Assembly: GCA_000004985.1 (NCBI GenBank)
Contig: GG738868.1
Length of the DNA stretch: 64,000 nucleotides
Source: Naegleria gruberi
Taxonomy: Eukaryota
Direction: 5' to 3' (one strand)
Shown: positions 1 to 64,000 of the stretch, piece by piece
Position numbering within the stretch: position 1 is the stretch's first letter
How the letters are laid out: every line of letters starts with the position of its first letter
Notes under the pieces: model-generated
What the model was told of the DNA's origin: nothing
The model's database searches: none
Seen by the model: only the letters and a program-made list of their open reading frames with translations
Position numbers and translations under genes: made by a program

Positions 1-336
1 TAAGTTATCAAGACAAACAATCAAAACCTTCACATATCAACACAATGATTCGTTACCCGTGTTCCAAAAGAATCTTGTGTTCAATTGTATTGTAATGGAA
101 TGACAGATCCTTCATCCATCATTTCATAGTTTCTTTTGTTGTGCTCAATAGTGTCTCGATCTTTTGATATTATCACATTTCTTTAATATTATGTTAAATG
201 TTAATAGACATGTCAAATAAATAATTAACATCTGTCATGTTTCAATTTTACCATGAAGTAAATGAGCAGGAATTAAGTGATAGATGAACTAATATGTAAA
301 CGAATTAATAGATGATATTTACTTCCTTTCAAAAAA

Positions 337-3300
337 ATGCCACAAGTCGAAACAATGACAAGAGACAGCAACAAAGGAGTTGGAGGTAACGAACGATCAT
401 CATCAACTCAAGCATTAGTACTTTATACGTTTGAAGCATCTTCTTCAAATGAAATGTCAATAATCGGTAAGTTTAATGTTGAATAAGTTTCGAATAAATT
501 TGCAAAGAGAATCAAATATTAACAGTTATTAAAAGTGATGATGATTGGACACTTTGTAAAAATCCAGAAACATCACAACTAGGTTATGTTCCAACACAAT
601 ATATTCAAATAATTGTTAAACCTCAAATTCGACCTCAACTAAATGTTAGCCGAAAGGTTTCGAATAATCAACAATCAACCACCACAACCAGTACATCGAT
701 CAATGTTTCATCAAACAAACAACAAGAAAGAAATAATTCTGATCACGAAACTAATCAAAAACCTCCACTTTCGGCTAGAAACAAAGTTTCGTCTACACAA
801 GTACCAACCTCTTCTTCTTCATCGAATGAGACAATAACAACTACAACACCAACAATCAATACCAAGTTAGCAGATTCACAAAAATCCTCATCTCCACAAT
901 CACCTGCCACATCAACATCATCAACTGACAATTTTACATCTGTCAAACAAAGAATTAAATTCTTACAAGAACATCAATTACCAATTCCTGGTGCAAATAA
1001 CACAACAAATCAACAAGATAAGTCAAAACGTGTTCAATTTGTTCAAACTCCAAGAAATCAAGATTCTTCACCAATTCCTAATACTGTTAATAATAATGTT
1101 AATGTTAATACTACTACTAATAATAATACTGTTAATAATAATACCAATAATAGTGGTAATGGTAGTGGTATTAATCAATCATCAACAATAGAGAGTGGTT
1201 CTTCGAGTGGAAATGTTTCTGGAAGACCTCCAAAACCAAAAGGTTACTCAACTGGAACACCAAGTGGTAATAACAATGGTAATATTTCAGGAATTAATTC
1301 TAGTGGTTCAACATCAGGATCTTCATCATTGAATGTTTCAACACCTCCAAGTGGAACTAGTCCAGTTCTCAATAATTATTTACAAATGTATGGAGCTGTT
1401 CCAATTTTACCATTTGTAAAACCTATGCAAACAAAGAATTTGACTCCTGATGAAACTTATGAAAATGCAGTGAATAATTCAATTTCAAATAATCAATATA
1501 GTACTAGTGGTAGTTCATTGAATGGAAGTTCTGTGCCTACTTCTACACAAGATTCCAATTTATTGGTTGATACTCGTGTCGAGGATAAGAAGGGATTGGC
1601 TAAATTGGGGAGAAGTTTATCACGTAAATTTAAAAAGAATCATAAGAATCATCACTCTGCAGCAACTCCAACGAGTGGAGATGATGATGAGATTATTCAA
1701 TCATCAACCACTGGTCATACAGATTACTTGAAAACAAGTCCTAGAGCAACTACTTCATTCCAACAATCACCAATTACCTCACTAACTAATGAAAATGAAT
1801 TTGATAAGCCAGCACTTCCTCCAAAGAAAACCAGAGGAATTGAAGAGGAATTAGATGCAGCCGATAAGAGAAAAACTCTTCCAGTCAACATGAGAAATGA
1901 TCTATTCCAAAAGATGCACAGTCAATTGAAAATGCAATCATTCACAGGTGACAATGCTCCTTCACTTTCTCGAACTGGAAGTATTCTTCAAACAACACAG
2001 GCTGAAGATGATGTTCAATTCATCAATGAAATAAGAAAACCATCAATGAGCAAATCAGTTGCTGTAAAATTAATTGCTGACAAGATGAAATTCTATAATA
2101 ACTATAGATTAATGAAATACTATCTCCAAAAAGATGAATCTCTCAAGAATGCCAGAATAAGAAAGCAAAAGGTGTTGGAAATTGTTAGTACAGAAAGAGA
2201 TTATGTACAAAATATTCATATTTGTGTTGATGAATTCCTAGCTCCAATGAGAACAAATCCAAAGAAGTTTGGTGTTAAAAACGAGCAATTGGATGTTCTC
2301 TTCTTGAATATTCTCCAAATTTTACAATGTAATCAAGAATTATTGAAGAGATTGAATGAACAAGTCAATGAAAATCAACAAGGAAGAACAACATGTGTGA
2401 GGATTGGTATTGTCTTTAGAGAAATGGCTGTGTGGTTCAAACTCTACACAGATTATATCAATAACCATGAGTCTGCCACCAGCACTTATGATTCACTGAT
2501 TGAGAGAAAGAAAAAGTTTGCTGCCTACATTGAAAAGCAACAAAATAATCCAAAATGTAAAAATTTACCACTTGCTGCCTATTTAATTCAACCTGTTCAA
2601 AGAATTCCAAGATATAGTAAGTAGAAAACTATGAAATATTCAATTATTAACCTATTGAAATTTTACAATCAAAATAGGACTTTTACTTGCTGACGTTATA
2701 AAATTGACACCAACAGATCACGTTGATTTTGATGATCTGCAAAAGGGTTATCAAGCAATTCTTGAAATTGCTGATTGGGTCAATGAAAGAAAGAGAGAGA
2801 ATGAAAATCAACACTCTCTCACTAAATTACAACTCAAATTAACCGATTCAGAATTTAAACAAATTTTCCTTCCTCATAGAAAGTTAATTTCCAAGACTGA
2901 AACATTGAAATCAACAATAACTTTTAAGGATCATGAATCTGATTTTGACAAGTATTTTGCATTTAACAGACAAACAGAAGCTTACTTGTTTTCTGATATG
3001 TTAATCATAGCACTTGGAGAACAAGTTGATACTTCACAAGCTCTCTCCCAGCAACACATTATTATGAGAGAAAATTTGGTAATCATTTACTTTGTATTTG
3101 TAAAAATTGTAAAAGTAGAATATATGCAACCAGTTGAGGATGCTCCAGCACAAACTGATTCAGTTCCAAATATGGTTCAAATAGCATATGGATTGAGAGG
3201 AAAGGATTTAATGTTTGAATTCAATTTAGAATCATGTGATAACCATTTCTCTAAAAAGATTCTCTCCTGTATTAATACATGTAAGAAGAATGTCTCAAAT

Positions 3301-3711
3301 AAGACAGGCATGGATCCAGAAAGTCTATTTGGTGTCTCTGCTCAATTCAATAGAATTTTGAGATCGATACCAGAAATTAAAGATCAAATGAAAAGAAAAA
3401 AGGAAAAGGCAACTAGAATGCAAGCTGAAATAACGACCATATCTAAGGAAATTGAAAGAAAAGAACAGGAAGTTCTCAGATTATTGGAAGAAATCAATAA
3501 TTTGAAAGAACAAAAGATGCAAAATGAATTGGGAATTTCAGAGGCAGAACAAGACTCTGTTAAATCTTCCTCAGATTTCAAACAAGTAGCAGAAGAAAAG
3601 AAGAAATGTCAGGAAAATGTCTTTACAATTCTTGGAAATGATTTATTTGCATACACTGAAATGTTCGGTTCAATTTCAAATCGAGACGATCCTAAAATAC
3701 TAATGGATTAA
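337..3711 (+). CDS. Rho-family guanine nucleotide exchange factor with N-terminal SH3, DH (RhoGEF) and PH domains; 3 exons (337..466, 526..2616, 2678..3711)
   Basis: SH3-like segment ALVLYTFEASSSNEMSIIG|VIKSDDDWTLCKNPETSQLGYVPTQYIQII is split by a GTAAGT...AACAG intron at 467..525. DH motifs are KQKVLEIVSTERDYVQNIHICVDEFLAPMR and LIQPVQRIPRY|R|LLLADVIKLTP, spliced across a GTAAGT...AAAATAG intron at 2617..2677. A PH-like region follows and the stop is TAA at 3709. There is a long S/T/N-rich linker. Confidence 0.8.
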
Positions 3712-3730
3712 ATAAATAATGAAAGTTGTT

Positions 3731-5488
3731 TTATTCTCCATTATTGGTTACCCTCTTGAATACCTCAGAGTACTTTTCAATTTGTCTATAGACGAGAAAG
3801 TTTTCCTTCACTCGTTTCTCTGAATTAATTCCATAAAGAGTTCTCTTCTTTTCATCTAACAGCATTTCGGATAGAGTTTGAGCAATTTCAAAATCATCTT
3901 GAGCATTCACTAAGCGACCATCAATTCCATCCCTCAATTGAATTCTCAATCCAACAGCTTGTCTTGAACCCATCACTGGAATTCCCTTAAACATTGCCTC
4001 AGTACAAGTTAATCCGAAACTCTCTCTTAAACTATTCTGAACCACAACAAGTGAACATCTCTGAAGAGCATTGACAATGAGAGCATTTTGTTGAACGTTA
4101 TTCATTGGAAGTGAGAGAATGGCAACATCCTCCTGTAGTTCAGGACTCAAATCAGCATAGAAAACTGACAATTCCTCAAATACTTGCAATCCTTCAGGAT
4201 CATCTTGAATGAATTTAGGATCTGGACCTGCCAATACTTTACAAAACAATCAAATTTCTTTGTTTTTCAAAGAATTAACTTACCTAGCTTGACTCTCTTT
4301 AATAATTTCATTTCTTCTTCTGTTAATTTCTCTGACATTGTTTCAAGATTTTGTTTCATTCTCAACCAACCTTTCATGAGTGGAATCCAACCTTTCAATC
4401 TGTCCCATCTACTTATTTGAGTGACAATTGGATTGAATGGAATGCCTAATAGATATGGATCTCTGAATAATCTCTTAACTTTGTGTGGATATTTGGATTT
4501 CCACTCAAATTCTTCTTCACATCTAGTCAACCCAGATTGAACTAGAATATTCATAATTTCATTGGTTGATAAATGTTGATTCTTTGGATTGAATGGTGAT
4601 AAACTTGGATAAATAATTGAAAAGTTATTCTTCAAATATGAAGGAGCATACTCTGGTGAAGTAAAAATTGAATGGTCAACCATTTGAATATATGGCTGAA
4701 GGAAATTCCAAGCACATCTTGTTTGAAAATTATGTTCATCCAATCCAATATGACATCTGAATATGACCTTCACTCTATTTCCAAATACTTCACGAATGCT
4801 CTTTACTAATCCCAAAGGTTGAGGATCATGTAATACTTTATGTGAAATAATTTCACAAATTATTAAGCTAAACTTCAAACCCATTATTGTAATACATACT
4901 CACAATATCACCCTCACTGATAATACTACCAGTCAGGAAGCCCTCACTATTGGCATTCTCTCTATTCACATTTTCGTAAACAATTCGATCCTCAGATGTA
5001 AAGTCACGATCTTCTCCACTGCCATGAATGAAATTGTGAATCTTTTTAGTTACACTGAAAAACATTTCATCATCTGTATTGATTGTTAACCACGATGCCT
5101 GCATAATTGTATATTGATTTAGCAATGTTTCATTATTTTGTTTTGTATTAATAAACAATACATACAGTATAGCCAACTTCATTCATTGTACCACATAATC
5201 TTAACTGATCGATTAGAGAGAATGAATTGAATAAAAGAGATGATAATACGTACCAACATTTCTGCAACACCTCCTCCAACTGCTGTTGAATTAATGTGCC
5301 ATATCTTTCTATTGGAAAATGGTTTCACTTTCCTTTTCATTTTACCTTAAGAATGTTAATTCACTAACTGAATTATTTAAATAATATATTTACCAATTGC
5401 TTCAGAAAAGGAAGCATACTTTGATTGTTCTTCCAATGATAACGTATCTTCTTTGTCTTTGGCTTCCTTTACGAATTTTAGAGGCATT
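3731..5488 (-). CDS. GT4 glycosyltransferase, trehalose synthase (TreT)-like; multi-exon (about 5 exons)
   Basis: N-terminal exon reads MPLKFVKEAKDKEDTLSLEEQSKYASFSEAIG with its ATG near 5488. Internal motifs include HDPQPLGLVKSIREVFG. The C-terminal E-x7-E GT4 signature ESFGLTCTEAMFKGIPVMG...GLRIQLRDGIDGRLV closely resembles archaeal/bacterial TreT. Introns were inferred from GTAAGT/GTACGT donors at about 4250-4266, 4885-4900, about 5185-5250 and 5340-5395. Confidence 0.6.
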
Positions 5489-5630
5489 TCTTTTACTCAA
5501 TGATTCTCTTTGATTATTCTAAAAGAGGAAAAAAGACAAAAAAATAACAAAGTAAATTGTACAAAATTAAAAGGGAGTTTTAGTTTAGGGGAGTTATTTG
5601 ATACAGAGGAAGGAAAAAGGTATGATGAAA

Positions 5631-7208
5631 TTACCACTTCTTTTGATTTTGTTGATGTGTGGTATTATTGGTTGGATTACCTGATGGATAAGCTGGATAA
5701 ACAATTTGGTTTGGATGTCCAAAAACGTAGCCAGATTGTGGGTATTGGGATTGGTAACCTGGGAGATAAGCTGGGTATGGATTAACCTTAGCTTCGTTTT
5801 GTGGAGATTCTGATTTATGCTTATTGTCCATTTGCATTTGTTGACTTTGTGGATACATGAAGAAGTATGGTTGTTGAACGAATGGATAGTTAGCATCTTG
5901 TTGATGTTGTTCAGCATCTTCAGAACCAGTAGCTTGATTGTACATTCCGAATCCTTCTTGACTATAACCAAAACCTTGATTAAAGTTCTTATTAGTATTA
6001 ACACCTTGAGCACCTTGAGGTTGATAATATTGATAAATGTATGGGTAATATTGAGGATGATATGGATATTGATGATTTGGAATGTATGGAATGCCATAAT
6101 TGTGATGCATCTTTGGATCAGACCAGAATTGACCATTTTGCATTTGTGGGTTAGTTTGAGCGTTTGGTTGATTAACAGAAGAAGTAGGTTGAGATTTTGG
6201 AAGTGGTTGAGATCCTAAATCCAAAGTACCGAATTGAATATTTTGAGTAGTATTGTATGGAATACCTGTTGGCATTTGGAGTTGTGGTTGTTCTTCTTGT
6301 TGAGTTGGTCTTTGTTCGAATGAAGTTTGGTAGTTTGATTGAGCAGATTGTTGTGGTTGTTGAATTGGTTGAGATGGTTGTTGGATTTCAACTTGTTCTT
6401 CAACTTGTTGTTCAACTTCTTCATTGGCCAATTCTTCTTCTGGTACTTCTTCTTCGACAACAGATTCTTGGACAATTTGTTGTTGAATTTGAACTGGTTC
6501 TTGGACAGGTTCTTTAACCTCTTCCTTTGGAGCCTTCTTATCACCCTTTTTCTTTCGTTGTTGATTTCGTTCATTCTTAGCTTTTTCCTTTTGATCCTTG
6601 GCTTGTTGTTCCAAAAGTTTCTTTTCTTCATCAATCTTCTTCTTTTCTTCATCTTCCTTTTTTTTGAAAGCAGCAGCAGCTTCGCTGTATGAAAGAACCT
6701 TGGCTTGTTGTGGTTGAGTTTGTTTTGGTTCTTCTACAACTTCGTCTTCTGGAGCAGAAAAATTACGAACTTCAGATGATGTTGTTTTGTCTTGCTTAGA
6801 TGGTTTTTTCTTGTTTGGTTTATCATTTGTAGGAGAGGCTGGTTGTTGTGTGGTTGATGTTGATCTAGGGCCTGATGGTGAGGAACCAGCACGGCTTCCA
6901 CCACGAGAACCACCTCTACCTCCACGACCACCTCTACCACCTCTAGTAGTCTTTTGTGTTCTGATATCCTTTTTCTCTACGGTTGTCCAATCTTCCTTAC
7001 CATCAACCTTCTTTTGTACTACAAGTTGAACATCATAGTTGTTTTCTTCGAGACATCTTTGGATTTCATTTTTTTTCCAATCACCGAACATTTCTTGGAT
7101 TTGTCTTACTTTTTTCTCAACATCCCTTGGAAGGTTATCACCTTCAGAGTTATTGTTGTTGTATTGTCTTTTAGTGTATGTTTGCTTTCCTCCTTTGTTT
7201 TGGGACAT
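5631..7208 (-). CDS. CUE-domain protein with RGG box, KE-rich coiled region and Q/P/Y-rich prion-like C-terminus (yeast Def1-like architecture)
   Basis: Single 525-aa ORF. The N-terminal segment QIQEMFGDWKKNEIQRCLEENNYDVQLVV fits a CUE (MFP...di-Leu) motif. It is followed by RGGRGGRGGRGGSRGGSR and an EK-rich block. The C-terminus is a Q/P/Y/N-rich domain of about 250 aa. Confidence 0.6.
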   Translation of the reverse strand: MSQNKGGKQTYTKRQYNNNNSEGDNLPRDVEKKVRQIQEMFGDWKKNEIQRCLEENNYDVQLVVQKKVDGKEDWTTVEKKDIRTQKTTRGGRGGRGGRGGSRGGSRAGSSPSGPRSTSTTQQPASPTNDKPNKKKPSKQDKTTSSEVRNFSAPEDEVVEEPKQTQPQQAKVLSYSEAAAAFKKKEDEEKKKIDEEKKLLEQQAKDQKEKAKNERNQQRKKKGDKKAPKEEVKEPVQEPVQIQQQIVQESVVEEEVPEEELANEEVEQQVEEQVEIQQPSQPIQQPQQSAQSNYQTSFEQRPTQQEEQPQLQMPTGIPYNTTQNIQFGTLDLGSQPLPKSQPTSSVNQPNAQTNPQMQNGQFWSDPKMHHNYGIPYIPNHQYPYHPQYYPYIYQYYQPQGAQGVNTNKNFNQGFGYSQEGFGMYNQATGSEDAEQHQQDANYPFVQQPYFFMYPQSQQMQMDNKHKSESPQNEAKVNPYPAYLPGYQSQYPQSGYVFGHPNQIVYPAYPSGNPTNNTTHQQNQKKW

Positions 7209-7386
7209 TTTTTATGGGGGGATGATATGTCAAGCGAGACGCTTTGAGTTATTTTTTTTTGTAAGTTTTATTTTTGTTTTGCTACTTCCTTTGCGCTTTA
7301 GCTTGACTCTTCTCACAGCTAAAGGCCTTGTTGAAATACACACGCTTTGTATGAACAAAATTCCAGCCTTGTTTTGCTTTTTGATG

Positions 7387-7398
7387 TTGGCGCCAAAA
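7387..7398. promoter_or_regulatory. E2F-like palindromic element TTGGCGCCAAAA in CUE/YME1 divergent promoter
   Basis: Exact GGCGCC core flanked by T-run/A-run, 181 bp upstream of the minus-strand ATG at 7208. Confidence 0.4.
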
Positions 7399-8146
7399 TT
7401 TTGTGCCACAATACTCAACACCACAACAATAAATTGGATATCCATCTTCATTCTCTGTCTGTAACTACACTCTTTGGAACAAGGACTACTACCAACAAGA
7501 TGACACAAAGATGACAATGATCCATTCGGTTTGTTACGGAAGGTAGGTTATTGTTGATAACAATTATTATTATTTTTACCACCATCACGTTTGTAACCTT
7601 TGTCAACTTTACAATGACAATTCCGATGTACTTCCATTGTGAAATGCAACATTTAGAAATAACAAGATTCATTCCTGACAATATGAATTAGCAATTCAAT
7701 TTGGATATTATTATGAAAACCTCAACGACTGTGCAGTTGTTGTCATGAACAATGGAATTCATAAACTCGATTTCAACTATAATTATTCATCCTCATCAAC
7801 TCTCATTATTCTCTACTAAGTCTATACAGGATGATCCAATTAAGATTGAAGGTGTTGTTCCTCTCTAATATTCAGTCTATCCTTGATATATCGTCCAAAT
7901 TGATTGAGCACAATAAGATTCTCATCAAATATTTTACTCCAAACTTATCTTGATGTTCAATCCTCTATAAGTACTACAACAAAAGCAGCCATCATGATGT
8001 GATGCTGCTTGATTTTTACCTGGAGAATCATCCTCCGAGTTGTGGCTGGGTAGCTTCAATTCTATCAAAATGAAAATTATTGCGAATATTTTACCTCCAT
8101 GCTAAGAAGAGGACGACGGAATCATCAAACCAAATTTAAAAAAAAA

Positions 8147-10357
8147 TGTTGGTCAAGAAATCTAGTGGAAGTCTCAGACAATTAAAACTCAATCCGTTGA
8201 TGAGGAGTTCTGCATTAATTGTTGGTCAACCATCATCTTTCTTGGATGTACCTGTATATTCTTCTGTGCCAGGTGAGTTTTAATTTTCGGATGATGATGA
8301 TTTAATTCGGAATTTTTCTAGAATCTTTTTATACAAAATTGTTTTTAAAGAGAATGTTCCATACATCTACACTTTTAAAGGCATATAAAGTTAGTCCTTC
8401 AAAATTAGCTAGATTAGAATATGAAGCTCAAACATCAAATGATATGAATAGAAAAGCTGAATATTTACAAGCTTTGTGTGATTTGGAACAATATCAATTG
8501 GTAACTCAACTTGTAGATAATGGAAACTATTCATTGGATCATCCATTGATTAGAACTTCTTACAAAATTGCTTTGGAAAGAATTGGAGGTGTCAATCAAT
8601 CGGACCTCTCTAGAACTTCATTGCATCAAACAATTTTCAATCAACAGCCTCAATATCATCAACCACAACAACAACAACAACAACCACAACAATCATATTA
8701 TCCTCCTCCAGATTATCAACAATATTCCAATAATTATCAATCACCTCAACCAGTCCTTCCTCAAAAATTAGTTGTTACTATGGATGATTCCTTCTTCTCC
8801 AGATTTAACAAAGTCAATATGAATAGAGCTATTTGGTCAATGCTTTTTAGTGCATCTATTCTCTTGGTTTTCTTCTATTTAACATTTTACTCTTCCGATC
8901 CATCCAAACAAAAACAAGGTGGAGGTGGAATAGGTTCAATGTTTGGGCAAACTACCTATAAACCAATTACAAATGTTGAAACAAGATTTGATGATGTCAA
9001 AGGTATTGATGAATGTAGAGGCGAATTGGAAGAAATTGTTGATTTTTTGAAAAATCCAGAAAAGTTTAACAAATTGGGTGGTAAACTTCCTAAGGGTGTT
9101 CTCCTTGTAGGTAAACCTGGTGTTGGTAAGACCCTCCTTGCCAAGGCTATTGCTGGTGAAGCTGGAGTTCCTTTCTTCTTCTGTTCAGGATCTGAATTTG
9201 ACGAAATGTTTGTCGGTGTTGGTGCTAAACGTATTAGAGAATTGTTTGCTGCAGCAAGAAAGCAAGCACCTTGTATTATCTTTATTGATGAAATTGACTC
9301 TCTTGGTGGTAAAAGAACAGCCAGAGATCCATTCTATTCTAAACAAACACTCAATCAAATCCTTTCGGAAATGGATGGTTTCAAATCAAGTGAAGGAATC
9401 ATTGTTATCGGTGCTACTAACTTGTTAGATTCTCTTGATAAGGCTTTAATTAGACCTGGAAGATTTGATAGACATATTGAAGTTCCTCTTCCTGATTTGA
9501 AAGGTAGAAAGGATATTTTGAGTTTGTACTTGAAGAAAGTACCAATTAATCCAGCTGTAAATATTGACACAATTGCCAAAAAGACAACAGGATTTACTGG
9601 AGCTGATTTAGAAAATCTTGTCAATGTTGCATCGATAAGAGCATGTACAAAGAATAAGGAACAAGTTAGTAATGATGATATGGATTATGCCTTCGATAGA
9701 ATTGTTATGGGTATTGCAAGAACATCTAGTATTAATTTGATGAATGAAAAGGATAAGGAAATTACTGCTATTCACGAATGTGGACATGCTTTAGTTGTCT
9801 TACTCAATCAAAAGAATCTTACTCATAATAAGGATAATCTTCACAAGATCACTATTATTCCTAGAGGTAGTGCCCTTGGTTTCACAGCATCTTTGCCTGA
9901 ACGAGAGGTTCATCACATGTCTAAACAACAATATCATCAAATTATAGATAAGGCTCTTGGAGGTGTTGTTGCTGAGGAAATTTGTTATGGAAAGGATTAT
10001 GTCACAAGTGGTTGTACATCAGATTTACAACATGCTACAAATATTGCCAGAGCTATGGTTACAAGATTTGGTATGAGTGAATTGGGATTAATCGATTTTA
10101 CTGAAGAATCAGGTTCTATGTATCAAAAGGGTCCTGAGTTCTCTCCAGAAACCAAGAGATTAATTGATATTGAAATTCAAAAGATTGTCAATGGTTCTTA
10201 TGAAAGAGTTAAAAAGATGCTTAAGGAAAATGAACCTCAATTGAGGAAGCTTGCCCACGAGTTGGTCAAGTATGAAACCTTATCAGGAAAGGAAGTTTTA
10301 GATATTTTGGATGGAAAAGAAGTTACTCGTTCCATTGCTGGTGAAGTTGATTATTAA
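8147..10357 (+). CDS. Mitochondrial ATP-dependent zinc metalloprotease, FtsH/YME1-like (i-AAA); 2 exons (8147..8274, 8322..10357)
   Basis: The main ORF contains the AAA Walker A motif [23 protein letters not shown], Walker [13 protein letters not shown] and the M41 peptidase zinc site HECGHALV, with a single TM segment. The upstream exon [43 protein letters not shown] looks like a presequence. It splices in frame across GTGAGT...TTTCTAG to [17 protein letters not shown]. Confidence 0.88.
8653..8700 (+). repeat. (CAA/CAG)n poly-Q-encoding microsatellite inside YME1-like CDS
   Basis: caacaacaacaacaacaaccacaacaa translating to [11 protein letters not shown]. Confidence 0.8.
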
Positions 10358-10569
10358 GCTCTAATAATAAAATTCTTTTTAATTGATGATAAATAATTCC
10401 CAGTTATAAAAATAAAAACAATTATAAAGAATTATACATTTAAATTATTTTAATGTTTTCAGATTTTTAGAATTAAATTTACACTCTATTTTAATTGTCG
10501 TCATCACTAGGTGGTTCAACATAATCATTACTAAAATATTTGTCAAGATATTTTGATAATGTAAAATAC

Positions 10570-12607
10570 TTACTTTAAGAAAAATCTTACGTCTCTATCC
10601 TTGTCATTATCTAAAGTTTGTCTAATTGTAACAAAGATTGGAGTTTCTCTAAGTTGTTCATTTGGAAGAATAGCTCTCCTCATAACTTTAGCTAAATTCA
10701 ATCTGACATTAGGTATGACATCTTTTGATAATTTTTCTAATTCAGGAGCAAATTCTGACAAAAACAAATTAATATCAATTTCTTGAACCAAATATTCACA
10801 AGCAAAAACAAAGATTAATCTTCTGTGGAATTCACCAGAAGCCAATTCATGAAGGAAACCTGTCAACTCATTTTGACCTTCCTTGCTTTCCTCATCACAT
10901 AATCTCTTCATAATTTTACCACACTAAAATGTTTGAGTAAATTTGTTTGTAAATTAGTTTGTTACTTACAGAAACAATAGAATTCTTTCGGACTACGGCA
11001 AAATCATCAGTGTACAAATCAAAAATAACATTGAGTATAGTATTCTTAACAGTCTCAGGTGAAACTAATTCAGCCAACAAGCCCAATTGTTTGGAAATTT
11101 CGCTCTTAATTCTCCAGTTATCAGTTTGCTCTGGAATGGAACAAATTGTTGATAAATACTTTTGCTTAGTTTCTTCAGAGAAGTGTTTGAAAAGGATTGA
11201 TAAATTGGCAATAACACCAATCTTGACTTCATCTAAATCTTTCAAAAAGAGTTCTAAAGCGTTAGCTAAACAAGTTTCTGTAACTTCCTGAGAAACAAGT
11301 TGTGCAACTTCGTGTAATGAACAAGCCAATGATCTTCTAACCTTCCATTGAACATCCTTAACCAAATGATTGTAGGCATTTTCAACTTGTGACCATTTAG
11401 TCTTTCCTATGATTTGGGCAACAGCTGGGAAGTTATAAGCACAGTATTCTACCATATCAGTTTCATTTTGATCATTTTGGAATGCCATTTCAGAAAAGTA
11501 TTGAATAAGTGTTTCAGGGATAGATGAAGGAACTTCAGGAGTATCAGGTTCAAAAGTAGCAATGAAAGCACCTAATTGCTTATATGCTTCCATTTTAACC
11601 CATCTGGAAACATCATCAGCAAATCTTTCAAAAAGTTCAACCAAAGTATTCAATCTAGTTTCTCTATCAACACACTTAGAAATTTCTGGAAGAGATTCAG
11701 CACAAGCCTTTCTAACACCCCATATTTCATCCTTACTTAAAACAAGATAGACTGGAAGTATTTTGGTTACTGTCAATTCTGGTCCAATTTGTTGACAAAT
11801 TAAACTTAATGATTGTGATACAGTTTTTCTAACCAAAAGTGATGGATCATCACTGAGGGAAATAATTTCTTGAACAACAACTTCCTTTACAAGATCAGGT
11901 CCAAATTGTGGTGCCAATTCGTTAAATAATCTAGCTGCTGCAATACGATACTCCTCAACTCTATCATCATGGGCCAAATTTACTATTACGGACAGCAATT
12001 GTGGCTCGATGTGATTTTGTTTTATCAATTTTGAAATTTTTACCAAGGCCTCAGTAGCACTATTTCCAACTTCAGTATTCTTATCAATGATCAATTCAAA
12101 AGTATATGGTATAAATGTATTGATAAGTTCATTGTATCCTTCCTCTCCTCCATTTTCCAAAAAGAATGTTGCTAATGGATAGAGTTTTTCAGCGAATACT
12201 TGTCTGACTACAGGTTCTGTGTCTGAAACGAAGTTTTGAAGAAGAGGTAATAAACGTTTCACACTTTCCTTGTACCCTGCTTCAATTGCTGTATCATGAA
12301 CATCCCTAAGGAGTACAAGTCTGTTGTATAAATAATAATGATATAATTTGATGATGATGATGATGAAAATAACGTTATTTGTTATACAAATTAATTAGAA
12401 TTGTATAACAATAACAAAATACAAACCTCTGCAGAGAAAAATCAGAATTATAATACTTTTCCAGACGCGAAAGGCTGTCCAAAGTATCATCTATTGTGTA
12501 TTCATTAAAAATAAAATCGTCCTCTATTTAAAAAGTATATTAGTTTTTTGTTCTTCTTTATAAAAGAAAAACTAACCATCAAAAGAATCATCTCCGTTTT
12601 CATACAT
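10570..12607 (-). CDS. Serine/threonine protein phosphatase 4 regulatory subunit 1 (PP4R1), HEAT-repeat protein; at least 4 exons
   Basis: The reconstructed N-terminus is MYENGDDSFDG|EDDFIFNEYTIDDTLDSLSRLEKYYNSDFSLQ|RLVLLRDVHDTAIEAGYKESVKRLLPLL. Matches to human PP4R1 as I recall it include LGRLDKYAASENIFNRQMVARSL, WGVRKACAE, and QWKVRRSLACSLHEVA...FLKDLDEVKIGV against QWKVRRTLAFSIHELA...FLKDLDEVRIGV. The C-terminal IPNVRLNLAKVMRR matches VPNVRVLLAKTLRQ. Introns are GTTAGT...AAATAG, GTTTGT...ACAACAG and GTAAGTAAC...TTTTAG, the last at 10922..10967. Confidence 0.85.
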
Positions 12608-12697
12608 CTTCGCGTCTTGTTATTCTTCCAAGTTGTAGGATAAAAATTTTTGAAGATTATTTTTTTTGTTCGTCTAAAAGCGTTATTCTCTTCAATG

Positions 12698-12709
12698 AGG
12701 GCGCCAAGT
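12698..12709. promoter_or_regulatory. E2F-like element GGGCGCCAAG upstream of PP4R1
   Basis: GGCGCC core about 95 bp upstream of the minus-strand ATG at 12607. Confidence 0.35.
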
Positions 12710-13014
12710 CAAAACTTTTGTAAGCCAAAATAATGGCTATTATTATTGTGAATATCTAACTATTTAATTATTATTGCAAATTATAATAATTTAATTTATT
12801 AATGTAATTGTTGTTATTCGAAAAATCAGCACTGCTGGGTGGAAGAAGTAACAAGTTGTTCGTAATGATGAAGAAACATCATCACCCATTTACAGCACGC
12901 GTTGATTCCTTTCAAGTTAATCGTACATCATCACAATTGAGTAATTAAGTATCAAGTTTCATCATAATACGCAGCTTGTCTCTCTATTCAGAAAATGGTA
13001 TTTCAAAGTTTAGT

Positions 13015-13761
13015 TCAATAATCATAACATGATTGTTTCTTCTTTTGACCTTTCATTAGACTTTGAATGAAAATTGAGCTTTCAATTAGTTTATATTCCC
13101 ATCTTTTGGATTTTGATAATGCTTCATGAGATAGTTTCATAACATATTTGCAAAGTATTTTGAATCCAGTAAGGTTTTTTCTACTTTGTTTTGGAGAAAC
13201 CTCACATAAATTCACAACTACGTAATTGTGATTATGTTCACTAACACAAATTAAATCTCTATGCCTAATTATTTCATCAATAAATTCAGGTTTTTCTCCA
13301 TACTTTACAGTAAAATTGATTGATTTTTTTTCTTTGGATTGAGTAAGGGGAATGTATTTCAGTAACGAAACGTCATTTTCTAAATACATTGATTTGACAG
13401 TTACTCTTGAATCAAAATTTCTAATAATTAGTAAATTTGTCTTGAGCTTTTTATCATAGTAGGCTTTCTTAAAAAACTGCTCTGAAATACTTGTGTCAAT
13501 ACTATTACGATCAAAAAACTCATCAACACCAATCTTACTATTCTTTCCACTAACTGAAATACATTTATAACACATAAATCTCCAAATATCGTTTCTGATT
13601 GCTACATTATACCATTGCTTGCAAACTTGACCAACTCGGAGTGATAATTCTTCTGGTGAAAGGAAGAAGAATATTTGCATCAAGGATAGATCATCCAATA
13701 AGAGTCGTCTAATCATTTTTTTTATCAGTTGTATTTTAATATTTAATGGTGAACTTGCCAA
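13015..13761 (-). CDS. F-box domain protein
   Basis: Single 248-aa ORF. The F-box motif is LLLDDLSLMQIFFFLSPEELSLRVGQVCKQWYNVAIRNDIWRF. Confidence 0.6.
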   Translation of the reverse strand: MASSPLNIKIQLIKKMIRRLLLDDLSLMQIFFFLSPEELSLRVGQVCKQWYNVAIRNDIWRFMCYKCISVSGKNSKIGVDEFFDRNSIDTSISEQFFKKAYYDKKLKTNLLIIRNFDSRVTVKSMYLENDVSLLKYIPLTQSKEKKSINFTVKYGEKPEFIDEIIRHRDLICVSEHNHNYVVVNLCEVSPKQSRKNLTGFKILCKYVMKLSHEALSKSKRWEYKLIESSIFIQSLMKGQKKKQSCYDY

Positions 13762-13928
13762 ATCACCAGATTTGAAATAGATTACAATTGTTAATAATTA
13801 TTAATGATTATGAACATTTCAATAAAAACAAGAATTATAATGTTGTCTTTGACTTTTATATTAATATGGAAGGAATTTTTGCAAATTTGGAAATTTTTTA
13901 ATAAGGGATTTTACAAGCATAAAATGTG

Positions 13929-13940
13929 TTTGGCGCCAAT
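13929..13940. promoter_or_regulatory. E2F-like palindromic element TTTGGCGCCAAT in F-box/Myb divergent promoter
   Basis: Exact palindrome TTGGCGCCAA. A second half-site TTGGCGCTC lies at 14062..14070. Confidence 0.4.
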
Positions 13941-14397
13941 TTCACAACCAATCATCATGATATTTCAATGTTTAATGAATAATAAGAGGAAAATGAGCCC
14001 TGATGTTGATGAATTCTCTCAAAATAAGCTGTCCTCACATTGAATAATTTCCTTGATCTTGTTGGCGCTCAAGTTACAATTTATTCAAAATGAAATTGTT
14101 TACGATTATTGTTTGGCTGCCTTATATCTCCCTCAAACACAATTAAAAAATATTCAACAACGTTTAACCGATACATCAACCGAACAACCGACAAGGCCTT
14201 AGATCTACAACTACTGCTTTACCTCATCATCATTATCAATAATTTAATATTGTAAAGGCACAATAATAGTAGAATTTCTCTCATATTTAATTGTAGATTA
14301 TCAACTTAATTTGTTTGGAATTATCTTATCTTTATTTCCATCAAGTTTTAGGTTTAATAGTAAATAGTATCCAAACAAACACTCTCTTCCGAATAAT

Positions 14398-15849
14398 ATG
14401 AACACTACCAATTTTTCTTACATCCTCCAAGACCAAAATCAACAGGGGCATACTAGCATAACATTAAATAATGATGTTAGCTACTTGAATCCCTCCACTT
14501 TTTCTTCAATGTTCAATCAGCAAGATTCCTTACAAAACATCCAAACAGAATGCGTCATTAGTAATGGTATTCATGTACAAACATCAAATATGCAAAGGCA
14601 TAATAACAATAACAATAATAATCAAAGAAGCATGAATACAAACGAACAGATTAACAATTCAATACAGGATAACCAATATTTTGGGTTACCTAATAATCAA
14701 TTTATTGATTATTGCTCTAATAAGAATGAGCCATTCTTTATGGCTAAAATACCTACTGCTTACTATGAAAAGTTGACATTCTTTTTCAAACAAATTAACT
14801 CTCCTTCCTCAGAAAACACAAATGCCCTCAAAGTTCCAAAACAAAGTGATGACCTCTCTGATGATTCATCAAATGATAAACGAAGTAATAAGGGTGACTC
14901 TGTAATCAAAGGTTCATGGAGTGAAATTGAGGATGAGAAGCTGTTACAACTTGTAAAGAAGCATGGTCCAAAGAGATGGTCATTTATTGCTTCACATTTA
15001 GAAGGAAGAGTAGGTAAACAATGTAGAGAAAGATACCTCAATCACCTGGATCCAAAGATTAAGAAGAATGCTTGGACAGAAGAGGAAGATTCAATTATTA
15101 TTGAAATGCATGAAAAACATGGAAATCAATGGGCTAAAATCAGTAAATTCCTTGAAGGAAGAACAGCCAATGCCATTAAAAACCATTGGAATTCAACATT
15201 GTCCAAAAGATTGGATAAAAAGAAGGGTGAAGAACAAGGAGACAAACAACTCTTAGAACAAACACAAATACAAATGCCTCAACAATCAATACCTGTCCAA
15301 CAAATGGTCTATTCATCTGTAGACACTTCGATGTTAAAAGAAGGATTGAGAACAGACTATGCAGACCAAATCCCACTTTCTTGTAAATCAGACTTTGCAG
15401 ACTTTTTCACTCCAACCCCACAAGCTGCTGAGAACACAAATAAGAGAACATTCCCTTCAGGAACCATCGAGTCACTGAGTAAAAAGATCAAAACAGAGGA
15501 GTTACAATTAGAGACTGAAGAAACTCTCAATTCATTCGATAGTGGAAAGGAAAAATTCAAAAAGCTGAGACTCAATCTTATAGAGAAGAGTGACGATGTA
15601 AATAGTAGCTCAACAGTGATATGTCACGATTCAGGAACTCCTGGTATATCTGGTGTTTCAGTAATAACAGAACACATGTTACCTTCTGGATTTACACCAA
15701 AAGGTTTTGATCCCTCTCCGAGTGGTTTGTCTTTATTCTCTCCATCCAATTTTAATGATGGTGCCACTCCTTCCTCAACATCCTTAGGTAATATTTGGAT
15801 GGATACAGATGGGTTTTTCTCCTCCCCTAAGAGTACTAAGAATGTTTGA
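14398..15849 (+). CDS. R2R3-type Myb DNA-binding transcription factor
   Basis: There are two tandem Myb/SANT repeats: KGSWSEIEDEKLLQLVKKHGPKRWSFIASHLEGRVGKQCRERYLNHLDP and KKNAWTEEEDSIIIEMHEKHGNQWAKISKFLEGRTANAIKNHWNSTL. The flanks are N/Q/S-rich. Confidence 0.82.
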   Translation: MNTTNFSYILQDQNQQGHTSITLNNDVSYLNPSTFSSMFNQQDSLQNIQTECVISNGIHVQTSNMQRHNNNNNNNQRSMNTNEQINNSIQDNQYFGLPNNQFIDYCSNKNEPFFMAKIPTAYYEKLTFFFKQINSPSSENTNALKVPKQSDDLSDDSSNDKRSNKGDSVIKGSWSEIEDEKLLQLVKKHGPKRWSFIASHLEGRVGKQCRERYLNHLDPKIKKNAWTEEEDSIIIEMHEKHGNQWAKISKFLEGRTANAIKNHWNSTLSKRLDKKKGEEQGDKQLLEQTQIQMPQQSIPVQQMVYSSVDTSMLKEGLRTDYADQIPLSCKSDFADFFTPTPQAAENTNKRTFPSGTIESLSKKIKTEELQLETEETLNSFDSGKEKFKKLRLNLIEKSDDVNSSSTVICHDSGTPGISGVSVITEHMLPSGFTPKGFDPSPSGLSLFSPSNFNDGATPSSTSLGNIWMDTDGFFSSPKSTKNV

Positions 15850-16053
15850 ATAAATACATATATTTAAACATTTACTGATGTAATATTTATTGAAGCTTTA
15901 CTTTAGGTTTCTTGTCTGAAGTTGTTTTTAACTTTCCTTCCCTTGCTTCCACCATCTCACATCCATAACGCTCTAAAAAATTTTCATTGTAAAACAACAA
16001 ATAACTGGTTGTTCTTTAAAAAATTTGTTGAAAAAAAAACTCGCAAATCCAAA

Positions 16054-16509
16054 ATGCCACCAAAGTCCAAGGAGAGAAAGCAAAAGGTTGAACAAGTTTA
16101 CTACGGTCCAAGAAAGGGTGAAAACGAACTTGTCTTCGGTGTTGCTCATCTTTATGCTTCATTCAATAACACTTTCGTTCACGTCACTGACTTGTCTGGT
16201 CAAGAAACTATTGTCAAGGTTACCGGTGGTATGAAGGTCAAGGCTGACAGAGATGAAGCTTCTCCATACGCTGCTATGCTTGCCGCTCAAGACGTTGTCG
16301 TCAGATGTAAGGAATTGGGTATCAATGCTCTCCACATTAAACTCCGTGCTACTGGTGGTGTCCTCACTAAGACTCCTGGTCCAGGTGCTCAATCAGCTTT
16401 GAGAGCTTTAGCTCGTGCTGGTATCAAGATTGGTAGAATTGAAGATGTCACTCCAATTCCTCACGACTCTACTAGAAGAAAGGGTGGTAGACGTGGTCGT
16501 AGATTGTAA
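16054..16509 (+). CDS. rps14: 40S ribosomal protein S14 (uS11)
   Basis: [52 protein letters not shown]...[46 protein letters not shown]. Essentially the full-length uS11 signature is present. Codon usage is GC-richer, as expected for a highly expressed gene. Confidence 0.95.
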
Positions 16510-16903
16510 ATGGTCTATTTTCATTTTCTCTCAATAAAAAAAATAAATAAATTCTAAAATATTAAATTGTTCTTGTCGTGGATTTTTGGTTCGGTAGATA
16601 GGATAACTAGTAAAATTTACAATATTGAAATTGTTTAATTATTGATCGAATTAATCCTCAATCCTTCTTTAAATTTTTAAGATCAAAATGAGTTTTTAAA
16701 GGAAAATTGTTTTGTTGTTTATTGTTTTGTGATTTGTACAAGGAGGGCCGGCAAAATTGTTTGTTGATTAGAAAAGTGTTTTGAAAATGTATGAATAAAC
16801 TCTTAGGTTTGATGAACTGTCACTCTCTCAGTTAACATCGTATTCTTAGTCGTGTCACACTATACACTTTAAAATTGTGGTAATTGATGATTGAATTGTT
16901 CAA

Positions 16904-18107
16904 TTATTGTAATTGTTCACAAATCGAAGCCAAAACATCAATAGCAGACTTTGATTCGATTGGTTGATGGAAATAGAAAACACCAGGTTGTTGCCCAGTC
17001 ATTGGAGAAAAGGCAAGAGAATAATCAACATCTTCTGTTTCTGAAGTTGTTGGTGAGGATGTTTCAGTTGTATAACCATCAATCTTTGAATAAATTCTAG
17101 CCATTGATCCAGCTACTTTTGGAGACAAGTTTTGCATATTGATTGGGGATGGTGGTTGATTCTTTAGCCTCTTTTTGAATGGCATGGAAGGGGAGTTAGT
17201 TGATTGATTTGGTGATGGAATACTTGTTGTTGGGGATTGAGGAGTTGCGTTGGATGAAATAACTGGAATCTTTTCACTTGGGAAATGTTCAACTACTCTT
17301 CTCTTTGGAGTTGATTCAGTTGTTGATGGACTTGTCACAATTTCTTCTTCTTCTTCATCTGAAGATTGTTTGGACTTCTTTGTCTTTTTACGTTTGTTAT
17401 TAACTGTACGGTTTGGATTTTCTTGACATTCGCAACAAGTATAACTACCAGATTCATTATGTGGGTTTTTCATGCACTTTTTATGGATCCATTGATTGCA
17501 GTTAGTGCAAATGAGCCAGAATTGCTTTTCATTTCTCATATCACTTTCTTTGAAAATTTCTAAACATTCTTTACAATAGTGACCTTTTCTATAATGAAGA
17601 CCACACTTGTTACATAAGAAAACTGTCTTGGCTTTAAAGTTATTCTTTGGACTTGCTTCTTCAATACACCAGCCCTATTATTACATTACTGTAAATGAAA
17701 ATATTGAAATTATTACTTACTTTTCTCCAGAGTGGTGTTTTGGTGGTACCACATTTAAAGTTTGCACATTGCTTAACATTTCCATTGACACTTTGATGAG
17801 CGTGGGTAATTGCTGCTGATGCCTTTTCTTCGTGATGATGTTGAGAAGTTGTTTGAATGAGAACACTATTAGCAGTTGGTACGGGAAGAAGTGGATGTGG
17901 ATTGATTGTGAGAGGATTTGGTATTGTAGGAGTAAGAATTGGATTCAATGTTGAGGAGGATTTAATATTGACCAATGAAGGTTGAAGATTAGGTTGCAAT
18001 GAAAGAGGAGGAGCAACAACGTTCATCACTGGTGTCATCTTTGGGAATGAATAAGAGAGACCATGAAAACAATCAGGTGGTGGTGGTGGTAATGCACTAC
18101 TAGACAT
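16904..18107 (-). CDS. Zinc-finger protein with GATA-type finger (extended loop) followed by a PHD finger; 2 exons (18107..17721, 17674..16904)
   Basis: CANFKCGTTKTPLWRK is followed by intron 17675..17720 (GTAAGTAAT...AATAG) and then GWCIEEASPKNNFKAKTVFLCNKCGLHYRK. A C4HC3 PHD finger follows: CKECLEIF...FWLICTNCNQWIHKKCMKNPHNESGSYTCCEC. The N-terminal region is proline-rich. Confidence 0.65.
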
Positions 18108-18476
18108 TGTAGATAACTATTTGAGAGACGACGAAGGGAATGCGCGGGTATTTAATATTACTAGTTATTTGAAGGTAATCAGTTTTTTGATTCAAAATCT
18201 GATTTGGCGGTTTGATTGTTTTTTTTGTCTTCAATTTTATGTTGCACGATGGAGTGGCTCGTTTTGAAGTGAGCGGCAATCTTTCCCACGATCAATCAGT
18301 CTGATTCAGTTTTTCTCTTCGGGCTGATTGTTTGCATGCTTGGTCATAAAGAAATGCTGCTGATCGCATAGAGCTTGAATATCGACGGGAATGGATTCTT
18401 TAATTTACAATTCTGAATACATCAATGCTACCAAAAGAGTTAGGGAATGTTGAGTGATGGGTCGAAAAAAGCATGT

Positions 18477-18486
18477 GTTGGCGCAA
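18477..18486. promoter_or_regulatory. E2F-like element TTGGCGCAAT upstream of GATA/PHD gene
   Basis: TTGGCGC half-site about 370 bp upstream of the minus-strand ATG at 18107. Confidence 0.3.
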
Positions 18487-20248
18487 TAAAACCAAATCCT
18501 ACAGATATTGTCACAGTTTAATTGTGCTAATTGCCTGCATTATGTAGGAATAATATAATATACTCATTTCCTTTGTGGAGATTGACAATAATTGAAGTGG
18601 CCCATTCAAAGGCATTTTGCATAATCCGAAACGATGTGGGTTACTTGTTGGAGTTTGAATGACTATATTATTCTATACACGTTAGATATTTGATTTTACA
18701 ATGAGGAGAAGATCATCTACAGTGATTGAACATCTAAACCCAAAGATTTATCAGATCTATTGTGAAACAAACATGTCACCCACTACCCATCATCCACTAT
18801 CTATTCATTGTATCAGTTATTTCATCATCTACAGCGTTATCATTTCATTTACACTGTAGTGTTATCATTTCATTTACCAACTGCAGATATTTGCTCATTA
18901 AATTAATTGAAGTGAAGCCGAATCAAATAATATCGGTGTTATGCGTTAATTTGCAGACCACTCTTTCCTTATCTCGAAAAAATACCGTACGCAAACGGGA
19001 CTTCGCAAGGTTTTTGAAAAAGGAGCAAAAATTCTCCTTCAACACATTTGAATACTACAACTTACAAAGAAGGTTTGTTAAAGTTATACAATCATCTCTG
19101 ACAATATGATATATTGTTTCTTTTGGATGTTTCATTTGCCTTCTATTTTTATAATGTAAGAGATTGAGTTTGTTTTGTATCAAAATGCAATAATTAGAGG
19201 TTTAGTCTCGATTAATACAAAAATAGTCTTTTTATTACAGTTTTGCATAACAAGATTGATTTCAATTTATTTGGATCTGCTTCAACACATTTGAATCAAT
19301 TAAGGATGTTTGATCAATTTATACAAAAAAAATCTCATTTAAAAATTCCCAAAATTACCTGGAAAGAGCCCTTAAATGGTGTATTGTAAATTGTATACAA
19401 TGTTGATCTAACAAACTCAGTGATCTAACTCAGTGTATTAATTTATTCTGCATCTCAACTCCAACAATTACAGTGATTTAAAATGCAATTTGAATGAATC
19501 TCTTCTGCTAATTAAAATATGAATTTCTTATCTACTGATTGAAAGAAATTGTCAATTTGTGTATTGGTAGGGATGTTCAACATTTCCAATTCAAAACAAA
19601 TACCAATCTACGTTATTAGGGAAAATATTAAGTTTAATTCTTCAAATTATTCAAGATGGTTTATGGACGTCAGTAAAGATTATTCCAAAGTTGTCATCTG
19701 TTTCCAATTCATGATTCTTGTTTCATTGGAAGTTAGCTTCAAAGCACATCAAGAAGCAAACCATTTTCGTTATGCATGTTCTAAGCCAACTATATCTCAA
19801 AACCTTCCATTAAATTAAGATATCACACCATACCAAACAGGAACCATTTCGAAATTAATCCATTTATACAATGTTGAAATTATTGGTTTTGGAGGATACA
19901 GATTAGAGAGTCTTTGGTATTGGATCACATTTTCTCTTGGTTTCATCTCTGATGGGGGAGCTGTTTTGCTGCCACCATTATTTTGTTTACATTTTCAATA
20001 AGCCAACAGATTGACTGCAATTTAAGTCAACTTTCACCTTTCCAAATCACAATAAAAAAACATGAGAAAACCACCTAGGATTGAAAAATCGGAATGTTTC
20101 TGTCATCACTCCTTTTTATGCAATGGTTAGAGAAAAGCAGTACAATAATTGATGAACAGGTATTTGATAAATTTAATTGTTAAGAGATTTGCATCATGTC
20201 CCATCAATTTCTTCATCACTTAGCGTGAGGATTCAACAACACCTCTTT

Positions 20249-20260
20249 ATTTCCCGCCAA
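20249..20260. promoter_or_regulatory. E2F-like element ATTTCCCGCCAA upstream of large membrane protein gene
   Basis: Fits E2F consensus TTTSSCGC. About 110 bp upstream of ATG 20364. Confidence 0.3.
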
Positions 20261-20363
20261 GATTTTAGTACAACTTTTTATTCTAAATATCATTAAATTG
20301 AAAAAAATCCATCACTGACTGCAATAGCATTAGTTTCAAATATATATTGAGCAGCTATTTTGT

Positions 20364-23300
20364 ATGGAAAATAATATCCTTGATCCACAGAGAATAAGTG
20401 TAAATACTGAAAGGGTTGAAATTGTTATTCCCGAAAATATGTCGTCCCCAAGAGTTGAGTATCAACAACAACCACAACAAGATGTTTACATTACAACTAC
20501 TACTACAACTGAGCAGATATTTCAACAATTACCAGGTCAGGATGTAATGTTAAATCATTTTGTAAATTTGGAGGAAAATATCAAGATGGAGAATGACAAG
20601 AAGGGAGATTCGAATAAGAAGAAAAAGAAAGATAGTGGAAGTGATAAATCAGATAGTGAAAATAGCAGTAATGTAGATCCAGCCCTGAAAAAATTAAAAA
20701 AGAAGAAAAAACTCAAAAAGAAGGCAGTTAAATGCTTTGGTAAGGCTGTTGATTTTTTGGATTCAGTTGGAGAAAGTGTTGATGGGCCAGTAAGTTTAAT
20801 CTTATGAGTATTTTTCATTATGACACCTGTTAGGGATTAAGAAAGAAGACATTTATTGGAGCTATGGCAACAACTGTAATGAGGATAGTTGTTGTCATTC
20901 TAATTGCATACAAATTATACTTATTGATTATAGATCAACGTACTCAAACTACTGGAAATATTTTAGCATTGAACTATTTCAGAACAACCGATACAAAATA
21001 TATGGACATTCCAACTTTACAATTGAGTATTAGGAAAAATATTACATTTTATGAAAGGAGGGAATATGGTCCTTCTCTTCAAAGAATTGATATTTACGAT
21101 AATTTTGGTTATGAGAAGGTGTTTTCATCTCGTAGAAAAGCTGAGGATTCATCTTCTGTAGTTCCAGTTACCAAATCAATTAATGGAAAGGCCACTGTTA
21201 AATTGAATAGTTTTAGTCCTGCCCTCACTCCTCCTTTTACATCTGTGCAAATTGTAAGAGGTGCTAATGCATCACAGAGTGTGTTCACAACCAAGCAACA
21301 AAGTTTGAATATGTTATCATCAAAAGTATCAGATCCTTTGAAGATTTTATATTTAGTGAATGGTGTATTTGATTCTGGTGATTCAGTATTTTATAATAAT
21401 ACTGTTCATTTGTACTTGAGATTTGTTGATGACATGTCTCATATTAAACCATGTCAGATTCAAATTGGTTTATTGAATAGTGGTGTTTTGGATCTGATCA
21501 GTACGGTTGGTGTAGATGGACAAACATATATTAAGAAAGAATATCAATCCCATGCTGAAACCTATTTTGTGACTCAAAATTCTACTTGGTTAGTTCCAAT
21601 AACAAGTTATGAAGGTACTGGAACTACGAGTGAGATTTCATCTGATGGTATTAATTATAATATGATTTACTTGAATTCTAAATTTAACACTCAACAGTTA
21701 TATGAATTCATGTCAAGAACAAGTATTGGTGGGGCTAGTATTGATGTGGCCAAACGATATTCAGAAAAGGGAATGACACCATCATCTTTTCTAGAATGGT
21801 CCTTCCTGATTAGCTATGTCAATAACTTTATCTACACTGAAAATACTATTCAGTGTGATCAATACGAATCCGATGTTACAGATCTAACAACTTTGTATTC
21901 AAATCCATCCAAAAATTTAAAGGAATGGATATTCAATGTTGATATTCAAATCATTGCGGATATGATAGTTGATACTTCTGATTTTTTCTATGCCCAAGTA
22001 CCTAGCACATTTAGTTTTGAATCTAATAGCTTTAATTTGATAATTTTTGGTGTAACTGGTTTGTCTGAAATTGTGCAAGTAACAAACATTGAATCTCCAA
22101 CAATCTCTGCTAATGGAGCTACAAAGAAATACCTTAAATTATTTGTCACAAGAACAAATCCAAAAAATTTCAAATCTGTAGAGTCACAAGGTTCAACCTT
22201 TGTCAATTCGGTTATCAATTACAAGAAGGTCAACTCACCCAATACACTTCCTCTGGAATGGGTGTTAAACGGTTTCTGGAATTGTCCATCCTCTAAATAT
22301 GGAGATAACTTTTGCGATTGTGAGTGTGGATTTTCAAACTCAACCCATACCTTTCGAGATGTAGATTGTGACAATTTGCTTCCAACTTTATTTTTTGGTA
22401 ATAACTTTGTTAATAATTTTATGAAAACATCCTGTGCTTCAAGTGGTAAATTCTGTTCTTCATCTGGTTCATGTATCAGTGCTCCTTATTTGAAAGCTAG
22501 CAAACCATGTTATTACAAAGCTTCATATCTTGGAGAAAAGCAAATCGTAGGATTTTTTGGAGCTCAGTCTGATTTCAAAGAGAGTCTTTGTTCTCAATGT
22601 CTTGGTGATACCTTCTACAATCAAGTGCCTAGTCTTTCCTTTAATAACAACAAGTACATGTGTCAATTGACTCCAAAGGGCTATCTATTTGGAAGAGATA
22701 TTTTCTCTGATCTAATGTCTGGAAAAGATTATCTGCAACCATACACAAGTGGACCAGACTTTTTAGCAACTAAATGCTTAAATATTCCTGTAAGAGTCTA
22801 TGTTGGTCGCCCAGTTTTCCCAACCATTCAAACAGGTAAATATTATGAGCTAAATATTGGAGATGAATCAAATGATCAATACGTTCAATCCATGTACTTT
22901 GTTAATTTAAATGCCACAAAAAGAACAATCAAAACTCTCAATTCTGATAAGGACCTAGTTGGTGAATCCAAGTTTGATATTCAAATTCTATGTCTCGCAG
23001 CAGAGGATAATTTTGAAGAAATCCAACCAATGACTGGGTTTGGTGTAGTTGCTTCATCTGTTTCTTCTTATTCCAATTACATTTTTGTAGAACCAAAGAG
23101 TATCACTAGCTCAGATCCGAATATTGATTTAAGTTTCATTGGTAGATTCCCAACCAGTGGAACTTTCAAAGTCCAATTCTATGCGGGTAGTTCGTATTCT
23201 GATGGATTGTATGATTCATACACGCAACAACCAATAATGCTAGATGTAGAAGGGGTTACCGATTTAAACGGTTTACAAATACTTCAATTAAGATCACCAC

Positions 23301-25081
23301 CTTCATTCTCCATTGGCCTTGCATTTGAATTGAAATCTTTCAATAATTTACAAAGAACAAATGTCACCATTCAACAATTTGCTATTGGTACTGATTTATC
23401 AGGAACTAATATTATTGAAATGGTTGCAAAATATAAGGCAGATCCAGTTACTTATGCTCAAAGAAGACCAAGAATGCTGATTAGACCTTCTGTGAGTGAT
23501 TACAGTTATACGCAATACGTGCAAATAGATAATGTTATAATCACTAATACCTTGCCTCTAACTTATGAGATTCTTTTTGCTCAACCAGTCACATCTGATT
23601 TTGATGAGGGTGCCTTTGTGGAGTGCATAAACGACATGTCAGTTGGAACAGTGTTGATACCACTTACATTATCAAGTTCCTATGCAAGACAAGCTTATGC
23701 TCCAGCTCAATCATTTGAAAATGTTGGTATTCCTACACCTGATTCATTCAACATCGAATACTCCATGTTTGTTGTTCCTGACAAAAAGCATTTCCCAAAC
23801 TCTGATATGGATGATACATTTGAACAAGTACAAAATAGTCTCTCTGATACAGTTCTCAACTTGTGTCCTCGTGCTTATTCATACGAAAAGACCAGTATTC
23901 TCCAAAGCTCAGATGTTTGGACAAATTTTACTCTCAACCCCACCAGAGGTTATCAAATTAAAAACTGTACACTTCAGGTGTGGACAAGTAGTATGGTGAA
24001 TAAGCATTGTGTAGATGCTAGCAAGTCTACTAAGAACAAGTATAATGATAATTGTATCAAAGAAATGCCACCTTCTCAATCTTTGATTTATAACCATGTG
24101 ATTCAATTGAACAACAAATGGCAAAACTATTCTGTAACATCAGCATCAGACGCCTCTACAGGTGGTGCAACTCGTCCTGAATATGAATATAATTTCAAAC
24201 ATATTTACCATTTCCAACATGATAATTATGCTGATGAAACAGATTCCAAGTTTGCCAGTGAATCCCCAACTAGTGGTGATAAAACTGAAGATGGAACCAA
24301 TTATTTCTTCAATGGTAAACTGAATTATATTGGAAAATCCTTCAATCAATATGTACCGGCCAATAATCCAATTCTAGATATGGAAGCAACCATTGATTTA
24401 TCAGATTTCTTTGCTAAAGATGTTCTAGCAAATTCCAATGAATTAACAGCCAATTATGTGTTTAACTTCCTAGCAGAAAGTGGAACTTGGAGAGGGATTA
24501 AAACAAAAACTGAGAAAGATGTTAATGCATTTGGAAGATCCATTTTCAATGCAGTTAATATTAGATGGGATTTTTCATCGATGGAAAAGGGATCGCTCAA
24601 CAACAAGTTAACACTCACTCCAGGTAGTCAATACAATCTATTTGCTACCCTCAAAGTAACAACAGTATATTCTAGTGGAGTATTTGGAAATGCAGATATA
24701 ACCAATGTTCAAGTATTTGTTCAGTCAACCTCTGTAACTCATTCAGTTTTAGATTATTTGAATAGAAACAAATGCATTTTGAATTATGTTATTCAAATTG
24801 ATATGGCACAAAGTTATCAGGTGAAATTGTCTTCCGACTATACATTTCTGAGCTTCTTCAGTGATGTTGGTGCTGCATTAGGAGTAATGTCATTAGGAGT
24901 CATTGTTGTTGAATTGTGGCAATCATACATTTCACAACCTGAAATGTTTTTACATGAAGCAATTAAAGAAGAAAAGAAACTTCGTAAAAAGAAAGCTAAA
25001 GGATCTGTTGCTCCTGATATCATGGTTGGTGAAAATCTAAATGCCTCCAATTTCGTAAATAATCTAGCCTCACTCAACTAG
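20364..25081 (+). CDS. Large orphan membrane protein (about 1540 aa), two predicted TM segments and a Cys-rich extracellular module; 2 exons (20364..20789, 20834..25081)
   Basis: Exon 1 encodes a hydrophilic K/S-rich N-terminus. It splices at GTAAGT...CTGTTAG, in frame with the predicted second exon. The TM segment FIGAMATTVMRIVVVILIAYKLYLLII precedes an ectodomain of more than 1300 aa containing the Cys cluster WNCPSSKYGDNFCDCECGF...CASSGKFCSSSGSCIS...CSQCLGD. The C-terminal TM segment GAALGVMSLGVIVVELW is followed by a basic tail KEEKKLRKKKAKG. Confidence 0.6.
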
Positions 25082-25188
25082 AATAAATCTTAATTTTTCC
25101 TCACATATATTAAAACAAACTTTCCTCACAAGTTTAGCAAAACAACCAAAGCTGGGATTTGATTCATCATTTTTTTTGTAGATTGTGC

Positions 25189-25198
25189 TTGGCGGCAA
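25189..25198. promoter_or_regulatory. E2F-like variant TTGGCGGCAA upstream of dehydrogenase gene
   Basis: About 165 bp upstream of ATG 25361. Confidence 0.3.
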
Positions 25199-25360
25199 TC
25201 CTCTTTAGCAAATGGGAAATTGCAAAAGCGCGAGAAGTCCAAATTTGTTCTTAACAAACAAGGAATTGTTACTCTTTACATCAAGTTTGATGATGCAAAA
25301 CAACAGCCAGGAGAATAATCGAGTCAATAACTCCAGGTGTCTATTACTTGACTCAAAAAA

Positions 25361-26746
<1,386 letters not shown>

Positions 26747-26804
26747 TGTAATTCTAATGTCAGTAAAAATGTAAATTTATTTGTGCCATCAATGATTTTG
26801 AAAA

Positions 26805-26816
26805 TTTGGCGCCATT
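26805..26816. promoter_or_regulatory. E2F-like palindromic element TTTGGCGCCATT upstream of coiled-coil gene
   Basis: Exact GGCGCC core 45 bp upstream of ATG 26854. Confidence 0.4.
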
Positions 26817-26853
26817 TTTCTACAGAAAAAAAACAATAAAAAAATCGAAAATA

Positions 26854-28272
26854 ATGCTCTCGACTCCAGCCTCTCCAAACAAGCACGTTTCAAGACAGAA
26901 GAACACTACAAGAAATTGGAAATCAAAGAGTAATTCGGATTATACAGTTTCTCCAATTTATGCCCTTAGAGTGAGTGCTGTTATTGAGGACACGTTAGAA
27001 AAATTGCAATTATTAGATTTACTCTCGGGTGATATCAAGGAATTTATGGGAAGTGATGACCAAGAAAAGGAAGAAGATGAAGATGCTCTCGATCAAGAGA
27101 CAAATGCTGTAGCTAATATTTTGGAGGATCAAAAAGTATTGGGAAAGAGATATGAACAATTATCATTCTTTTTAAGAGCAAACAAACAAGATAATCACAT
27201 GTCTCAATCACTGGAGGAAATCAATAAGGTTAAAGATGAATTGGAAATGATTCAAAGAAAGTTAAAAGATAACACTAAAAAGTTGTGTAGAAATTTGAAA
27301 GAAACACCAAATGAATTGGAAAATTGGAAGAAAATTCAATCTGAAAGACATGAAATTCAAACAATATTCGTGACTCTTCTGAGAGAAATTCAAGCTGGAT
27401 TGATTCCTCCTCAAGCCAAATCAACTATTCCTAAAAATAGAGGTCTTAACTACTCTACTGTTGTTGAAGAAAATGACGAAGAAGAAAGTGAAACAGTCTC
27501 AGTACCACAAAGTATTATTCCTGATGTACCATATGAATCATTTATGAAGAAAGTTGCTGAAGAAAAAGAAAAGAAACAATATTTACAACACATCACAGAA
27601 ATTGAAAGTAAAACTTTAGAACAAGTCAATAAGCTAAAGATTGAAGTAATCAAAGAAAAAGAATTAAAGAAGACTGAAGTTGATGACAGAAGTACAAAGG
27701 TGAATACATTACTTAACAAGTTGAGAAAGTTGAAGAAGCTCACTGCAGATGAAGATTCAAAGACAAAGGCAACAGAGGAAGCTTCTCACGAATCGAGAAG
27801 AAGAAGAGAAGCAAGCACTCTCCACAAACTTGAATCAGAATCTCGATCTAAAAACATAGAGTTAGAAGTGGAGAAGAATGTGTTTTCTCAGATTAAAAAC
27901 TTTTTAGAAAAGAAAACAGATGAATTAAAAAGAAAGGGTGAATACTGGAGAGAGAAATATGAAAAGGAATCAGAAGAATTAAGATCCAAGATTATTCAAT
28001 GGGAAGCCATGAGAGAAGAACAAATAGAAAAGCTTAAAAGGCTCGAGGAAAAGTTTGAGTTAGAAACTCAAGATAAGCAAGTTCAAGAAGATGTAGATGC
28101 TACAACAAAGGCAAAAGAGAAGGATGATGCAGAAAAGAAGATTCAAATGTCTGCTGATGTTATCAAAATGGCTTTCAAGTGCTACAAAGCTAGAGAAGAT
28201 TTTGCTAATCGTAAAAAGAAAAAGAAGACAAGAAGCGCAAGTAACCCAAAGAGTGCAGGTTCTTCTAAGTAA
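26854..28272 (+). CDS. Coiled-coil protein, E/K-rich (unknown function)
   Basis: ORF of about 470 aa from ATG 26854 (MLSTPASPNKHV...). It has long heptad-like charged stretches (KLKIEVIKEKELKKTEVDD..., ELKRKGEYWREKYEKESEELRSKIIQWEAMREEQIEKLKRLEEKFELE). The C-terminus is basic. Confidence 0.5.
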   Translation: MLSTPASPNKHVSRQKNTTRNWKSKSNSDYTVSPIYALRVSAVIEDTLEKLQLLDLLSGDIKEFMGSDDQEKEEDEDALDQETNAVANILEDQKVLGKRYEQLSFFLRANKQDNHMSQSLEEINKVKDELEMIQRKLKDNTKKLCRNLKETPNELENWKKIQSERHEIQTIFVTLLREIQAGLIPPQAKSTIPKNRGLNYSTVVEENDEEESETVSVPQSIIPDVPYESFMKKVAEEKEKKQYLQHITEIESKTLEQVNKLKIEVIKEKELKKTEVDDRSTKVNTLLNKLRKLKKLTADEDSKTKATEEASHESRRRREASTLHKLESESRSKNIELEVEKNVFSQIKNFLEKKTDELKRKGEYWREKYEKESEELRSKIIQWEAMREEQIEKLKRLEEKFELETQDKQVQEDVDATTKAKEKDDAEKKIQMSADVIKMAFKCYKAREDFANRKKKKKTRSASNPKSAGSSK

Positions 28273-28290
28273 ATGTAAATAATATTTTAA

Positions 28291-29846
28291 TTAAAAATTC
28301 TTGTCAATTTGCAATGCTTTGTCTGTAGTTACAATAAAGGTGTCCTTATAATTAATTGAATTGAGTTTAGGGTCAATATCAATATTTTGCCAAACTGGAT
28401 CTGCTTTACCAGGAATAATAATACTAAGATCTACTCCCACAATCATTTCTGATTCAAATTGTTCTACAACCAAAGGAGAATCCAACCAATCAAATAAATT
28501 TTGAGATATAAAATATTTAGACAGTCCCTCCTTATAAATAGTTTCGAATAAATCCTCGCTAGAAAGAGTTGGAGTGATCACACCCAATGAAATTAATGAT
28601 CTCATTGTGTTATTGGAAATTAATTCTTGGATATGTGTTGGGTGAGATCCGTGAACCAAATTTGACTTGATTAATTTCAAGTTATCCTCTATTGTTGATA
28701 CAAGTCTTCCATCTAAAGTGAAATTATTTCCAACTACAAATGTCCTAGCAAGAGTTAATCTATTGTTAAAATAAGAGTAAGTCACTTCAATAGAGAATGT
28801 TTGTGAGTCTCCGCTGCCATATAAATGAGTTATTGGCTCTTCAACAAGCTTTGAAATCCAACTATTTCTTAATGGTGATGAAATGCAATTTTCAAGGCTT
28901 TGGTAGAATTGCTCCACAATAGTATTCTTAAGAGATTGTTGTAAACTTGTTGATTGAGAAAGATAGTTTTTAACTTTTTGAAAACTATTGGATATCAATT
29001 CTGAAGCATAGTAAAGAGAGTCTCTATCAAATGATCCTTTAATAGATCTGGATCCAGTAATTTTAGCCAAAATTGCTTCATTGTTTTCAATTGTTAAGTT
29101 AAGCGGATTGTAAGCAGTGTTCTTTCCAAGAATTACAAACTCAGAGGTAGCCAAATATTTCTCACAAATAGACTCATCAAAAATGTTTTCCACTGGAATT
29201 TGATCAAAGTATTTAGTATTATGTCCAGATCCAATAATGCAAATGAATGATTTGGAATTTGTCAAAAATAAGAGCACATCATCTTTGTAATATTCAGGGA
29301 TTGAAAAACCAGTCAAGTAACTATGATTCTCTTTGAATAATGCTTTACCAACAAGTATACATACCTTATCTCTGAAGGATATTCTGAATATGGCAAATAA
29401 ACAGCCTCCTTCTCCTTAATTCCAAAACTCATTTGAATTAATCTTCTTGATTCTTTATATTTTTCTATATCCATTGGATAAGTTTGATTAAAATTAATTG
29501 AACAATAACTAGTGTTATTATCTACAACATTGAAATATGTTTTAAAGTGAATATATAAAGAGAAGCCTAAAACCAAAGCTAATCCAATTAATAGAAATAC
29601 AGTAATCATAAATACACAAAATAATCTATTAAATTTCTTCTTTTGATGTAATTCATTCTTCTTGGCTTGAAACAATGGATCAGCTTGTACTTCCTGTTCT
29701 AAATCATCTCCAAAGTAACCATGGTTATTCTTTTTTTCTCCTAAAAACAATTCTTCATCATCATCCTCCTCCGTAATAAAAGCATGTTGTGGTTGATTAT
29801 GAAACTCGGCTTCATCATCAGAGAAAGTCACTCTGAATTGATTCAT
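28291..29846 (-). CDS. Type II single-pass membrane protein of unknown function; 2 exons (29846..29363, 29317..28291)
   Basis: Acidic N-terminal cytoplasmic tail (MNQFRVTFSDDEAEFHNQ...). The TM segment is FCVFMITVFLLIGLALVLGFSLYI, followed by a luminal domain of about 430 aa. Intron GTATGTATAC...CATAG joins ...YSEYPSEIR|S|YLTGFSIPEYY in frame. Confidence 0.5.
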
Positions 29847-30553
29847 TTTTTTATGATGGTTAAATTAGCATTTATGGCTTTTTAATTAGAAAGTAATTAG
29901 ATGTGATGAATAAGCAATACAATTAAAACGTTGATTGTTATTATTAGTATTCTATTAACGAAATTTGAAGATTTTAGAATCGGATGTTACAATCCAAAAG
30001 AACTTCCATATCTGAAATTAATATTTAAGATATTAATTTTAACAAAAACATTTATTTTGAATTTAAACAGAATGATTAAAATTCATTAGTTTTCATTTAT
30101 TTTTTAATTATTATTTATTTTTAAATAATCGTCTCTAAGGTCGTTATGATAGAAGAGACATTCATAAAATTACAATTTATTATTTTTTTAATAAGTATTT
30201 TATTTGAATAAGTTTTAATGCTGGCAATCTTATTTTTCATGTTATTGCGTTGACACTTATTCACCTTGACTTAAATATTTATCGAGGAAATAGTTCATTA
30301 CTTGTTGCTCATCTCGTTATCATTGTTTTAGATCAAAATGTCATCTCATCGGGTATTCAATATTGCCCCATCTCAGAAGATGATTATCCATAGTAATAAG
30401 GCTCAATTGTCGTAATTTTGAAATATCTTTGTTTTTGGTTTGAATTGAATAGGTTCATTGGTATTGTTGGACTCAACCTTGACAATCTCTAATTGGAGAA
30501 TTTTAGTTTGTCATCGTCTTAAAACGTCGGCCCAATGCTTGTTAATGCACAAG

Positions 30554-30564
30554 TTTGGCGCTTG
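30554..30564. promoter_or_regulatory. E2F-like element TTTGGCGCTTG upstream of COX5b
   Basis: About 75 bp upstream of ATG 30637. A related TTGGGCGGGC lies at 31566..31577, 45 bp upstream of the ATP synthase g ATG. Confidence 0.35.
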
Positions 30565-30636
30565 AAAAATTGTAACAGTCAACAACCCATTTTGGGCAAA
30601 AAATGAAGAACCAGCATAAAAAAAGCACAAATAAAA

Positions 30637-31329
30637 ATGTTGAGAAGAGTTATCAGCAAGTCCCTCACCTCATTCAAATATAACCAAAAGCCATACCACA
30701 CCGCTTTGGCTGTTTTGTCTGAAGACAAGGTCGCCAACAAACCATACGACAAGGAAGCTATCAAGGTTAGAATGAACCCAACTCCACAACCATCACAAGA
30801 AGACCCAGAACTTGAAAACTATTGGTTGAACTTGCCTACAGTCTTTGAAAGAGCTGTTGGTTCTGAACGTGCTGAATTGTTGGACCCTACTCTCTTCGAT
30901 GATCACCTTGTAAGTTTTTGAAAAAGACATCATCATGTTGTATTAACATTTTCCTTAAAATTTTTATTCAATTTTTATGATGACGATTTAATGATGATGA
31001 ATTTAAAATAGCCTGAAGTTGTTGATATTGAATCCGGTGTTGGATCATCCCTTTTCAACCCAATTATTGTTGCCTCTAGAGGTGAACCAGAACGTGTTGT
31101 TGGTTGTTTGGGTGAATGTTGGAAGGCTAACGATATTGACTACCATACTACTGATATGCAATTCTGGGTTATGAAGGAAAATACTTTCTCAGTTTGCGAC
31201 GAATGTGGTTTGATCTTCTACTGTGCTTCTGATGAAGTCATGGCTCAAATCGAAATTTGGGAAACTCTTGAAGAAGAAAAGGCTTCTCAACAAATTGAAC
31301 AATCTGTTGAATATCCACAATTGAATTAA
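30637..31329 (+). CDS. Cytochrome c oxidase subunit 5b (zinc-binding COX Vb), mitochondrial; 2 exons (30637..30909, 31012..31329)
   Basis: Presequence-like N-terminus MLRRVISKSLTSFKYNQKPY. The second exon carries the Vb zinc motif VVGCLGECWKANDIDYHTTDMQFWVMKENTFSVCDECGLIFYCA. The intron is GTAAGTTTTTG...AAAATAG. Confidence 0.8.
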
Positions 31330-31617
31330 ATCTAGCTTAAATTTTGTACCAGAAACAAGGGCATAAAAAAAAGCAAATTAAAGACGACAGGGTGTTTCTT
31401 TAGTTCTGAAAATTATTAATGTTTAATGTTCTTCCATTAATATCTTAAATATTTAAGTTTAAAATAAATTTTAGTTAAGATATTGCACTTTTAATCAAAG
31501 AGAAAGCCAAATTTTGAAGAGGCTGTTGTTCTTCCTCCAGCTTGTGTTCTCTGCAAGCATCAATAGGACTTGGGCGGGCAGAAAAGAATTTTGTAATGTG
31601 ATTAAATTTAAAAAAAA

Positions 31618-32043
31618 ATGGGTAAGAGAAGTATTTTGAAGCGTTTCTCTCGTATTGCCTCAAAGGTTGGAAAGGCCACCGAAAAGAAGGCTCTCGGCAT
31701 GGAAAGTTCTATGGCCACTTCTATCAATTCATTTGCTGGAGATAAATATGTTAGTGAATTAAATACTCTTGAATCTTTTGATGAAATTACTAGAGTCCAA
31801 AGAGAAGCTAGAGAAAGATATATTAAACTCACTGCTGCCGCTTTCCCACACAAAGTCACCCAATTCAAGAAGGAATTTTCTTACTTCAGAGAACTCCTCA
31901 GCAAGCCAGGTGAAATCACTGTTGGTGAATTGGCTGCTTTTGCTACTGCTCTCGTTGCCGGTTATATTTTGTATCGTGGAGGTGAAATCATTGGCCGTGC
32001 TGACATCTTCGGATATAAATATGAACATCTTGAACAAAAGTAA
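31618..32043 (+). CDS. Mitochondrial ATP synthase subunit g (ATP5L/ATP20-like)
   Basis: Single 141-aa ORF. The C-terminus EITVGELAAFATALVAGYILYRGGEIIGRADIFGYKY matches the conserved subunit-g TM/GxxxG segment (compare LTVKEAVLNGLVATEVLMWFYVGEIIGKRGIIGY). Confidence 0.72.
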   Translation: MGKRSILKRFSRIASKVGKATEKKALGMESSMATSINSFAGDKYVSELNTLESFDEITRVQREARERYIKLTAAAFPHKVTQFKKEFSYFRELLSKPGEITVGELAAFATALVAGYILYRGGEIIGRADIFGYKYEHLEQK

Positions 32044-32092
32044 ATATGATCAAATATTAGCAATATAGGGCGATTTATAAATTAAAAATTAA

Positions 32093-34204
32093 TTATTTAA
32101 ATTTCTTCATGTAAACATTCATCAATTTAGTTCGCATCTCATCACTGAATATATTTCCAACCAATCTAATCAGCTTTTTAGAAACATTTTCTGCAAAGTC
32201 CATATTCTTATCTCTGAGTGGTGATGTCATTAAAACATTGGTCATGACTGGAGAAACTGTATTGGCTCTGCTCTTGGTTGTAGACAATTCATTCTTTCTT
32301 GATAATCTTGTCAACTTTTCTACAATCTTTCTTTCTTTAATGCTCGCTAAATCAATGTAAATTATTTGAATATTATTGATTAATACTTACATTCTATTGG
32401 TGGAAGTTTGCTTAGTACATCTGATTCTGGATCAAACAGATACGACACTAGAGAAGACATTTTGTTACAAAAAATTGAAAAGTACTTGGTTTTTCCAAAT
32501 CCTTGATAACAGATTCTAAATGTACTCTCTGTTGTTACTCTTATACACAGCAATATTATTGGATGATTTGTTGTCAGTTTCATTCTGTTAGTTCTGTATT
32601 TTATCAAATCATCCATAAGTGTCGAATAAGCTCCTAACAGCCGTTTGTCCAAATCCTCTCTGATTGGTCCAGTTAATTTCCTCCAGAAATGTTCTTGAAA
32701 CTTACCTATCATGATTTTGATCTTTTGCAAATTCTTTTAAGAAAGCCCAGTAGCAGTATTCAATAAAAACTTTGATAAATGCTGTAAGCTTAATGTCTGT
32801 TAAATCTTTTGCTATCGAATGTTTTTGCTTGTCTGAAATCCAATTCCATTTATCAAATGGAAATTCTTCAAAGAATGAGTTTTGTAATTCTACAATTTCA
32901 AAGGATGATAAATGAGGCATCTTCTCCAACTCTCTTTCATCAAATGTATGGGGATCAATAATTGAATAAGATATATCCTCTTCTCTCTTACTAATCTTTG
33001 ACATTACGGATCTACTTCTTGGAGGAATGTTTGACTTTGAGATTCTATTCTCTTTCTTACTTGTTGCCCTCTTTAGAGTGGATTTTAAAGTTGAAGTTTG
33101 TGTTGTTTGTAAAGTACTGTTCTGATTATTTTGAATGTTAGTCGTGTTGACTGTTATATTTGTTACATTAGTATTTTCTGAGGTTGCGTTAGCTCTCCTC
33201 TCGATTCTGTTTTGCTTATATTTCTCCTTATCAACTTTTCTCAATTCATGTATAGAAATCTCTAGCTCTTTATCATCTCCATCCAACATGAATTTTTCTC
33301 TTATCAAATTGTAAGGATAAATATATTTTTTGTACTCATCAAATTTGGGAACTGCTAATTTTCCTTCATCAGTAACTACTCCAGTCTTTTTTGGGGTTGT
33401 TTCTGATTTTTCGTTATCAGCACTTTGTTCATCTTCCTCACTTTGTTCCAGTTCTTTTAATTTCTTTTTCCTTTTAATTCTTTCGAATAAAGGATCAAAA
33501 TTAAGTCTTTTCATTTCCTTTGACATTATTTCCATAACTCTGTATTCATAATCTGTTTTTGATGATGTAGCACCTCCAGTGGCTGTTATTGCAGATACTG
33601 GTTGATTTTTTGCTAATAATGGAGATGGAGAAAATGTCAAATATAATTCATTGTTTTGAGTTCTATGTTTGTGGGCTACACAATTAGAAATTGGTAAAAT
33701 ATTATGCACTATTTTCAAATTCCTTTGTGTAACTGAAATTCCTAATCGTTCCAAATATCTAGCAGCATATTCATCTCTAAAACATTTTTCTAAAGTTTCG
33801 GGAGATTGTTCCAAAAGAGTTGATTCTTTAAATCCCTTATTCATAGGAATACTTGCTACAGTTGAATCATCTAGTAATGTATCCACTTCTTTCCTTTGTC
33901 TTCCTCCCATTTGAGCAACTAGGGGAAGTTTGCTACTTCCTTGACTTGAGCTTCCTCTTGTACTCGATTCACTTGATGATGGTAGTACTTGTTTTACTTT
34001 CTTTATAATTTCATTATACATTTCTTGATTTAATTGATTATCGGGAGCTTCAATTTGATTGAGGACTGAAGGAACATTCTTGGTTTTATTAGGAGCCTTT
34101 CCTCTCGTTTCAATAATCCTATTTGCTAATGAGGTTAATTCGTTTACATTCATATCTACATCGTAGGATATCAGATCCAAGCCTTTAAACTCCTTCTTCT
34201 TCAT
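32093..34204 (-). CDS. Hypothetical protein (about 690 aa), S/T/N-rich, no recognised domain; at least 3 exons with a frame discontinuity at about 32702..32730
   Basis: Three minus-strand ORFs (32702..34204, 32380..32730, 32093..32314). The last two are joined by intron GTAAGTATT...GATTTAG, giving ...KLPPIE|S|IKERKIVEKLTRLSRK. The first two overlap in different frames with no room for an intron. Confidence 0.45.
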
Positions 34205-35506
34205 CTTTTAAGGTCTTGAATAAAATTTAGGCTTTTTTTAATGATGAAATAACACAGTACTACGATAAGGTGGCAGATTATCGTTACACATCTCTAGTCC
34301 TCAATCATCACACAGTTTCGATTCAAGTTATTGGAGTGATGATGATATTCATAGAGGCTCATCATTCTTTGCTTTTCCAAGATCTTAAATTAATGTTATT
34401 ATTATTAACTATTTGGTTTTTTATTAAGAAGATATTGGTGAGGGTAGTAAGCAAGGCAAATTAATAATACAGAGAAAAGGTGGTGGGATGAAAGCAAATG
34501 GGAATAAAAGCCTTTCCTCTTTGTATAATATTATGTTCGCTACGCAAATCGTTATTCAAAAAACAAAATTAATCCTATTTGTCCAAAATAATATTAATAT
34601 TATTCATCATTATTATTAATCCACAAAATCAATCCGTTCATTGTTAATTATATTAAAAGTATCCATCGTGGTCATCATCATTGTTTAATATTATAGAGTA
34701 CTACTAAAAACATACCTCTCTGGAAGCGGTAACATAGTGATAAATGACCAACAAGACCATGATCATAACACCCATGAAATTGGCAAACACTCCTAATTGT
34801 ACGTCTGATATCATTTACTATTGTACAGTAAAACACATAACAAATATTTGATCATCAATCATCAGCAAAAACCGGCAAAGACCATGAAGACATACCTCGA
34901 ATATTTTTTATTAATTTTATTGTTAAAAAAACTTTGCCAACAACAAACAACAATATTTGGAAACAAGATGATTTGTCAATATTATTAATCCAAACCTTCA
35001 CGAATCTTATGTAAAATACTTTGATGATTTAAATTTTAATATTATAGCTCAATACTGGGAAAGATTTGACCTTCATGTATCAATCCACAACTGTTGATAA
35101 CTTACAAATTGGAATTTCGCATTATTTACCCCCGTCTTCTGATCCAGTTTGTTAATCAATAATCCAGTTAATGAGAAAGAAAGAAATTATTTAAGGAACT
35201 CAAATAATGAAAACTCCAATTATTAAGTGAGCCATACCAATCAATTTTAATAAAGTGCTGAATTGTGTGTTGCTTTAAAAGGGTTAAAGTACTATTCTAG
35301 CTCTTCAAAAACTAGTTGTAAAGTATTACAACAACAGTGTCAGCTATCCTTTGGTTGCAACTCAATTATCTTGATGTTTCCTGCAGGGATTATCAGACAA
35401 TCTTTCTCATTTCCAAAAGAAAATGGCAGGAAATCATAAATGAATGATCAACATTTTTTATTCAATTTAAAAAAAAAAATAGACTTGGTGAAATCATCTT
35501 GTTGGA

Positions 35507-36409
35507 ATGGTTAATGTTTCGTCTCAATTAAAGCCTCTGATAATATCGAGTAAAGTGAATCCAATTATCAAGGAATGTATTAAGATTAGGACGAAATATT
35601 CTAAAAACTTTAAAAAATGTTTTACCTTTGATCAACCTCAAGTTTTTAAAGGAGAAGAAGGAATTCAATATAAATCTCTTCCAATGTTGATGAATGGATC
35701 AAAGATTATTAGAGAAGCTTCCGAAAAGTATAAAATTGAACCTAAATGGTTGTTTTATAGCTCGGAACAATCCGAAATTAAATTCAAATCTAATGATATT
35801 CAATATTATCAAACTAATGATAATTTAATTAATCATATTTGTGGAGATATTGTTAGTAATGATGGATATTGTGCAGTTTATGATAATTATAATCCTTTTA
35901 AATTATTTGAAAATAAGAAGAAGAGGAATGTTTATATTTATTGTTATAAAGTGAGTGATCCAAATAATTTAGGGTCAATTATTAGAATGAGTTTTGGATT
36001 TGATATTAAAGCAATTTTCTTGAGTGAAGATTGTGTTTCACCTTTTACTGAACGATCAATTAGATCAAGTAGAAATTATATTTTAAATATTCCAGTTTTT
36101 CATTTACCTTTGAAAGATTATAAAACAATTATTTATGATCAATTGAAATGTAAAAAATCATTAATTGCTGATGCTTCAACAGATAGGAAAACTCCAATTC
36201 AAAATTTGAATGATTCTAATGAAGGAGATGTATGTTTAATTATTGGAAATGAACATCATGGATTTTGTGATGATGATTTTAAATCAATTCTTTTACCACA
36301 ATTAGAAAATCAATATGAAGGTATTTACATTCCAATGAAGAATAATTTAGATTCCATTTCCGTTAGTCATGCAGCTTCTATATTAATGTTTGAATTAACA
36401 AAAAAGTAA
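35507..36409 (+). CDS. SpoU/TrmH-family RNA 2'-O-ribose methyltransferase
   Basis: SpoU motifs NLGSIIRMSFGFDIKAIFL, LIIGNEHHGFCDDDFK and SISVSHAASILMFEL. Confidence 0.75.
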   Translation: MVNVSSQLKPLIISSKVNPIIKECIKIRTKYSKNFKKCFTFDQPQVFKGEEGIQYKSLPMLMNGSKIIREASEKYKIEPKWLFYSSEQSEIKFKSNDIQYYQTNDNLINHICGDIVSNDGYCAVYDNYNPFKLFENKKKRNVYIYCYKVSDPNNLGSIIRMSFGFDIKAIFLSEDCVSPFTERSIRSSRNYILNIPVFHLPLKDYKTIIYDQLKCKKSLIADASTDRKTPIQNLNDSNEGDVCLIIGNEHHGFCDDDFKSILLPQLENQYEGIYIPMKNNLDSISVSHAASILMFELTKK

Positions 36410-36417
36410 TAAATAAT

Positions 36418-39052
36418 TTATTTCATTAATTGAGCATCAGCAGAGTACAATGACAAGTTATTAGTAGCACATTCAGTTAAATATTTACATGGTTTGAATG
36501 AGACAATTTCACCATTACTATCTTGATAGAATTTGGTTAATTGGTCATGAATATATTTAGCACCATATTCATCAGCCCACTTCATCAAACCTCCATAGAA
36601 ATGCATGAATCCCATTCCCATAACACTGGCAACATCAATGTCACTAACTCTGAAAACAAGTTTTTCTTCAATTACTCTACAAGCTTCATTAACAGCATTG
36701 AAAAGACAAGCTTCAGCAATTTCCTTATCAGAATAATTCAATTTGCTTGGATTACCAGCTAACTTTCTTGCTTGAGTTAATAAAACTTCCAAACCTTCAA
36801 GATCTGGGCTTCTCTTACCAGTTGAATCATACTTATAGAATCCTAGACTTGTCTTTTCTCCCAATCTCTTTGAATCAATCATGAGTTTCAAAAGAGGTGA
36901 TCCTCTGGCTCTATCCTTATAAGCTCCTCCAATTGATCCTGAAGCATAGTTCAATACATCAACACCAGCTGTTTAAATATTGTTGTAAACTCTATAAAGA
37001 ATTTAAATTAGTGAAAACTTACACATATCAGCCATATTGAAGAAACCAACACGCATAGCAGTTTGATTAATAGCCTTATCTAATTGATATGGATGAACAC
37101 CTCTTTCAATGAGATATTGAGCAGCAATACCATATCTGTCAATGATTCATATAATTATTATTAATATTAAAATATTAAGATATTCACATTTGAAAGAATG
37201 AAATTACTTACGGCCAGAAGATTCTATTAACAGCAAAACCAACAGCATTGAGAACAACAACTGGAGTCTTTTTAACTTGTTTGGCAAATGATAAAGAAGC
37301 ATTCAAAACATTTGAAGTATTATGTTCAGTTCTAATAATTTCCAAAAGTGGCATAACGTGAGCTGGAGTGAAATAGTGAAGACCAATAACACGTTCTCTA
37401 TTCTTCTTATTTGTCATCTTATCTGAAATTCTATTCAAATCAATAGTACTGGTATTAGTAGCTAAAATACAATTTGGTGAACAGTGCTTTTCCAAATCAG
37501 CAAAGATATTTTGTTTCAATTCAACAATTTCCAAAACAGCTTCAATAACCATATCTAACTTGTCAAAGTTTTCAAAAGTAGTTTGAGCTTTGAGTTGTGA
37601 CATGATCTTATCAAATTGTTCCTTTGTCATTCTCTTTCTATCAACTTTGGATTGGAAAACTTTACGAATACGATCTAAACCAGCTTGAGCAGCACCATCA
37701 TTGATTTCCTTAAGAATAACTTGAATACCATTCTCTAAGGCATTTACAACAATGTTAGCACCCATAGTACCTCCACCAATGACACCCAAATATTTAATCT
37801 TTTGAGGTGATGAAGGAGAAGAAGATGAGGATGTTAAATATTTTGGTAATTTTGTGGTGGCCTTAGTAGCAAGGAAATAGTGAACCATTCCACGTGAAAC
37901 AGGTTGATTGGCAATCTTTAAGAATTCTCTACCTTCACAATCTAATCCATAATATCCATTACTGATGAATGAAACACTTTCACGTACAACTCTAATCAAT
38001 GCTCTCAAATGTGGAAGTTTTTGTTGAATTGGATCTAATTTGCTTTCAATTTGATTGACAATTTCAACAGAATTACCTTCTTCAAGTAAAACTTTTGAAT
38101 ATAAAAGTGATTTCTTAATACTTCTCTTTCCATTAATCATTTCTAAAACGAGTTCAATGGCAGAATTTAACAATTTTGATGAATCCTTTTCTAATTTATC
38201 AACAAGACCTAATTCAAATGCTTGTTTTCCTTTGATTGGTTGAGCAGATAACATCATTTCAATTGATTTCTTTGTACCAATCAATCTTGGTAATCTATTA
38301 CAACCTCCAAATCCAGGAATAATACCAAGATTAGTTTCAGGTAATCCTAAAACTGAACTTTCAGTACAAACTCTTCCATTACAACTCATAGCTAATTCTA
38401 AACCACCACCCAAAGCAACTCCATCAATACAAGCAATAGTTGGCTTGTTTTTAGGAGAATTTTCAATTAAATTCATTAATCCATTACCATTTTGAAGGAA
38501 TTGAACTTGTGCATCACTTGTTTGAACATTTTTACCTTGTCCTGAAGCAATTTCTAATTTAATCAATGAATTATCATTCAAAAAAATTATTAAAATCATT
38601 TGAATGGTTATTTGTATAAATTCAAATAATTCAAATTAAAATGAATAAATAATTAAATGAATTAAAATCCATTAATTAACAATATAAAACATACCAGTAA
38701 TATCAGCTCCTGCAACAAAGAAACCCTTCAATTTAGAAGCAATAACAATACCCTTGACTGAATCATCATTGTTAGCCTTTTCAATATTTGTTTGAATAGC
38801 CTTGATAAATCCTGCAGAAAGTGCATTAACAGGACCATCATTCAAATATAATACAACAATTGGATATTGATTAAGTTTTTGATAAATGACACGATCAACA
38901 GAGGCACTACTGGTGGTGGCTGAAGTAAAATTCATCATCATGACAGATCCATCAGTACTACTACTACTACTATTTAATGAAGCGTTATTATCATTATTAT
39001 TGGATGGATATAAGTGATTATAAATTTGTTCAAGACGATGATGTACAACCAT
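36418..39052 (-). CDS. Peroxisomal fatty-acid beta-oxidation multifunctional enzyme type 1 (enoyl-CoA hydratase / 3-hydroxyacyl-CoA dehydrogenase, FadB/EHHADH-like) with N-terminal PTS2; 4 exons
   Basis: Exon 1 (39052..38673) reads MVVHHRLEQIYNHLYPS...VAGADITG with crotonase fold. Exon 2 (38599..37211) carries the hydratase active-site region ACIDGVALGGGLELAMSC, the NAD Rossmann motif GVIGGGTMGANIV and NTSTIDLN. Exon 3 is a short exon of about 37025..37140 (YGIAAQYLIERGVHPYQLD...). Exon 4 runs to the stop at 36418. Introns are GTATGT/GTAAGT...AG. Confidence 0.85.
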
Positions 39053-39236
39053 TTTTTTCTTATGTTTTTTGATCCGATTAACCAAATAGCTCGGAGATGA
39101 TGATGGAAGGAAGGAATAAAAACTTTATCGCTATTTGCAATTCTCCTGATTATTCCGACCTCATGTTTACAAAAATGATTCTTTTTTTATTGACCCACCA
39201 ATAAGAATTTATTGAATTCAAACTTTGTGTGATAAA

Positions 39237-42164
39237 TTACATATCCAACCCAACTCCCATCTTTCTTCTTTCGAGTGCTAATCTTTCGTGAAGTCTCTGT
39301 TTGACAATCATTTCTCTTTCATTCTTGTAGGGAGAGGTATTGAGTATATTTTGTTCTGGTGATGGGAAATGAATATCCCTTGTCAGTTTGATATCTACTT
39401 CTTCCTCAGTTGACGGTTCAAGGGAAGACTCTTCCTTAATTTTCATATCATCATTGGTGGTATTGGAATCACTTCGACTATGGAGAGTTGTTGATGTATT
39501 AGTGGTTGCAGAATGTTCAAGAGTTGAAGATGAAACAGAAGTTGTTGTGGTAGACATAATTTGTTGCTGTTTCACTAATTCTGAAAGGAGGTGATGAATT
39601 TCTTGTGGAGATAATTTGGAAAAGAAATTATCTTTGGAAGATGTGGTAGAGGCATTGAGTGGATCGTCATTTGATGTGATTGGAGGTTGTTCGTCCATTT
39701 CTATTACGTCCATAGTGGGAGTTGGTTGGGTATCTGTAACAACAGCAATTTCTTCATCTTTGGTTGGTGTGAAGGAGAACAAATTTTCAGAACTTGATAG
39801 TACATTAACTCCAAACCGATTGTAATTGTAATTTGTGGAGTAGTCAGTATGTGTATCTTCAAAACTTGTGAGATAATCAACCTTATCCTCATAACTATTA
39901 TTGAAAGATTCGTTAGATTTGAGCTGAGTAATCAAATTTTGACTTTGTTCTTCAATGATTTTGAAAATATTAGAACTACCACTTGCAGGTTGTGGATTTT
40001 CACCTTGTAAACTTTTTTGTTTCTCTGGAGAGACGGAAGGGATTGTAATGGCATTTAAACGAGGTTGTTGTACGATTGGTTGTTGAGGTGGAGTGATATT
40101 TTGCCCAACTTGTGGTAGCCTCCTAGGTTCCAAGCTAGGAATAATGTTACTGGTATTTGGACTTGAAACGTAAACGTTAGAATTCATATTCGAAACGCCT
40201 TGCTGTTTTTTAGAATCACCACCATGTCTCAAAGACGTTTCCCAATGATAAGTACTACAGTTTGCCTTGGAATGTGCCAAATGTCTAAAATCATTAAAGT
40301 TTCTAACATTGGGATTTCCTCTCATTCTACTGTTTTTCTTTCCAGATCTTTCTGGATTGTAAGTTTCTAATATGCTTTTCACCTTTTCCGTTAATTCTGG
40401 ATTTTGTTCACTTACTGAGCTTCTTGAGCTTAAAATACTCTGCGTTATTTCTTTGACTTCCTCTTGTCTGGTTCCTTCCAGAATTGTTGACAATTCCTCA
40501 AATTGTTTTTGCTGTTGAATATTATATTGTTCCATCACAGAAATATATTCTAAAAGGACATTAATATCGTTCTTAGTTTGGTCATGTTGTTCCTTAACCA
40601 TATCAAAAGTTTGAGTTTTCTCTCTATGGTCAATTTCAAGCTTAGATTTGTGTTGGTGGAGAGCTACTCTCATTTTGGAGACTTGTTTTTGCAGCTCGAC
40701 TCTATTCTCTTCGATAGTAATTCTCTTTTGCTTTTCTTCTTTGTACAATTGTTGAATATTTCTATAATTTCTTTGAATTCTATCAAACTTTTTCTTGTTT
40801 TCCTCAGCTTCTGCCAATAGATTTTCATTGGCTGTTCTAAATGTTTCACAATCCAAATTCAAGTTCTTAATTTGAGTCTTTAAAGAGATTATTTCATTTC
40901 TTAGTGCTTCGTTGGATTTTTCAAGTCTGATATTTTCAGTTTGTTCCTCTGCCAAAACTAGTTTTAGGTCATCTATTGCTCTGGCATCTCTCTTTAAGGA
41001 CATTGTTTGCTCATCATCAAATGTTGGCAAAGGTTGATTGTTTAACATTTTAAGTGTTGGAATATTTGGAGGTTGTACAGGAGCTGAATGCGTCAGCCTG
41101 TGAGACTTCTTAGGGGCACTATTTGGCCTAGCTCCTCTAGATGATGAAGGTCGTTCTCTAGACAATTCTTTTGATGCATTTGCTCTTGTTGGTTGAGGTG
41201 TGCTGGGTCTTTTAAAAGATGTAACCGAGGAACCAGTAGAAAAATTATCTCCAGCTTCAGAGCTTGATTGAAAACTGAAACGACGTTTAGAGTTTAATAC
41301 ATTCAGTTTTCTTAAAGAAGATTCAGTTTCGTATTCCATATCCTCATCCGAAGTTATTAATGTATTCATAGTTGAGATAGATTCCTGATCATCCAATAAT
41401 CCACTATTTAAATCCACTGAATCAATTTGAGAAAGTGAAGGGACAAGAGTAGATATTGCATTAGTATGACTAGCTTGTCTACACAATTAGAAAAATTATG
41501 CAATCGTTACAACTTACTTGGAAATTGGATTCCCTCTAATTTTTAAATATTGAAGATTTCTTAAATTTGATAATGCTCTGATTGAATCAATATTTGAAAT
41601 TTCATTATTCATTACATTTAAATCCACTAGTTTTACCAAATGTTCAAGACCATCCAATAATTTAATATGATTATTAGACATGTTGAGGTGAGTTAAATTT
41701 ACAAGAGTTAGAAAAGAACTATAGGTATGATTGATGTGATTATAACTGATATTAAGTTCTTGTAAGGAACACAAGATCTCTATCCCAACAATCTTTGTTA
41801 ATAAATTATGAGAAACATCTAATTTTGTTAGTCCTAGGGGAAGTCCAGATAATTTTTCTATTCATCACCAATTAATCATCCAATTAATTCTTCAAAATCA
41901 CTTACTTAATTTGTTTCTAGATAAATTTAAAATGTTGAGGGAAGTAAATGTTTGTAGATTTGATAACCGATGAATGTCATTCCTAGATAAGTCTAAACTT
42001 TTTACTAGACTAAGAGTTTTTTTATCTTCCTCTCCACCGAACTGTATAAATTACAATGGTGATGATTTGTAAAATTGATGATGTTATTATTGAGTGATTT
42101 ATTAAAAATATACCTTATCTAAATCGATTTCTTCAATTTCTTGGCCAGCGAAAGAGATGTGCAT
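39237..42164 (-). CDS. Leucine-rich-repeat (SDS22-type) plus long coiled-coil protein, S/T/P-rich tail; multi-exon
   Basis: 5' exons encode LRRs (MHISFAGQEIEEIDLDK; LQELNISYNHINHTYSSFLTLVNLTHLNMSNNHIKLLDGLEHLVKLVDLNVMNNEISNIDSIRALSNLRNLQYLKIRGNPI). The 749-aa 3' exon has a long coiled coil (ENIRLEKSNEALRNEIISLKTQIKNLNLDCETFRTANENLLAEAEENKKKFDRIQRNYRNIQQLYKEEKQKR). Confidence 0.6.
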
Positions 42165-42389
42165 TATTTTTTTAGATTTGAAGGCAGTTTACATGATTTC
42201 TCCAAACAACAATACAACTTTCCCGCCACTTCTTCTACAAAGAAGTAAAACATTCAATGATGGGCTGCATGATGATTCAATAATTTTATTTGTAGTTGTT
42301 CATCAATTGATTCAAAATGATTAAGAATTCGTCTCTCTTGATCAGAGGAACAATGAAAAACAATGAAAGAATGAAGTGGTATACATGTA

Positions 42390-43037
42390 TTAAAGATTCA
42401 ACTGGTATGAATTATAGAAACTTCCTGAAAAGTGTACTTCTCTATTGCAATCCAATGATTTAATAACCCACTTGAAATCTCTACCCTTAGCTCTTTCCTT
42501 CTCTAAAGACAATTTTGTTTTTGGAGGAAATATCATTCTAAGCACTTTATCCATTGCATTTTTATCAAAATGATTACCTTCAATTCTAATGATTGTTAAA
42601 TTCTTAGTAATATCAAGAACATCATATAATGTATTAACTCTCCTACTATCCAATTTAGAATATGATAAATCTAATTCTGTGATCTTTTCTGCCAGCAAGG
42701 TAGGTGTCTCTCTTCTAGTATCAATCGATTCTTTCAAAGTTGAATAATAAACTTTACTATAATTATTTCTTCTAATCATTCTCAATAAAACTGTGGCACT
42801 TTCATAGTTGTGAGCGGAGAATTTAAAATTATCAAATCTTTCAAACACAACATTGAACCACGTACGATTAATTCTCAAGCATGAAAAAAACAAATCTTGA
42901 GTTTCCAAATATTTCATAATCTCATAACAAACATCACCTGAAAACTTATTATCATTCTCCGCTAATAAAGGTTCATATTTTGTCTTCTTTTTTGGTTGAT
43001 CAGTTTCTTCTCTTTTCCTTCTTGCCATTTTTTTCAT
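42390..43037 (-). CDS. F-box-like protein
   Basis: 215-aa ORF. It has a basic N-terminus and the F-box-like segment DVCYEIMKYLETQDLFFSCLRINRTWFNVVF. Confidence 0.5.
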   Translation of the reverse strand: MKKMARRKREETDQPKKKTKYEPLLAENDNKFSGDVCYEIMKYLETQDLFFSCLRINRTWFNVVFERFDNFKFSAHNYESATVLLRMIRRNNYSKVYYSTLKESIDTRRETPTLLAEKITELDLSYSKLDSRRVNTLYDVLDITKNLTIIRIEGNHFDKNAMDKVLRMIFPPKTKLSLEKERAKGRDFKWVIKSLDCNREVHFSGSFYNSYQLNL

Positions 43038-43319
43038 GTTATTTGATTTTTATTAATCCACGTATTTCTGGAATAAAAAGTGACAAGTTGTAGAGCATGA
43101 AAATTTGTTTGTCTTCAATCCTTTGAATGTAATTACAACAACTTTCACAATATTTTGTAAACAACTTCAATCTTACTATTTGATTTATTAATAATTTGAA
43201 GATGAACTTTGAAAAGCAAAAAACCCAAAATGAACTTGGCCAAACAGTAAACACTTTAAAAAAAAAATCAAAACACACCAACTTGATTATTCACTTGCCA
43301 CCGATCGTTATACAAAAAT

Positions 43320-44414
43320 ATGCAAAGTATTCTCCAATTACCTCCTGAACCATTGGGAGTGATTTGTTCGTTTATTTGTGATGAACCCGAATTAATTAAA
43401 TCCTTCATGATTACTAATAAGGATTGGTATTATAATTTATATATGGATGAGAATTCTAATATTTGGGCAGAGATTGTAACATACCGAGCAGATAAGAATA
43501 TTTTGGAACAATTTATGAAGGAAAAGCAAGATCGTTCCTATAGAGAATTAGTATTTTCTATTTGGAATGAAATGTCTGGTTATGGAGGGAATTCATTATT
43601 TGTTTTCAAGAATAATGAAAATGGTAATTTAGCTCAACAAGTAGGAATGCAAGTAAAATTTGATGATGAGATGGCAAATAGATTTAAAGGAACTGATGGG
43701 TTTACAGTTGAAATGTGGATTAATTTTAAATTGCATACCTTCTTTCCAGTCATGTGTTGTTTAACTGATAGAGATTGGAATAATGGTTTTGGATTATTTG
43801 AATATACAAACGGAAACAATGAAGAAAATCCAAATACTATTAACATGTTTGTACAAGATTGGTATCAAGATCCAAATTATTTCACTACAGCTCCAATTCC
43901 AGATGTGAATGAATGGAATCATTTTGCTGGAGTTTTCAGTTATGCAGATAATACAGTCAGGATTTATAGAAATGGTCAATTGATAAATTGTAAAACAATT
44001 ACTGATCATAATATTCAAATAAGTTCAGATATGAATTTGGTGATTGGTTTTTCTGATTATTCAGGTGATATTTCTTATCATGTTATTGGTGAATTTAATG
44101 ACATTAGAGTTTGGAATGTGGCTCGATCTGATACTGAAATTTCAGAATATTACAATAAGAGAATTACAAAACTAAACTTTTTGAATGAGAAAGAGTATGA
44201 AGGATTAGTTTTCAATTTTTATCCATCAGTGGAGGATACTAAGGAAAATATCAAGAACAAATCACCAAATCCAGAATACAGAATTGAGAAGTATGATATT
44301 GTAGATAATGCAGCAACAGATATTGCAACCTCTGAAGTTGATAAAATGGGGAAAAGTCTACTTTCTAAAATGTGGTCGAGTGCCTATTCCACAATAAAGA
44401 AGGTTTTCAAATAA
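43320..44414 (+). CDS. F-box-like plus concanavalin A-like lectin (LamG-type) domain protein
   Basis: The N-terminus LPPEPLGVICSFICDEPELIKSFMITNKDWYYNL is F-box-like. The C-terminal jelly-roll signature ...LVIGFSDYSGDISYHVIGEFNDIRVWNVARSDTEISEYYN is typical of LamG/ConA-like domains. Confidence 0.55.
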   Translation: MQSILQLPPEPLGVICSFICDEPELIKSFMITNKDWYYNLYMDENSNIWAEIVTYRADKNILEQFMKEKQDRSYRELVFSIWNEMSGYGGNSLFVFKNNENGNLAQQVGMQVKFDDEMANRFKGTDGFTVEMWINFKLHTFFPVMCCLTDRDWNNGFGLFEYTNGNNEENPNTINMFVQDWYQDPNYFTTAPIPDVNEWNHFAGVFSYADNTVRIYRNGQLINCKTITDHNIQISSDMNLVIGFSDYSGDISYHVIGEFNDIRVWNVARSDTEISEYYNKRITKLNFLNEKEYEGLVFNFYPSVEDTKENIKNKSPNPEYRIEKYDIVDNAATDIATSEVDKMGKSLLSKMWSSAYSTIKKVFK

Positions 44415-44508
44415 AATCTTCTTAAATTGAATTAATTTTATATATGGTTTATTTGAATAGTTTAAGCATTTCACTAGATCAATAAAACAATAAGATCATT
44501 CTTCATTA

Positions 44509-46532
44509 TTATTGTACTAAACACTTCTTTGAATGAGATTTACCATAATTTTCATCTCTACTGATTGCAATTGCTTTCAATATAATTTCACTCAAATCAT
44601 CAAAACCATATCTTTTTTTTGAGCTAGTTTCAATATAAGTTATACAACCTATCTTTTTAGCCATCAACTCTCCTTCTTCAAATGTGATTGGATTTGTATC
44701 ATATTTGAGAAGAAAAATTGGATCAGTGCGATAGTCAACCTTATTATTCACCAATATAATAGGTGTATCAGGACAGTGATGTCTAATTTCTGGAATCCAT
44801 TTGAGTGCAACATTGAAAAATGAATTTTCTGCTACGCAACTAAAGCTCAGTAAGAATAGAGATGTATCTGGATAATTCTATTAATCAATTAGTCAACTGA
44901 TAAGATAGGTTATTACTTACCAATGGACGTAAACTATTGATATTGAAAAATATTGAAATATATAAAACAACCTACCAATCATAATCTAAAATCGATGAGT
45001 AGAAATAAGTATTTTCATAACTACTTACCTTCAGGACCAGCAGTATCCCTTTCAAATGTCAATTATTCATATTGACTCAATAAAACTTACCATAGACCAA
45101 TTAAATAACTCTTTCCCTCAACTCTGACACTCAAATCATAATTATCAAATATTGTTGGAATGAACTCTTCTGGATAGCTACCTGTAGCATATGTAATATA
45201 TAATGATGTTTTACCAACTGATCCATCACCAACCTGAATTATCTTTTCACTTGCAGGAGGTGAATATTTTTCTAACATTTCATTCATTTGAGAGTATTGT
45301 AAAATTTCAGATGATTTTGAATAATGTTTACCATCTAAACGTTGTGTTGCTTTTCTAATTGTCCGTATTCTTTTAGAATTCTTCTGTTCAACTTTTGACA
45401 ATATGGATTGAATTGTTTCAATTAGAATTTGTCTAAAATTTGATGTTTTAAGTAAATTTAATTCAAATAGATTTGCTTGAGAGAAATATTTTGATGCAAT
45501 TTTAAATTCCTTCATCTTTTTTAAATAAAAATCTTTCCAAAATTGATCTTCACTTGTTAATTCACAAATTCTTAATGATTTGGAAACTAAATGTAATTTC
45601 ATTAAATCTTGAATATTAAGAAATAATAGAATTGATCTTAAAATATCATCATTCAGATTCTTGAATAGTTCAATATTAAATGAAAATGTCAAAATGTCAC
45701 AAGTCATTTGAAATCCTCCAAATATAAAATAATTAAATGAAGAATCAATGGGAATTTGAACTAAAGTGTGGAGACATGGTCTAGCTACTTCCTTATCATT
45801 GAAAATATTCGAAAGTGAATGATTTTTTTCAATTTTCCAACCTTCACTAATATTTTCCAAATCAAGACATGTACAATCTGTGAAATCTTGATTTAGATTA
45901 CAACCACCAATACTATATAACTTATTTCCTTCCAAAACCATTGAATGTCCATATCTAGCAAAATTATCATTCAAAATAATCTCAGCTTGACATTTGACAT
46001 TTCCAACATTTTCCAATGAATCAAGTGAAATCTTAATTGTATCCTTAATAATTGAATCATAATTTCTACCACCATGTATATACCACTCTCCTGTTTCATT
46101 ATTTAACACGGATGCATGATAATATCGATGTGAAATTACTTCTTGACTTGAATCAATTTCCACTCTTGTCCATTCCATATTTGTAAAATTAAATTTAAAT
46201 AATTCATTTGATGCAAAATAATTTTTACAATTATATCCACCAAATATAAATAATTGATTTTTAAAAATTACACTTGAATGACCATATAAAGGTGGAATTA
46301 ATCTATCTTTGGAATTTAATTGTTTCCATGAATTATTTGTAAATTCATATATCCAAATATCATTATGAAAACTATTAATAGATTTACCTCCAAATAAAAT
46401 CATTTCATTTGAATTTCTTAAATTGGTAGTATGACAATTTCTTGCACATGGAATTAATTTTTCTATTGAATGATTCGGATCAGTTAATATTGTTAAATTT
46501 CTCCATTTTTTAGTTGTAATATCAAATTTCAA
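44509..46532 (-). CDS. Kelch-repeat + F-box + Rac-family small GTPase fusion protein with CAAX box; catalytic Gln replaced by Pro; GTPase part in several small exons; 5' end unresolved
   Basis: The large exon (46532..45087) carries Kelch motifs (MILFGGKS..., QLFIFGGYN..., WYIHGGRN..., KLYSIGGCN..., YFIFGGFQ), the F-box DDILRSILLFLNIQDLMKLHLVSKSLR and the start of a Rac domain IIQVGDGSVGKTSLYITYATGSYPEEFIPTIFDNYDLSVRVEGKSYLIGLW. Downstream exons read DTAGPE (Q61 to P) and LRPL. The last exon NYPDTSLFLLSFS...HHCPDTPIILVNNKVD... ends with the polybasic CAAX tail KSHSKKCLVQ. Confidence 0.7.
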
Positions 46533-46816
46533 TTAAATCATTACAATAAATTGAATTTTTTAAACAACCTCCGAATAGATAGAGTTTATTCTCTCTATTA
46601 ACAATACTACTACCAATTCTAATATTACAGCTGGTAAGTGGAAGATTGAGAAGATTCAAATAACGTCATTTTTTTTTAAAGTTGATATTTTGTAAACTAT
46701 TTCAATGTTCCTATCACCAATGATAAACTTGCTTAAACTTTCAAAAAAACGACTAAATATATGTAATATAAATATATATAAATAATTAAATATATAATAA
46801 TAATAAATAATAAATT

Positions 46817-49800
46817 TTATTCATTTCCATTTCCATTAATTTGAACATATTGTTGTAAAATAGTATCGATTGGAATGTCAGGATTTCCTTTTCCTTTTTG
46901 AAAAGTTTCTTCATCTTGATAACGTTGATGTAAAATGTGTGCAATCATTCTATTATATTCCTTTTTAAATTCAATTCCAATTAATTTAATATAATAAAAT
47001 AAAATAAATGCTAATAAACAAATTGAATAAATTGACATTTGAATTATAAATGTTGAATAAACTGAATGAATTGAATCAACAAGTAAACAAATTAAACATC
47101 CAGGTATAGTAATTACTATATTAATTATAAAAGTACCAATTAAAGGAATGTATGAATTTGTATAATTATGTGATAAAATAAACATTTGATAACAATTCAT
47201 AAAAACATAAATAATACTACTTGTAAATGATACAATCCAATATTGTTGTATTATTTGATCAATATTTTTAACTATTGTTGAATCTGATGTTAATTTAACT
47301 CCTTCCATTACTATATTTGTAATATCAGTTACTAAATATATACAAATAAATATTAAAGTTATAATTAAAAGTAATAAAATTGATTTAATATTTAAATAAA
47401 TTAATCCTTTGTAATTTAATCTATTTATACATCTTCTACTATATATAGTAATTAATGAATTTCCTAATAAACAAATTTTAATATAAATTAAACTATAACA
47501 AGTAACAATAATAAAAGAAATAAATTCACTTGTAGAATAATTATAATAAATTATAATTGAATTAATTATATAAATTATTAAAGTTGAAAATGAAAATCCA
47601 AATATAGTTAAATAATTTCCAATTAATCTTTTAAAAATAAATTTATCAAATTTAAAAAAATCATTATTATAAAAACAAAAACATGAAATTCCCTTTTTAG
47701 TAAATAACATTAATAAAATTGAAATTATTAATGGAAATAAATATGAAATTCCATAAATTAATGAAATATAATAATAAATTTTATCATTAAATGCATGAAT
47801 AATTTCTGATTTTGGAATTAATAAAAATACTATATATAGTAATACACCAAATATAATTGTAAAATAAACATGAACAAAATTATAAAAAGCAATAAAAATT
47901 GAAATAAATAATAAAATAAAATTATAAAATAAAATATTACTAATATTAAAATAAAATATAAATTCCCAAACTGTTGATCTATTTATAGCATAAAATATTC
48001 CAAAACTGGCAGCATATTGTAAAATACTTGATAAAAATGTTAATATGAATGAAATTAAAACAATTTTACCAATAAAAGAATTTGATAAAAATAATTTTGA
48101 ATTTTGAATATCAAATAATTCACGATGATAATAATATTTAAATATATTCATTCTATAATTAGTAATATCCATAAATAGATAAATAATAATTGGATACATG
48201 AAAATTAATTCTAAAATTAAATTAATTGTAAATAAAATAATAAACATTAAAGAACTATCATTATCAATAATATTAAAAGTATTATTAATTAAATATTTTG
48301 TACTAATAAATGTCATGATAAAAATAGATGAAATTAAAATAAATAATTTTGTAATTGAACTTCCATGTGAATATTCTTTAAATGAAGGATGAACAATTAA
48401 TGATGACATTGGTTCTGATTTTCTCATTAACCAATCATTTTCATCAAATTCATTAGAATCTTCTGAATCTGAATTATCATTTTCAATATTTAATAGTGAT
48501 GTACTACTATTACTATTCCACCTCCACCAACACCACCTCCACCTCCACCAACCACCAAATATACTATTAGATGATGTTAAATGTTGTGATCTAATATTTG
48601 AATGATTTGAATGATGATTATTTGGATGAATGGATTGTTCTTGTGAAATGGATTGATAATATTCATTAAATGCCTTTTCCTTAATTGAACTTTGAAAGTT
48701 TTGTTTCACTACCAACATTGAAATATCACTCATTAGAGATTGATTATTACTATTATTATTATTATTGGAATGTAAATCTTGAAATGCCTTATCCAATGGA
48801 TTTGTCTTTTCAATTGGTGCTAAAAGTTGAATTTTTTTACGTTGAGTTGAATTGATAGAATTTGATCGTTGTTCAAAATCTTGATTATTATTAACATTTG
48901 AATTTTCATTCTTTTCAGTTGACATGATAAAGAATGAAGTAATATCATCAATAACCAATGATTGTTCTGAGGTTTCTTCTTTTTTAGATGAGGAGAATGA
49001 ATTCATTTTTCTTGTTGTACTTGTTGAGAGAGCACTGAATGAACTTGATTTACCTGGTAATTGATTAATTGATTTCTTTGTTGATTTTACAACAACTTTA
49101 ACTTCATCTTCATCATCATCATCATCGTAATGATCATAAACTTGTCTCTGACCTAAATATTGAGATTCCTCTCTGGCCAATTGTTCATCCTTTAAAACAT
49201 TCATATCAACTTCATCATCATTATTTTCATTATTATTATTACTATTATATTTCATTAGACTTGATAATTGTTGTGCAATGTCCATTCCATTTCTAACAGA
49301 TTGACGATTATTCATTACAATGGCATTGGAATTATAATTTTTAGAACTTGCATCTAAAATATCTGGAATTGAAGACATGGTACTCATATTCTCATCAGTT
49401 AAACGATCATCTTCATCATCCTGATCATCTCCACCATCTTGATCATCATCCTGATCATCATCATCATCATCGTCACTTGATGCTTCAGTCATTTCATTAC
49501 TCGTTGGGAGAACATCAAGAAATTGAATGGATTGATTCACTTCTTTAAATTTATCAATCCACTTGAACATTTCATCTGAATTATTAGTCTTTAAATATAA
49601 TACTCTCTTTTTTGTTACAATTTTAAATATATTAAATTCATTCTTAAATTCATTAAAACATTCAACAATAATTGATTTATCAATATTTAGTGATCCCTTC
49701 TTTTTCTTCTTTTTTTCATCGGTATAATAGGTTAATTCAGATTCATCATGAAATACAAAATATCTACGTTTCCAACTCTTTACAATTTTACCTTGTTTTT

Positions 49801-50173
49801 GTAAAAATCCTTCAATATGTACATCTTTCTCATTATTATTGTTAGAATTAGAAGAATTATTAGTACGAATATTACGACTATTACGATTATTATTGTTATT
49901 ATTTGATGATGAATTATTGTTATTATTACGAAGCCTAAAACTTGAAAATATTGATTGTTGATTGGATGAGTTTCCAATATTATTATTAGATGATGATGGT
50001 GTAGTATTAGATGATTGATTAAAAGAAGATTCATCCTGTCCACCCAATGTAACCACTGGTAAATTATTGATGGTATTTCTCTGATTGTTGGGATTCATTG
50101 GAGTGGATAAATTATTGAAATCATCATTGGTACGAAATGATGAGGTTGTTGAATGAAAGTCATCATTATCCAT
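46817..50173 (-). CDS. PH-domain protein with C-terminal polytopic (about 12 TM) membrane domain, long N/S/D-rich disordered linker
   Basis: Single 1118-aa ORF. The N-terminal PH domain is IEGFLQKQGKIVKSWKRRYFVFHDESELTYYTDEKKKKKKGSLNIDKSIIVECF...MFKWIDKFKEVNQ. The C-terminal 550 aa hold many hydrophobic helices with no family I recognise. There are poly-N, poly-D and a (CCA)n-encoded W/R tract. Codon usage is extremely AT-rich. Confidence 0.65.
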   Translation of the reverse strand: MDNDDFHSTTSSFRTNDDFNNLSTPMNPNNQRNTINNLPVVTLGGQDESSFNQSSNTTPSSSNNNIGNSSNQQSIFSSFRLRNNNNNSSSNNNNNNRNSRNIRTNNSSNSNNNNEKDVHIEGFLQKQGKIVKSWKRRYFVFHDESELTYYTDEKKKKKKGSLNIDKSIIVECFNEFKNEFNIFKIVTKKRVLYLKTNNSDEMFKWIDKFKEVNQSIQFLDVLPTSNEMTEASSDDDDDDDQDDDQDGGDDQDDEDDRLTDENMSTMSSIPDILDASSKNYNSNAIVMNNRQSVRNGMDIAQQLSSLMKYNSNNNNENNDDEVDMNVLKDEQLAREESQYLGQRQVYDHYDDDDDEDEVKVVVKSTKKSINQLPGKSSSFSALSTSTTRKMNSFSSSKKEETSEQSLVIDDITSFFIMSTEKNENSNVNNNQDFEQRSNSINSTQRKKIQLLAPIEKTNPLDKAFQDLHSNNNNNSNNQSLMSDISMLVVKQNFQSSIKEKAFNEYYQSISQEQSIHPNNHHSNHSNIRSQHLTSSNSIFGGWWRWRWCWWRWNSNSSTSLLNIENDNSDSEDSNEFDENDWLMRKSEPMSSLIVHPSFKEYSHGSSITKLFILISSIFIMTFISTKYLINNTFNIIDNDSSLMFIILFTINLILELIFMYPIIIYLFMDITNYRMNIFKYYYHRELFDIQNSKLFLSNSFIGKIVLISFILTFLSSILQYAASFGIFYAINRSTVWEFIFYFNISNILFYNFILLFISIFIAFYNFVHVYFTIIFGVLLYIVFLLIPKSEIIHAFNDKIYYYISLIYGISYLFPLIISILLMLFTKKGISCFCFYNNDFFKFDKFIFKRLIGNYLTIFGFSFSTLIIYIINSIIIYYNYSTSEFISFIIVTCYSLIYIKICLLGNSLITIYSRRCINRLNYKGLIYLNIKSILLLLIITLIFICIYLVTDITNIVMEGVKLTSDSTIVKNIDQIIQQYWIVSFTSSIIYVFMNCYQMFILSHNYTNSYIPLIGTFIINIVITIPGCLICLLVDSIHSVYSTFIIQMSIYSICLLAFILFYYIKLIGIEFKKEYNRMIAHILHQRYQDEETFQKGKGNPDIPIDTILQQYVQINGNGNE
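48520..48560 (-). repeat. (CCA/CCT)n-type simple repeat inside PH-TM CDS encoding a W/R-rich tract
   Basis: Plus strand ccacctccaccaacaccacctccacctccaccaaccaccaa. The minus-strand frame reads GGWWRWRWCWWRW. Confidence 0.7.
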
Positions 50174-50382
50174 TTTTTAACGTCAATGATTTTAAAATCA
50201 TAATCAAATAATTATTAACATTTGACAGTTATTATAATTTTAAATATCTCTTTAATATCAAAAATATCATTCCTTTCTCTCTTAATACTAGAATCTCAAG
50301 TCTTAGCAATAATTAACAATTCTATAGCTTAAATTAAAGCCTTCAATAATGAAAAGAAAAATTCCGAAGGCTTTGAAAAAAA

Positions 50383-50829
50383 ATGTCTGAAGAAATAACC
50401 TCAACTACCACCACAACTAACGTTCAAGAATCATCAAGTTCCGAATCAACCTCATCGGAAGTTATTACCATCACAGTTAGATTAATTAAAAGTTTCCATT
50501 ATAGAAATATTAAATTATTAATCTTGAAGGATATTAAAGTAAATGAATTAACTGGAAATGATTTATTGAAATTAGTTTTGGAAAAGATTGAAAAGGAATC
50601 AGGTTTGCTTCCACATCGTGGACGTAAATATGATACATTTAAATTATATCATCATGCCTTTTCGTTTAAAGCAAATAATTTAGTTGTTAATTTACAAGAT
50701 GATGATAAATTAATCTTTAAAATGGATAAAACTTTGAAGGAAAATAATGTTGATAATGAAGCTGAAATTAGTTGTTTCATTATGGATGAATATTTGGAAT
50801 TCAAGAAAAATCCAGAATTGAAATGGTAA
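50383..50829 (+). CDS. UPF0538 family protein (C2orf76-like)
   Basis: ITITVRLIKSFHYRNIKLLILKD...RKYDTFKLYHHAF...LQDDDKLIFKMDKTLKENNV...EISCFIMDEYLEFKKNPELKW parallels my recollection of human C2orf76 (ITVRLIRSFEHRN...YDTLKI...DDDRLLLKEDSTLK...FFCEEDYKNYKANP). Confidence 0.5.
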   Translation: MSEEITSTTTTTNVQESSSSESTSSEVITITVRLIKSFHYRNIKLLILKDIKVNELTGNDLLKLVLEKIEKESGLLPHRGRKYDTFKLYHHAFSFKANNLVVNLQDDDKLIFKMDKTLKENNVDNEAEISCFIMDEYLEFKKNPELKW

Positions 50830-50833
50830 AAAC

Positions 50834-51613
50834 CTATTTCTTTTGAATTAAATCTAAAAATTGTACTAGAGAAATAAACAACTCTGGTTTTTCTTCCTTT
50901 TCCTCACCTGAACTTGAATCCTCTTCTTCATCTACTTTGAAAAATTCACTATCATTTCCTTCTGATTTAACTTTTTTAGGAGGAGGTTTTTCATTCTTCT
51001 TAGTGGGAGAATTTTTAGATTTCTTCTTTTCCCATCTTTTCATTTGAAGATTATATTCCTCCTCTCCCAAAATATGTTTTACAAATAAATCAAACTCTGT
51101 TTCACTTTTTAATTGATCAACTCCCATTTCAAATAACAGCTTTTTCAATGCTTTAATTGGTATATATCGTTCTCCAAAACTATTCAAAACAAAGAATTTT
51201 GCAAATATATCCTCATAATCGACATCTTTTTCCAAATCATATTGTCTACTCAATATATCAAGAAAATCACCAAATGTAAAGAATTCATCACCAGATTTTA
51301 AATGTTGATTGAAATGAAACATTAATTGATCACTGGTCGGTGCTGCTCCACATAATCTCAAACATTCTGCCAAGTCCGAATAAATATTTAAAGCCTTAAT
51401 GTTTTTTTGTTTTTGTTTTCTATCGACAAGAACTCTCTGATAAACTCTTTCATAGTTTTGAATTTTGGCTATTGAAAATTGAAAGAGTGATTTGTTTCTA
51501 TCCATATAATTTCCACCAATCCTTGTTAGTGAGGGAGAAGGAGTTGGACGAGAGGATGATGTTGATGAAGTTGAAAAAGTAGGAGTAGATGAAGCCTTGA
51601 TAAAGGATGACAT
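50834..51613 (-). CDS. Hypothetical protein with EF-hand-like pair and K/E-rich tail
   Basis: 259-aa ORF ending 4 bp from the convergent UPF0538 gene. The EF-hand-like helices are DEFFTFGDFLDILSRQY...IPIKALKKLLFEMGVDQLKSETEFDLFVKHI. Confidence 0.4.
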   Translation of the reverse strand: MSSFIKASSTPTFSTSSTSSSRPTPSPSLTRIGGNYMDRNKSLFQFSIAKIQNYERVYQRVLVDRKQKQKNIKALNIYSDLAECLRLCGAAPTSDQLMFHFNQHLKSGDEFFTFGDFLDILSRQYDLEKDVDYEDIFAKFFVLNSFGERYIPIKALKKLLFEMGVDQLKSETEFDLFVKHILGEEEYNLQMKRWEKKKSKNSPTKKNEKPPPKKVKSEGNDSEFFKVDEEEDSSSGEEKEEKPELFISLVQFLDLIQKK

Positions 51614-51799
51614 TTTTTTATGCTATGAATTGAATTGATGGTATAATCATTTGATGGTTACTTTAGTTGATTATTAATCAGTTATTAATTACGAGAGGAA
51701 ATACATATGTATTTCAAACTACTGGTAATCTTATGTAAATTGAGGGAGATGAAATATTTGATGTCTATTGAAATATTTCAATAGTTATTAAATGTTAAT

Positions 51800-52357
51800 T
51801 TATTGTAAAACAATTTCCATTAAATAACAATCTTTACATTCATTTTCAGGTAATCTATCATTAATATAAAAGTTTTCAAGCTTTTTAATATTCTTAAAAC
51901 CAATCTTTTCATAAAATTGAATTGCACTTTCATTTGTGCATTGAACATGAAGATGACATCTATCAATTGAAAACTTTTTACAAATTTCAAAAACTTTGGA
52001 AATTAATTCACGACCAATTCCTAACTTTCTATATTTTGGTAATACACCTAATAACATTAAATAAATTGATGGATTTCCTTCACAAGAATCAACTCTACAT
52101 GAAAAACTTCCGACTGGTATATCATTGAAAATTGCAAATTGATTAAATTCTGGTCCTTTTTGAAGTATTTGTTCATATACAGATTCTCTGTATTTAATTG
52201 GATAAATATAATTATTTAAAATCTTTAATTGTTCAATATTCTTATCAATAATTCCCAACAAGCGTAACTTTTGATTCTCTCCAAGCTTTTTTTGACTGCT
52301 ATGTGATGAGAAGAATGAACGATGGTCAATTAAATTGGCTTGATTAGTAGTAGTCAT
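51800..52357 (-). CDS. N-alpha-acetyltransferase 50 (Naa50/NatE catalytic subunit, GNAT fold)
   Basis: GVLPKYRKLGIGRELISKVFEICKK...CHLHVQCTNESAIQFYEKIGFKNIKKLENFYINDRLPENECKDCYLME matches the Naa50 acetyl-CoA binding and C-terminal regions (RRLGIG...LHVQISNESAIDFYRKFGF...NYYKRIEP). Confidence 0.72.
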   Translation of the reverse strand: MTTTNQANLIDHRSFFSSHSSQKKLGENQKLRLLGIIDKNIEQLKILNNYIYPIKYRESVYEQILQKGPEFNQFAIFNDIPVGSFSCRVDSCEGNPSIYLMLLGVLPKYRKLGIGRELISKVFEICKKFSIDRCHLHVQCTNESAIQFYEKIGFKNIKKLENFYINDRLPENECKDCYLMEIVLQ

Positions 52358-52633
52358 ATTAATATCCGATATATATTGTTAATAATGATGATGATGAAAA
52401 TTAAAGCCAAAATAATAATGAAGAAAAAGGCTAATTTTTTTTAAATTTCAATTTTACATTTCAAATGATGATTATTGCAAATTGTATTATTGTTTAGTTG
52501 TAACAAATTACAATCACGTTCATTGGTTTCGGCTACGTAACCTGATGATGATGACAATGATAATCTTCATCAATAATGAACCAACAACACAACTTGTAGC
52601 CACAACAATACATCGAAGGCTAATTTTAAAAAA

Positions 52634-54180
52634 ATGTCTTCGTCTGATAACAACAACACTCCACCACCATCAGCATCATCATCTTCTAGTGGTAGTCAAC
52701 AAGAAGAAAAGCAACGTATCACTCAAGAAGCTATTCAAAATGTTGCCAAATATCTTCCAAATGAAGATAAAAAGAGAGCCGAACAAGAAATCACCAAGGA
52801 TAGAAAATTCTGGAACAATCAACCTGTACCAAAGATTCGTAAGTTTAGCATATTTAAGACTCTAATAGTAGTATTCATTGAATTCCAACCATTGATTATT
52901 ATTTATACAATTTGATATTATAATACAAAATCATAATCATCATACAATAATTCTTCATCATCATCTTTATAAACACTTTATTATTAATACATATATATGA
53001 AATTACAAAATGATGGAAAATAGATGAAAAGGTTGATCAATTAGGAGAAATTGAAACTAGAACTGTGGATCAAGTACAAAAAACACCATTTGCCTTACCA
53101 AAAGGTTATGAATGGTACAATTTGGATGTTGATAATGATGAAGATATGGGTAAATTGTATGCATTATTAGAAGGTAATTACGTAGAAGATGATGATGCCA
53201 TGTTCCGTTTTGCTTACACAAAGGAATTCTTGAAATGGGCATTGGCACCACCTGGATATAGAAAGGATTGGCATTGTGTTGTTAGAGTTGAATCATCAAA
53301 AACATTTGTTGCATTTATTGCTGCTATTCCAATGTTAATTGGATTACGTCACCAACAAGCTGAAAGTGAAGAAAAATTCGATAAGAATGTTAAAATGGTT
53401 GAAATTAACTTTTTATGTGTTCATAAGAAATTGAGAGATAAGAGATTGGCACCACTTTTAATTGGTGAAATTACTAGACGTGTTAATTTAACAAATGTTT
53501 GGCAAGCTATTTATACTGCTGGTGTTGTGATTCCACGTCCAATTAGCAAAGCTAGATATTATCATCGTAGTTTAAATCCTGAAAAATTAATTGATATCAA
53601 ATTTAGTTCAATTCCAAGCTTTGCTCGTAGTTTTTCAAATCCAATGGAAGTTACAAAGAAATATTATAGATTGAATCCAAAAGAAAAGATTCCAAATATT
53701 CGTCCTTTAAAGTCGAAAGATTGTGCTCAAGTTGCTGCATTGTTAAATGATTACTTGTCAAGTTTCAAAGTTGCACCAATTTTCACAAAGGAAGAAGTTG
53801 CTCACTGGTTTATCGGTAGAGATGGTGTTATTTATTCATTTGTTATTACAGGTGATAGTGATGATAAGATTATTGATTTTATTTCATTCTATTCACTTCC
53901 AAGTACAATTATTGGAAATCCAAAACATCAAGTTTTGAGAGCTGCTTATTTATTCTTCTACACTTGCAAAAATACCAAAGTTGAAGAATTAATGAAGACT
54001 GCTTTAATTGAAGCTCAAACAAGAGATTTTGACGTTTTCAATTGTGTTAATATTTTGGATAATAAGGAATTTTTGGACAAGCTTAAATTTGGTACAGGTG
54101 ATGGTTATTTGTACTATTATTTATTCAATTACAAATTCCCAGATTTGGAACCAGAACAAGTTGGTTTAACAATGCTTTAA
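52634..54180 (+). CDS. nmt: Glycylpeptide N-tetradecanoyltransferase (N-myristoyltransferase); 2 exons (52634..52838, 53024..54180)
   Basis: Exon 1 ends ...RKFWNNQPVPKI with a GTAAGT donor in phase 1. Exon 2 (acceptor AAAATAG) continues HEKVDQLGEIETRTVDQVQKTPFALPKGYEWYNLD...NYVEDDDAMFRFAYTKEFLKWALAPPGY...EINFLCVHKKLRDKRLAPLLIGEITRRVNL...FGTGDGYLYYYLFNYKF...GLTML. There is near-colinear identity to NMT1, including the catalytic C-terminal carboxylate. Confidence 0.92.
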
Positions 54181-54257
54181 ATTATTAAAATTTGTAAAGT
54201 TTTAATTTTCATTGTATTATTAATATTATTATTGAAAATGATCGTTCATTCAATAAT

Positions 54258-55821
54258 TCAATTGTGTTTGCTCGAATATTTAACTTTTCTTACTACTATA
54301 TCAATTTGAGAATTTAGGTATTTTACAATTTCTGGAGTATGTTTGAATGCTGATTTGAATTGTTCATTCTTTCTCAATATCTCAAGGTTATCACCTAAAA
54401 AACTACTAATATCAAAATTTGCTAATTGTTCAGATTCTTCTGCAAAATATTTTAATAAATTTTGTAAAATTTCAATATTTTCATTGTCCAGTTTTTCTAT
54501 TTCGTTTAAATATTTTACAATAAAGAAAGCAATAAATTCAAATAAATTATTCTTGTTATATATTTTAAAAAACATTAACTTGTGTCTTTTAAATTTATCT
54601 AAACGTTTTAAATAAACAACTAAATGTTTAAATATAGTAGTAATTGTTTCATTTAATTTTTTTAAATAATTATTATAGTTATTTTTCACAGTTAAATATT
54701 TAATAAATTTTTCCACTTTCTTATTAATTTTAATATTTTCCCTTTCTTTCATTAAACCTCTATATGTGGATGACCATTTAATTTCTTTCTTTTTTTTACA
54801 TTTTTTATCATCATCAACACACATTAATAATTTTTCAAAATCTGTAGTATTATCTTTAAATTTATAATTTTCAAAGATATTAGGTTTTTTCTTCTTCTCT
54901 TGTTGAATAATGATATATAATAGATGATTCTGATGAATAATGATAAGACAAATTATTATTATCATCTTGATAATCATCATCATTATCATCATCATAGTCA
55001 TCATTATAATTATTAGCAATTAATTGATGTTTATATACAAAATCATTATTATTATTATAAAAATATTTTTCATCATAATAGGTTAAAGGTTCAGAATACT
55101 TAAAATGAATTGAATTTTTCTCTCTATTATTTTTTTCAAATCCTTGATAATTATTTCTAAATTGAAACTTTGTTTCTTGTAAATTATTTATAATACATTT
55201 TAATATTCTTTTTTTAATATTTTTATTTAATATATCAGGTAATATATTTTTAATTCTAATAATTTCCTTTTTTAAATAATATCTTAATTGACTTGAACTA
55301 TTGTTAGAAAAAGAATGTTCACTTGGTATTGTATTTTCATAATATTTTTTAAACCCTTTTCTTCTATTTACTTTAATAGTTAAATTATGACTTTCCAATT
55401 TTGTAATTATTTTTTCTAAATTTATTTTTAAATAATAAAAACATAATTTTTTATATAAAATTTGATGTTTATCATAAATTTCTAAATATATATTTAATTT
55501 ATTTGATACTTTATATAAATTATTACAAATATCATGTAATGTTAAATATTTAAATACATGTCTAGTCCATATTTCAATTGGTAATAAATCAATTATATTA
55601 TTATTATTATTATTATTTGAATTGTTGTTATTAATAGTTTTATTATTATTAAATAATATTATTGTATTGTTATGATGATGTTTTAAATGATCAATAGAAG
55701 AGGAAGGTGAATATAATTCATTATCATCATTTAAAGTATTTAATGATGATGATGAATATAAATTATTATTATCATTATCTACTATTATTAAAGGAGAAGA
55801 TGGTGATGATGATGATAACAT
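54258..55821 (-). CDS. F-box-like hypothetical protein, extremely N/K/Y-rich; 2 ORF segments (55821..54880, 55019..54258) needing an intron or frameshift
   Basis: The upstream segment contains the F-box-like IDLLPIEIWTRHVFKYLTLHDICNNLYKVSNKL. The two segments overlap by 140 nt in different frames. AT content is about 85%. Confidence 0.4.
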
Positions 55822-56373
55822 TTTTTTTATTATTATTCCAATTGATGATGATTGTTGTGCGAAGATAATTTTTAATAGTAGCTGATGAACTTTGAAAGTT
55901 TCATTTCGGTATTTAAATTCCGATACAATTTCGGTGATTCCAATTGTTAATTATGTTATTCAATCTACTATTATCTACAATATTTGAATTTAAGAGTGTA
56001 AAGTATTCTGTAGTGCAATGTTGAATTCTAATAATTCATACATTTTAATTTTGTATATTTAAAAAGTTATCTTTCACATTTCAATAGTCTAACATATTTT
56101 CATCAATATAATAGTAGTAGTATTGTATTCAAACCTATAATTATAAATATTAAAGTAATAAGAAACCTACTTCTCTCTAGAACCTTATTAAACAATTTTT
56201 AAACCTCAATAAAAAAAAATACCTCAATTATTATTCATATAACTACCAAACTAAACCCTTAAACTTACTATTTATTCAACTACTACTACTACTCTGAAAC
56301 TCTAACTTTCTATAAACATAATACTATAACTATTACAATTATTAACATATTACAATTATATTAAACTATTACA

Positions 56374-57471
56374 ATGAAAGAATTTAAAAGTAATTTTATT
56401 CAACAAATTTATGATGAAGTTGAATGGGTTATTCAAGATGAAAGAAAAGAAAATTTAAATAATATATTACCAAATATATATTTAAAATCATCATTTCATA
56501 TTATTAATTCTTTATTTAAATTATTATTTTCTATAAAAAGAAGTGAAATTTTAAATATTATTGATTATCATGTTAAAGATGATGTATTAAATACATTAAA
56601 TGATATTATTAATGAATATAATAGTGAAGAATGTAATATTGAATTTATTGAATTAATTGACTTGACTAAAAATGTAATGAATTTATTTAAAAAATATATT
56701 TTACAATTAAATTTTAAAATTGAATTAAATTATATTGAAAATTATATTAATAATAATAACGATATAAATCCATTTATATTAAAATATTTATTATTAATTT
56801 TAAGTTATTTACAAAATACTTCTAAAGTATTAAAATATATTAAACAAATATTTAATATTGAATATTTACAATCTATTGATTTAATTTATATTTGTTTAAT
56901 ATTATTTAATTATGGTAAAATTAATAATAATTTAAAATATTTAAAAGATTCATTTTTATTAATTTTATATTCACGTGTAACATTACCTATATTTAGTGAA
57001 AATATTTTAATTAAAATTGGTAATTATATTTTAAATAATTATAATATTGACGAAGAATTTGAATTTATAATTAAATGTTCATTTACATTTAGTAATAAAT
57101 TATTATTTAAAGATGCAAATTCTTTTAATTTCCTTTTAGAGAAATCAAAAGAATTATATAAAAATATTTTTGATTATAAAAATGAAAATGAAAAATTAAT
57201 TTGTCTAATTTCATGTTTACATAATTTTAATTTAGTTATTGATTTAATTTCTAAAAATAAAATAATATTAAATATTGAATTGTATGATAAATTAAATTTA
57301 TTATTTACAAATATATTATATTTAGTAAAATTAAATTTAGAAATTGAAAATGATTTTATTAATAAAATTTATAATCCACTATTAAATAGATTAATAGAAG
57401 AGAATAGAATGGTAATGAATGTATTAAATTATAGAAATCATCAACAAGCACTTGTTGAGAATCTTTTGTAA
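56374..57471 (+). CDS. Hypothetical I/L/N-rich protein (365 aa)
   Basis: Long uninterrupted ORF in very AT-rich DNA. No motif I recognise. Confidence 0.35.
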   Translation: MKEFKSNFIQQIYDEVEWVIQDERKENLNNILPNIYLKSSFHIINSLFKLLFSIKRSEILNIIDYHVKDDVLNTLNDIINEYNSEECNIEFIELIDLTKNVMNLFKKYILQLNFKIELNYIENYINNNNDINPFILKYLLLILSYLQNTSKVLKYIKQIFNIEYLQSIDLIYICLILFNYGKINNNLKYLKDSFLLILYSRVTLPIFSENILIKIGNYILNNYNIDEEFEFIIKCSFTFSNKLLFKDANSFNFLLEKSKELYKNIFDYKNENEKLICLISCLHNFNLVIDLISKNKIILNIELYDKLNLLFTNILYLVKLNLEIENDFINKIYNPLLNRLIEENRMVMNVLNYRNHQQALVENLL

Positions 57472-58165
57472 ATTGATTCTCTTTTACTATTCATTTAGTT
57501 CCATTTATATTTAAACACTCTATATTTAATATTCTGAAATTGTCTTGTCAGTTATTTATTGTATATTGTTAGTTTGTTAATTAACATACTGTAATAAAAA
57601 CTTGTATTTATACCAACACAATCACTTGTTAAATACCTACCAATACATGTAATGAATGTTATTGATTGTGATAGAGAGATTTTCAAAAAAAAACATCACT
57701 AGACATTACCAATTGCCTTATATGTTGTTTGTGGACCTTTCAATTCACTCAAAATAACTACTTGTCACCTCCAACAACATAACCGTTGCAAATTTTCAAA
57801 CCAACAATTTTCCTCAATTAAAAAAAAACAACACAAGTATTGAGGTCTTGTTACTTGTTACTTGCTCGTCTCCCTGAAGGATCAAAGTCAGAACTATTGA
57901 TTCGAACTCTAGGCTATTCAAAAAAAGAGTTATATACTACCTTCATCTGCTCTGCTCATCATATATTGATCTAAGGCTTTTTATTGAAGCCTTGATATCA
58001 TCATTGTACAAAATCTCTTCCTTAATAATATTATTAATATTAAACTATTATAATAATATCAATTTAATAACAACTCACTTGGTATTGTCATTCCGTAGTA
58101 CAATATTGCTACACCTATCTATAAAATTATTGATATAATTCATTAAAAACATCATCATTACTAAA

Positions 58166-59980
58166 ATGAGCGTACATAGTTATCATAGTAATAATAGTCA
58201 GCCTCATCAACAACAACAACAAAATGAAAATATAAATACAGACTATTATAATATAAATACATCATCTTGTAATAATAGTATTTCAAATAATAATAATAAT
58301 AATAAATATTTTGATGAAGTAAATTATGATTCAACACTTGGAGCCTATTCAAATGAAGATTTATATAAAGATTGCGAGAGAATGATACAACAACAATATG
58401 GATTAAAACCATCATCACCATTTAGAGATTTAAAATTCCATTTAATACAAGAAATATTTTCATCTATTACTAAATATATTCATCAACAAGTTGAAAATTT
58501 CAAATCAGTTAGTATAAATAATATTGGAAGATTTTCATTTATTACAAGTCATTTAAATACAGGTAATAATGGAATTATTGAAAGTAAAAAATTAGTATTT
58601 GTAATGAGTGAATCTTTTATTAGAGATTTTAATTTAAAAATTTGTAAAAGTTATAGAAAATTTGTAGATAATTCAATTCCAACTATGGAAGTTAATTATT
58701 TTTTAATAGCACAACAATGTTGTACAAGAAAGGAAATTGTAATGTTAGCTATTAGAATGTTTAGAAATAGATTAGGTGAAATTATGTCAACTGGTAAAAA
58801 AGTTTTAATTGAATTTACTTCAATTGGTCAATTAAAATGTGATAAGAGAATTGTTTCTGATTTTGATTTTATTGATAAATTTAGAAAACCTTTAAATTCA
58901 AAACAACAGAACAAACATGAAACAATGAAAAAGAAATTTAATAGAATCATGTCAAGAGAAGATTTAAAATTATTAAACAAGATGAGAATTGAACATCAGC
59001 AACAAGAATATACTGCACAACCACCTCAAACAAGTCGATCCATGATTTATTCAACGAGGAGTAGTGTGAGTGGTGGTTCAATTCGTAATCCATTCACAAT
59101 TATTCACGATATGAAAACAACAAATAATAGACCATTAAGCTCATCTGCATCTTCAATACGATCCTATCATTCTACTAGTAGAATATCAAATCAACAACTC
59201 CAGCAACAACAACAACAATTTGCAAGAGGTAATGGAGTGAATGCAGTTAGAAATTTACAAAATCATCAACCAAATACTTTGAATTATGAACCACATCCAC
59301 CTTCAATACCAAGACCACCACCAACATCTTCATTATCTTCACAAAGATTAACACGTGAAACATTGGATACATTTAATAGGCAACAACCACCACAACAACA
59401 GAATCAAACAGTACTTCCATCAGATTTTGTAGAATCACAATTTTCACCATCAACAAATTATGGACCCTATGATAATGGATTTAGACAACCCAATCCAACA
59501 GCAGCTAAGAATGTAATGAATATGGCAGTTAAAAGATTTGAAAAAGAATTGGAATCATCTAGAAGAAATCAACAAAAAGAATTAGATGATTTTTATAGAC
59601 AATTAATTCATAATGTATGTGCTAGTGAAGAATTGAGAAGAAAACAGAGAGAAGAAGCCTCCAATATACAAAATACATTACTCAATCAAATGCAACATAC
59701 AGGTGCAAAGAGACAAATAGAAGATCATGAATATTGTAATTTCTTTTTAGATGAAAGAGATGAAAATTTAAATGCTAATAAGAATGCTTTATTAATGGGT
59801 TTTAAAAAATCAAAGAATAATGAAAGAAATGCAGTTTCAAAAAGTTTACCTTCAATACCTTCATTACAAGCAATGAAACCAATTCAAAAAATAATGCTTA
59901 ATGAAAATAATCCAATTGAGAAGGGTTTAAGAATACCAGATAAGCATGAATTATTTGATTATTATAATGAATTTAATTAA
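58166..59980 (+). CDS. Hypothetical Q/N/S-rich protein (604 aa)
   Basis: Long ORF with poly-Q and poly-N runs. The N-terminal globular part of about 250 aa has no family I recognise. Confidence 0.4.
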   Translation: MSVHSYHSNNSQPHQQQQQNENINTDYYNINTSSCNNSISNNNNNNKYFDEVNYDSTLGAYSNEDLYKDCERMIQQQYGLKPSSPFRDLKFHLIQEIFSSITKYIHQQVENFKSVSINNIGRFSFITSHLNTGNNGIIESKKLVFVMSESFIRDFNLKICKSYRKFVDNSIPTMEVNYFLIAQQCCTRKEIVMLAIRMFRNRLGEIMSTGKKVLIEFTSIGQLKCDKRIVSDFDFIDKFRKPLNSKQQNKHETMKKKFNRIMSREDLKLLNKMRIEHQQQEYTAQPPQTSRSMIYSTRSSVSGGSIRNPFTIIHDMKTTNNRPLSSSASSIRSYHSTSRISNQQLQQQQQQFARGNGVNAVRNLQNHQPNTLNYEPHPPSIPRPPPTSSLSSQRLTRETLDTFNRQQPPQQQNQTVLPSDFVESQFSPSTNYGPYDNGFRQPNPTAAKNVMNMAVKRFEKELESSRRNQQKELDDFYRQLIHNVCASEELRRKQREEASNIQNTLLNQMQHTGAKRQIEDHEYCNFFLDERDENLNANKNALLMGFKKSKNNERNAVSKSLPSIPSLQAMKPIQKIMLNENNPIEKGLRIPDKHELFDYYNEFN

Positions 59981-62313
59981 ATTTGAGTAAATTGTTGATA
60001 ATATTGATAATATTGTTGATAGTATTGTTTGTATTGATCCAATGTCCATCGTTGATCTATTGTTGATGATGAATTAGATAATGATGCATTAGTGTCAAGT
60101 TTAGTTTTCTTTGCATCAATTGTGGAGGTGGTACCATCAAGTCTTCTCTTCTTTTGATTGTCATGATTCTCTTCTTCCAATTTTGTAATTGCACTTTTAA
60201 TTTCTTGAATCTTTTCCAATGAATTAAAATATTGACTAGTATAATGTTTTAATAATTTTAATATTTCAATCTTGAATGCAACTTTATCAAATGATGATTC
60301 ATTATTATTACTATTGGTATTATTAGTAGTAGTATTGGTATTATTAGGTAATAAACCCCACATACTCATATAATGTTTAACAGTTTTATCAACCATTGTA
60401 TTATTAGAATTCTGATCTTCATCAACCATCATTTCATTATTTTGATGAGAATCAAAATTAGATAAATCTAATTGTAAAATAAAATTAATTGCCTTTTCAA
60501 AATAGGAAATATCATTTGGATGATCAATTAAATATTGACTTTCAAATTCTAAATAAGCTTGATATGGTTTTTTTAAATTTGAAAATTGTAATAAACATTG
60601 ATTAAATAAATTTCTAGTTTTTTCCAAATCCTTTTTTACTTTCCAATTAAATTTAATAAATTCCAATAAAAAATAACATTTTGAATTTTTACCTTTAATT
60701 AAATTTAAATTTTGTTCAAATAAAAATTCAACTTTTTGATAATTTAATTTTCTTTGATAATAATTAATACAATTTAAAATTGATTCTAAATGACCAATTG
60801 ATTTAACATTAATTAAATTATTATATAATTCATCAATTTTATCATTTTGATTTTCTAATTGTAAATATTCAATATATTGTAATGTAACATAATATTTATC
60901 TTTTAAAACACTATAATTAATTAAACGATCATATAATTCATTTAAATTTAAATTTTCAGATTTTAAAAAATTAAAATATAAATTCCAAAATTCAATATAA
61001 TAAGAACAATAAACAATAAATCTTTCAAATGTTTGAATTAAATGTTCTTGATCACACCACTTGTTTTGTTTTTGATAATATTCATTCTTTTCATTTTCAA
61101 TATATTTTCTAAAATGTTCCAATTCATAATCTTGAAATGGTTGTGGATGAAAATATGGTCTACGTATTAAATCTTCAAATGAACGAATTCTTTCCAATTC
61201 TTTTTTAGTTGGCATGTATAATTGTTCTCTCCAATAACTTGTTAAATCATTCAATTTTTGTGATTGTTGATATNNNNNNNNNNNNNNNNNNNNNNNNNNN
61301 NNNNNNNNNNNNNNNNNNNNNNNNNNNNNNNNNNNNNNNNNNNNNNNNNNNNNNNNNNNNNNNNNNNNNNNNNNNNNNNNNNNNNNNNNNNNNNNNNNNN
61401 NNNNNNNNNNNNNNNNNNNNNNNNNNNNNNNNNNNNNNNNNNNNNNNNNNNNNNNNNNNNNNNNNNNNNNNNNNNNNNNNNNNNNNNNNNNNNNNNNNNN
61501 NNNNNNNNNNNNNNNNNNNNNNNNNNNNNNNNNNNNNNNNNNNNNNNNNNNNNNNNNNNNNNNNNNNNNNNNNNNNNNNNNNNNNNNNNNNNNNNNNNNN
61601 NNNNNNNNNNNNNNNNNNNNNNNNNNNNNNNNNNNNNNNNNNNNNNNNNNNNNNNNNNNNNNNNNNNNNNNNNNNNNNNNNNNNNNNNNNNNNNNNNNNN
61701 NNNNNNNNNNNNNNNNNNNNNNNNNNNNNNNNNNNNNNNNNNNNNNNNNNNNNNNNNNNNNNNNNNNNNNNNNNNNNNNNNNNNNNNNNNNNNNNNNNNN
61801 NNNNNNNNNNNNNNNNNNNNNNNNNNNNNNNNNNNNNNNNNNNNNNNNNNNNNNNNNNNNNNNNNNNNNNNNNNNNNNNNNNNNNNNNNNNNNNNNNNNN
61901 NNNNNNNNNNNNNNNNNNNNNNNNNNNNNNNNNNNNNNNNNNNNNNNNNNNNNNNNNNNNNNNNNNNNNNNNNNNNNNNNNNNNNNNNNNNNNNNNNNNN
62001 NNNNNNNNNNNNNNNNNNNNNNNNNNNNNNNNNNNNNNNNNNNNNNNNNNNNNNNNNNNNNNNNNNNNNNNNNNNNNNNNNNNNNNNNNNNNNNNNNNNN
62101 NNNNNNNNNNNNNNNNNNNNNNNNNNNNNNNNNNNNNNNNNNNNNNNNNNNNNNNNNNNNNNNNNNNNNNNNNNNNNNNNNNNNNNNNNNNNNNNNNNNN
62201 NNNNNNNNNNNNNNNNNNNNNNNNNNNNNNNNNNNNNNNNNNNNNNNNNNNNNNNNNNNNNNNNNNNNNNNNNNNNNNNNNNNNNNNNNNNNGTATTCAT
62301 CAACATGACACAT
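59977..62313 (-). CDS. HAT/TPR-repeat protein (Prp39/CstF77-like half-a-TPR repeats), interrupted by assembly gap
   Basis: W/Y/F-spaced helical repeats occur in the readable part (YWREQLYMPTKKELERIRSFEDLIRRPYF..., FIVYCSYYIEFWNLYFNFLKSE..., KPYQAYLEFESQYLID...). The 5' part of the gene lies in or beyond the N-run. Confidence 0.4.
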   Translation of the reverse strand: MCHVDEYXXXXXXXXXXXXXXXXXXXXXXXXXXXXXXXXXXXXXXXXXXXXXXXXXXXXXXXXXXXXXXXXXXXXXXXXXXXXXXXXXXXXXXXXXXXXXXXXXXXXXXXXXXXXXXXXXXXXXXXXXXXXXXXXXXXXXXXXXXXXXXXXXXXXXXXXXXXXXXXXXXXXXXXXXXXXXXXXXXXXXXXXXXXXXXXXXXXXXXXXXXXXXXXXXXXXXXXXXXXXXXXXXXXXXXXXXXXXXXXXXXXXXXXXXXXXXXXXXXXXXXXXXXXXXXXXXXXXXXXXXXXXXXXXXXXXXXXXXXXXXXXXXXXXXXXXXXXXXXXXXXXXXXXXXXXXXXXXXXXXYQQSQKLNDLTSYWREQLYMPTKKELERIRSFEDLIRRPYFHPQPFQDYELEHFRKYIENEKNEYYQKQNKWCDQEHLIQTFERFIVYCSYYIEFWNLYFNFLKSENLNLNELYDRLINYSVLKDKYYVTLQYIEYLQLENQNDKIDELYNNLINVKSIGHLESILNCINYYQRKLNYQKVEFLFEQNLNLIKGKNSKCYFLLEFIKFNWKVKKDLEKTRNLFNQCLLQFSNLKKPYQAYLEFESQYLIDHPNDISYFEKAINFILQLDLSNFDSHQNNEMMVDEDQNSNNTMVDKTVKHYMSMWGLLPNNTNTTTNNTNSNNNESSFDKVAFKIEILKLLKHYTSQYFNSLEKIQEIKSAITKLEEENHDNQKKRRLDGTTSTIDAKKTKLDTNASLSNSSSTIDQRWTLDQYKQYYQQYYQYYQQFTQI
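61274..62292. other. Assembly gap (1019 N)
   Basis: Continuous run of n characters. Confidence 1.
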
Positions 62314-62552
62314 TGTTATTTATTATTGTATTCGTTAATAGTTAACAACTATTTTAACGATCGACAAAATGTCGAATATCAAAACACAATTAAAAAAATA
62401 TTCTAAACAATAACAACAAAATAGTATATTAAGTAATACTCTCTCTTTGTAAACATCAACATCAATAATAACATAGTTTTAATCGAGAACAATAAATAGT
62501 ATCCATCATATCATAATAATAATAGTATATATATATATTTATAATAATAATA

Positions 62553-63857
62553 ATGAATAAATCATCATCATCATCAACATCTAATAATCGGAACGCTTCA
62601 CCATCAAATAGTAATACAAGTCAGAGTGTAAGTGGAGGTGGTGGATTATTAGGAAATAATAGTCATTTATTATCAACAAATTCAATATTAAGTACATCAT
62701 TTACAAAAAGTAAATCATTTGATATTGGTGATTCTAAATTAAGTGATGATATTTTAAATACACAAAATAAATTTAATACAATACATCAATCTTCATCAGA
62801 TTTAAATAAATTAAAAAATAATAATTCAAATAATATTTCAAATAATAATATAAATAATAATAATAATATAAATAATAGATCAAATAATAATTTTTTAAAT
62901 TTATTTAAAAGATCAAATAGTAATGATTTAAATAATGATTTAAATTTTAATGAACAAATTCAAACATCATCACTTTCCTATTATGAACAATGGTATGAAT
63001 ATGATTTAAAAAGAAGAGAATTAAAATTTAATATTAAAAATTCTTTAAAATTAATTCAAAATAGATTTTCATATAAAAGAGAAATTGGTTTTGATCATTT
63101 AATTCAATTAATTACAAATTTAGAATTAAATTTAATTGATAAAGATATGTTTACTTTAATACATAAAAAATTAGATCCAGATACAAATAGTATGTTTTTT
63201 TTAATTTTAATTTATTTACTATTTTATTATTTTAATTAATTTAATATTTTTCTTAATATTTTAATTTAATTTTTAAAAGTAATTGCTGGAATGATAACAT
63301 ATTTACAATTTAATAATAATTATGAAATATCACCAATAACAAGTAATGAAATATATAAATGTTTACTTGTAATAGAAGGATGTTGTTTAATAAGTAATTC
63401 ATGTTCAAATTCATTAGTTTCCATAAATGGAATTAAAATAATATTAAAAATATTATCAGATATGAAAAATGATCAAGATGAAATATGGGATGAAATTAGA
63501 TTAACATGTTTAGATACAATACAATCATGTTTACATAATTGTAATCAAGGTGTTTATTCATTTTGTGAAGATTCAAGTAGTGGACCTGATGTTATTTGTA
63601 CCATTTTAAGAAATAGAGATTTACCTAAATTATTAAGATCTAAATGTGTTGAATTTTTTTGTATTTTATTTAAATTATTAGATTTAAATGAAAATGATCA
63701 TTATTTATTATTAAAAACTTCAGAAAGAATTAAAGTTTTTTTAGGAAATGTTTTAACTAAAAATTTATTAGATTTATGGAAAGATTTAAATAATGAAAAT
63801 ATTATTAATGTTATTAAATGTGATGAATTTATTGATTTAATTGATGAGAGATTTTAA
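62553..63857 (+). CDS. Hypothetical N/S-rich protein with C-terminal helical (armadillo-like?) domain; 2 exons (62553..63194, about 63287..63857)
   Basis: The two ORFs are joined by a GTATGTTTTTTTT...TTTTAAAAG intron. No family I recognise. Confidence 0.4.
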
Positions 63858-64000
63858 TATTTTTAATTGTAATAATAATTGTAATTGTAATTGTAATATT
63901 TATTAAAATTAATTAAAATAATAATAATAATTAAATAAAATTATTATTATTATTAATTTGATCAAATTCATATAAATTATTTTTAAATGTTTGAATTAAA

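Follow-up and report, generated by a model that had tools for sequence, protein, structure and literature searches.

A short GC-rich word, TTGGCG[C/G], recurs in the non-coding DNA 5′ of genes in a 64-kb stretch of the Naegleria gruberi genome (the window, by which we mean all 64,000 nucleotides analysed). We regard the recurrent words as genuine cis-elements and, as predicted from sequence, most likely as ordinary binding sites of E2F-family transcription factors in a lineage that has been little studied; this reading draws on their enrichment, their 5′ intergenic location, the E2F type of their variants, the factors encoded, the sites in a DEL promoter, and partial conservation. From these lines of evidence we infer binding by E2F-family proteins, as well as the direction and timing of regulation. 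An earlier sequence-only reading of the same DNA had assumed a dictyostelid, a frame that has to be given up: proteins across the window are 100% identical to entries of N. gruberi (Heterolobosea), and hence there is no RblA regulon and there are no dictyostelid orthologues to compare with. For Naegleria or other heteroloboseans, the literature searched describes no cis-element, promoter motif, E2F motif or set of transcription-factor targets.

Enrichment was measured against dinucleotide-preserving shuffles, in which CpG frequency is already controlled. The core GGCGCC occurs four times, always in intergenic DNA 5′ of a start codon and exactly where it had been reported (7389, 12700, 13932 and 26808); the shuffles give 0.22 copies, not the approximately one per 64 kb that had been ascribed to chance, and none of 100 shuffles contained four or more. 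It is the half-site TTGGCG[C/G] (TTGGCGS) that recurs: it matches 12 times, at 10 places, where 1.16 matches are expected (0 of 100 shuffles with at least 12). The full 12-mer palindrome TTTGGCGCCAAA does not recur; it has no exact match in the window and, with up to two mismatches, three matches against 1.58 expected (not significant). TTTSSCGC is found six times against 0.68 expected, and the wider E2F pattern TTSSCGS has 20 matches, at 16 places, against 4.1. GCGC occurs 11 times, 10 of them within 5′ non-coding DNA (approximately 24% of bases), and seven of the 11 stand in the identical context TTGGCGC; microsatellites apart, no words in the intergenic DNA of the window are more over-represented than GCGCCA(A) and GGCGCCAA.

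Fourteen of the 16 TTSSCGS places are intergenic, in a window of which 22% of bases are intergenic (p = 6e-8); 13 of these 14 face the 5′ end of a gene, and 12 places precede a start codon by 48-371 bp. The median distance from a site to the nearest 5′ ATG is 140 bp (range 48-371 bp, within which all strong sites fall), much as had been proposed (45-370 bp), while the pull towards the ATG inside the short intergenic regions is not significant by itself (p = 0.12). Sites stand just 5′ of approximately one third of the genes, a frequency that overestimates the genome average because the window was picked for its dense motif. They crowd into 7-31 kb, and 32-64 kb is almost empty. Sites that had been missed are those at 7290 (TTTGCGC), 18204 (TTGGCGG), 18273 (TTGCCGC on the minus strand), 25225 (AAAGCGCGAGAA) and 42219 (TTTCCCGCC), the last of which falls outside the extent first given (7387-31577; Table 1).

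The variants are those expected of E2F. Four of six supposed one-mismatch variants of GGCGCC are indeed such (14064 GGCGCT, 18480 GGCGCA, 25191 GGCGGC, 30557 GGCGCT); that at 20250 is TTTCCCGCCAAG, another canonical E2F variant, and that at 31566 is CTTGGGCGGGCAG, with a GGCGGG core only. The set present in the window (TTGGCGC, TTGGCGG, TTCCCGC, TTGCCGC and GCGCGA) equals the degeneracy known for E2F sites. Comparison with the consensus forms of such sites (TTTSSCGC, palindromic GGCGCC, TTGGCGGGAA) yields the 10 TTGGCGS places and six TTTSSCGC matches, among them CTTGGCGGGAAA and three near-palindromes. GGCGCC is an E2F homodimer site, TTGGCGGGAA is the E2F-DP/E2F8 optimum, and CTTGGCGGGAAA is the E2F2-DP1/E2F8 optimum (PMC4686757); the E2F1 SELEX motif is TTTGGCGCCAAA (PMC5449588).

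Table 1. Candidate E2F-type sites in the 64-kb window and the genes that they precede.
Position	Strand	Site	Context
7290..7296	+	TTTGCGC (second GCGC box, weak)	85 bp upstream of CUE gene ATG
7386..7397	.	GTTGGCGCCAAA, near-perfect palindrome	179 bp upstream of CUE-domain gene ATG (7208, minus); ~750 bp upstream of YME1 ATG (8146)
12697..12708	-	CTTGGCGCCCTC on gene strand	94 bp upstream of PP4R1-like HEAT-repeat gene ATG (12607, minus)
13929..13940	.	TTTGGCGCCAAT, palindromic	Divergent F-box/c-Myb-like promoter; 214 bp to F-box ATG (13716), 468 bp to Myb ATG (14398)
14062..14068	+	TTGGCGC(TCAAG)	336 bp upstream of c-Myb/B-Myb-like gene
18142..18484	.	Cluster: GCGCG 18142, TTGGCGG 18204, TTGCCGC (minus) 18273, TTGGCGC 18478	Upstream of PHD/GATA factor gene (ATG 18107, minus)
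20250..20261	-	CTTGGCGGGAAA (TTTCCCGCCAAG on plus); E2F-DP/E2F8 SELEX optimum	113 bp upstream of ATG 20364
25189..25236	+	Two boxes, TTGGCGGCAA at 25189 and AAAGCGCGAGAA at 25225	Upstream of IDH ATG (25361)
26805..26816	.	TTTGGCGCCATT	48 bp upstream of DRC9/10-family ATG (26854); 62 bp past IDH stop codon
30554..30561	+	TTTGGCGC	82 bp upstream of COX5b ATG (30637)
31570..31577	+	GGGCGGGC, weak candidate (GGCGGG core only, no T-run)	~45 bp upstream of ATP synthase g ATG (31618)
42219..42228	-	GGCGGGAAAG on gene strand (TTTCCCGCC on plus)	56 bp upstream of candidate LRR-protein ATG (42164, minus)

Naegleria has the proteins that would read such sites. Sequences of NgruE2F, NgruDP, NgruDEL and NgruRB are given in the source data of PMC4862756, and the protein database has entries for E2F and DP of N. 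gruberi, both with the Pfam E2F_TDP domain. N. lovaniensis, N. fowleri and Acrasis have orthologues of both proteins; Willaertia has an E2F orthologue, and no DP was found there. The DNA-contacting RRxYD helices are intact in NgruE2F (a 13-letter helix), NgruDP (RRRVYDALNVL) and NgruDEL (RRIYDILNVLE). The DNA-binding domain of NgruE2F matches human E2F4 (PDB 1cf7) at E = 7e-25, with an identical stretch of 24 letters that includes the recognition helix, and on the strength of this identity Naegleria E2F is expected to bind these sequences. The resemblance to the E2F site noticed in the sequence-only reading is thus strengthened by the variant set, by the E2F, DP, DEL and RB genes, and by the recognition helix. 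In addition, in a contig from an N. gruberi-like organism (L008), TTSSCGS stands at -161, -97 and -45 from the DEL ATG, each time on the gene strand, and these are the only matches in its 8.1 kb. No site was found in the promoters examined for autoregulation, which were those of E2F from N. lovaniensis (L006) and Willaertia (L007) and those of DP from N. lovaniensis (L009) and a Naegleria-like organism (L010). The chimeric DEL+DP query used in these searches returned DP orthologues and a single DEL, that of the L008 organism; a metagenome scan with DEL yielded no relatives, and the IDHs that turned up in another, with IDH as query, were all distant (64% identity at most) and not Naegleria-like.

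The genes behind the sites are of many kinds. The earlier calls of CUE, YME1, F-box, Myb, IDH, ATP synthase g, PP4R1-like HEAT protein and COX5b are right, and so is the remark that the downstream genes are not classic S-phase genes: there are none among the site-bearing genes, a set that is clearly not S-phase-specific and includes a c-Myb/B-Myb-like factor (with two sites in its promoter), flagellar DRC9/10, COX5b, ATP synthase g, IDH and a PP4R1-like protein. The gene after the 26805 site encodes a flagellar dynein-regulatory-complex protein of the DRC9/10 family (with an IQ domain); there are two or three flagellar genes in the window, of which this one has a site and CCDC81 has none. The ATG at 20364, 3′ of the best heterodimer-type site, opens one or more large ORFs (147 + 1405 aa), the 1405-aa product having no Pfam or PDB match, and in the LRR protein near 42219 nothing was recognised apart from its repeats.

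Such breadth, spanning OXPHOS subunits, IDH, a flagellar protein, transcription factors and a phosphatase subunit, would also suit a proximal promoter element specific to Naegleria and read by a factor other than E2F (e.g. a CpG-reading or zinc-finger protein), a general, housekeeping or growth module whose likeness to E2F sites is coincidental. The same can be said of the local density (of the approximately 14 promoters that follow one another from 7 to 32 kb, 11 carry sites), of the short median distance from the ATG, and of the lack of a site in the relatives' E2F and DP promoters. We nevertheless regard this explanation as unlikely: TTGGCG is invariant and the variants allowed are exactly those of E2F, the sole cluster in the L008 contig is at an E2F7/8-like gene, and Naegleria has, as the expected binder, an E2F with the same recognition helix as human E2F4. 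The sequence-only reading had suggested a general core-promoter or growth-regulated element in place of a cell-cycle-only site. Approximately two thirds of the promoters in the window, including nearly all of those in 32-64 kb, are without the element, which speaks against a universal core element.

Conservation of the promoter sites in N. lovaniensis and Willaertia is partial, and individual sites turn over. AAAAGCGCGA is common to the IDH promoters of N. gruberi and N. lovaniensis, in the latter at -76 (local alignment p = 0.01), and in the promoter of the PP4R1-like HEAT gene a GCGC box is kept at a similar distance in four Naegleria lineages (including L005, N. lovaniensis and L003), the box of Willaertia being degenerate (TTTGGCACC). 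The CUE-gene promoter shares TTGGCGCCA between N. gruberi and Willaertia: in Willaertia magna, TTTTGGCGCCATT lies 113 bp upstream of a syntenic gene, presumed to be the CUE-gene orthologue, in whose model Pfam sees no CUE domain; this site has decayed in L003 and L004. GGCGC boxes are found in the GATA-gene promoter of three lineages, as GGCGCC or GGCGCA in N. lovaniensis and L003, and the Myb site at 14064 aligns to TTGGTGC in N. lovaniensis, with its core mutated (p = 0.005). Site density is approximately three times lower in the samples of N. lovaniensis and Willaertia, in which the sites are only weakly enriched (p = 0.04 and 0.16).

These alignments bear on the idea that the sites are a by-product of base composition, in which CpG would be depleted genome-wide (perhaps by methylation) and retained in promoters, so that CpG-containing words pile up 5′ of genes. 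The window does have the required skew, with a CpG observed/expected ratio of 0.34 in genic and 0.63 in intergenic DNA, despite the lower GC content of the latter, and with 12 CpG per kb in intergenic against 7.6 in genic DNA. Such a skew, however, is already controlled in the shuffles, and it accounts neither for the occurrence of a single 7-mer, its TTGG flank never varying, at 10 places nor for the TTGGCGC context shared by seven of 11 GCGC; moreover, at orthologous promoters the core has been kept though the flanks have diverged to saturation. We consider this origin improbable. Copies of a dispersed repeat, a mobile-element terminus or a chance cluster, to which the palindromic core (superficially like a terminal inverted repeat) and the clustering within 23 kb might point, can practically be dismissed, as ten aligned sites have no similarity outside a 7-9 bp core, no shuffle approached the observed counts, and the window contains no tRNA or Rfam genes (and so no non-coding RNA gene under the sites).

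Several specific elements were likewise rejected. The terminus of an interspersed repeat or MITE does not fit an information content that is at background beyond -1 to +7 in the site alignment. The Sp/KLF GC-box (GGGGCGGGG, core GGGCGG) is represented by GGGCGGG only at 31570, the recurrent sites being GGCGCC, GGCGCT and GGCGCA; the CAMTA CGCG-box ((A/C/G)CGCG(C/G/T)) has its CGCG only at 18142 and 25228 and is absent from the ten TTGGCGS sites. The half-sites seen here abut without a spacer (TTGGCGCCAA), unlike those of the NFI site (TTGGC-N5-GCCAA), and the NFI family is not known outside metazoans.

If the words are E2F-family sites, each would consist of a TTGGCG[C/G] half-site, at times doubled to a palindrome, in an AT-rich promoter. 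The likely binder would be the E2F-DP heterodimer, possibly with E2F homodimers on GGCGCC palindromes, and the atypical two-domain DEL (E2F7/8-like) protein could act on them as a repressor. Bound E2F-DP would switch the promoters on during growth and, by way of the RB-family pocket protein, would repress them once division ceases or cells differentiate. The three sites before the DEL gene would set up an E2F to E2F7/8 negative feedback loop, such as is known in animals and plants. On the same premise, E2F would use in Discoba the DNA code that it uses in animals and plants. [quoted passage not shown] It is a long shot that the E2F/DP-RB axis runs a broad non-S-phase regulon (c-Myb-like factor, N-DRC, OXPHOS) and could be the missing transcriptional driver of Naegleria's rapid amoeba-to-flagellate switch, an ancient counterpart of E2F4/5-MCIDAS-Myb.

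The vertebrate multiciliated programme of E2F4/5, MCIDAS and Myb (PMC12183034) offers a parallel in that Naegleria has E2F-type sites 5′ of a c-Myb-like and an axonemal N-DRC gene and makes basal bodies and flagella de novo; Naegleria is also reported to be without RFX, FOXJ1 and XAP5 (reviewed in PMC12183034). Unlike that programme, the site-bearing genes include one flagellar gene (DRC9/10) and are mostly unrelated to cilia; the parallel is a lead rather than a finding. The RblA regulon of Dictyostelium, in which DP and cdk1 are RblA-repressed (PMC3386910), is similar in belonging to a protist with a single Rb/E2F/DP axis and a wide gene set. It differs in supergroup, in the absence of a site from the DP promoter of Naegleria relatives, and in having been defined by expression (no promoter-motif analysis was found in PMC3386910), whereas the Naegleria case is known by motif. 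There is a close likeness to the E2F/DP sites of animals and plants (TTTSSCGC; SELEX TTTGGCGCCAAA and TTGGCGGGAA). The Naegleria sites are predicted, they belong to a new lineage (Heterolobosea, Discoba), the genes that they serve are not S-phase genes, and the palindromic GGCGCC homodimer form is commoner among them than the heterodimer form GGCGGGAA; the two agree in an identical core and permitted variants, palindromes or half-sites in either orientation in putative proximal promoters (often two to four in each), genes for E2F, DP, DEL and RB with an E2F helix identical to that of human E2F4, and a cluster of sites at an E2F7/8-like gene (in the N. gruberi-like L008).

The unit that recurs in the window is the half-site TTGGCG[C/G], with 12 matches at 10 places (1.16 expected). 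The classical E2F consensus TTTSSCGC is found six times against 0.68 expected, and the wider pattern TTSSCGS 20 times against 4.1. The whole 64 kb holds just 11 copies of the tetramer GCGC, of which seven stand within an identical TTGGCGC context, and in an unbiased word count with trinucleotide microsatellites set aside, the top words in intergenic DNA are GCGCCA(A) and GGCGCCAA. Of all words in presumed intergenic DNA, those set aside, (ATC/GAT)n, (AAT)n and (ACT)n, show the strongest over-representation (22 occurrences of CATCATCA, for example, where 0.95 would be expected); they could be microsatellites or low-complexity exons that lack annotation. The sequence-only reading had described a palindromic element, and its four exact GGCGCC cores are present where it placed them (7389, 12700, 13932 and 26808), against 0.22 expected in dinucleotide-preserving shuffles of the 64-kb window. 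The 12-mer after which it named the element has no exact match, and the three matches with up to two mismatches (1.58 expected) are not significant. Its six one-mismatch variants hold except that those at 20249 and 31566 are looser than claimed, while sites at 7290, 18204, 18273, 25225 and 42219 were overlooked, the last lying outside the range it gave (7387-31577).

Positions were assessed on gene models built from open reading frames (ORFs), Pfam matches and comparison with relatives. TTSSCGS is intergenic at 14 of 16 places, intergenic DNA making up 22% of bases (p = 6e-8), and 13 of these intergenic places face the 5' end of a gene. For the twelve strong sites, the distance to the nearest 5' ATG is 48-371 bp (median 140 bp); the pull towards the ATG inside the short intergenic regions is not significant alone (p = 0.12). 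About a third of the window's promoters (roughly 11 of about 32) bear sites, almost all of them within 7-32 kb, and sites are nearly absent from 32-64 kb.

Genes of the window that carry E2F-like sites
Gene	Site(s)	Remark
CUE-domain protein	7386, 7290	Q/Y-rich tail
PP4R1-like HEAT protein	12697	
F-box protein / Myb	13929, 14062	divergent promoter
PHD/GATA factor	18142-18484	four boxes
ORF(s) of 147 and 1405 aa	20250	CTTGGCGGGAAA; no assigned function
IDH	25189, 25225	
Axonemal dynein-regulatory-complex DRC9/10-family IQ protein	26805	
COX5b	30554	identified via second exon
ATP synthase g	31570	weak
LRR protein	42219	

The sequence-only reading was right that the set served is not an S-phase set. 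The Myb protein is NAEGRDRAFT_79798, and its R2R3 domain matches c-Myb (E = 5e-51) and also B-Myb. A 4.2-kb ENA metagenome contig encodes a Myb protein (P0367) of the same 90% identity cluster, and should contain the orthologous promoter of a close N. gruberi relative. The F-box gene (13015-13761) sits between the HEAT-repeat and Myb genes in N. gruberi, and its spacer with the Myb gene holds two E2F-like sites; the HEAT-repeat and Myb genes are direct divergent neighbours in N. lovaniensis (L001 14763-15849) and Willaertia (L002 14439-14851). There are two cilium-related genes in the window, the DRC9/10-family gene NAEGRDRAFT_79803 (26854-28272) and a CCDC81 homologue (58166-59980), and only the former has an E2F-like site.

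The dictyostelid frame of the sequence-only reading was mistaken: the YME1/FtsH ORF at 8339-10357 is 100% identical to a predicted protein of Naegleria gruberi, with 82% identity to the N. lovaniensis protein and 67% to that of Willaertia magna. Six ORFs across 14-60 kb (Myb, DRC9/10-like, SpoU, LamG, GNAT and CCDC81) are exact N. gruberi proteins, all from one 427,589-bp contig, and the window is therefore a single contiguous N. gruberi stretch despite its very AT-rich last 18 kb. That part (46000-64000) has 13-25% GC per kb against about 30-36% elsewhere, is a genuine piece of the same contig, and has ORFs that encode N/Q/S-rich low-complexity proteins; a run of 1019 N bases (61274-62292) falls within a PRP39-like ORF.

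Syntenic loci were compared in N. lovaniensis (L001), Willaertia magna (L002) and metagenome relatives of Naegleria (L003-L005), where intergenic sequence has otherwise diverged to saturation. Four Naegleria lineages retain a GCGC box in the HEAT-gene promoter, at 80-155 bp from the ATG, and in Willaertia the box is the CpG-decayed TTTGGCACC. The IDH promoters of N. gruberi and N. lovaniensis have AAAAGCGCGA in common (p = 0.01), GGCGC boxes are found in the GATA promoter in three lineages, and the syntenic Willaertia gene upstream of YME1, a presumed orthologue of the CUE gene whose model shows no CUE domain, bears TTTTGGCGCCATT at position -113. In L003 and L004 the site of the CUE gene has decayed, and the Myb site at 14064 has become TTGGTGC in N. 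lovaniensis. Sites are less dense and less enriched in the relatives, with intergenic places at 4 of 8 in N. lovaniensis (p = 0.04) and 2 of 5 in Willaertia. Such constraint with turnover of sites is a pattern typical of transcription-factor sites, and we regard those described here as very probably real promoter elements. Two further observations concern these loci. Between GCGC box and ATG of the HEAT-repeat gene (window 12608-12700), all five taxa have a GAAAAAAA(A)T run and then a CAAAATTTT-like sequence, a conserved stretch that may correspond to the region of transcription start. In Willaertia, the presumed CUE orthologue and YME1 are separated by the gene of a 1209-aa ATP-dependent DNA ligase with BRCT domains (L002 5884-9620), which is absent from that position in Naegleria; the promoter shared by the ligase gene and YME1 has no E2F-like site.

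An origin as repeat copies is rejected, as ten aligned core sites share no sequence beyond positions -1 to +7; the window contains no tRNA genes or Rfam families. Genic DNA is strongly depleted of CpG (observed/expected 0.34), and intergenic DNA, despite its lower GC content, is depleted to a lesser degree (0.63). Given the Tet-like enzyme known from N. gruberi, promoters could conceivably be protected specifically from the loss of CpG through methylation. CpG retention cannot alone account for one specific 7-mer with invariant flanks, and the low CpG content is already allowed for by the dinucleotide-preserving shuffles.

Sequences of N. gruberi E2F, DP (the E2F partner), DEL (E2F7/8 type) and RB are in the source data of Medina et al. 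2016 (PMC4862756). The protein database holds N. gruberi E2F and DP, both with E2F_TDP domains; E2F orthologues are found in N. lovaniensis, N. fowleri, Willaertia and Acrasis, and DP orthologues were returned for the same species except Willaertia. The DNA-binding domain of N. gruberi E2F aligns to human E2F4 in the E2F4-DP2-DNA crystal structure 1cf7 (E = 7e-25), and the whole recognition helix is identical between the two (24 residues). GGCGCC is the E2F homodimer site and TTGGCGGGAA the optimum of E2F2-DP1 and E2F8 (Morgunova et al. 2015, PMC4686757), both forms being present in the window; the E2F1 SELEX motif is TTTGGCGCCAAA (PMC5449588).

In animals and plants, genes of the E2F7/8/DEL type count among the classical targets of E2F. 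An 8.1-kb metagenome contig (L008) encodes a protein about 99% identical to the N. gruberi DEL, and its only three TTSSCGS matches, TTCCCGC, TTGCCGC and TTGGCGCC, all stand on the gene strand, at -161, -97 and -45 relative to the true start codon of DEL. The metagenome gene call for the DEL-like gene there begins about 100 bp too far upstream (3669-3770; true ATG, MNNTTTTN..., at 3771), as expected of a prokaryote-style ORF caller, and the TTTGGCGCC site therefore seems to lie inside the called gene. Against the E2F reading, some other expected targets bear no site: in N. lovaniensis neither the E2F nor the DP promoter does, nor does the E2F promoter of Willaertia or the DP promoter of another Naegleria-like organism. 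At the Willaertia E2F locus (L007), the only intergenic TTSSCGS is a TTGCCGC at 15211, in a divergent promoter, 45 bp upstream of a DNA-repair methyltransferase gene (MGMT-like, Pfam DNA_binding_1).

The main rival, that the word only resembles an E2F site and serves an unrelated Naegleria factor in a general promoter module, we consider unlikely; the most likely reading, which we think probable, is that the sites are bound by the Naegleria E2F family. N. gruberi has been reported to lack RFX, FOXJ1 and XAP5 (PMC12183034), and that in such an organism a c-Myb-like gene and an axonemal gene each have the site is a speculative lead. That work also cites published time courses of N. gruberi differentiation (Fritz-Laylin & Cande 2010; Kennard et al. 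2025). The literature searched describes neither an E2F motif nor any other promoter motif for Naegleria; the kind of element is well known, and its occurrence in this unstudied lineage is a new instance of it.

Follow-up and report, generated by a model that had tools for sequence, protein, structure and literature searches.

What does a locus encode that appears to join a Kelch propeller, an F-box and a Rac-type GTPase with proline in place of its catalytic glutamine, and is the copy found here still a working gene? The gene lies on the minus strand at 46669..44509 of the 64,000-nucleotide stretch of Naegleria gruberi DNA that was analyzed as a whole (the window). By sequence it is the N. 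gruberi NEG-M (Heterolobosea) gene XP_002677266.1: residues 1 to ~400 of the ORF, which is the whole portion given in a published table, are identical to the corrected sequence of that protein. Table S8 of Herman et al. 2021 (BMC Biol 19:142; PMC8296547, Additional files 4 and 10) labels it "Kelch, BTB, F-box," but no BTB domain was matched by Pfam at E <= 10 in XP_002677266.1 or in four relatives. The same study described F-box/Kelch-GTPase fusions in Naegleria and put forward GTPase-dependent ubiquitination for F-box–GTPase fusions. Its list of Kelch-F-box-Rho paralogs includes N. fowleri Rac42 (NfowleriV212_g11947) and, for N. gruberi, XP_002677266.1, XP_002672362.1, XP_002672610.1, XP_002668324.1, and XP_002670347.1 (Herman et al., 2021; PMC8296547).

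The Kelch–F-box–Rac architecture is therefore already catalogued and is not new, in contrast to the original prediction, which did not recognize it from characterized proteins; both the exact sequence and the fusion type are in Herman et al. (2021; PMC8296547). Orthologs had also been expected in "other dictyostelids." This does not hold, because the host is N. gruberi, the homologs are heterolobosean, and four ORFs in the window are exact matches to N. gruberi proteins. Exact-product look-ups for two neighboring ORFs and for P0005 gave no match, and scans of the window for tRNAs and against Rfam returned nothing.

The coordinates of the gene model are collected in the table. All four introns are bounded by GT..AG, and the spliced model is in frame. 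The main ORF runs without a stop through the Kelch repeats, the F-box, and GDGSVGKT...FIPTIFDNY...GLW, and its exon ends in ...SYLIGLW at a GTAAGT donor, the position of which is also found in paralog L002 and in L004. A single continuous exon had been proposed for the Kelch, F-box, and P-loop/switch I regions; this stands for Kelch blades 2–6, the F-box, the P-loop, and switch I, but the exon is without an ATG-initiated N terminus.

Features of the Kelch-F-box-Rho gene, given as positions in the window and listed from the 5' end of the gene
Feature	Position	Strand	Remarks
Presumed ancestral ATG	46667..46669	-	Opens only a 14-codon frame (MTLFESSQSSTYQL*)
T-run, candidate frameshift 1	46658..46660	-	The ATG frame runs on into blade 1 once one T is deleted
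Kelch blade 1 (LNLPLTSCNIRIGSSIVNRENKLYLFGGC...NDLIEI*)	46522..46659	-	Aligns with homolog N termini
Six-blade Kelch beta-propeller, including out-of-frame blade 1	45693..46630	-	Approximate limits; Pfam
Main exon/ORF, 481 codons	45091..46532	-	Open: end of blade 1, Kelch blades 2-6, F-box, helical linker, P-loop, switch I
T-run, frameshift 2	46524..46526	-	GAAATTTGAT here, GAAA-TTAAT in the paralog
F-box (KNLNDDILRSILLFLNIQDLMKLHLVSKSLRICELTSEDQFWKDFYL)	45522..45662	-	Pfam above cut-off; family profile against PDB
Family-specific helical linker, ~90 residues, F-box to GTPase domain	45246..45521	-	Conserved in the family alignment
P-loop GDGSVGKT (G1)	45207..45230	-	Gly12 kept
Intron 1, 42 nt	45049..45090	-	GTAAGT..AG; within the Trp codon before DTAG
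Microexon 2, 20 nt	45029..45048	-	DTAGPE; 20/20 nt identical to paralog
Intron 2, 43 nt	44986..45028	-	
Microexon 3, 10 nt	44976..44985	-	DYD plus first two bases of a Cys codon (Arg66 in relatives)
Intron 3, 42 nt	44934..44975	-	GTAGGT..AG
Microexon 4, 13 nt	44921..44933	-	Final base of the Cys codon plus LRPL
Intron 4, 43 nt	44878..44920	-	
Last exon	44509..44877	-	Remaining Rac-like domain (NKVD, shortened Rho insert, ETSS), SHSKK, CLVQ, TAA
CLVQ	44523..44512	-	Followed by TAA

The very small exons proposed for the GTPase core (DTAGPE, DYD.., and LRPL) are present as microexons of 20, 10, and 13 nt. These microexons are conserved in a paralog, with 41 of 43 nt identical over the three jointly; the introns are no more similar than unrelated ones. 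Derivation of the introns by duplication was rejected, as the mutual similarity of the four is at background level. The four introns of XP_002677266.1 are common only to close N. gruberi-type paralogs, whereas the N. fowleri and N. lovaniensis counterparts have two introns at other positions.

A gene model of this kind could in principle arise if two adjacent genes, one for the Kelch/F-box part and one for the Rac part, had been wrongly joined. The predicted splicing matters only for the microexon region, however, and no support for such a join was found. A single unbroken ORF runs from the F-box through the linker and P-loop to switch I, as the predicted three-domain fusion in one reading frame (F-box through switch I within 481 codons) requires, and at least five further species carry this fusion in annotated or readable form. 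Two joined genes are an extremely improbable source of this locus, and we regard that reading as effectively refuted.

HMM searches for Kelch, F-box, and Ras domains had been suggested as a check, and Pfam found all three on the assembled protein, with the Kelch propeller N-terminal of the F-box and the GTPase as the domain C-terminal of it. The propeller matched Beta-prop_ATRN-LZTR1 (5.5e-54) and Kelch_KLHDC2 (9e-53). Six blades are recognizable, the number being taken from the GG/W repeat pattern in the family alignment; this agrees with the five or more repeats originally claimed, except that blade 1 lies in another frame here. The F-box scored 21 bits in the whole protein (cut-off 20.5) and 24.8–27.3 bits when the region was scanned alone, and 22 of 25 family members match F-box-like. 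When a profile of the family F-box region was compared with the PDB, all 31 matches were F-box proteins or F-box-bearing domains (best match FBXO3, 8.1e-10), although in the Kelch-F-box-Rho family the usual LP of the F-box is replaced by LN. An SCF-adaptor role is thus a reasonable reading of the F-box, in which Skp1 binding is a prediction. The linker that follows matched no Pfam family at E <= 10.

The GTPase part matched the Pfam Ras family (2.1e-38), and its best solved relative is Rac1 (Rac1 chains, E = 3.6e-55). Both this match and the microexon identity are far beyond chance. As predicted, the domain is nearly colinear with Rac1: it aligns through G1–G5, switch I, and the Rho insert (beta5 to alpha4), which is covered by the Rac1 alignment and is net 3 residues shorter, and the motifs GDGSVGKT, Thr35, DTAG, NKVD, and ETSS are all present. 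XP_002677266.1 differs from Rac1 by Gln61 to Pro, Arg66 to Cys, and Ser71 to Asn, by ~470 residues ahead of the G domain, and by its tail, CLVQ rather than CLLL. The catalytic Gln61 is absent, with a CCT codon for Pro at 45035..45033, as had been read from the sequence; Pro is also found in relatives. The expected CAAX-type box is present at the C terminus, at the end of a short basic segment (KKCLVQ), with CLVQ and the stop together at 44523..44509. By CaaX rules a terminal Q leads to farnesylation, and Rac1 is geranylgeranylated. The CLVQ motif points to a protein that is predicted to be farnesylated rather than geranylgeranylated as Rac1 is.

Sequence comparison places XP_002677266.1 in a Kelch-F-box-Rho family (Rac42 type) of Heterolobosea, where N. 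gruberi has several paralogs, this gene among them. Homology and profile searches recovered full-length relatives from N. fowleri, N. lovaniensis, N. gruberi, Willaertia magna, and Acrasis kona; when a 17-sequence alignment was used for a second word-index search of proteins, nothing further turned up. N. fowleri FDP41_007326 and N. lovaniensis C9374_001827 show 40% identity over 98% of the length and share both DTAGPE and CxxQ with XP_002677266.1. Of the aligned sequences, 13 extend to switch II, and 9 of these have DTAGPE[DE]YDRLRPLSYP; 11 extend to the C terminus, and 8 of these have CxxQ. The comparison of Q and P among relatives proposed earlier could thus be made, with Pro in 9/13 sequences, although the relatives are heterolobosean and not dictyostelid. 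Because Pro61 and CxxQ recur in Naegleria, Willaertia, and Acrasis, they are family traits and not errors. In other relatives position 61 is G, H, or deleted, and the Gln-to-Pro change is also present in one N. gruberi F-box-Ran and two Ras paralogs. The annotated N. fowleri protein has no CAAX box; KKKCLMQ* is hidden in the +1 frame by a frame error. The N. fowleri gene id appears in a published expression table with logCPM 5.45. Relative to the available parts of Herman et al. (2021), three points appear to be new: the conservation of Pro61 and CxxQ from Naegleria to Acrasis, the encoding of switch II on three microexons conserved among N. gruberi paralogs, and the loss of the CAAX box of the annotated N. 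fowleri protein to a frame error. Structure prediction for the N. lovaniensis homolog (AlphaFold2, 6-sequence alignment) gave pLDDT 48.8 and pTM 0.45, and the G domain too was unresolved in this model.

The proline was originally taken to make the protein constitutively GTP bound, which goes too far. In HRAS, Q61P lowers GTP hydrolysis ~8-fold, as Q61L does, but its behavior in transformation assays is that of the wild-type protein (Der et al. 1986, summarized in PMC6813200). It is a fair inference that GTP hydrolysis would be impaired in a Pro61 domain, but the HRAS Q61P comparison does not support a locked active state, and because HRAS Q61P is non-transforming, Pro61 may do something other than lock the domain in its active form.

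From these sequence features, the likely function of the protein is that of an SCF substrate receptor with a slow-hydrolyzing, farnesylated Rho module. The F-box would dock on Skp1-Cul1, so that the protein would serve an SCF ubiquitin ligase as substrate receptor, and the Kelch propeller and the Rho domain, singly or together, would recruit the targets. A farnesylated C-terminal Rho module would place the ligase on membranes. With Pro for the catalytic Gln, GTP hydrolysis would probably be slow and the response to GAPs perhaps poor, so that the module may resemble in its behavior the atypical Rho proteins (RhoBTB, Rnd, and RhoH), which are controlled by abundance and not by a fast GTPase cycle. 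The functional outcome would be a Cul1 counterpart of RhoBTB-Cul3.

The Rho-like domain might instead be a pseudo-GTPase that does not switch and that serves only as a farnesylated anchor or a protein-binding surface, for example as bait for Rho effectors, GEFs, or GDI. The loss of or variation at position 61 in relatives is consistent with this, as are the well-conserved switch I (FIPTIFDNY), by which an effector-type surface is kept, and the arrangement of the shorter F-box-Rho relatives, in which the GTPase, C-terminal of the F-box, occupies the usual substrate-binding place. G1, G2 (Thr35), G4 (NKVD), and most of G5 are, however, intact here and in most relatives, which argues that nucleotide binding is retained, and we consider a pseudo-GTPase unlikely.

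Whether this particular copy makes such a protein depends on its 5' end, where, within the first 48 codons, the reference sequence as it stands is shifted twice by 1 nt relative to intact relatives. The presumed ancestral ATG is equivalent to the start of paralog L002 and follows the same A-run. The blade 1 frame differs from both the ATG frame and the main ORF frame and contains no ATG. At frameshift 2, an additional T makes a TGA and shifts the sequence into the main ORF; the position of frameshift 1 is approximate, since the alignment to the paralog is loose there. The start codon and the break in the blade 1 frame had escaped the first reading of the locus. A tiny intron bridging the N-terminal frames was rejected, as the sole GT..AG there is 10 nt long. 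At conserved columns, XP_002677266.1 differs from the family in 9 of 91 cases and the paralog in 2 of 87; the nine include a Kelch Arg, the blade-1 His, Arg66Cys in switch II, and Ser71Asn. Changes unique to XP_002677266.1 number 1.05–2 times those of the paralog. Either this paralog was disabled recently, or crippled at its N terminus, or two indel errors were made in the reference assembly.

If both +1 insertions are real, they broke blade 1 and its link to the start codon, and the gene is a recently inactivated pseudogene. Two frameshifts within 140 nt, the blade-1 frame without an ATG, and a first in-frame ATG of the main ORF only at residue 43, with the loss of ~1.5 blades, are consistent with inactivation, as are the excess of changed conserved columns, additional deletions in the linkers and Rho insert, and a dN/dS against the paralog of ~0.5. 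The adjoining 1118-codon ORF is intact despite more AT-rich DNA, which argues against generally poor sequence, and birth-and-death evolution with disrupted copies was described for F-box-carrying Rab-like clades (Herman et al., 2021; PMC8296547). Set against this, no stop interrupts the 617 codons that follow the shifts, the four introns retain GT..AG, the rate asymmetry with the paralog is modest (<=2-fold), and the "putative pseudogene" column is blank for XP_002677266.1 in the published table (Herman et al., 2021; PMC8296547). We put the probability of a true pseudogene only a little short of even.

Because 617 codons and eight splice sites are intact and curation flags no pseudogene, the damage could also be a sequencing artifact. 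In that case, the gene would be intact and functional, and both frameshifts would be homopolymer-length errors of the reference assembly. Frameshift 2 lies in a TTT run, frameshift 1, whose placement is less exact, is at or close to another, and removal of one T per site gives a frame that aligns with homologs from the ATG on. The site borders a low-GC stretch (GC 0.19, 46–48 kb), the scaffold has a 1,019-nt gap, and the remainder of the gene looks selected. Two errors in 140 nt would be unusual, however, and the long flanking ORFs are free of errors. A second assembly of the locus was not found: a metagenome DNA scan for another allele across frameshift 2 gave 0 matches, and protein searches returned nothing near-identical. 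An assembly error is possible but somewhat doubtful.

Taken jointly, the best explanation, to which we give moderate confidence, is that the locus is XP_002677266.1, that it has the three-domain architecture, that its product would act by the SCF mechanism set out above, and that this copy is either damaged or misassembled. More tentatively, the Kelch-F-box-Rho(Pro61)-CxxQ proteins, together with the shorter F-box-Rho, F-box-Ran, and F-box-Rab proteins, may form a heterolobosean class of SCF ligases in which a fused, slow-hydrolyzing, lipid-anchored GTPase sets membrane location or substrate choice. This class would be an independent Cul1 parallel to RhoBTB-Cul3, with Gln-to-Pro as a specific adaptation, a proposal that we hold at less than even confidence. 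If the family works in this way, small-GTPase signaling would have been wired directly into ubiquitin ligases many times in Naegleria and its relatives. This would amount to a natural experiment on how GTPase state gates protein degradation, and it might open a way into the biology of amoeboid cells in a genus with a lethal pathogen among its members.

Among known systems, RhoBTB resembles XP_002677266.1 in that a Rho-family G domain off the catalytic consensus shares one polypeptide with an adaptor module for a cullin-RING ligase. RhoBTB has an N-terminal G domain and tandem BTB domains, partners with Cul3, and has no CAAX in mammals. XP_002677266.1, in contrast, has a C-terminal G domain, an F-box (Cul1/Skp1 type), an added Kelch propeller, and a CxxQ box; the domain order is reversed, and tandem BTB domains of the RhoBTB type are absent by Pfam at E <= 10. 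The conceptual link to RhoBTB was also made by Herman et al. (2021; PMC8296547). The plant FBK family and human FBXO42 share the combination of F-box and Kelch propeller, and Beta-prop_FBX42 is among the Pfam labels precomputed for the homologs. In FBK proteins and FBXO42, the F-box is N-terminal to the Kelch propeller and there is no GTPase, whereas here the Kelch propeller precedes the F-box, opposite to the usual order in F-box proteins, and the Rho domain comes last. The top Pfam family for the propeller (Attractin/LZTR1 beta-propeller) brings to mind LZTR1, a Kelch-BTB Cul3 adaptor for RAS-family GTPases, in which a Kelch propeller and a cullin adaptor are likewise connected with small GTPases. 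LZTR1 acts on a separate GTPase as its substrate and has BTB-BACK as its adaptor, whereas in XP_002677266.1 the GTPase is fused and the adaptor is an F-box. The closest comparison is with the Naegleria Kelch-F-box-Rho paralogs, from which XP_002677266.1 differs by its frameshifted blade 1, Arg66Cys, and shorter linkers and Rho insert.

The Kelch-F-box-Rac fusion on the minus strand (46669..44509) is real: one uninterrupted main ORF holds the Kelch repeats, the F-box and the P-loop/switch I of the GTPase, as the original prediction had proposed. The GTPase start reads GDGSVGKT ... FIPTIFDNY ... SYLIGLW, and a GTAAGT donor closes the ORF. Four introns of 42, 43, 42 and 43 nt, every one GT..AG, connect it to three microexons and a last exon, and the spliced model keeps frame throughout. 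In Pfam, the assembled protein matched a Kelch propeller at 5.5e-54 and the Ras family at 2.1e-38; its F-box scored 21 bits, about the cut-off of 20.5, and rose to 24.8-27.3 bits if the region was scanned alone. The downstream exons finish a G domain whose nearest solved structure is Rac1 (3.6e-55); the two are colinear, except that the Rho insert is 3 residues shorter in the window gene. The predicted Pro codon and CLVQ box were both read directly from the DNA.

The architecture had been presented as unrecognised, but a published catalogue already includes it. Herman et al. (2021, BMC Biol 19:142, PMC8296547) re-annotated the Ras superfamily in both N. gruberi and N. fowleri, and their Table S8 contains a "Rac" entry, XP_002677266.1, with a corrected sequence starting LKFDITTKKWRNLTIL... 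and additional domains "Kelch, BTB, F-box"; the ~400 residues given there are identical to the window ORF. The authors also mention Kelch motifs and put forward GTPase-dependent ubiquitination. A literature search found no functional work on the Kelch-F-box-Rho architecture. A Pfam scan at E <= 10 detected no BTB domain. When the F-box regions of 25 family members were combined in a profile, its PDB matches were all F-box proteins (FBXO3 at 8.1e-10, FBXW7, FBXL5, beta-TrCP, Skp2 and others), and Pfam F-box-like was matched by 22 of the 25 members. The F-box assignment is solid at the sequence level and points to a bona fide motif.

The splitting of the GTPase core into tiny exons (20, 10 and 13 nt) also held up. 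All four introns and three microexons recur in a close paralog, nearly identical to N. gruberi XP_002672362.1 and sharing 63% protein identity with the window gene. The microexons are identical at 41/43 nt; the introns align at 63-70%, a score that unrelated introns within the window gene also reach. A further relative (L004) has its donor after LW, as in the window gene, whereas in N. fowleri and N. lovaniensis the gene has two introns elsewhere, after GKTS and after DYDRLR. The cluster is thus genuine and restricted to one subset of the N. gruberi-type paralogs; it is unusual, and its functional meaning is not evident. Both microexon differences sit in one codon (44976..44977 and 44933), AGA to TGT, giving Arg66Cys; changing one base at a time passes through AGT (Ser) or TGA (stop).

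The exon is continuous for the Kelch/F-box/GTPase ORF, but the first blade and the ATG lie in other frames, which the original prediction overlooked. The presumed start codon (46669) opens a frame of only 14 codons, the first Kelch blade (46659..46522, ...NIRIGSSIVNRENKLYLFGGC...NDLIEI*) occupies a second, ATG-less frame, and the third frame carries the long ORF. Dropping one T at 46660..46658 and one at 46526..46524 yields a 662-residue protein with an N terminus that aligns to homologs starting at the first Met. The second extra T is visible in the DNA alignment with the paralog (window GAAATTTGAT, paralog GAAA-TTAAT). The published corrected sequence of XP_002677266.1, as given in Table S8, also lacks an N-terminal Met.

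We lean slightly toward real, recent damage to the gene, and two assembly errors are less favored, because the adjacent 1118-codon ORF is error-free despite still more AT-rich DNA and conservation of the window copy is relaxed. At conserved columns (>=90% agreement among other family members), the window protein departs at 9/91, including the blade-1 His, blade-3 Arg, Arg66 and Ser71, compared with 2/87 for the paralog and one each for N. fowleri and N. lovaniensis; its unique changes against eight outgroups are 1.05-2 times the paralog's count. Against damage, 617 codons and every splice site are intact downstream of the frameshifts, and Table S8 carries no pseudogene flag on XP_002677266.1. 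Protein searches and a metagenome DNA scan found no second copy of the locus. This copy may be defective. By a rough Nei-Gojobori calculation, dS between window gene and paralog is 0.48, with each domain giving a dN/dS of about 0.5, values that fit a fast-evolving, recently expanded family.

The host had been taken for a dictyostelid, but the homologs are heterolobosean and four other window ORFs exactly match proteins that N. gruberi NEG-M encodes on a single scaffold of 427,589 bp. GC falls from 0.324 (1..44500) to 0.226 (46670..64000) just upstream of the gene, and ORFs to its right have abundant poly-Asn and poly-Asp tracts; a chimeric window was ruled out by exact N. gruberi proteins in both halves. 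A 1,019-nt N run (61274..62292) marks a scaffold gap. A PH domain (1.9e-17) is present in the 1118-residue neighbor, along with long tracts rich in Asn/Asp; its C-terminal half is long and hydrophobic and resembles a multi-pass membrane region. Searching the gene-position collection returned no exact match for it. Several small neighboring genes start with an F-box-like motif.

Features of the fusion gene and its neighbors, in window coordinates
Feature	Position	Strand	Remarks
Main ORF, 481 codons	46532..45091	minus	Kelch repeats, F-box-like stretch, linker, GTPase start; uninterrupted
Microexon, 20 nt		minus	DTAGPE; spliced model
Microexon, 10 nt		minus	DYD + two bases; spliced model
Microexon, 13 nt		minus	one base + LRPL; spliced model
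Last exon, 369 nt		minus	ends ...SHSKKCLVQ-TAA; spliced model
Switch II Pro codon (CCT)	45035..45033	minus	read from window
CLVQ box	44523..44512	minus	read from window
Upstream neighbor, 1118 residues	46817..50173	minus	148 nt from window gene
F-box-like small gene	13015..13761	minus	only one reaching Pfam F-box-like (1.1e-08)
F-box-like small gene	43320..44414	plus	also ConA-like/Laminin_G_3 domain (6.3e-17)
F-box-like small gene	42390..43037	minus	no Pfam match
F-box-like small gene	54880..55821	minus	no Pfam match

The window protein shares 40% identity with N. fowleri FDP41_007326 and N. lovaniensis C9374_001827 across 98% of the length, and an N. gruberi "rho family small GTPase" and two metagenome proteins were also among the matches. 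Exhaustive profile searching added full-length members from Willaertia magna (two proteins), Acrasis kona, N. gruberi (XP_002672610.1) and environmental contigs, plus numerous F-box-linker-Rho proteins that are shorter, at about 350 residues. In a 17-sequence alignment, the window gene and its paralog share DTAGPE[DE]YDRLRPLSYP with N. fowleri, N. lovaniensis, the two Willaertia proteins, Acrasis and two environmental sequences, and sequences that deviate have Q, G or a disrupted motif; the C terminus is almost always CxxQ. This recurrence marks Pro61 and the Q-terminated CAAX box as old family traits, not errors. FDP41_007326 is annotated as ending ...SDSKRSV*, but the +1 frame (8260..8312 of VFQX01000003.1) gives ...KKKCLMQ*, a polybasic CAAX as in relatives, probably hidden by a 1-nt indel in the assembly or a strain-specific mutation. 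The N. fowleri member, Rac42, seems to be transcribed, since its id, g11947, is present in the differential-expression table (logCPM 5.45, logFC 0.84, FDR 0.34; Additional file 12, PMC8296547). A transcript of the amoebozoan Stenamoeba stenopodia (EukProt, P0036/P0169) has the order Kelch-F-box-Rho-CAAX with switch II DVSGGGED and tail CQMM, which could reflect convergence, transfer or contamination. The Gln-to-Pro change in DTAGQ also appears in N. gruberi F-box-Ran XP_002677020.1 (LWDTAGPEKFG) and two Ras paralogs, and the sequences listed in Table S8 include 4 DTAGP against 36 DTAGQ; judged from these sequences, the substitution recurs across GTPase families of the genome.

The window G domain keeps G1, Thr35, G4 and most of G5 but has lost the catalytic Gln. 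Replacing Gln61 would slow GTP hydrolysis. HRAS Q61P hydrolyzes GTP ~8-fold more slowly, as does Q61L, but lacks transforming activity (Der et al., 1986, reviewed in PMC6813200), so by analogy "slow hydrolysis" is defensible for a Pro61 GTPase, whereas "constitutively active" is not.

The family overall is an attractive case of putative GTPase-coupled ubiquitin ligases. In shorter F-box-Rho relatives, the GTPase sits at the usual substrate-binding position. The F-box would bind Skp1 and bring in Cul1-Rbx1, and the terminal Q in the CAAX box of the window gene would direct farnesylation. On the favored reading, a window-type protein would act as an SCF substrate receptor through predicted Skp1/Cul1-Rbx1 recruitment, with a farnesylated atypical Rho module that would tether the receptor to membranes and perhaps gate it. 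If it is such a membrane-anchored SCF receptor, its functional parallel would be RhoBTB-Cul3.

Follow-up and report, generated by a model that had tools for sequence, protein, structure and literature searches.

The stretch of Naegleria gruberi DNA analysed here (64,000 nucleotides, hereafter the window) carries on its minus strand an uninterrupted open reading frame that starts with ATG and encodes 1118 aa. To judge from its sequence, the locus is probably one intronless gene for an integral membrane protein in which a low-complexity N-terminus, a PH domain, an acidic linker, about 12 transmembrane (TM) helices and a basic tail follow one another, the PH domain serving as a 3-phosphoinositide-targeting element, a reading to which we give a probability of roughly 0.6. 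The coordinates proposed in the initial annotation, which was made from the letters alone, are borne out (Table 1); its looking to Amoebozoa for orthologues rested on a mistaken assumption, the source, N. gruberi, being an amoeboflagellate of the Discoba (Heterolobosea).

Table 1. Features of the locus, with positions counted from the first nucleotide of the window
Feature	Position	Strand	Basis or remark
Complete single-exon CDS (1118 aa + stop), Naegleria gruberi NAEGRDRAFT_67728	46817..50173	-	both annotated introns read through
N-terminal N/S-rich low-complexity extension (aa 1-117)	49823..50173	-	alignment; missing in Willaertia orthologue
PH domain (aa 118-211), basic motif K126-x-G-x3-K132-x-W-K135-R-R137-Y-F, C-terminal-helix Trp205	49541..49822	-	Pfam PF00169
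Acidic low-complexity linker (aa 216-606)	48356..49528	-	391 aa, net charge -37
Conserved linker island 1 (aa 322-339, VDMNVLKDEQLAREESQY)	49157..49210	-	Willaertia alignment
Conserved linker island 2 (aa 360-369, VVVKSTKKSI)	49067..49096	-	Willaertia alignment
Conserved linker island 3 (aa 406-421, LVIDDITSFFIMSTEK)	48911..48958	-	Willaertia alignment
Conserved linker island 4 (aa 449-467, QLLAPIEKTNPLDKAFQDL)	48773..48829	-	Willaertia alignment
W/R tract GGWWRWRWCWWRW (aa 540-552)	48518-48556	-	imperfect GGTGGA-type repeat; segment missing from Willaertia
Polytopic membrane domain (aa 607-1066), ~12 TM helices, loops <=31 aa, predicted N-in/C-in	46976..48355	-	no family match
Basic cytosolic tail (aa 1067-1118), conserved Y1073, M1076, A1078, H1079	46820..46975	-	Willaertia alignment, topology
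'Intron 1' of XP_002677267.1	47332..48360	-	1029 nt, GTTCAATT...ATATTTAG, 13.4% GC; judged coding; conserved in Willaertia
'Intron 2' of XP_002677267.1	46961..47272	-	312 nt, GTTAAAAA...TTAAAAAG, 17.6% GC; judged coding

The Willaertia orthologue and the membrane domain

An exhaustive phmmer search of 1.84 billion proteins returned a sole relative, which comes from the sister genus Willaertia: the hypothetical W. magna protein KAL9645922.1 (ABK040_001031; E=5e-6, 33% identity, query residues 32-526), which word-index homologue searches, swamped by low-complexity words or short of candidates, had missed. The Willaertia gene is an uninterrupted, intronless ORF of 2544 nt whose 847-aa product is collinear with the Naegleria protein, the PH domain, a linker with the same four islands, about 12 TM helices and the tail coming in the same order; it does without the N-terminal extension (114 aa), the W/R tract and some 85 aa of linker that are present in Naegleria. 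The union of a PH and a roughly 12-TM domain in one protein, as first proposed, therefore recurs in an independent genome, and nothing points to a separate gene for the PH exon, the alternative that the initial annotation had itself named. The two TM domains are 29-33% identical, and their alignment scores 453, where shuffles of matched composition give 170 +/- 14.5 (z=19.4). A downstream Kelch/F-box/Ras ORF was considered as a further part of the gene and rejected because the alignment with the Willaertia protein runs on to the very end of the tail. Within +/-5 kb, the surroundings of the Willaertia gene showed no synteny with the window; relatives from N. fowleri or N. lovaniensis were absent from the exhaustive phmmer and word-index searches, two scans of metagenomes for patterns derived from the PH and the TM domain yielded none, and a literature search on the accessions found no paper. 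By these searches, the family is one so far seen in Naegleria and Willaertia only, the latter contributing its one orthologue.

Kyte-Doolittle hydropathy, together with the helices of two low-confidence AlphaFold models, gives about 12 TM helices in the membrane domain. Lysine and arginine number 13 inside (and 6 more in the tail) versus 5 outside in Naegleria, and 12 (and 4) versus 2 in Willaertia; both ends of the domain are predicted to be cytosolic. The initial annotation had been able to place this domain in no transporter or channel family, a judgement that the profile searches share: nothing was found at E<=10 in Pfam (both orthologues), NCBIfam or the PDB sequences (two-sequence profile), and the Pfam and PDB searches gave no anoctamin/TMEM16 match. 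AlphaFold reached a pLDDT of 44.7 for the TM domain alone and of 38.7 with the two-sequence alignment, values too poor to use, and Foldseek returned 0 matches to the PDB when queried with TM-domain models of pLDDT <45. What the analysis supports is the structure of the gene, the order of its domains, the conservation, the predicted topology and the absence of recognised relatives.

It is possible, if rather unlikely, that the membrane domain belongs, in a strongly diverged form, to a known family of transporters, channels or scramblases (e.g. MFS-like, TMEM16-like or GT-C-like) and that it is under cis control of the PH domain, exerted through phosphoinositides of the same membrane, with no tethering involved. 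Some 12 helices with short loops would suit such a protein, as would the conservation, within predicted helices, of the polar residues E655 (TM2), K899 (TM8) and Q1045 (TM12) and of several Asn and Pro; yet a 6+6 or 4+4+4 internal repeat was sought in vain, both by Smith-Waterman comparison of half with half (z -0.2 and 0.5) and by hhalign on halves and thirds (probability <=0.4%). The empty profile searches likewise speak against a known family, although homology can escape HMMER at extreme composition, and at 22% Ile and a GC of 13% distant kinship with transporters or scramblases of a known family may be invisible. In a cis-regulator, moreover, sensor and pore would be unusually far apart with 305-391 aa of linker between them.

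The PH domain, the linker and the W/R tract

The N-terminal PH domain is canonical, as had been claimed from its sequence: it matches Pfam PF00169 at E=1.9e-17 and 64.1 bits (gathering cut-off 25.1) over profile positions 1-102 of 105, the PH domain of the Willaertia orthologue scores 63.5 bits against the same profile, and the two are 53% identical. The invariant PH tryptophan is present as W205 (FKWID), which aligns with its counterparts in TAPP1 and DAPP1 and is unchanged in Willaertia. The best solved relatives are the PH domain of myosin-X, the C-terminal PH domain of TAPP1 (1eaz) and DAPP1 (1fao), with E-values from 1.5e-13 to 3e-8; what they have in common with the Naegleria domain is KQG..K.WK(R/T)R(Y/W)F and the tryptophan of the C-terminal helix. 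The run K126-Q-G128...K132-S-W-K135-R-R137-Y-F matches TAPP1 KQGAVMKNWKRRYF and DAPP1 KQGGLVKTWKTRWF column for column, and the basic motif KQG...K.WKRRYF is retained in Willaertia.

PH domains of the 3-phosphoinositide subclass (TAPP1/DAPP1/GRP1 type) bear in beta1-beta2 the signature K-x-G/S-x(5-10)-K/R-x-R-aromatic-hydrophobic. For most PH domains, phosphoinositide binding is weak or absent. The basic beta1-beta2 signature of the subclass is found in the Naegleria domain, which by this resemblance would be of the 3-phosphoinositide-binding type, the type it most resembles. Lipid specificity is not readable from the sequence, because a lysine ('KQGK') stands where TAPP1 has 'KQGA' and DAPP1 'KQGG'. 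TAPP1, DAPP1 and myosin-X are soluble adaptors or motors, unlike the polytopic Naegleria protein. A class I PI3K has been reported in N. gruberi (PMC3823935).

Between the PH and membrane domains the initial annotation had described about 400 aa of N/S/D-rich disorder. The length and the composition stand (62% of the residues are N, S, D, E, Q, T or K), and the Willaertia linker is similar, with 305 aa and a net charge of -21, the share of these seven residues lying at 62-64% across both; a featureless linker it is not, given the four conserved islands listed in Table 1. The sequence DITSFFI is not claimed here as an FFAT-like motif, being a weak match to the FFAT consensus EFFDAxE.

The W/R tract, which contains 7 of the 12 Trp of the whole protein, is real in the reference sequence, as first noted, but its ascription to a (CCA)n microsatellite needs amending, since the underlying repeat (48517-48557) is not a pure (CCA)n but an imperfect TCCACC hexamer, or a 21-mer present 1.9 times, and is of GGTGGA type on the coding strand. 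We read the tract as a young, species-specific insertion that stems from a Gly-type repeat read out of frame and that lies outside the conserved mechanism; its absence from Willaertia marks the segment as weakly constrained. Quite unlikely, in our estimation, is that the tract came about by error or through a recent double frameshift and that the real or ancestral protein has a poly-Gly run in its place: the +1 frame of this DNA would indeed read GGGGGGVGGGG, similar repeats elsewhere in the window sit in open frames that read Gly/RGG, or Pro on the opposite strand, and weak constraint would permit such a change, but the Gly frame is closed to either side of the repeat, the Trp frame alone joins the conserved flanks, and a poly-Gly origin would call for a pair of compensating indels placed precisely where the repeat begins and ends. 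The deposited protein has an identical W/R tract, though it derives from the same assembly. The Trp/Arg-rich peptide that results from the out-of-frame Gly repeat is a small curiosity, an example of repeats giving rise to odd sequence where a linker is under weak constraint.

The annotated introns

The public model of this gene (XP_002677267.1 / D2VFS6_NAEGR) has 671 aa, 1029 and 312 nt having been removed as introns. It is 100% identical to the 1118-aa ORF over the retained parts and lacks aa 605-947 and 968-1071, so that 11 of the roughly 12 TM helices are missing because the DNA that encodes them was called intronic. We judge both annotated introns to be coding sequence and the 671-aa model to be a prediction artefact. 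Introns are free from constraint on frame, phase and peptide, whereas both of these segments are multiples of three in length, stop-free and 3-periodic, and the peptides they encode are conserved in Willaertia; an excess of introns of 3n length has been described as a sign of exon sequence miscalled as intron (Roy & Penny 2007, PMC1950532). Across the 467 codons of the membrane part, with its 13-18% GC, there is not one in-frame stop, as compared with 38-81 in the other five frames; the analytic probability of such a stop-free run is about 1e-19, and 2000 shuffles averaged 42 stops and never had fewer than 20. In the TM region the GC content by codon position is strongly 3-periodic, with a GC3 of 0.01-0.07 versus a GC2 of 0.18-0.29. 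Both segments have GT...AG boundaries; their donor sites are GTTCAA and GTTAAA, whereas three putative introns of the neighbouring gene (identified by eye, the first two about 45 nt long) all start with GTAAGT.

That the public model is correct, the two segments being genuine spliceosomal introns (or exitrons) and a soluble PH protein with no membrane domain being the product, is extremely improbable, for although the GT...AG ends, the exact recovery of XP_002677267.1 upon excision of both segments and a GC content like that of non-coding DNA would agree with it, the 3n lengths, the open frame, the codon periodicity, the dissimilar donors and the conservation of the helices encoded there in one continuous Willaertia ORF all speak against it. 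Because the segments are 3n, stop-free, 3-periodic and conserved collinearly in the intronless Willaertia gene, we take the fusion to be real and the public model to be wrong. D2VFS6, which is entered as a soluble PH protein of 671 aa, is corrected accordingly to the product of a gene that would encode a 12-TM protein. Membrane-coding DNA of 13% GC with a GC3 near zero can be mistaken for intron by a gene predictor; further membrane proteins of N. gruberi may have been affected likewise in its v1 annotation, and with them the membrane-proteome inventories derived from it.

Resemblance to Ist2 and a possible mechanism

Yeast Ist2, a TMEM16-like tether and scramblase between the ER and the plasma membrane, has a 590-aa TM domain, a disordered region of about 360 aa to which Osh6 binds, and a polybasic motif for PI(4,5)P2 (PMC12617493). 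The Naegleria protein is likewise built of a polytopic domain (about 500-590 aa across the two systems), a disordered region of about 360-390 aa with short partner-binding sites (putative in Naegleria), and a far end that in Ist2 binds phosphoinositides (PMC12617493; PMC8282664) and here is a PH domain. The order of these parts is reversed with respect to Ist2, the lipid binder of Naegleria being N-terminal and a folded PH domain instead of a polybasic helix, and, unlike the TMEM16-like Ist2, the Naegleria membrane domain has no Anoctamin/TMEM16 sequence match. As a matter of architecture alone, the TM domain, the 305-391-aa linker and the PH end are those of an Ist2-type tether; many Naegleria proteins have long linkers of low complexity, so that the length of this one may have no bearing on tethering.

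By this analogy the protein is most likely a phosphoinositide-targeted polytopic protein, an architectural mirror image of Ist2. The membrane domain would sit in one membrane and the PH domain, set apart from it by the full length of the linker, would capture lipids of the PI(3,4)P2/PIP3 type in the same or an apposed membrane; such capture would target, tether or regulate the membrane domain, and the conserved linker islands may be partner-binding sites. The conserved intramembrane Glu and Lys suggest that the membrane domain might also act in its own right on a polar solute or a lipid head group. What we infer is the lipid specificity, the tethering or regulatory role and any transport activity; the phosphoinositide-regulated transporter or scramblase suggested in the initial annotation is likewise a conjecture, the fold models being of too low confidence. 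A bolder form of the proposal, which we consider unlikely and offer tentatively, would make the C-terminal 460 aa a new heterolobosean-restricted polytopic family with its own lipid- or solute-handling activity and the whole protein a contact-site tether that reads 3-phosphoinositides, a PH version of Ist2 independently invented in Discoba.

A large polytopic domain joined to a PH domain is an uncommon architecture in itself. Should the Ist2-like reading be true, the protein would provide a handle on membrane contact sites and 3-phosphoinositide signalling, which are almost uncharted in Discoba.

Coding sequence annotated as intron in NAEGRDRAFT_67728

The N. gruberi reference annotation of NAEGRDRAFT_67728 loses a 12-TM domain that belongs to a family common to Naegleria and Willaertia, which is the new result of this analysis. 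The sole close database match is a 671-aa N. gruberi 'predicted protein' (XP_002677267.1 = EFC44523.1 = D2VFS6_NAEGR = NAEGRDRAFT_67728), which is reproduced exactly when 1029 nt and 312 nt are deleted from the ORF (Table). The public model therefore assigns nearly all of the membrane domain to two introns; what it keeps of the membrane half is a stretch of 19 residues directly following TM9, plus the tail.

That both annotated introns are coding sequence follows from five lines of evidence. The frame contains 0 stops over the 467 codons of the annotated-intron/membrane part, against 38-81 in the other five frames, an outcome whose probability at the local base composition is ~1e-19 (the lowest count in 2000 shuffles was 20 stops); codon-periodic GC is strong there (GC3 0.01-0.07, GC2 0.18-0.29); both intron lengths are multiples of three, a surplus of such 3n introns being a sign of exon sequence miscalled as intron (Roy & Penny, PMC1950532); the donors, GTTCAA and GTTAAA, deviate from the GTAAGT start of all three putative introns (inferred by eye, the first two ~45 nt long) of the neighbouring Ras-like gene; and the translation is conserved in another genus, Willaertia. 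The error is likely due to base composition, since the membrane-coding DNA is 13-18% GC versus 28% in the rest of the gene. GC3 is 0.10-0.21 in the soluble half before it falls to the range above in the membrane half (46976-48355), and it drops likewise in the Willaertia orthologue, from 0.09-0.12 to 0.00-0.02 (6200-7400 of L001, the Willaertia magna locus sequence).

Features of the gene and of the window (nt positions unless marked aa)
Feature	Position	Strand	Remarks
Intact ORF	46817-50173	-	1118 codons, ATG start
PH domain	aa 118-211	-	Pfam PF00169, E=1.9e-17, 64.1 bits vs cut-off 25.1
Linker, PH to membrane domain		-	391 aa; 62% N/S/D/E/Q/T/K; net charge -37
Linker island 1			VDxNxLKDxxLxxEExxY; Naegleria/Willaertia alignment
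Linker island 2			VxVKSxKK; same alignment
Linker island 3			DITSFFI; same alignment
Linker island 4			PIEKxNPLxxAFxD; same alignment
W/R tract GGWWRWRWCWWRW	48518-48556	-	within linker
Membrane domain	aa 607-1066	-	~12 TM helices; hydropathy and helix boundaries from two AlphaFold runs
Annotated intron, 1029 nt	47332-48360	-
Annotated intron, 312 nt	46961-47272	-
RGG-repeat reading RGGRGGRGGRGGSRGGSRAG	6910-6938	-	GGTGGA/GGTAGA-type repeat in open frame
Laminin_G_3/pentaxin-like lectin-fold protein	43320-44414	+
Kelch/F-box/GTPase gene	44300-46532	-	directly downstream; Kelch E=3e-50
DUF2340 protein	50383-50829	+	ordinary housekeeping neighbour
GNAT acetyltransferase	51800-52357	-	ordinary housekeeping neighbour
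N-myristoyltransferase	53065-54180	+	ordinary housekeeping neighbour
Very AT-rich stretch	54258-57471		19% GC; three ORFs of 253-365 aa
365-aa ORF	56374-57471	+	no Pfam match (the one ORF of the three scanned)
CCDC81-type HU-domain protein	58166-59980	+	family linked to cilia and centrosomes
Assembly gap	61274-62292		1019 N, inside long - strand ORF 59977-62313; lowers apparent GC

In the gene directly downstream, a single ORF carries Kelch repeats, an F-box and the beginning of a Ras/Rho-type GTPase domain. This combination is unusual, and the GTPase domain apparently runs on through at least three putative introns (45090, 45028 and 44920), each with a GTAAGT start.

The Willaertia orthologue and predicted topology

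With aa 565-1118 as query, an exhaustive phmmer search of 1.84 billion representative proteins matched only two, the shortened N. gruberi model and KAL9645922.1 of Willaertia magna (847 aa, E=5e-6, 33% identity over query residues 32-526), from the sister genus to Naegleria (PMC11702301); word-index protein searches were uninformative, and two scans of metagenomes added no other relative. In pairwise alignment the two proteins are collinear end to end, with 53% identity in the PH domain, four conserved islands in the linker, 29% identity in the TM domain (every Naegleria position counted) and a short conserved part of the tail. The TM-domain alignment scores 453 versus 170 +/- 14.5 for same-composition shuffles (z=19.4), and the similarity is therefore more than a common richness in Ile/Phe/Leu. 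In the Willaertia assembly the orthologue is an unbroken 2544-nt ORF, which independently confirms that the PH and membrane domains belong to one protein, as the initial annotation had proposed; no synteny between the window and the Willaertia locus was seen within 5 kb.

The sequence-level description in that annotation, namely a canonical PH domain, a membrane domain of about 12 helices and an N/S/D-rich linker of ~400 aa, is confirmed by the values in the Table, apart from repeat type and taxon. Its interpretation is partly supported: architecture and orphan status hold, and the amoebozoan affiliation is wrong, the host being Naegleria gruberi.

With all loops at most 31 aa long, a 12-helix model with a cytosolic N-terminus is in keeping with the positive-inside rule for both proteins (K+R inside versus outside, 13 (+6 in the tail) versus 5 in Naegleria and 12 (+4 in the tail) versus 2 in Willaertia), and this predicted topology fits a cytosolic placement of PH domain, linker and tail alike. 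Conserved polar or helix-breaking residues lie in predicted helices TM2 (E655, P661), TM8 (K899), TM11 (P1024) and TM12 (Q1045).

A proposed phosphoinositide-targeted polytopic protein

The best solved relatives of the PH domain are those of myosin-X, TAPP1 (C-terminal PH, 1eaz) and DAPP1 (1fao), all of which are known to bind PI(3,4)P2 and/or PIP3. TAPP1 and DAPP1 can be aligned with it position by position across the basic signature K126-Q-G...K132-S-W-K135-R-R137-Y-F, which Willaertia keeps as KRGKIIKNWKKRYF. Together with these relatives and the class I PI3K reported for N. gruberi (PMC3823935), this makes 3-phosphoinositide binding plausible.

The two sequences point to a conserved plan of a predicted phosphoinositide-binding module, an acidic flexible spacer of 305-391 aa carrying short islands, and a large polytopic domain. 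Among functional analogues, the closest we can name is yeast Ist2, a tether between ER and plasma membrane that combines a TMEM16-like scramblase domain (590 aa) embedded in the ER, a disordered region (~360 aa) with a short site recruiting Osh6, and a C-terminal polybasic motif binding plasma-membrane PI(4,5)P2 (PMC12617493; PMC8282664). The Naegleria protein has the mirror-image layout, its hook being a folded PH domain; the likeness is one of design only because a sequence test did not place the TM domain in the TMEM16 family. By this analogy we favour a phosphoinositide-targeted polytopic protein, whose PH domain, reaching the same or an apposed membrane, would localise the membrane domain, tether it or regulate it, and whose linker islands would be docking sites for partners.

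A plain cis-regulated transporter or channel, as a diverged member of a known family, is the main rival, and the data are compatible with either reading; distant kinship of the TM domain to such a family, hidden by 22% Ile and extreme AT bias, is possible. No Pfam or NCBIfam model matched the TM domain at E<=10, its two-sequence profile matched no PDB sequence, and the assignment to an unknown family stands; an internal 6+6 or 4+4+4 repeat was not detectable. AlphaFold models of this domain were unusable (pLDDT 44.7 alone, 38.7 with a two-row alignment), and Foldseek gave 0 PDB matches with a low-confidence model (pLDDT <45).

The W/R tract and the possible reach of the annotation error

The W/R tract, a Trp/Arg-rich linker peptide holding 7/12 of the protein's Trp, lies outside the conserved design, the ~50-aa segment around it being absent from the Willaertia protein. 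The repeat is an imperfect TCCACC hexamer instead of the pure (CCA)n microsatellite first described; its coding-strand DNA is GGTGGTTGGTGGAGGTGGAGGTGGTGTTGGTGGAGGTGG, whose +1 frame would read GGGGGGVGGGG. Other repeats of this kind in the window have open frames with a Gly/RGG reading, or Pro from the other strand, the RGG repeat at 6910-6938 illustrating the usual reading of this repeat type; at the W/R tract, the Trp frame alone is open and joins the conserved flanks. We read the tract as a young, weakly constrained insertion, a Gly-type repeat in an out-of-frame reading, with a compensating indel pair or an assembly error as possible origins. Since Trp/Arg-rich peptides prefer membrane interfaces, it may adhere to the bilayer near TM1.

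Gene-model errors and orphan lineage-restricted membrane proteins are both common in protist genomes, and at other loci of the N. gruberi v1 annotation, similarly AT-rich membrane-coding DNA may likewise have been mistaken for intron.
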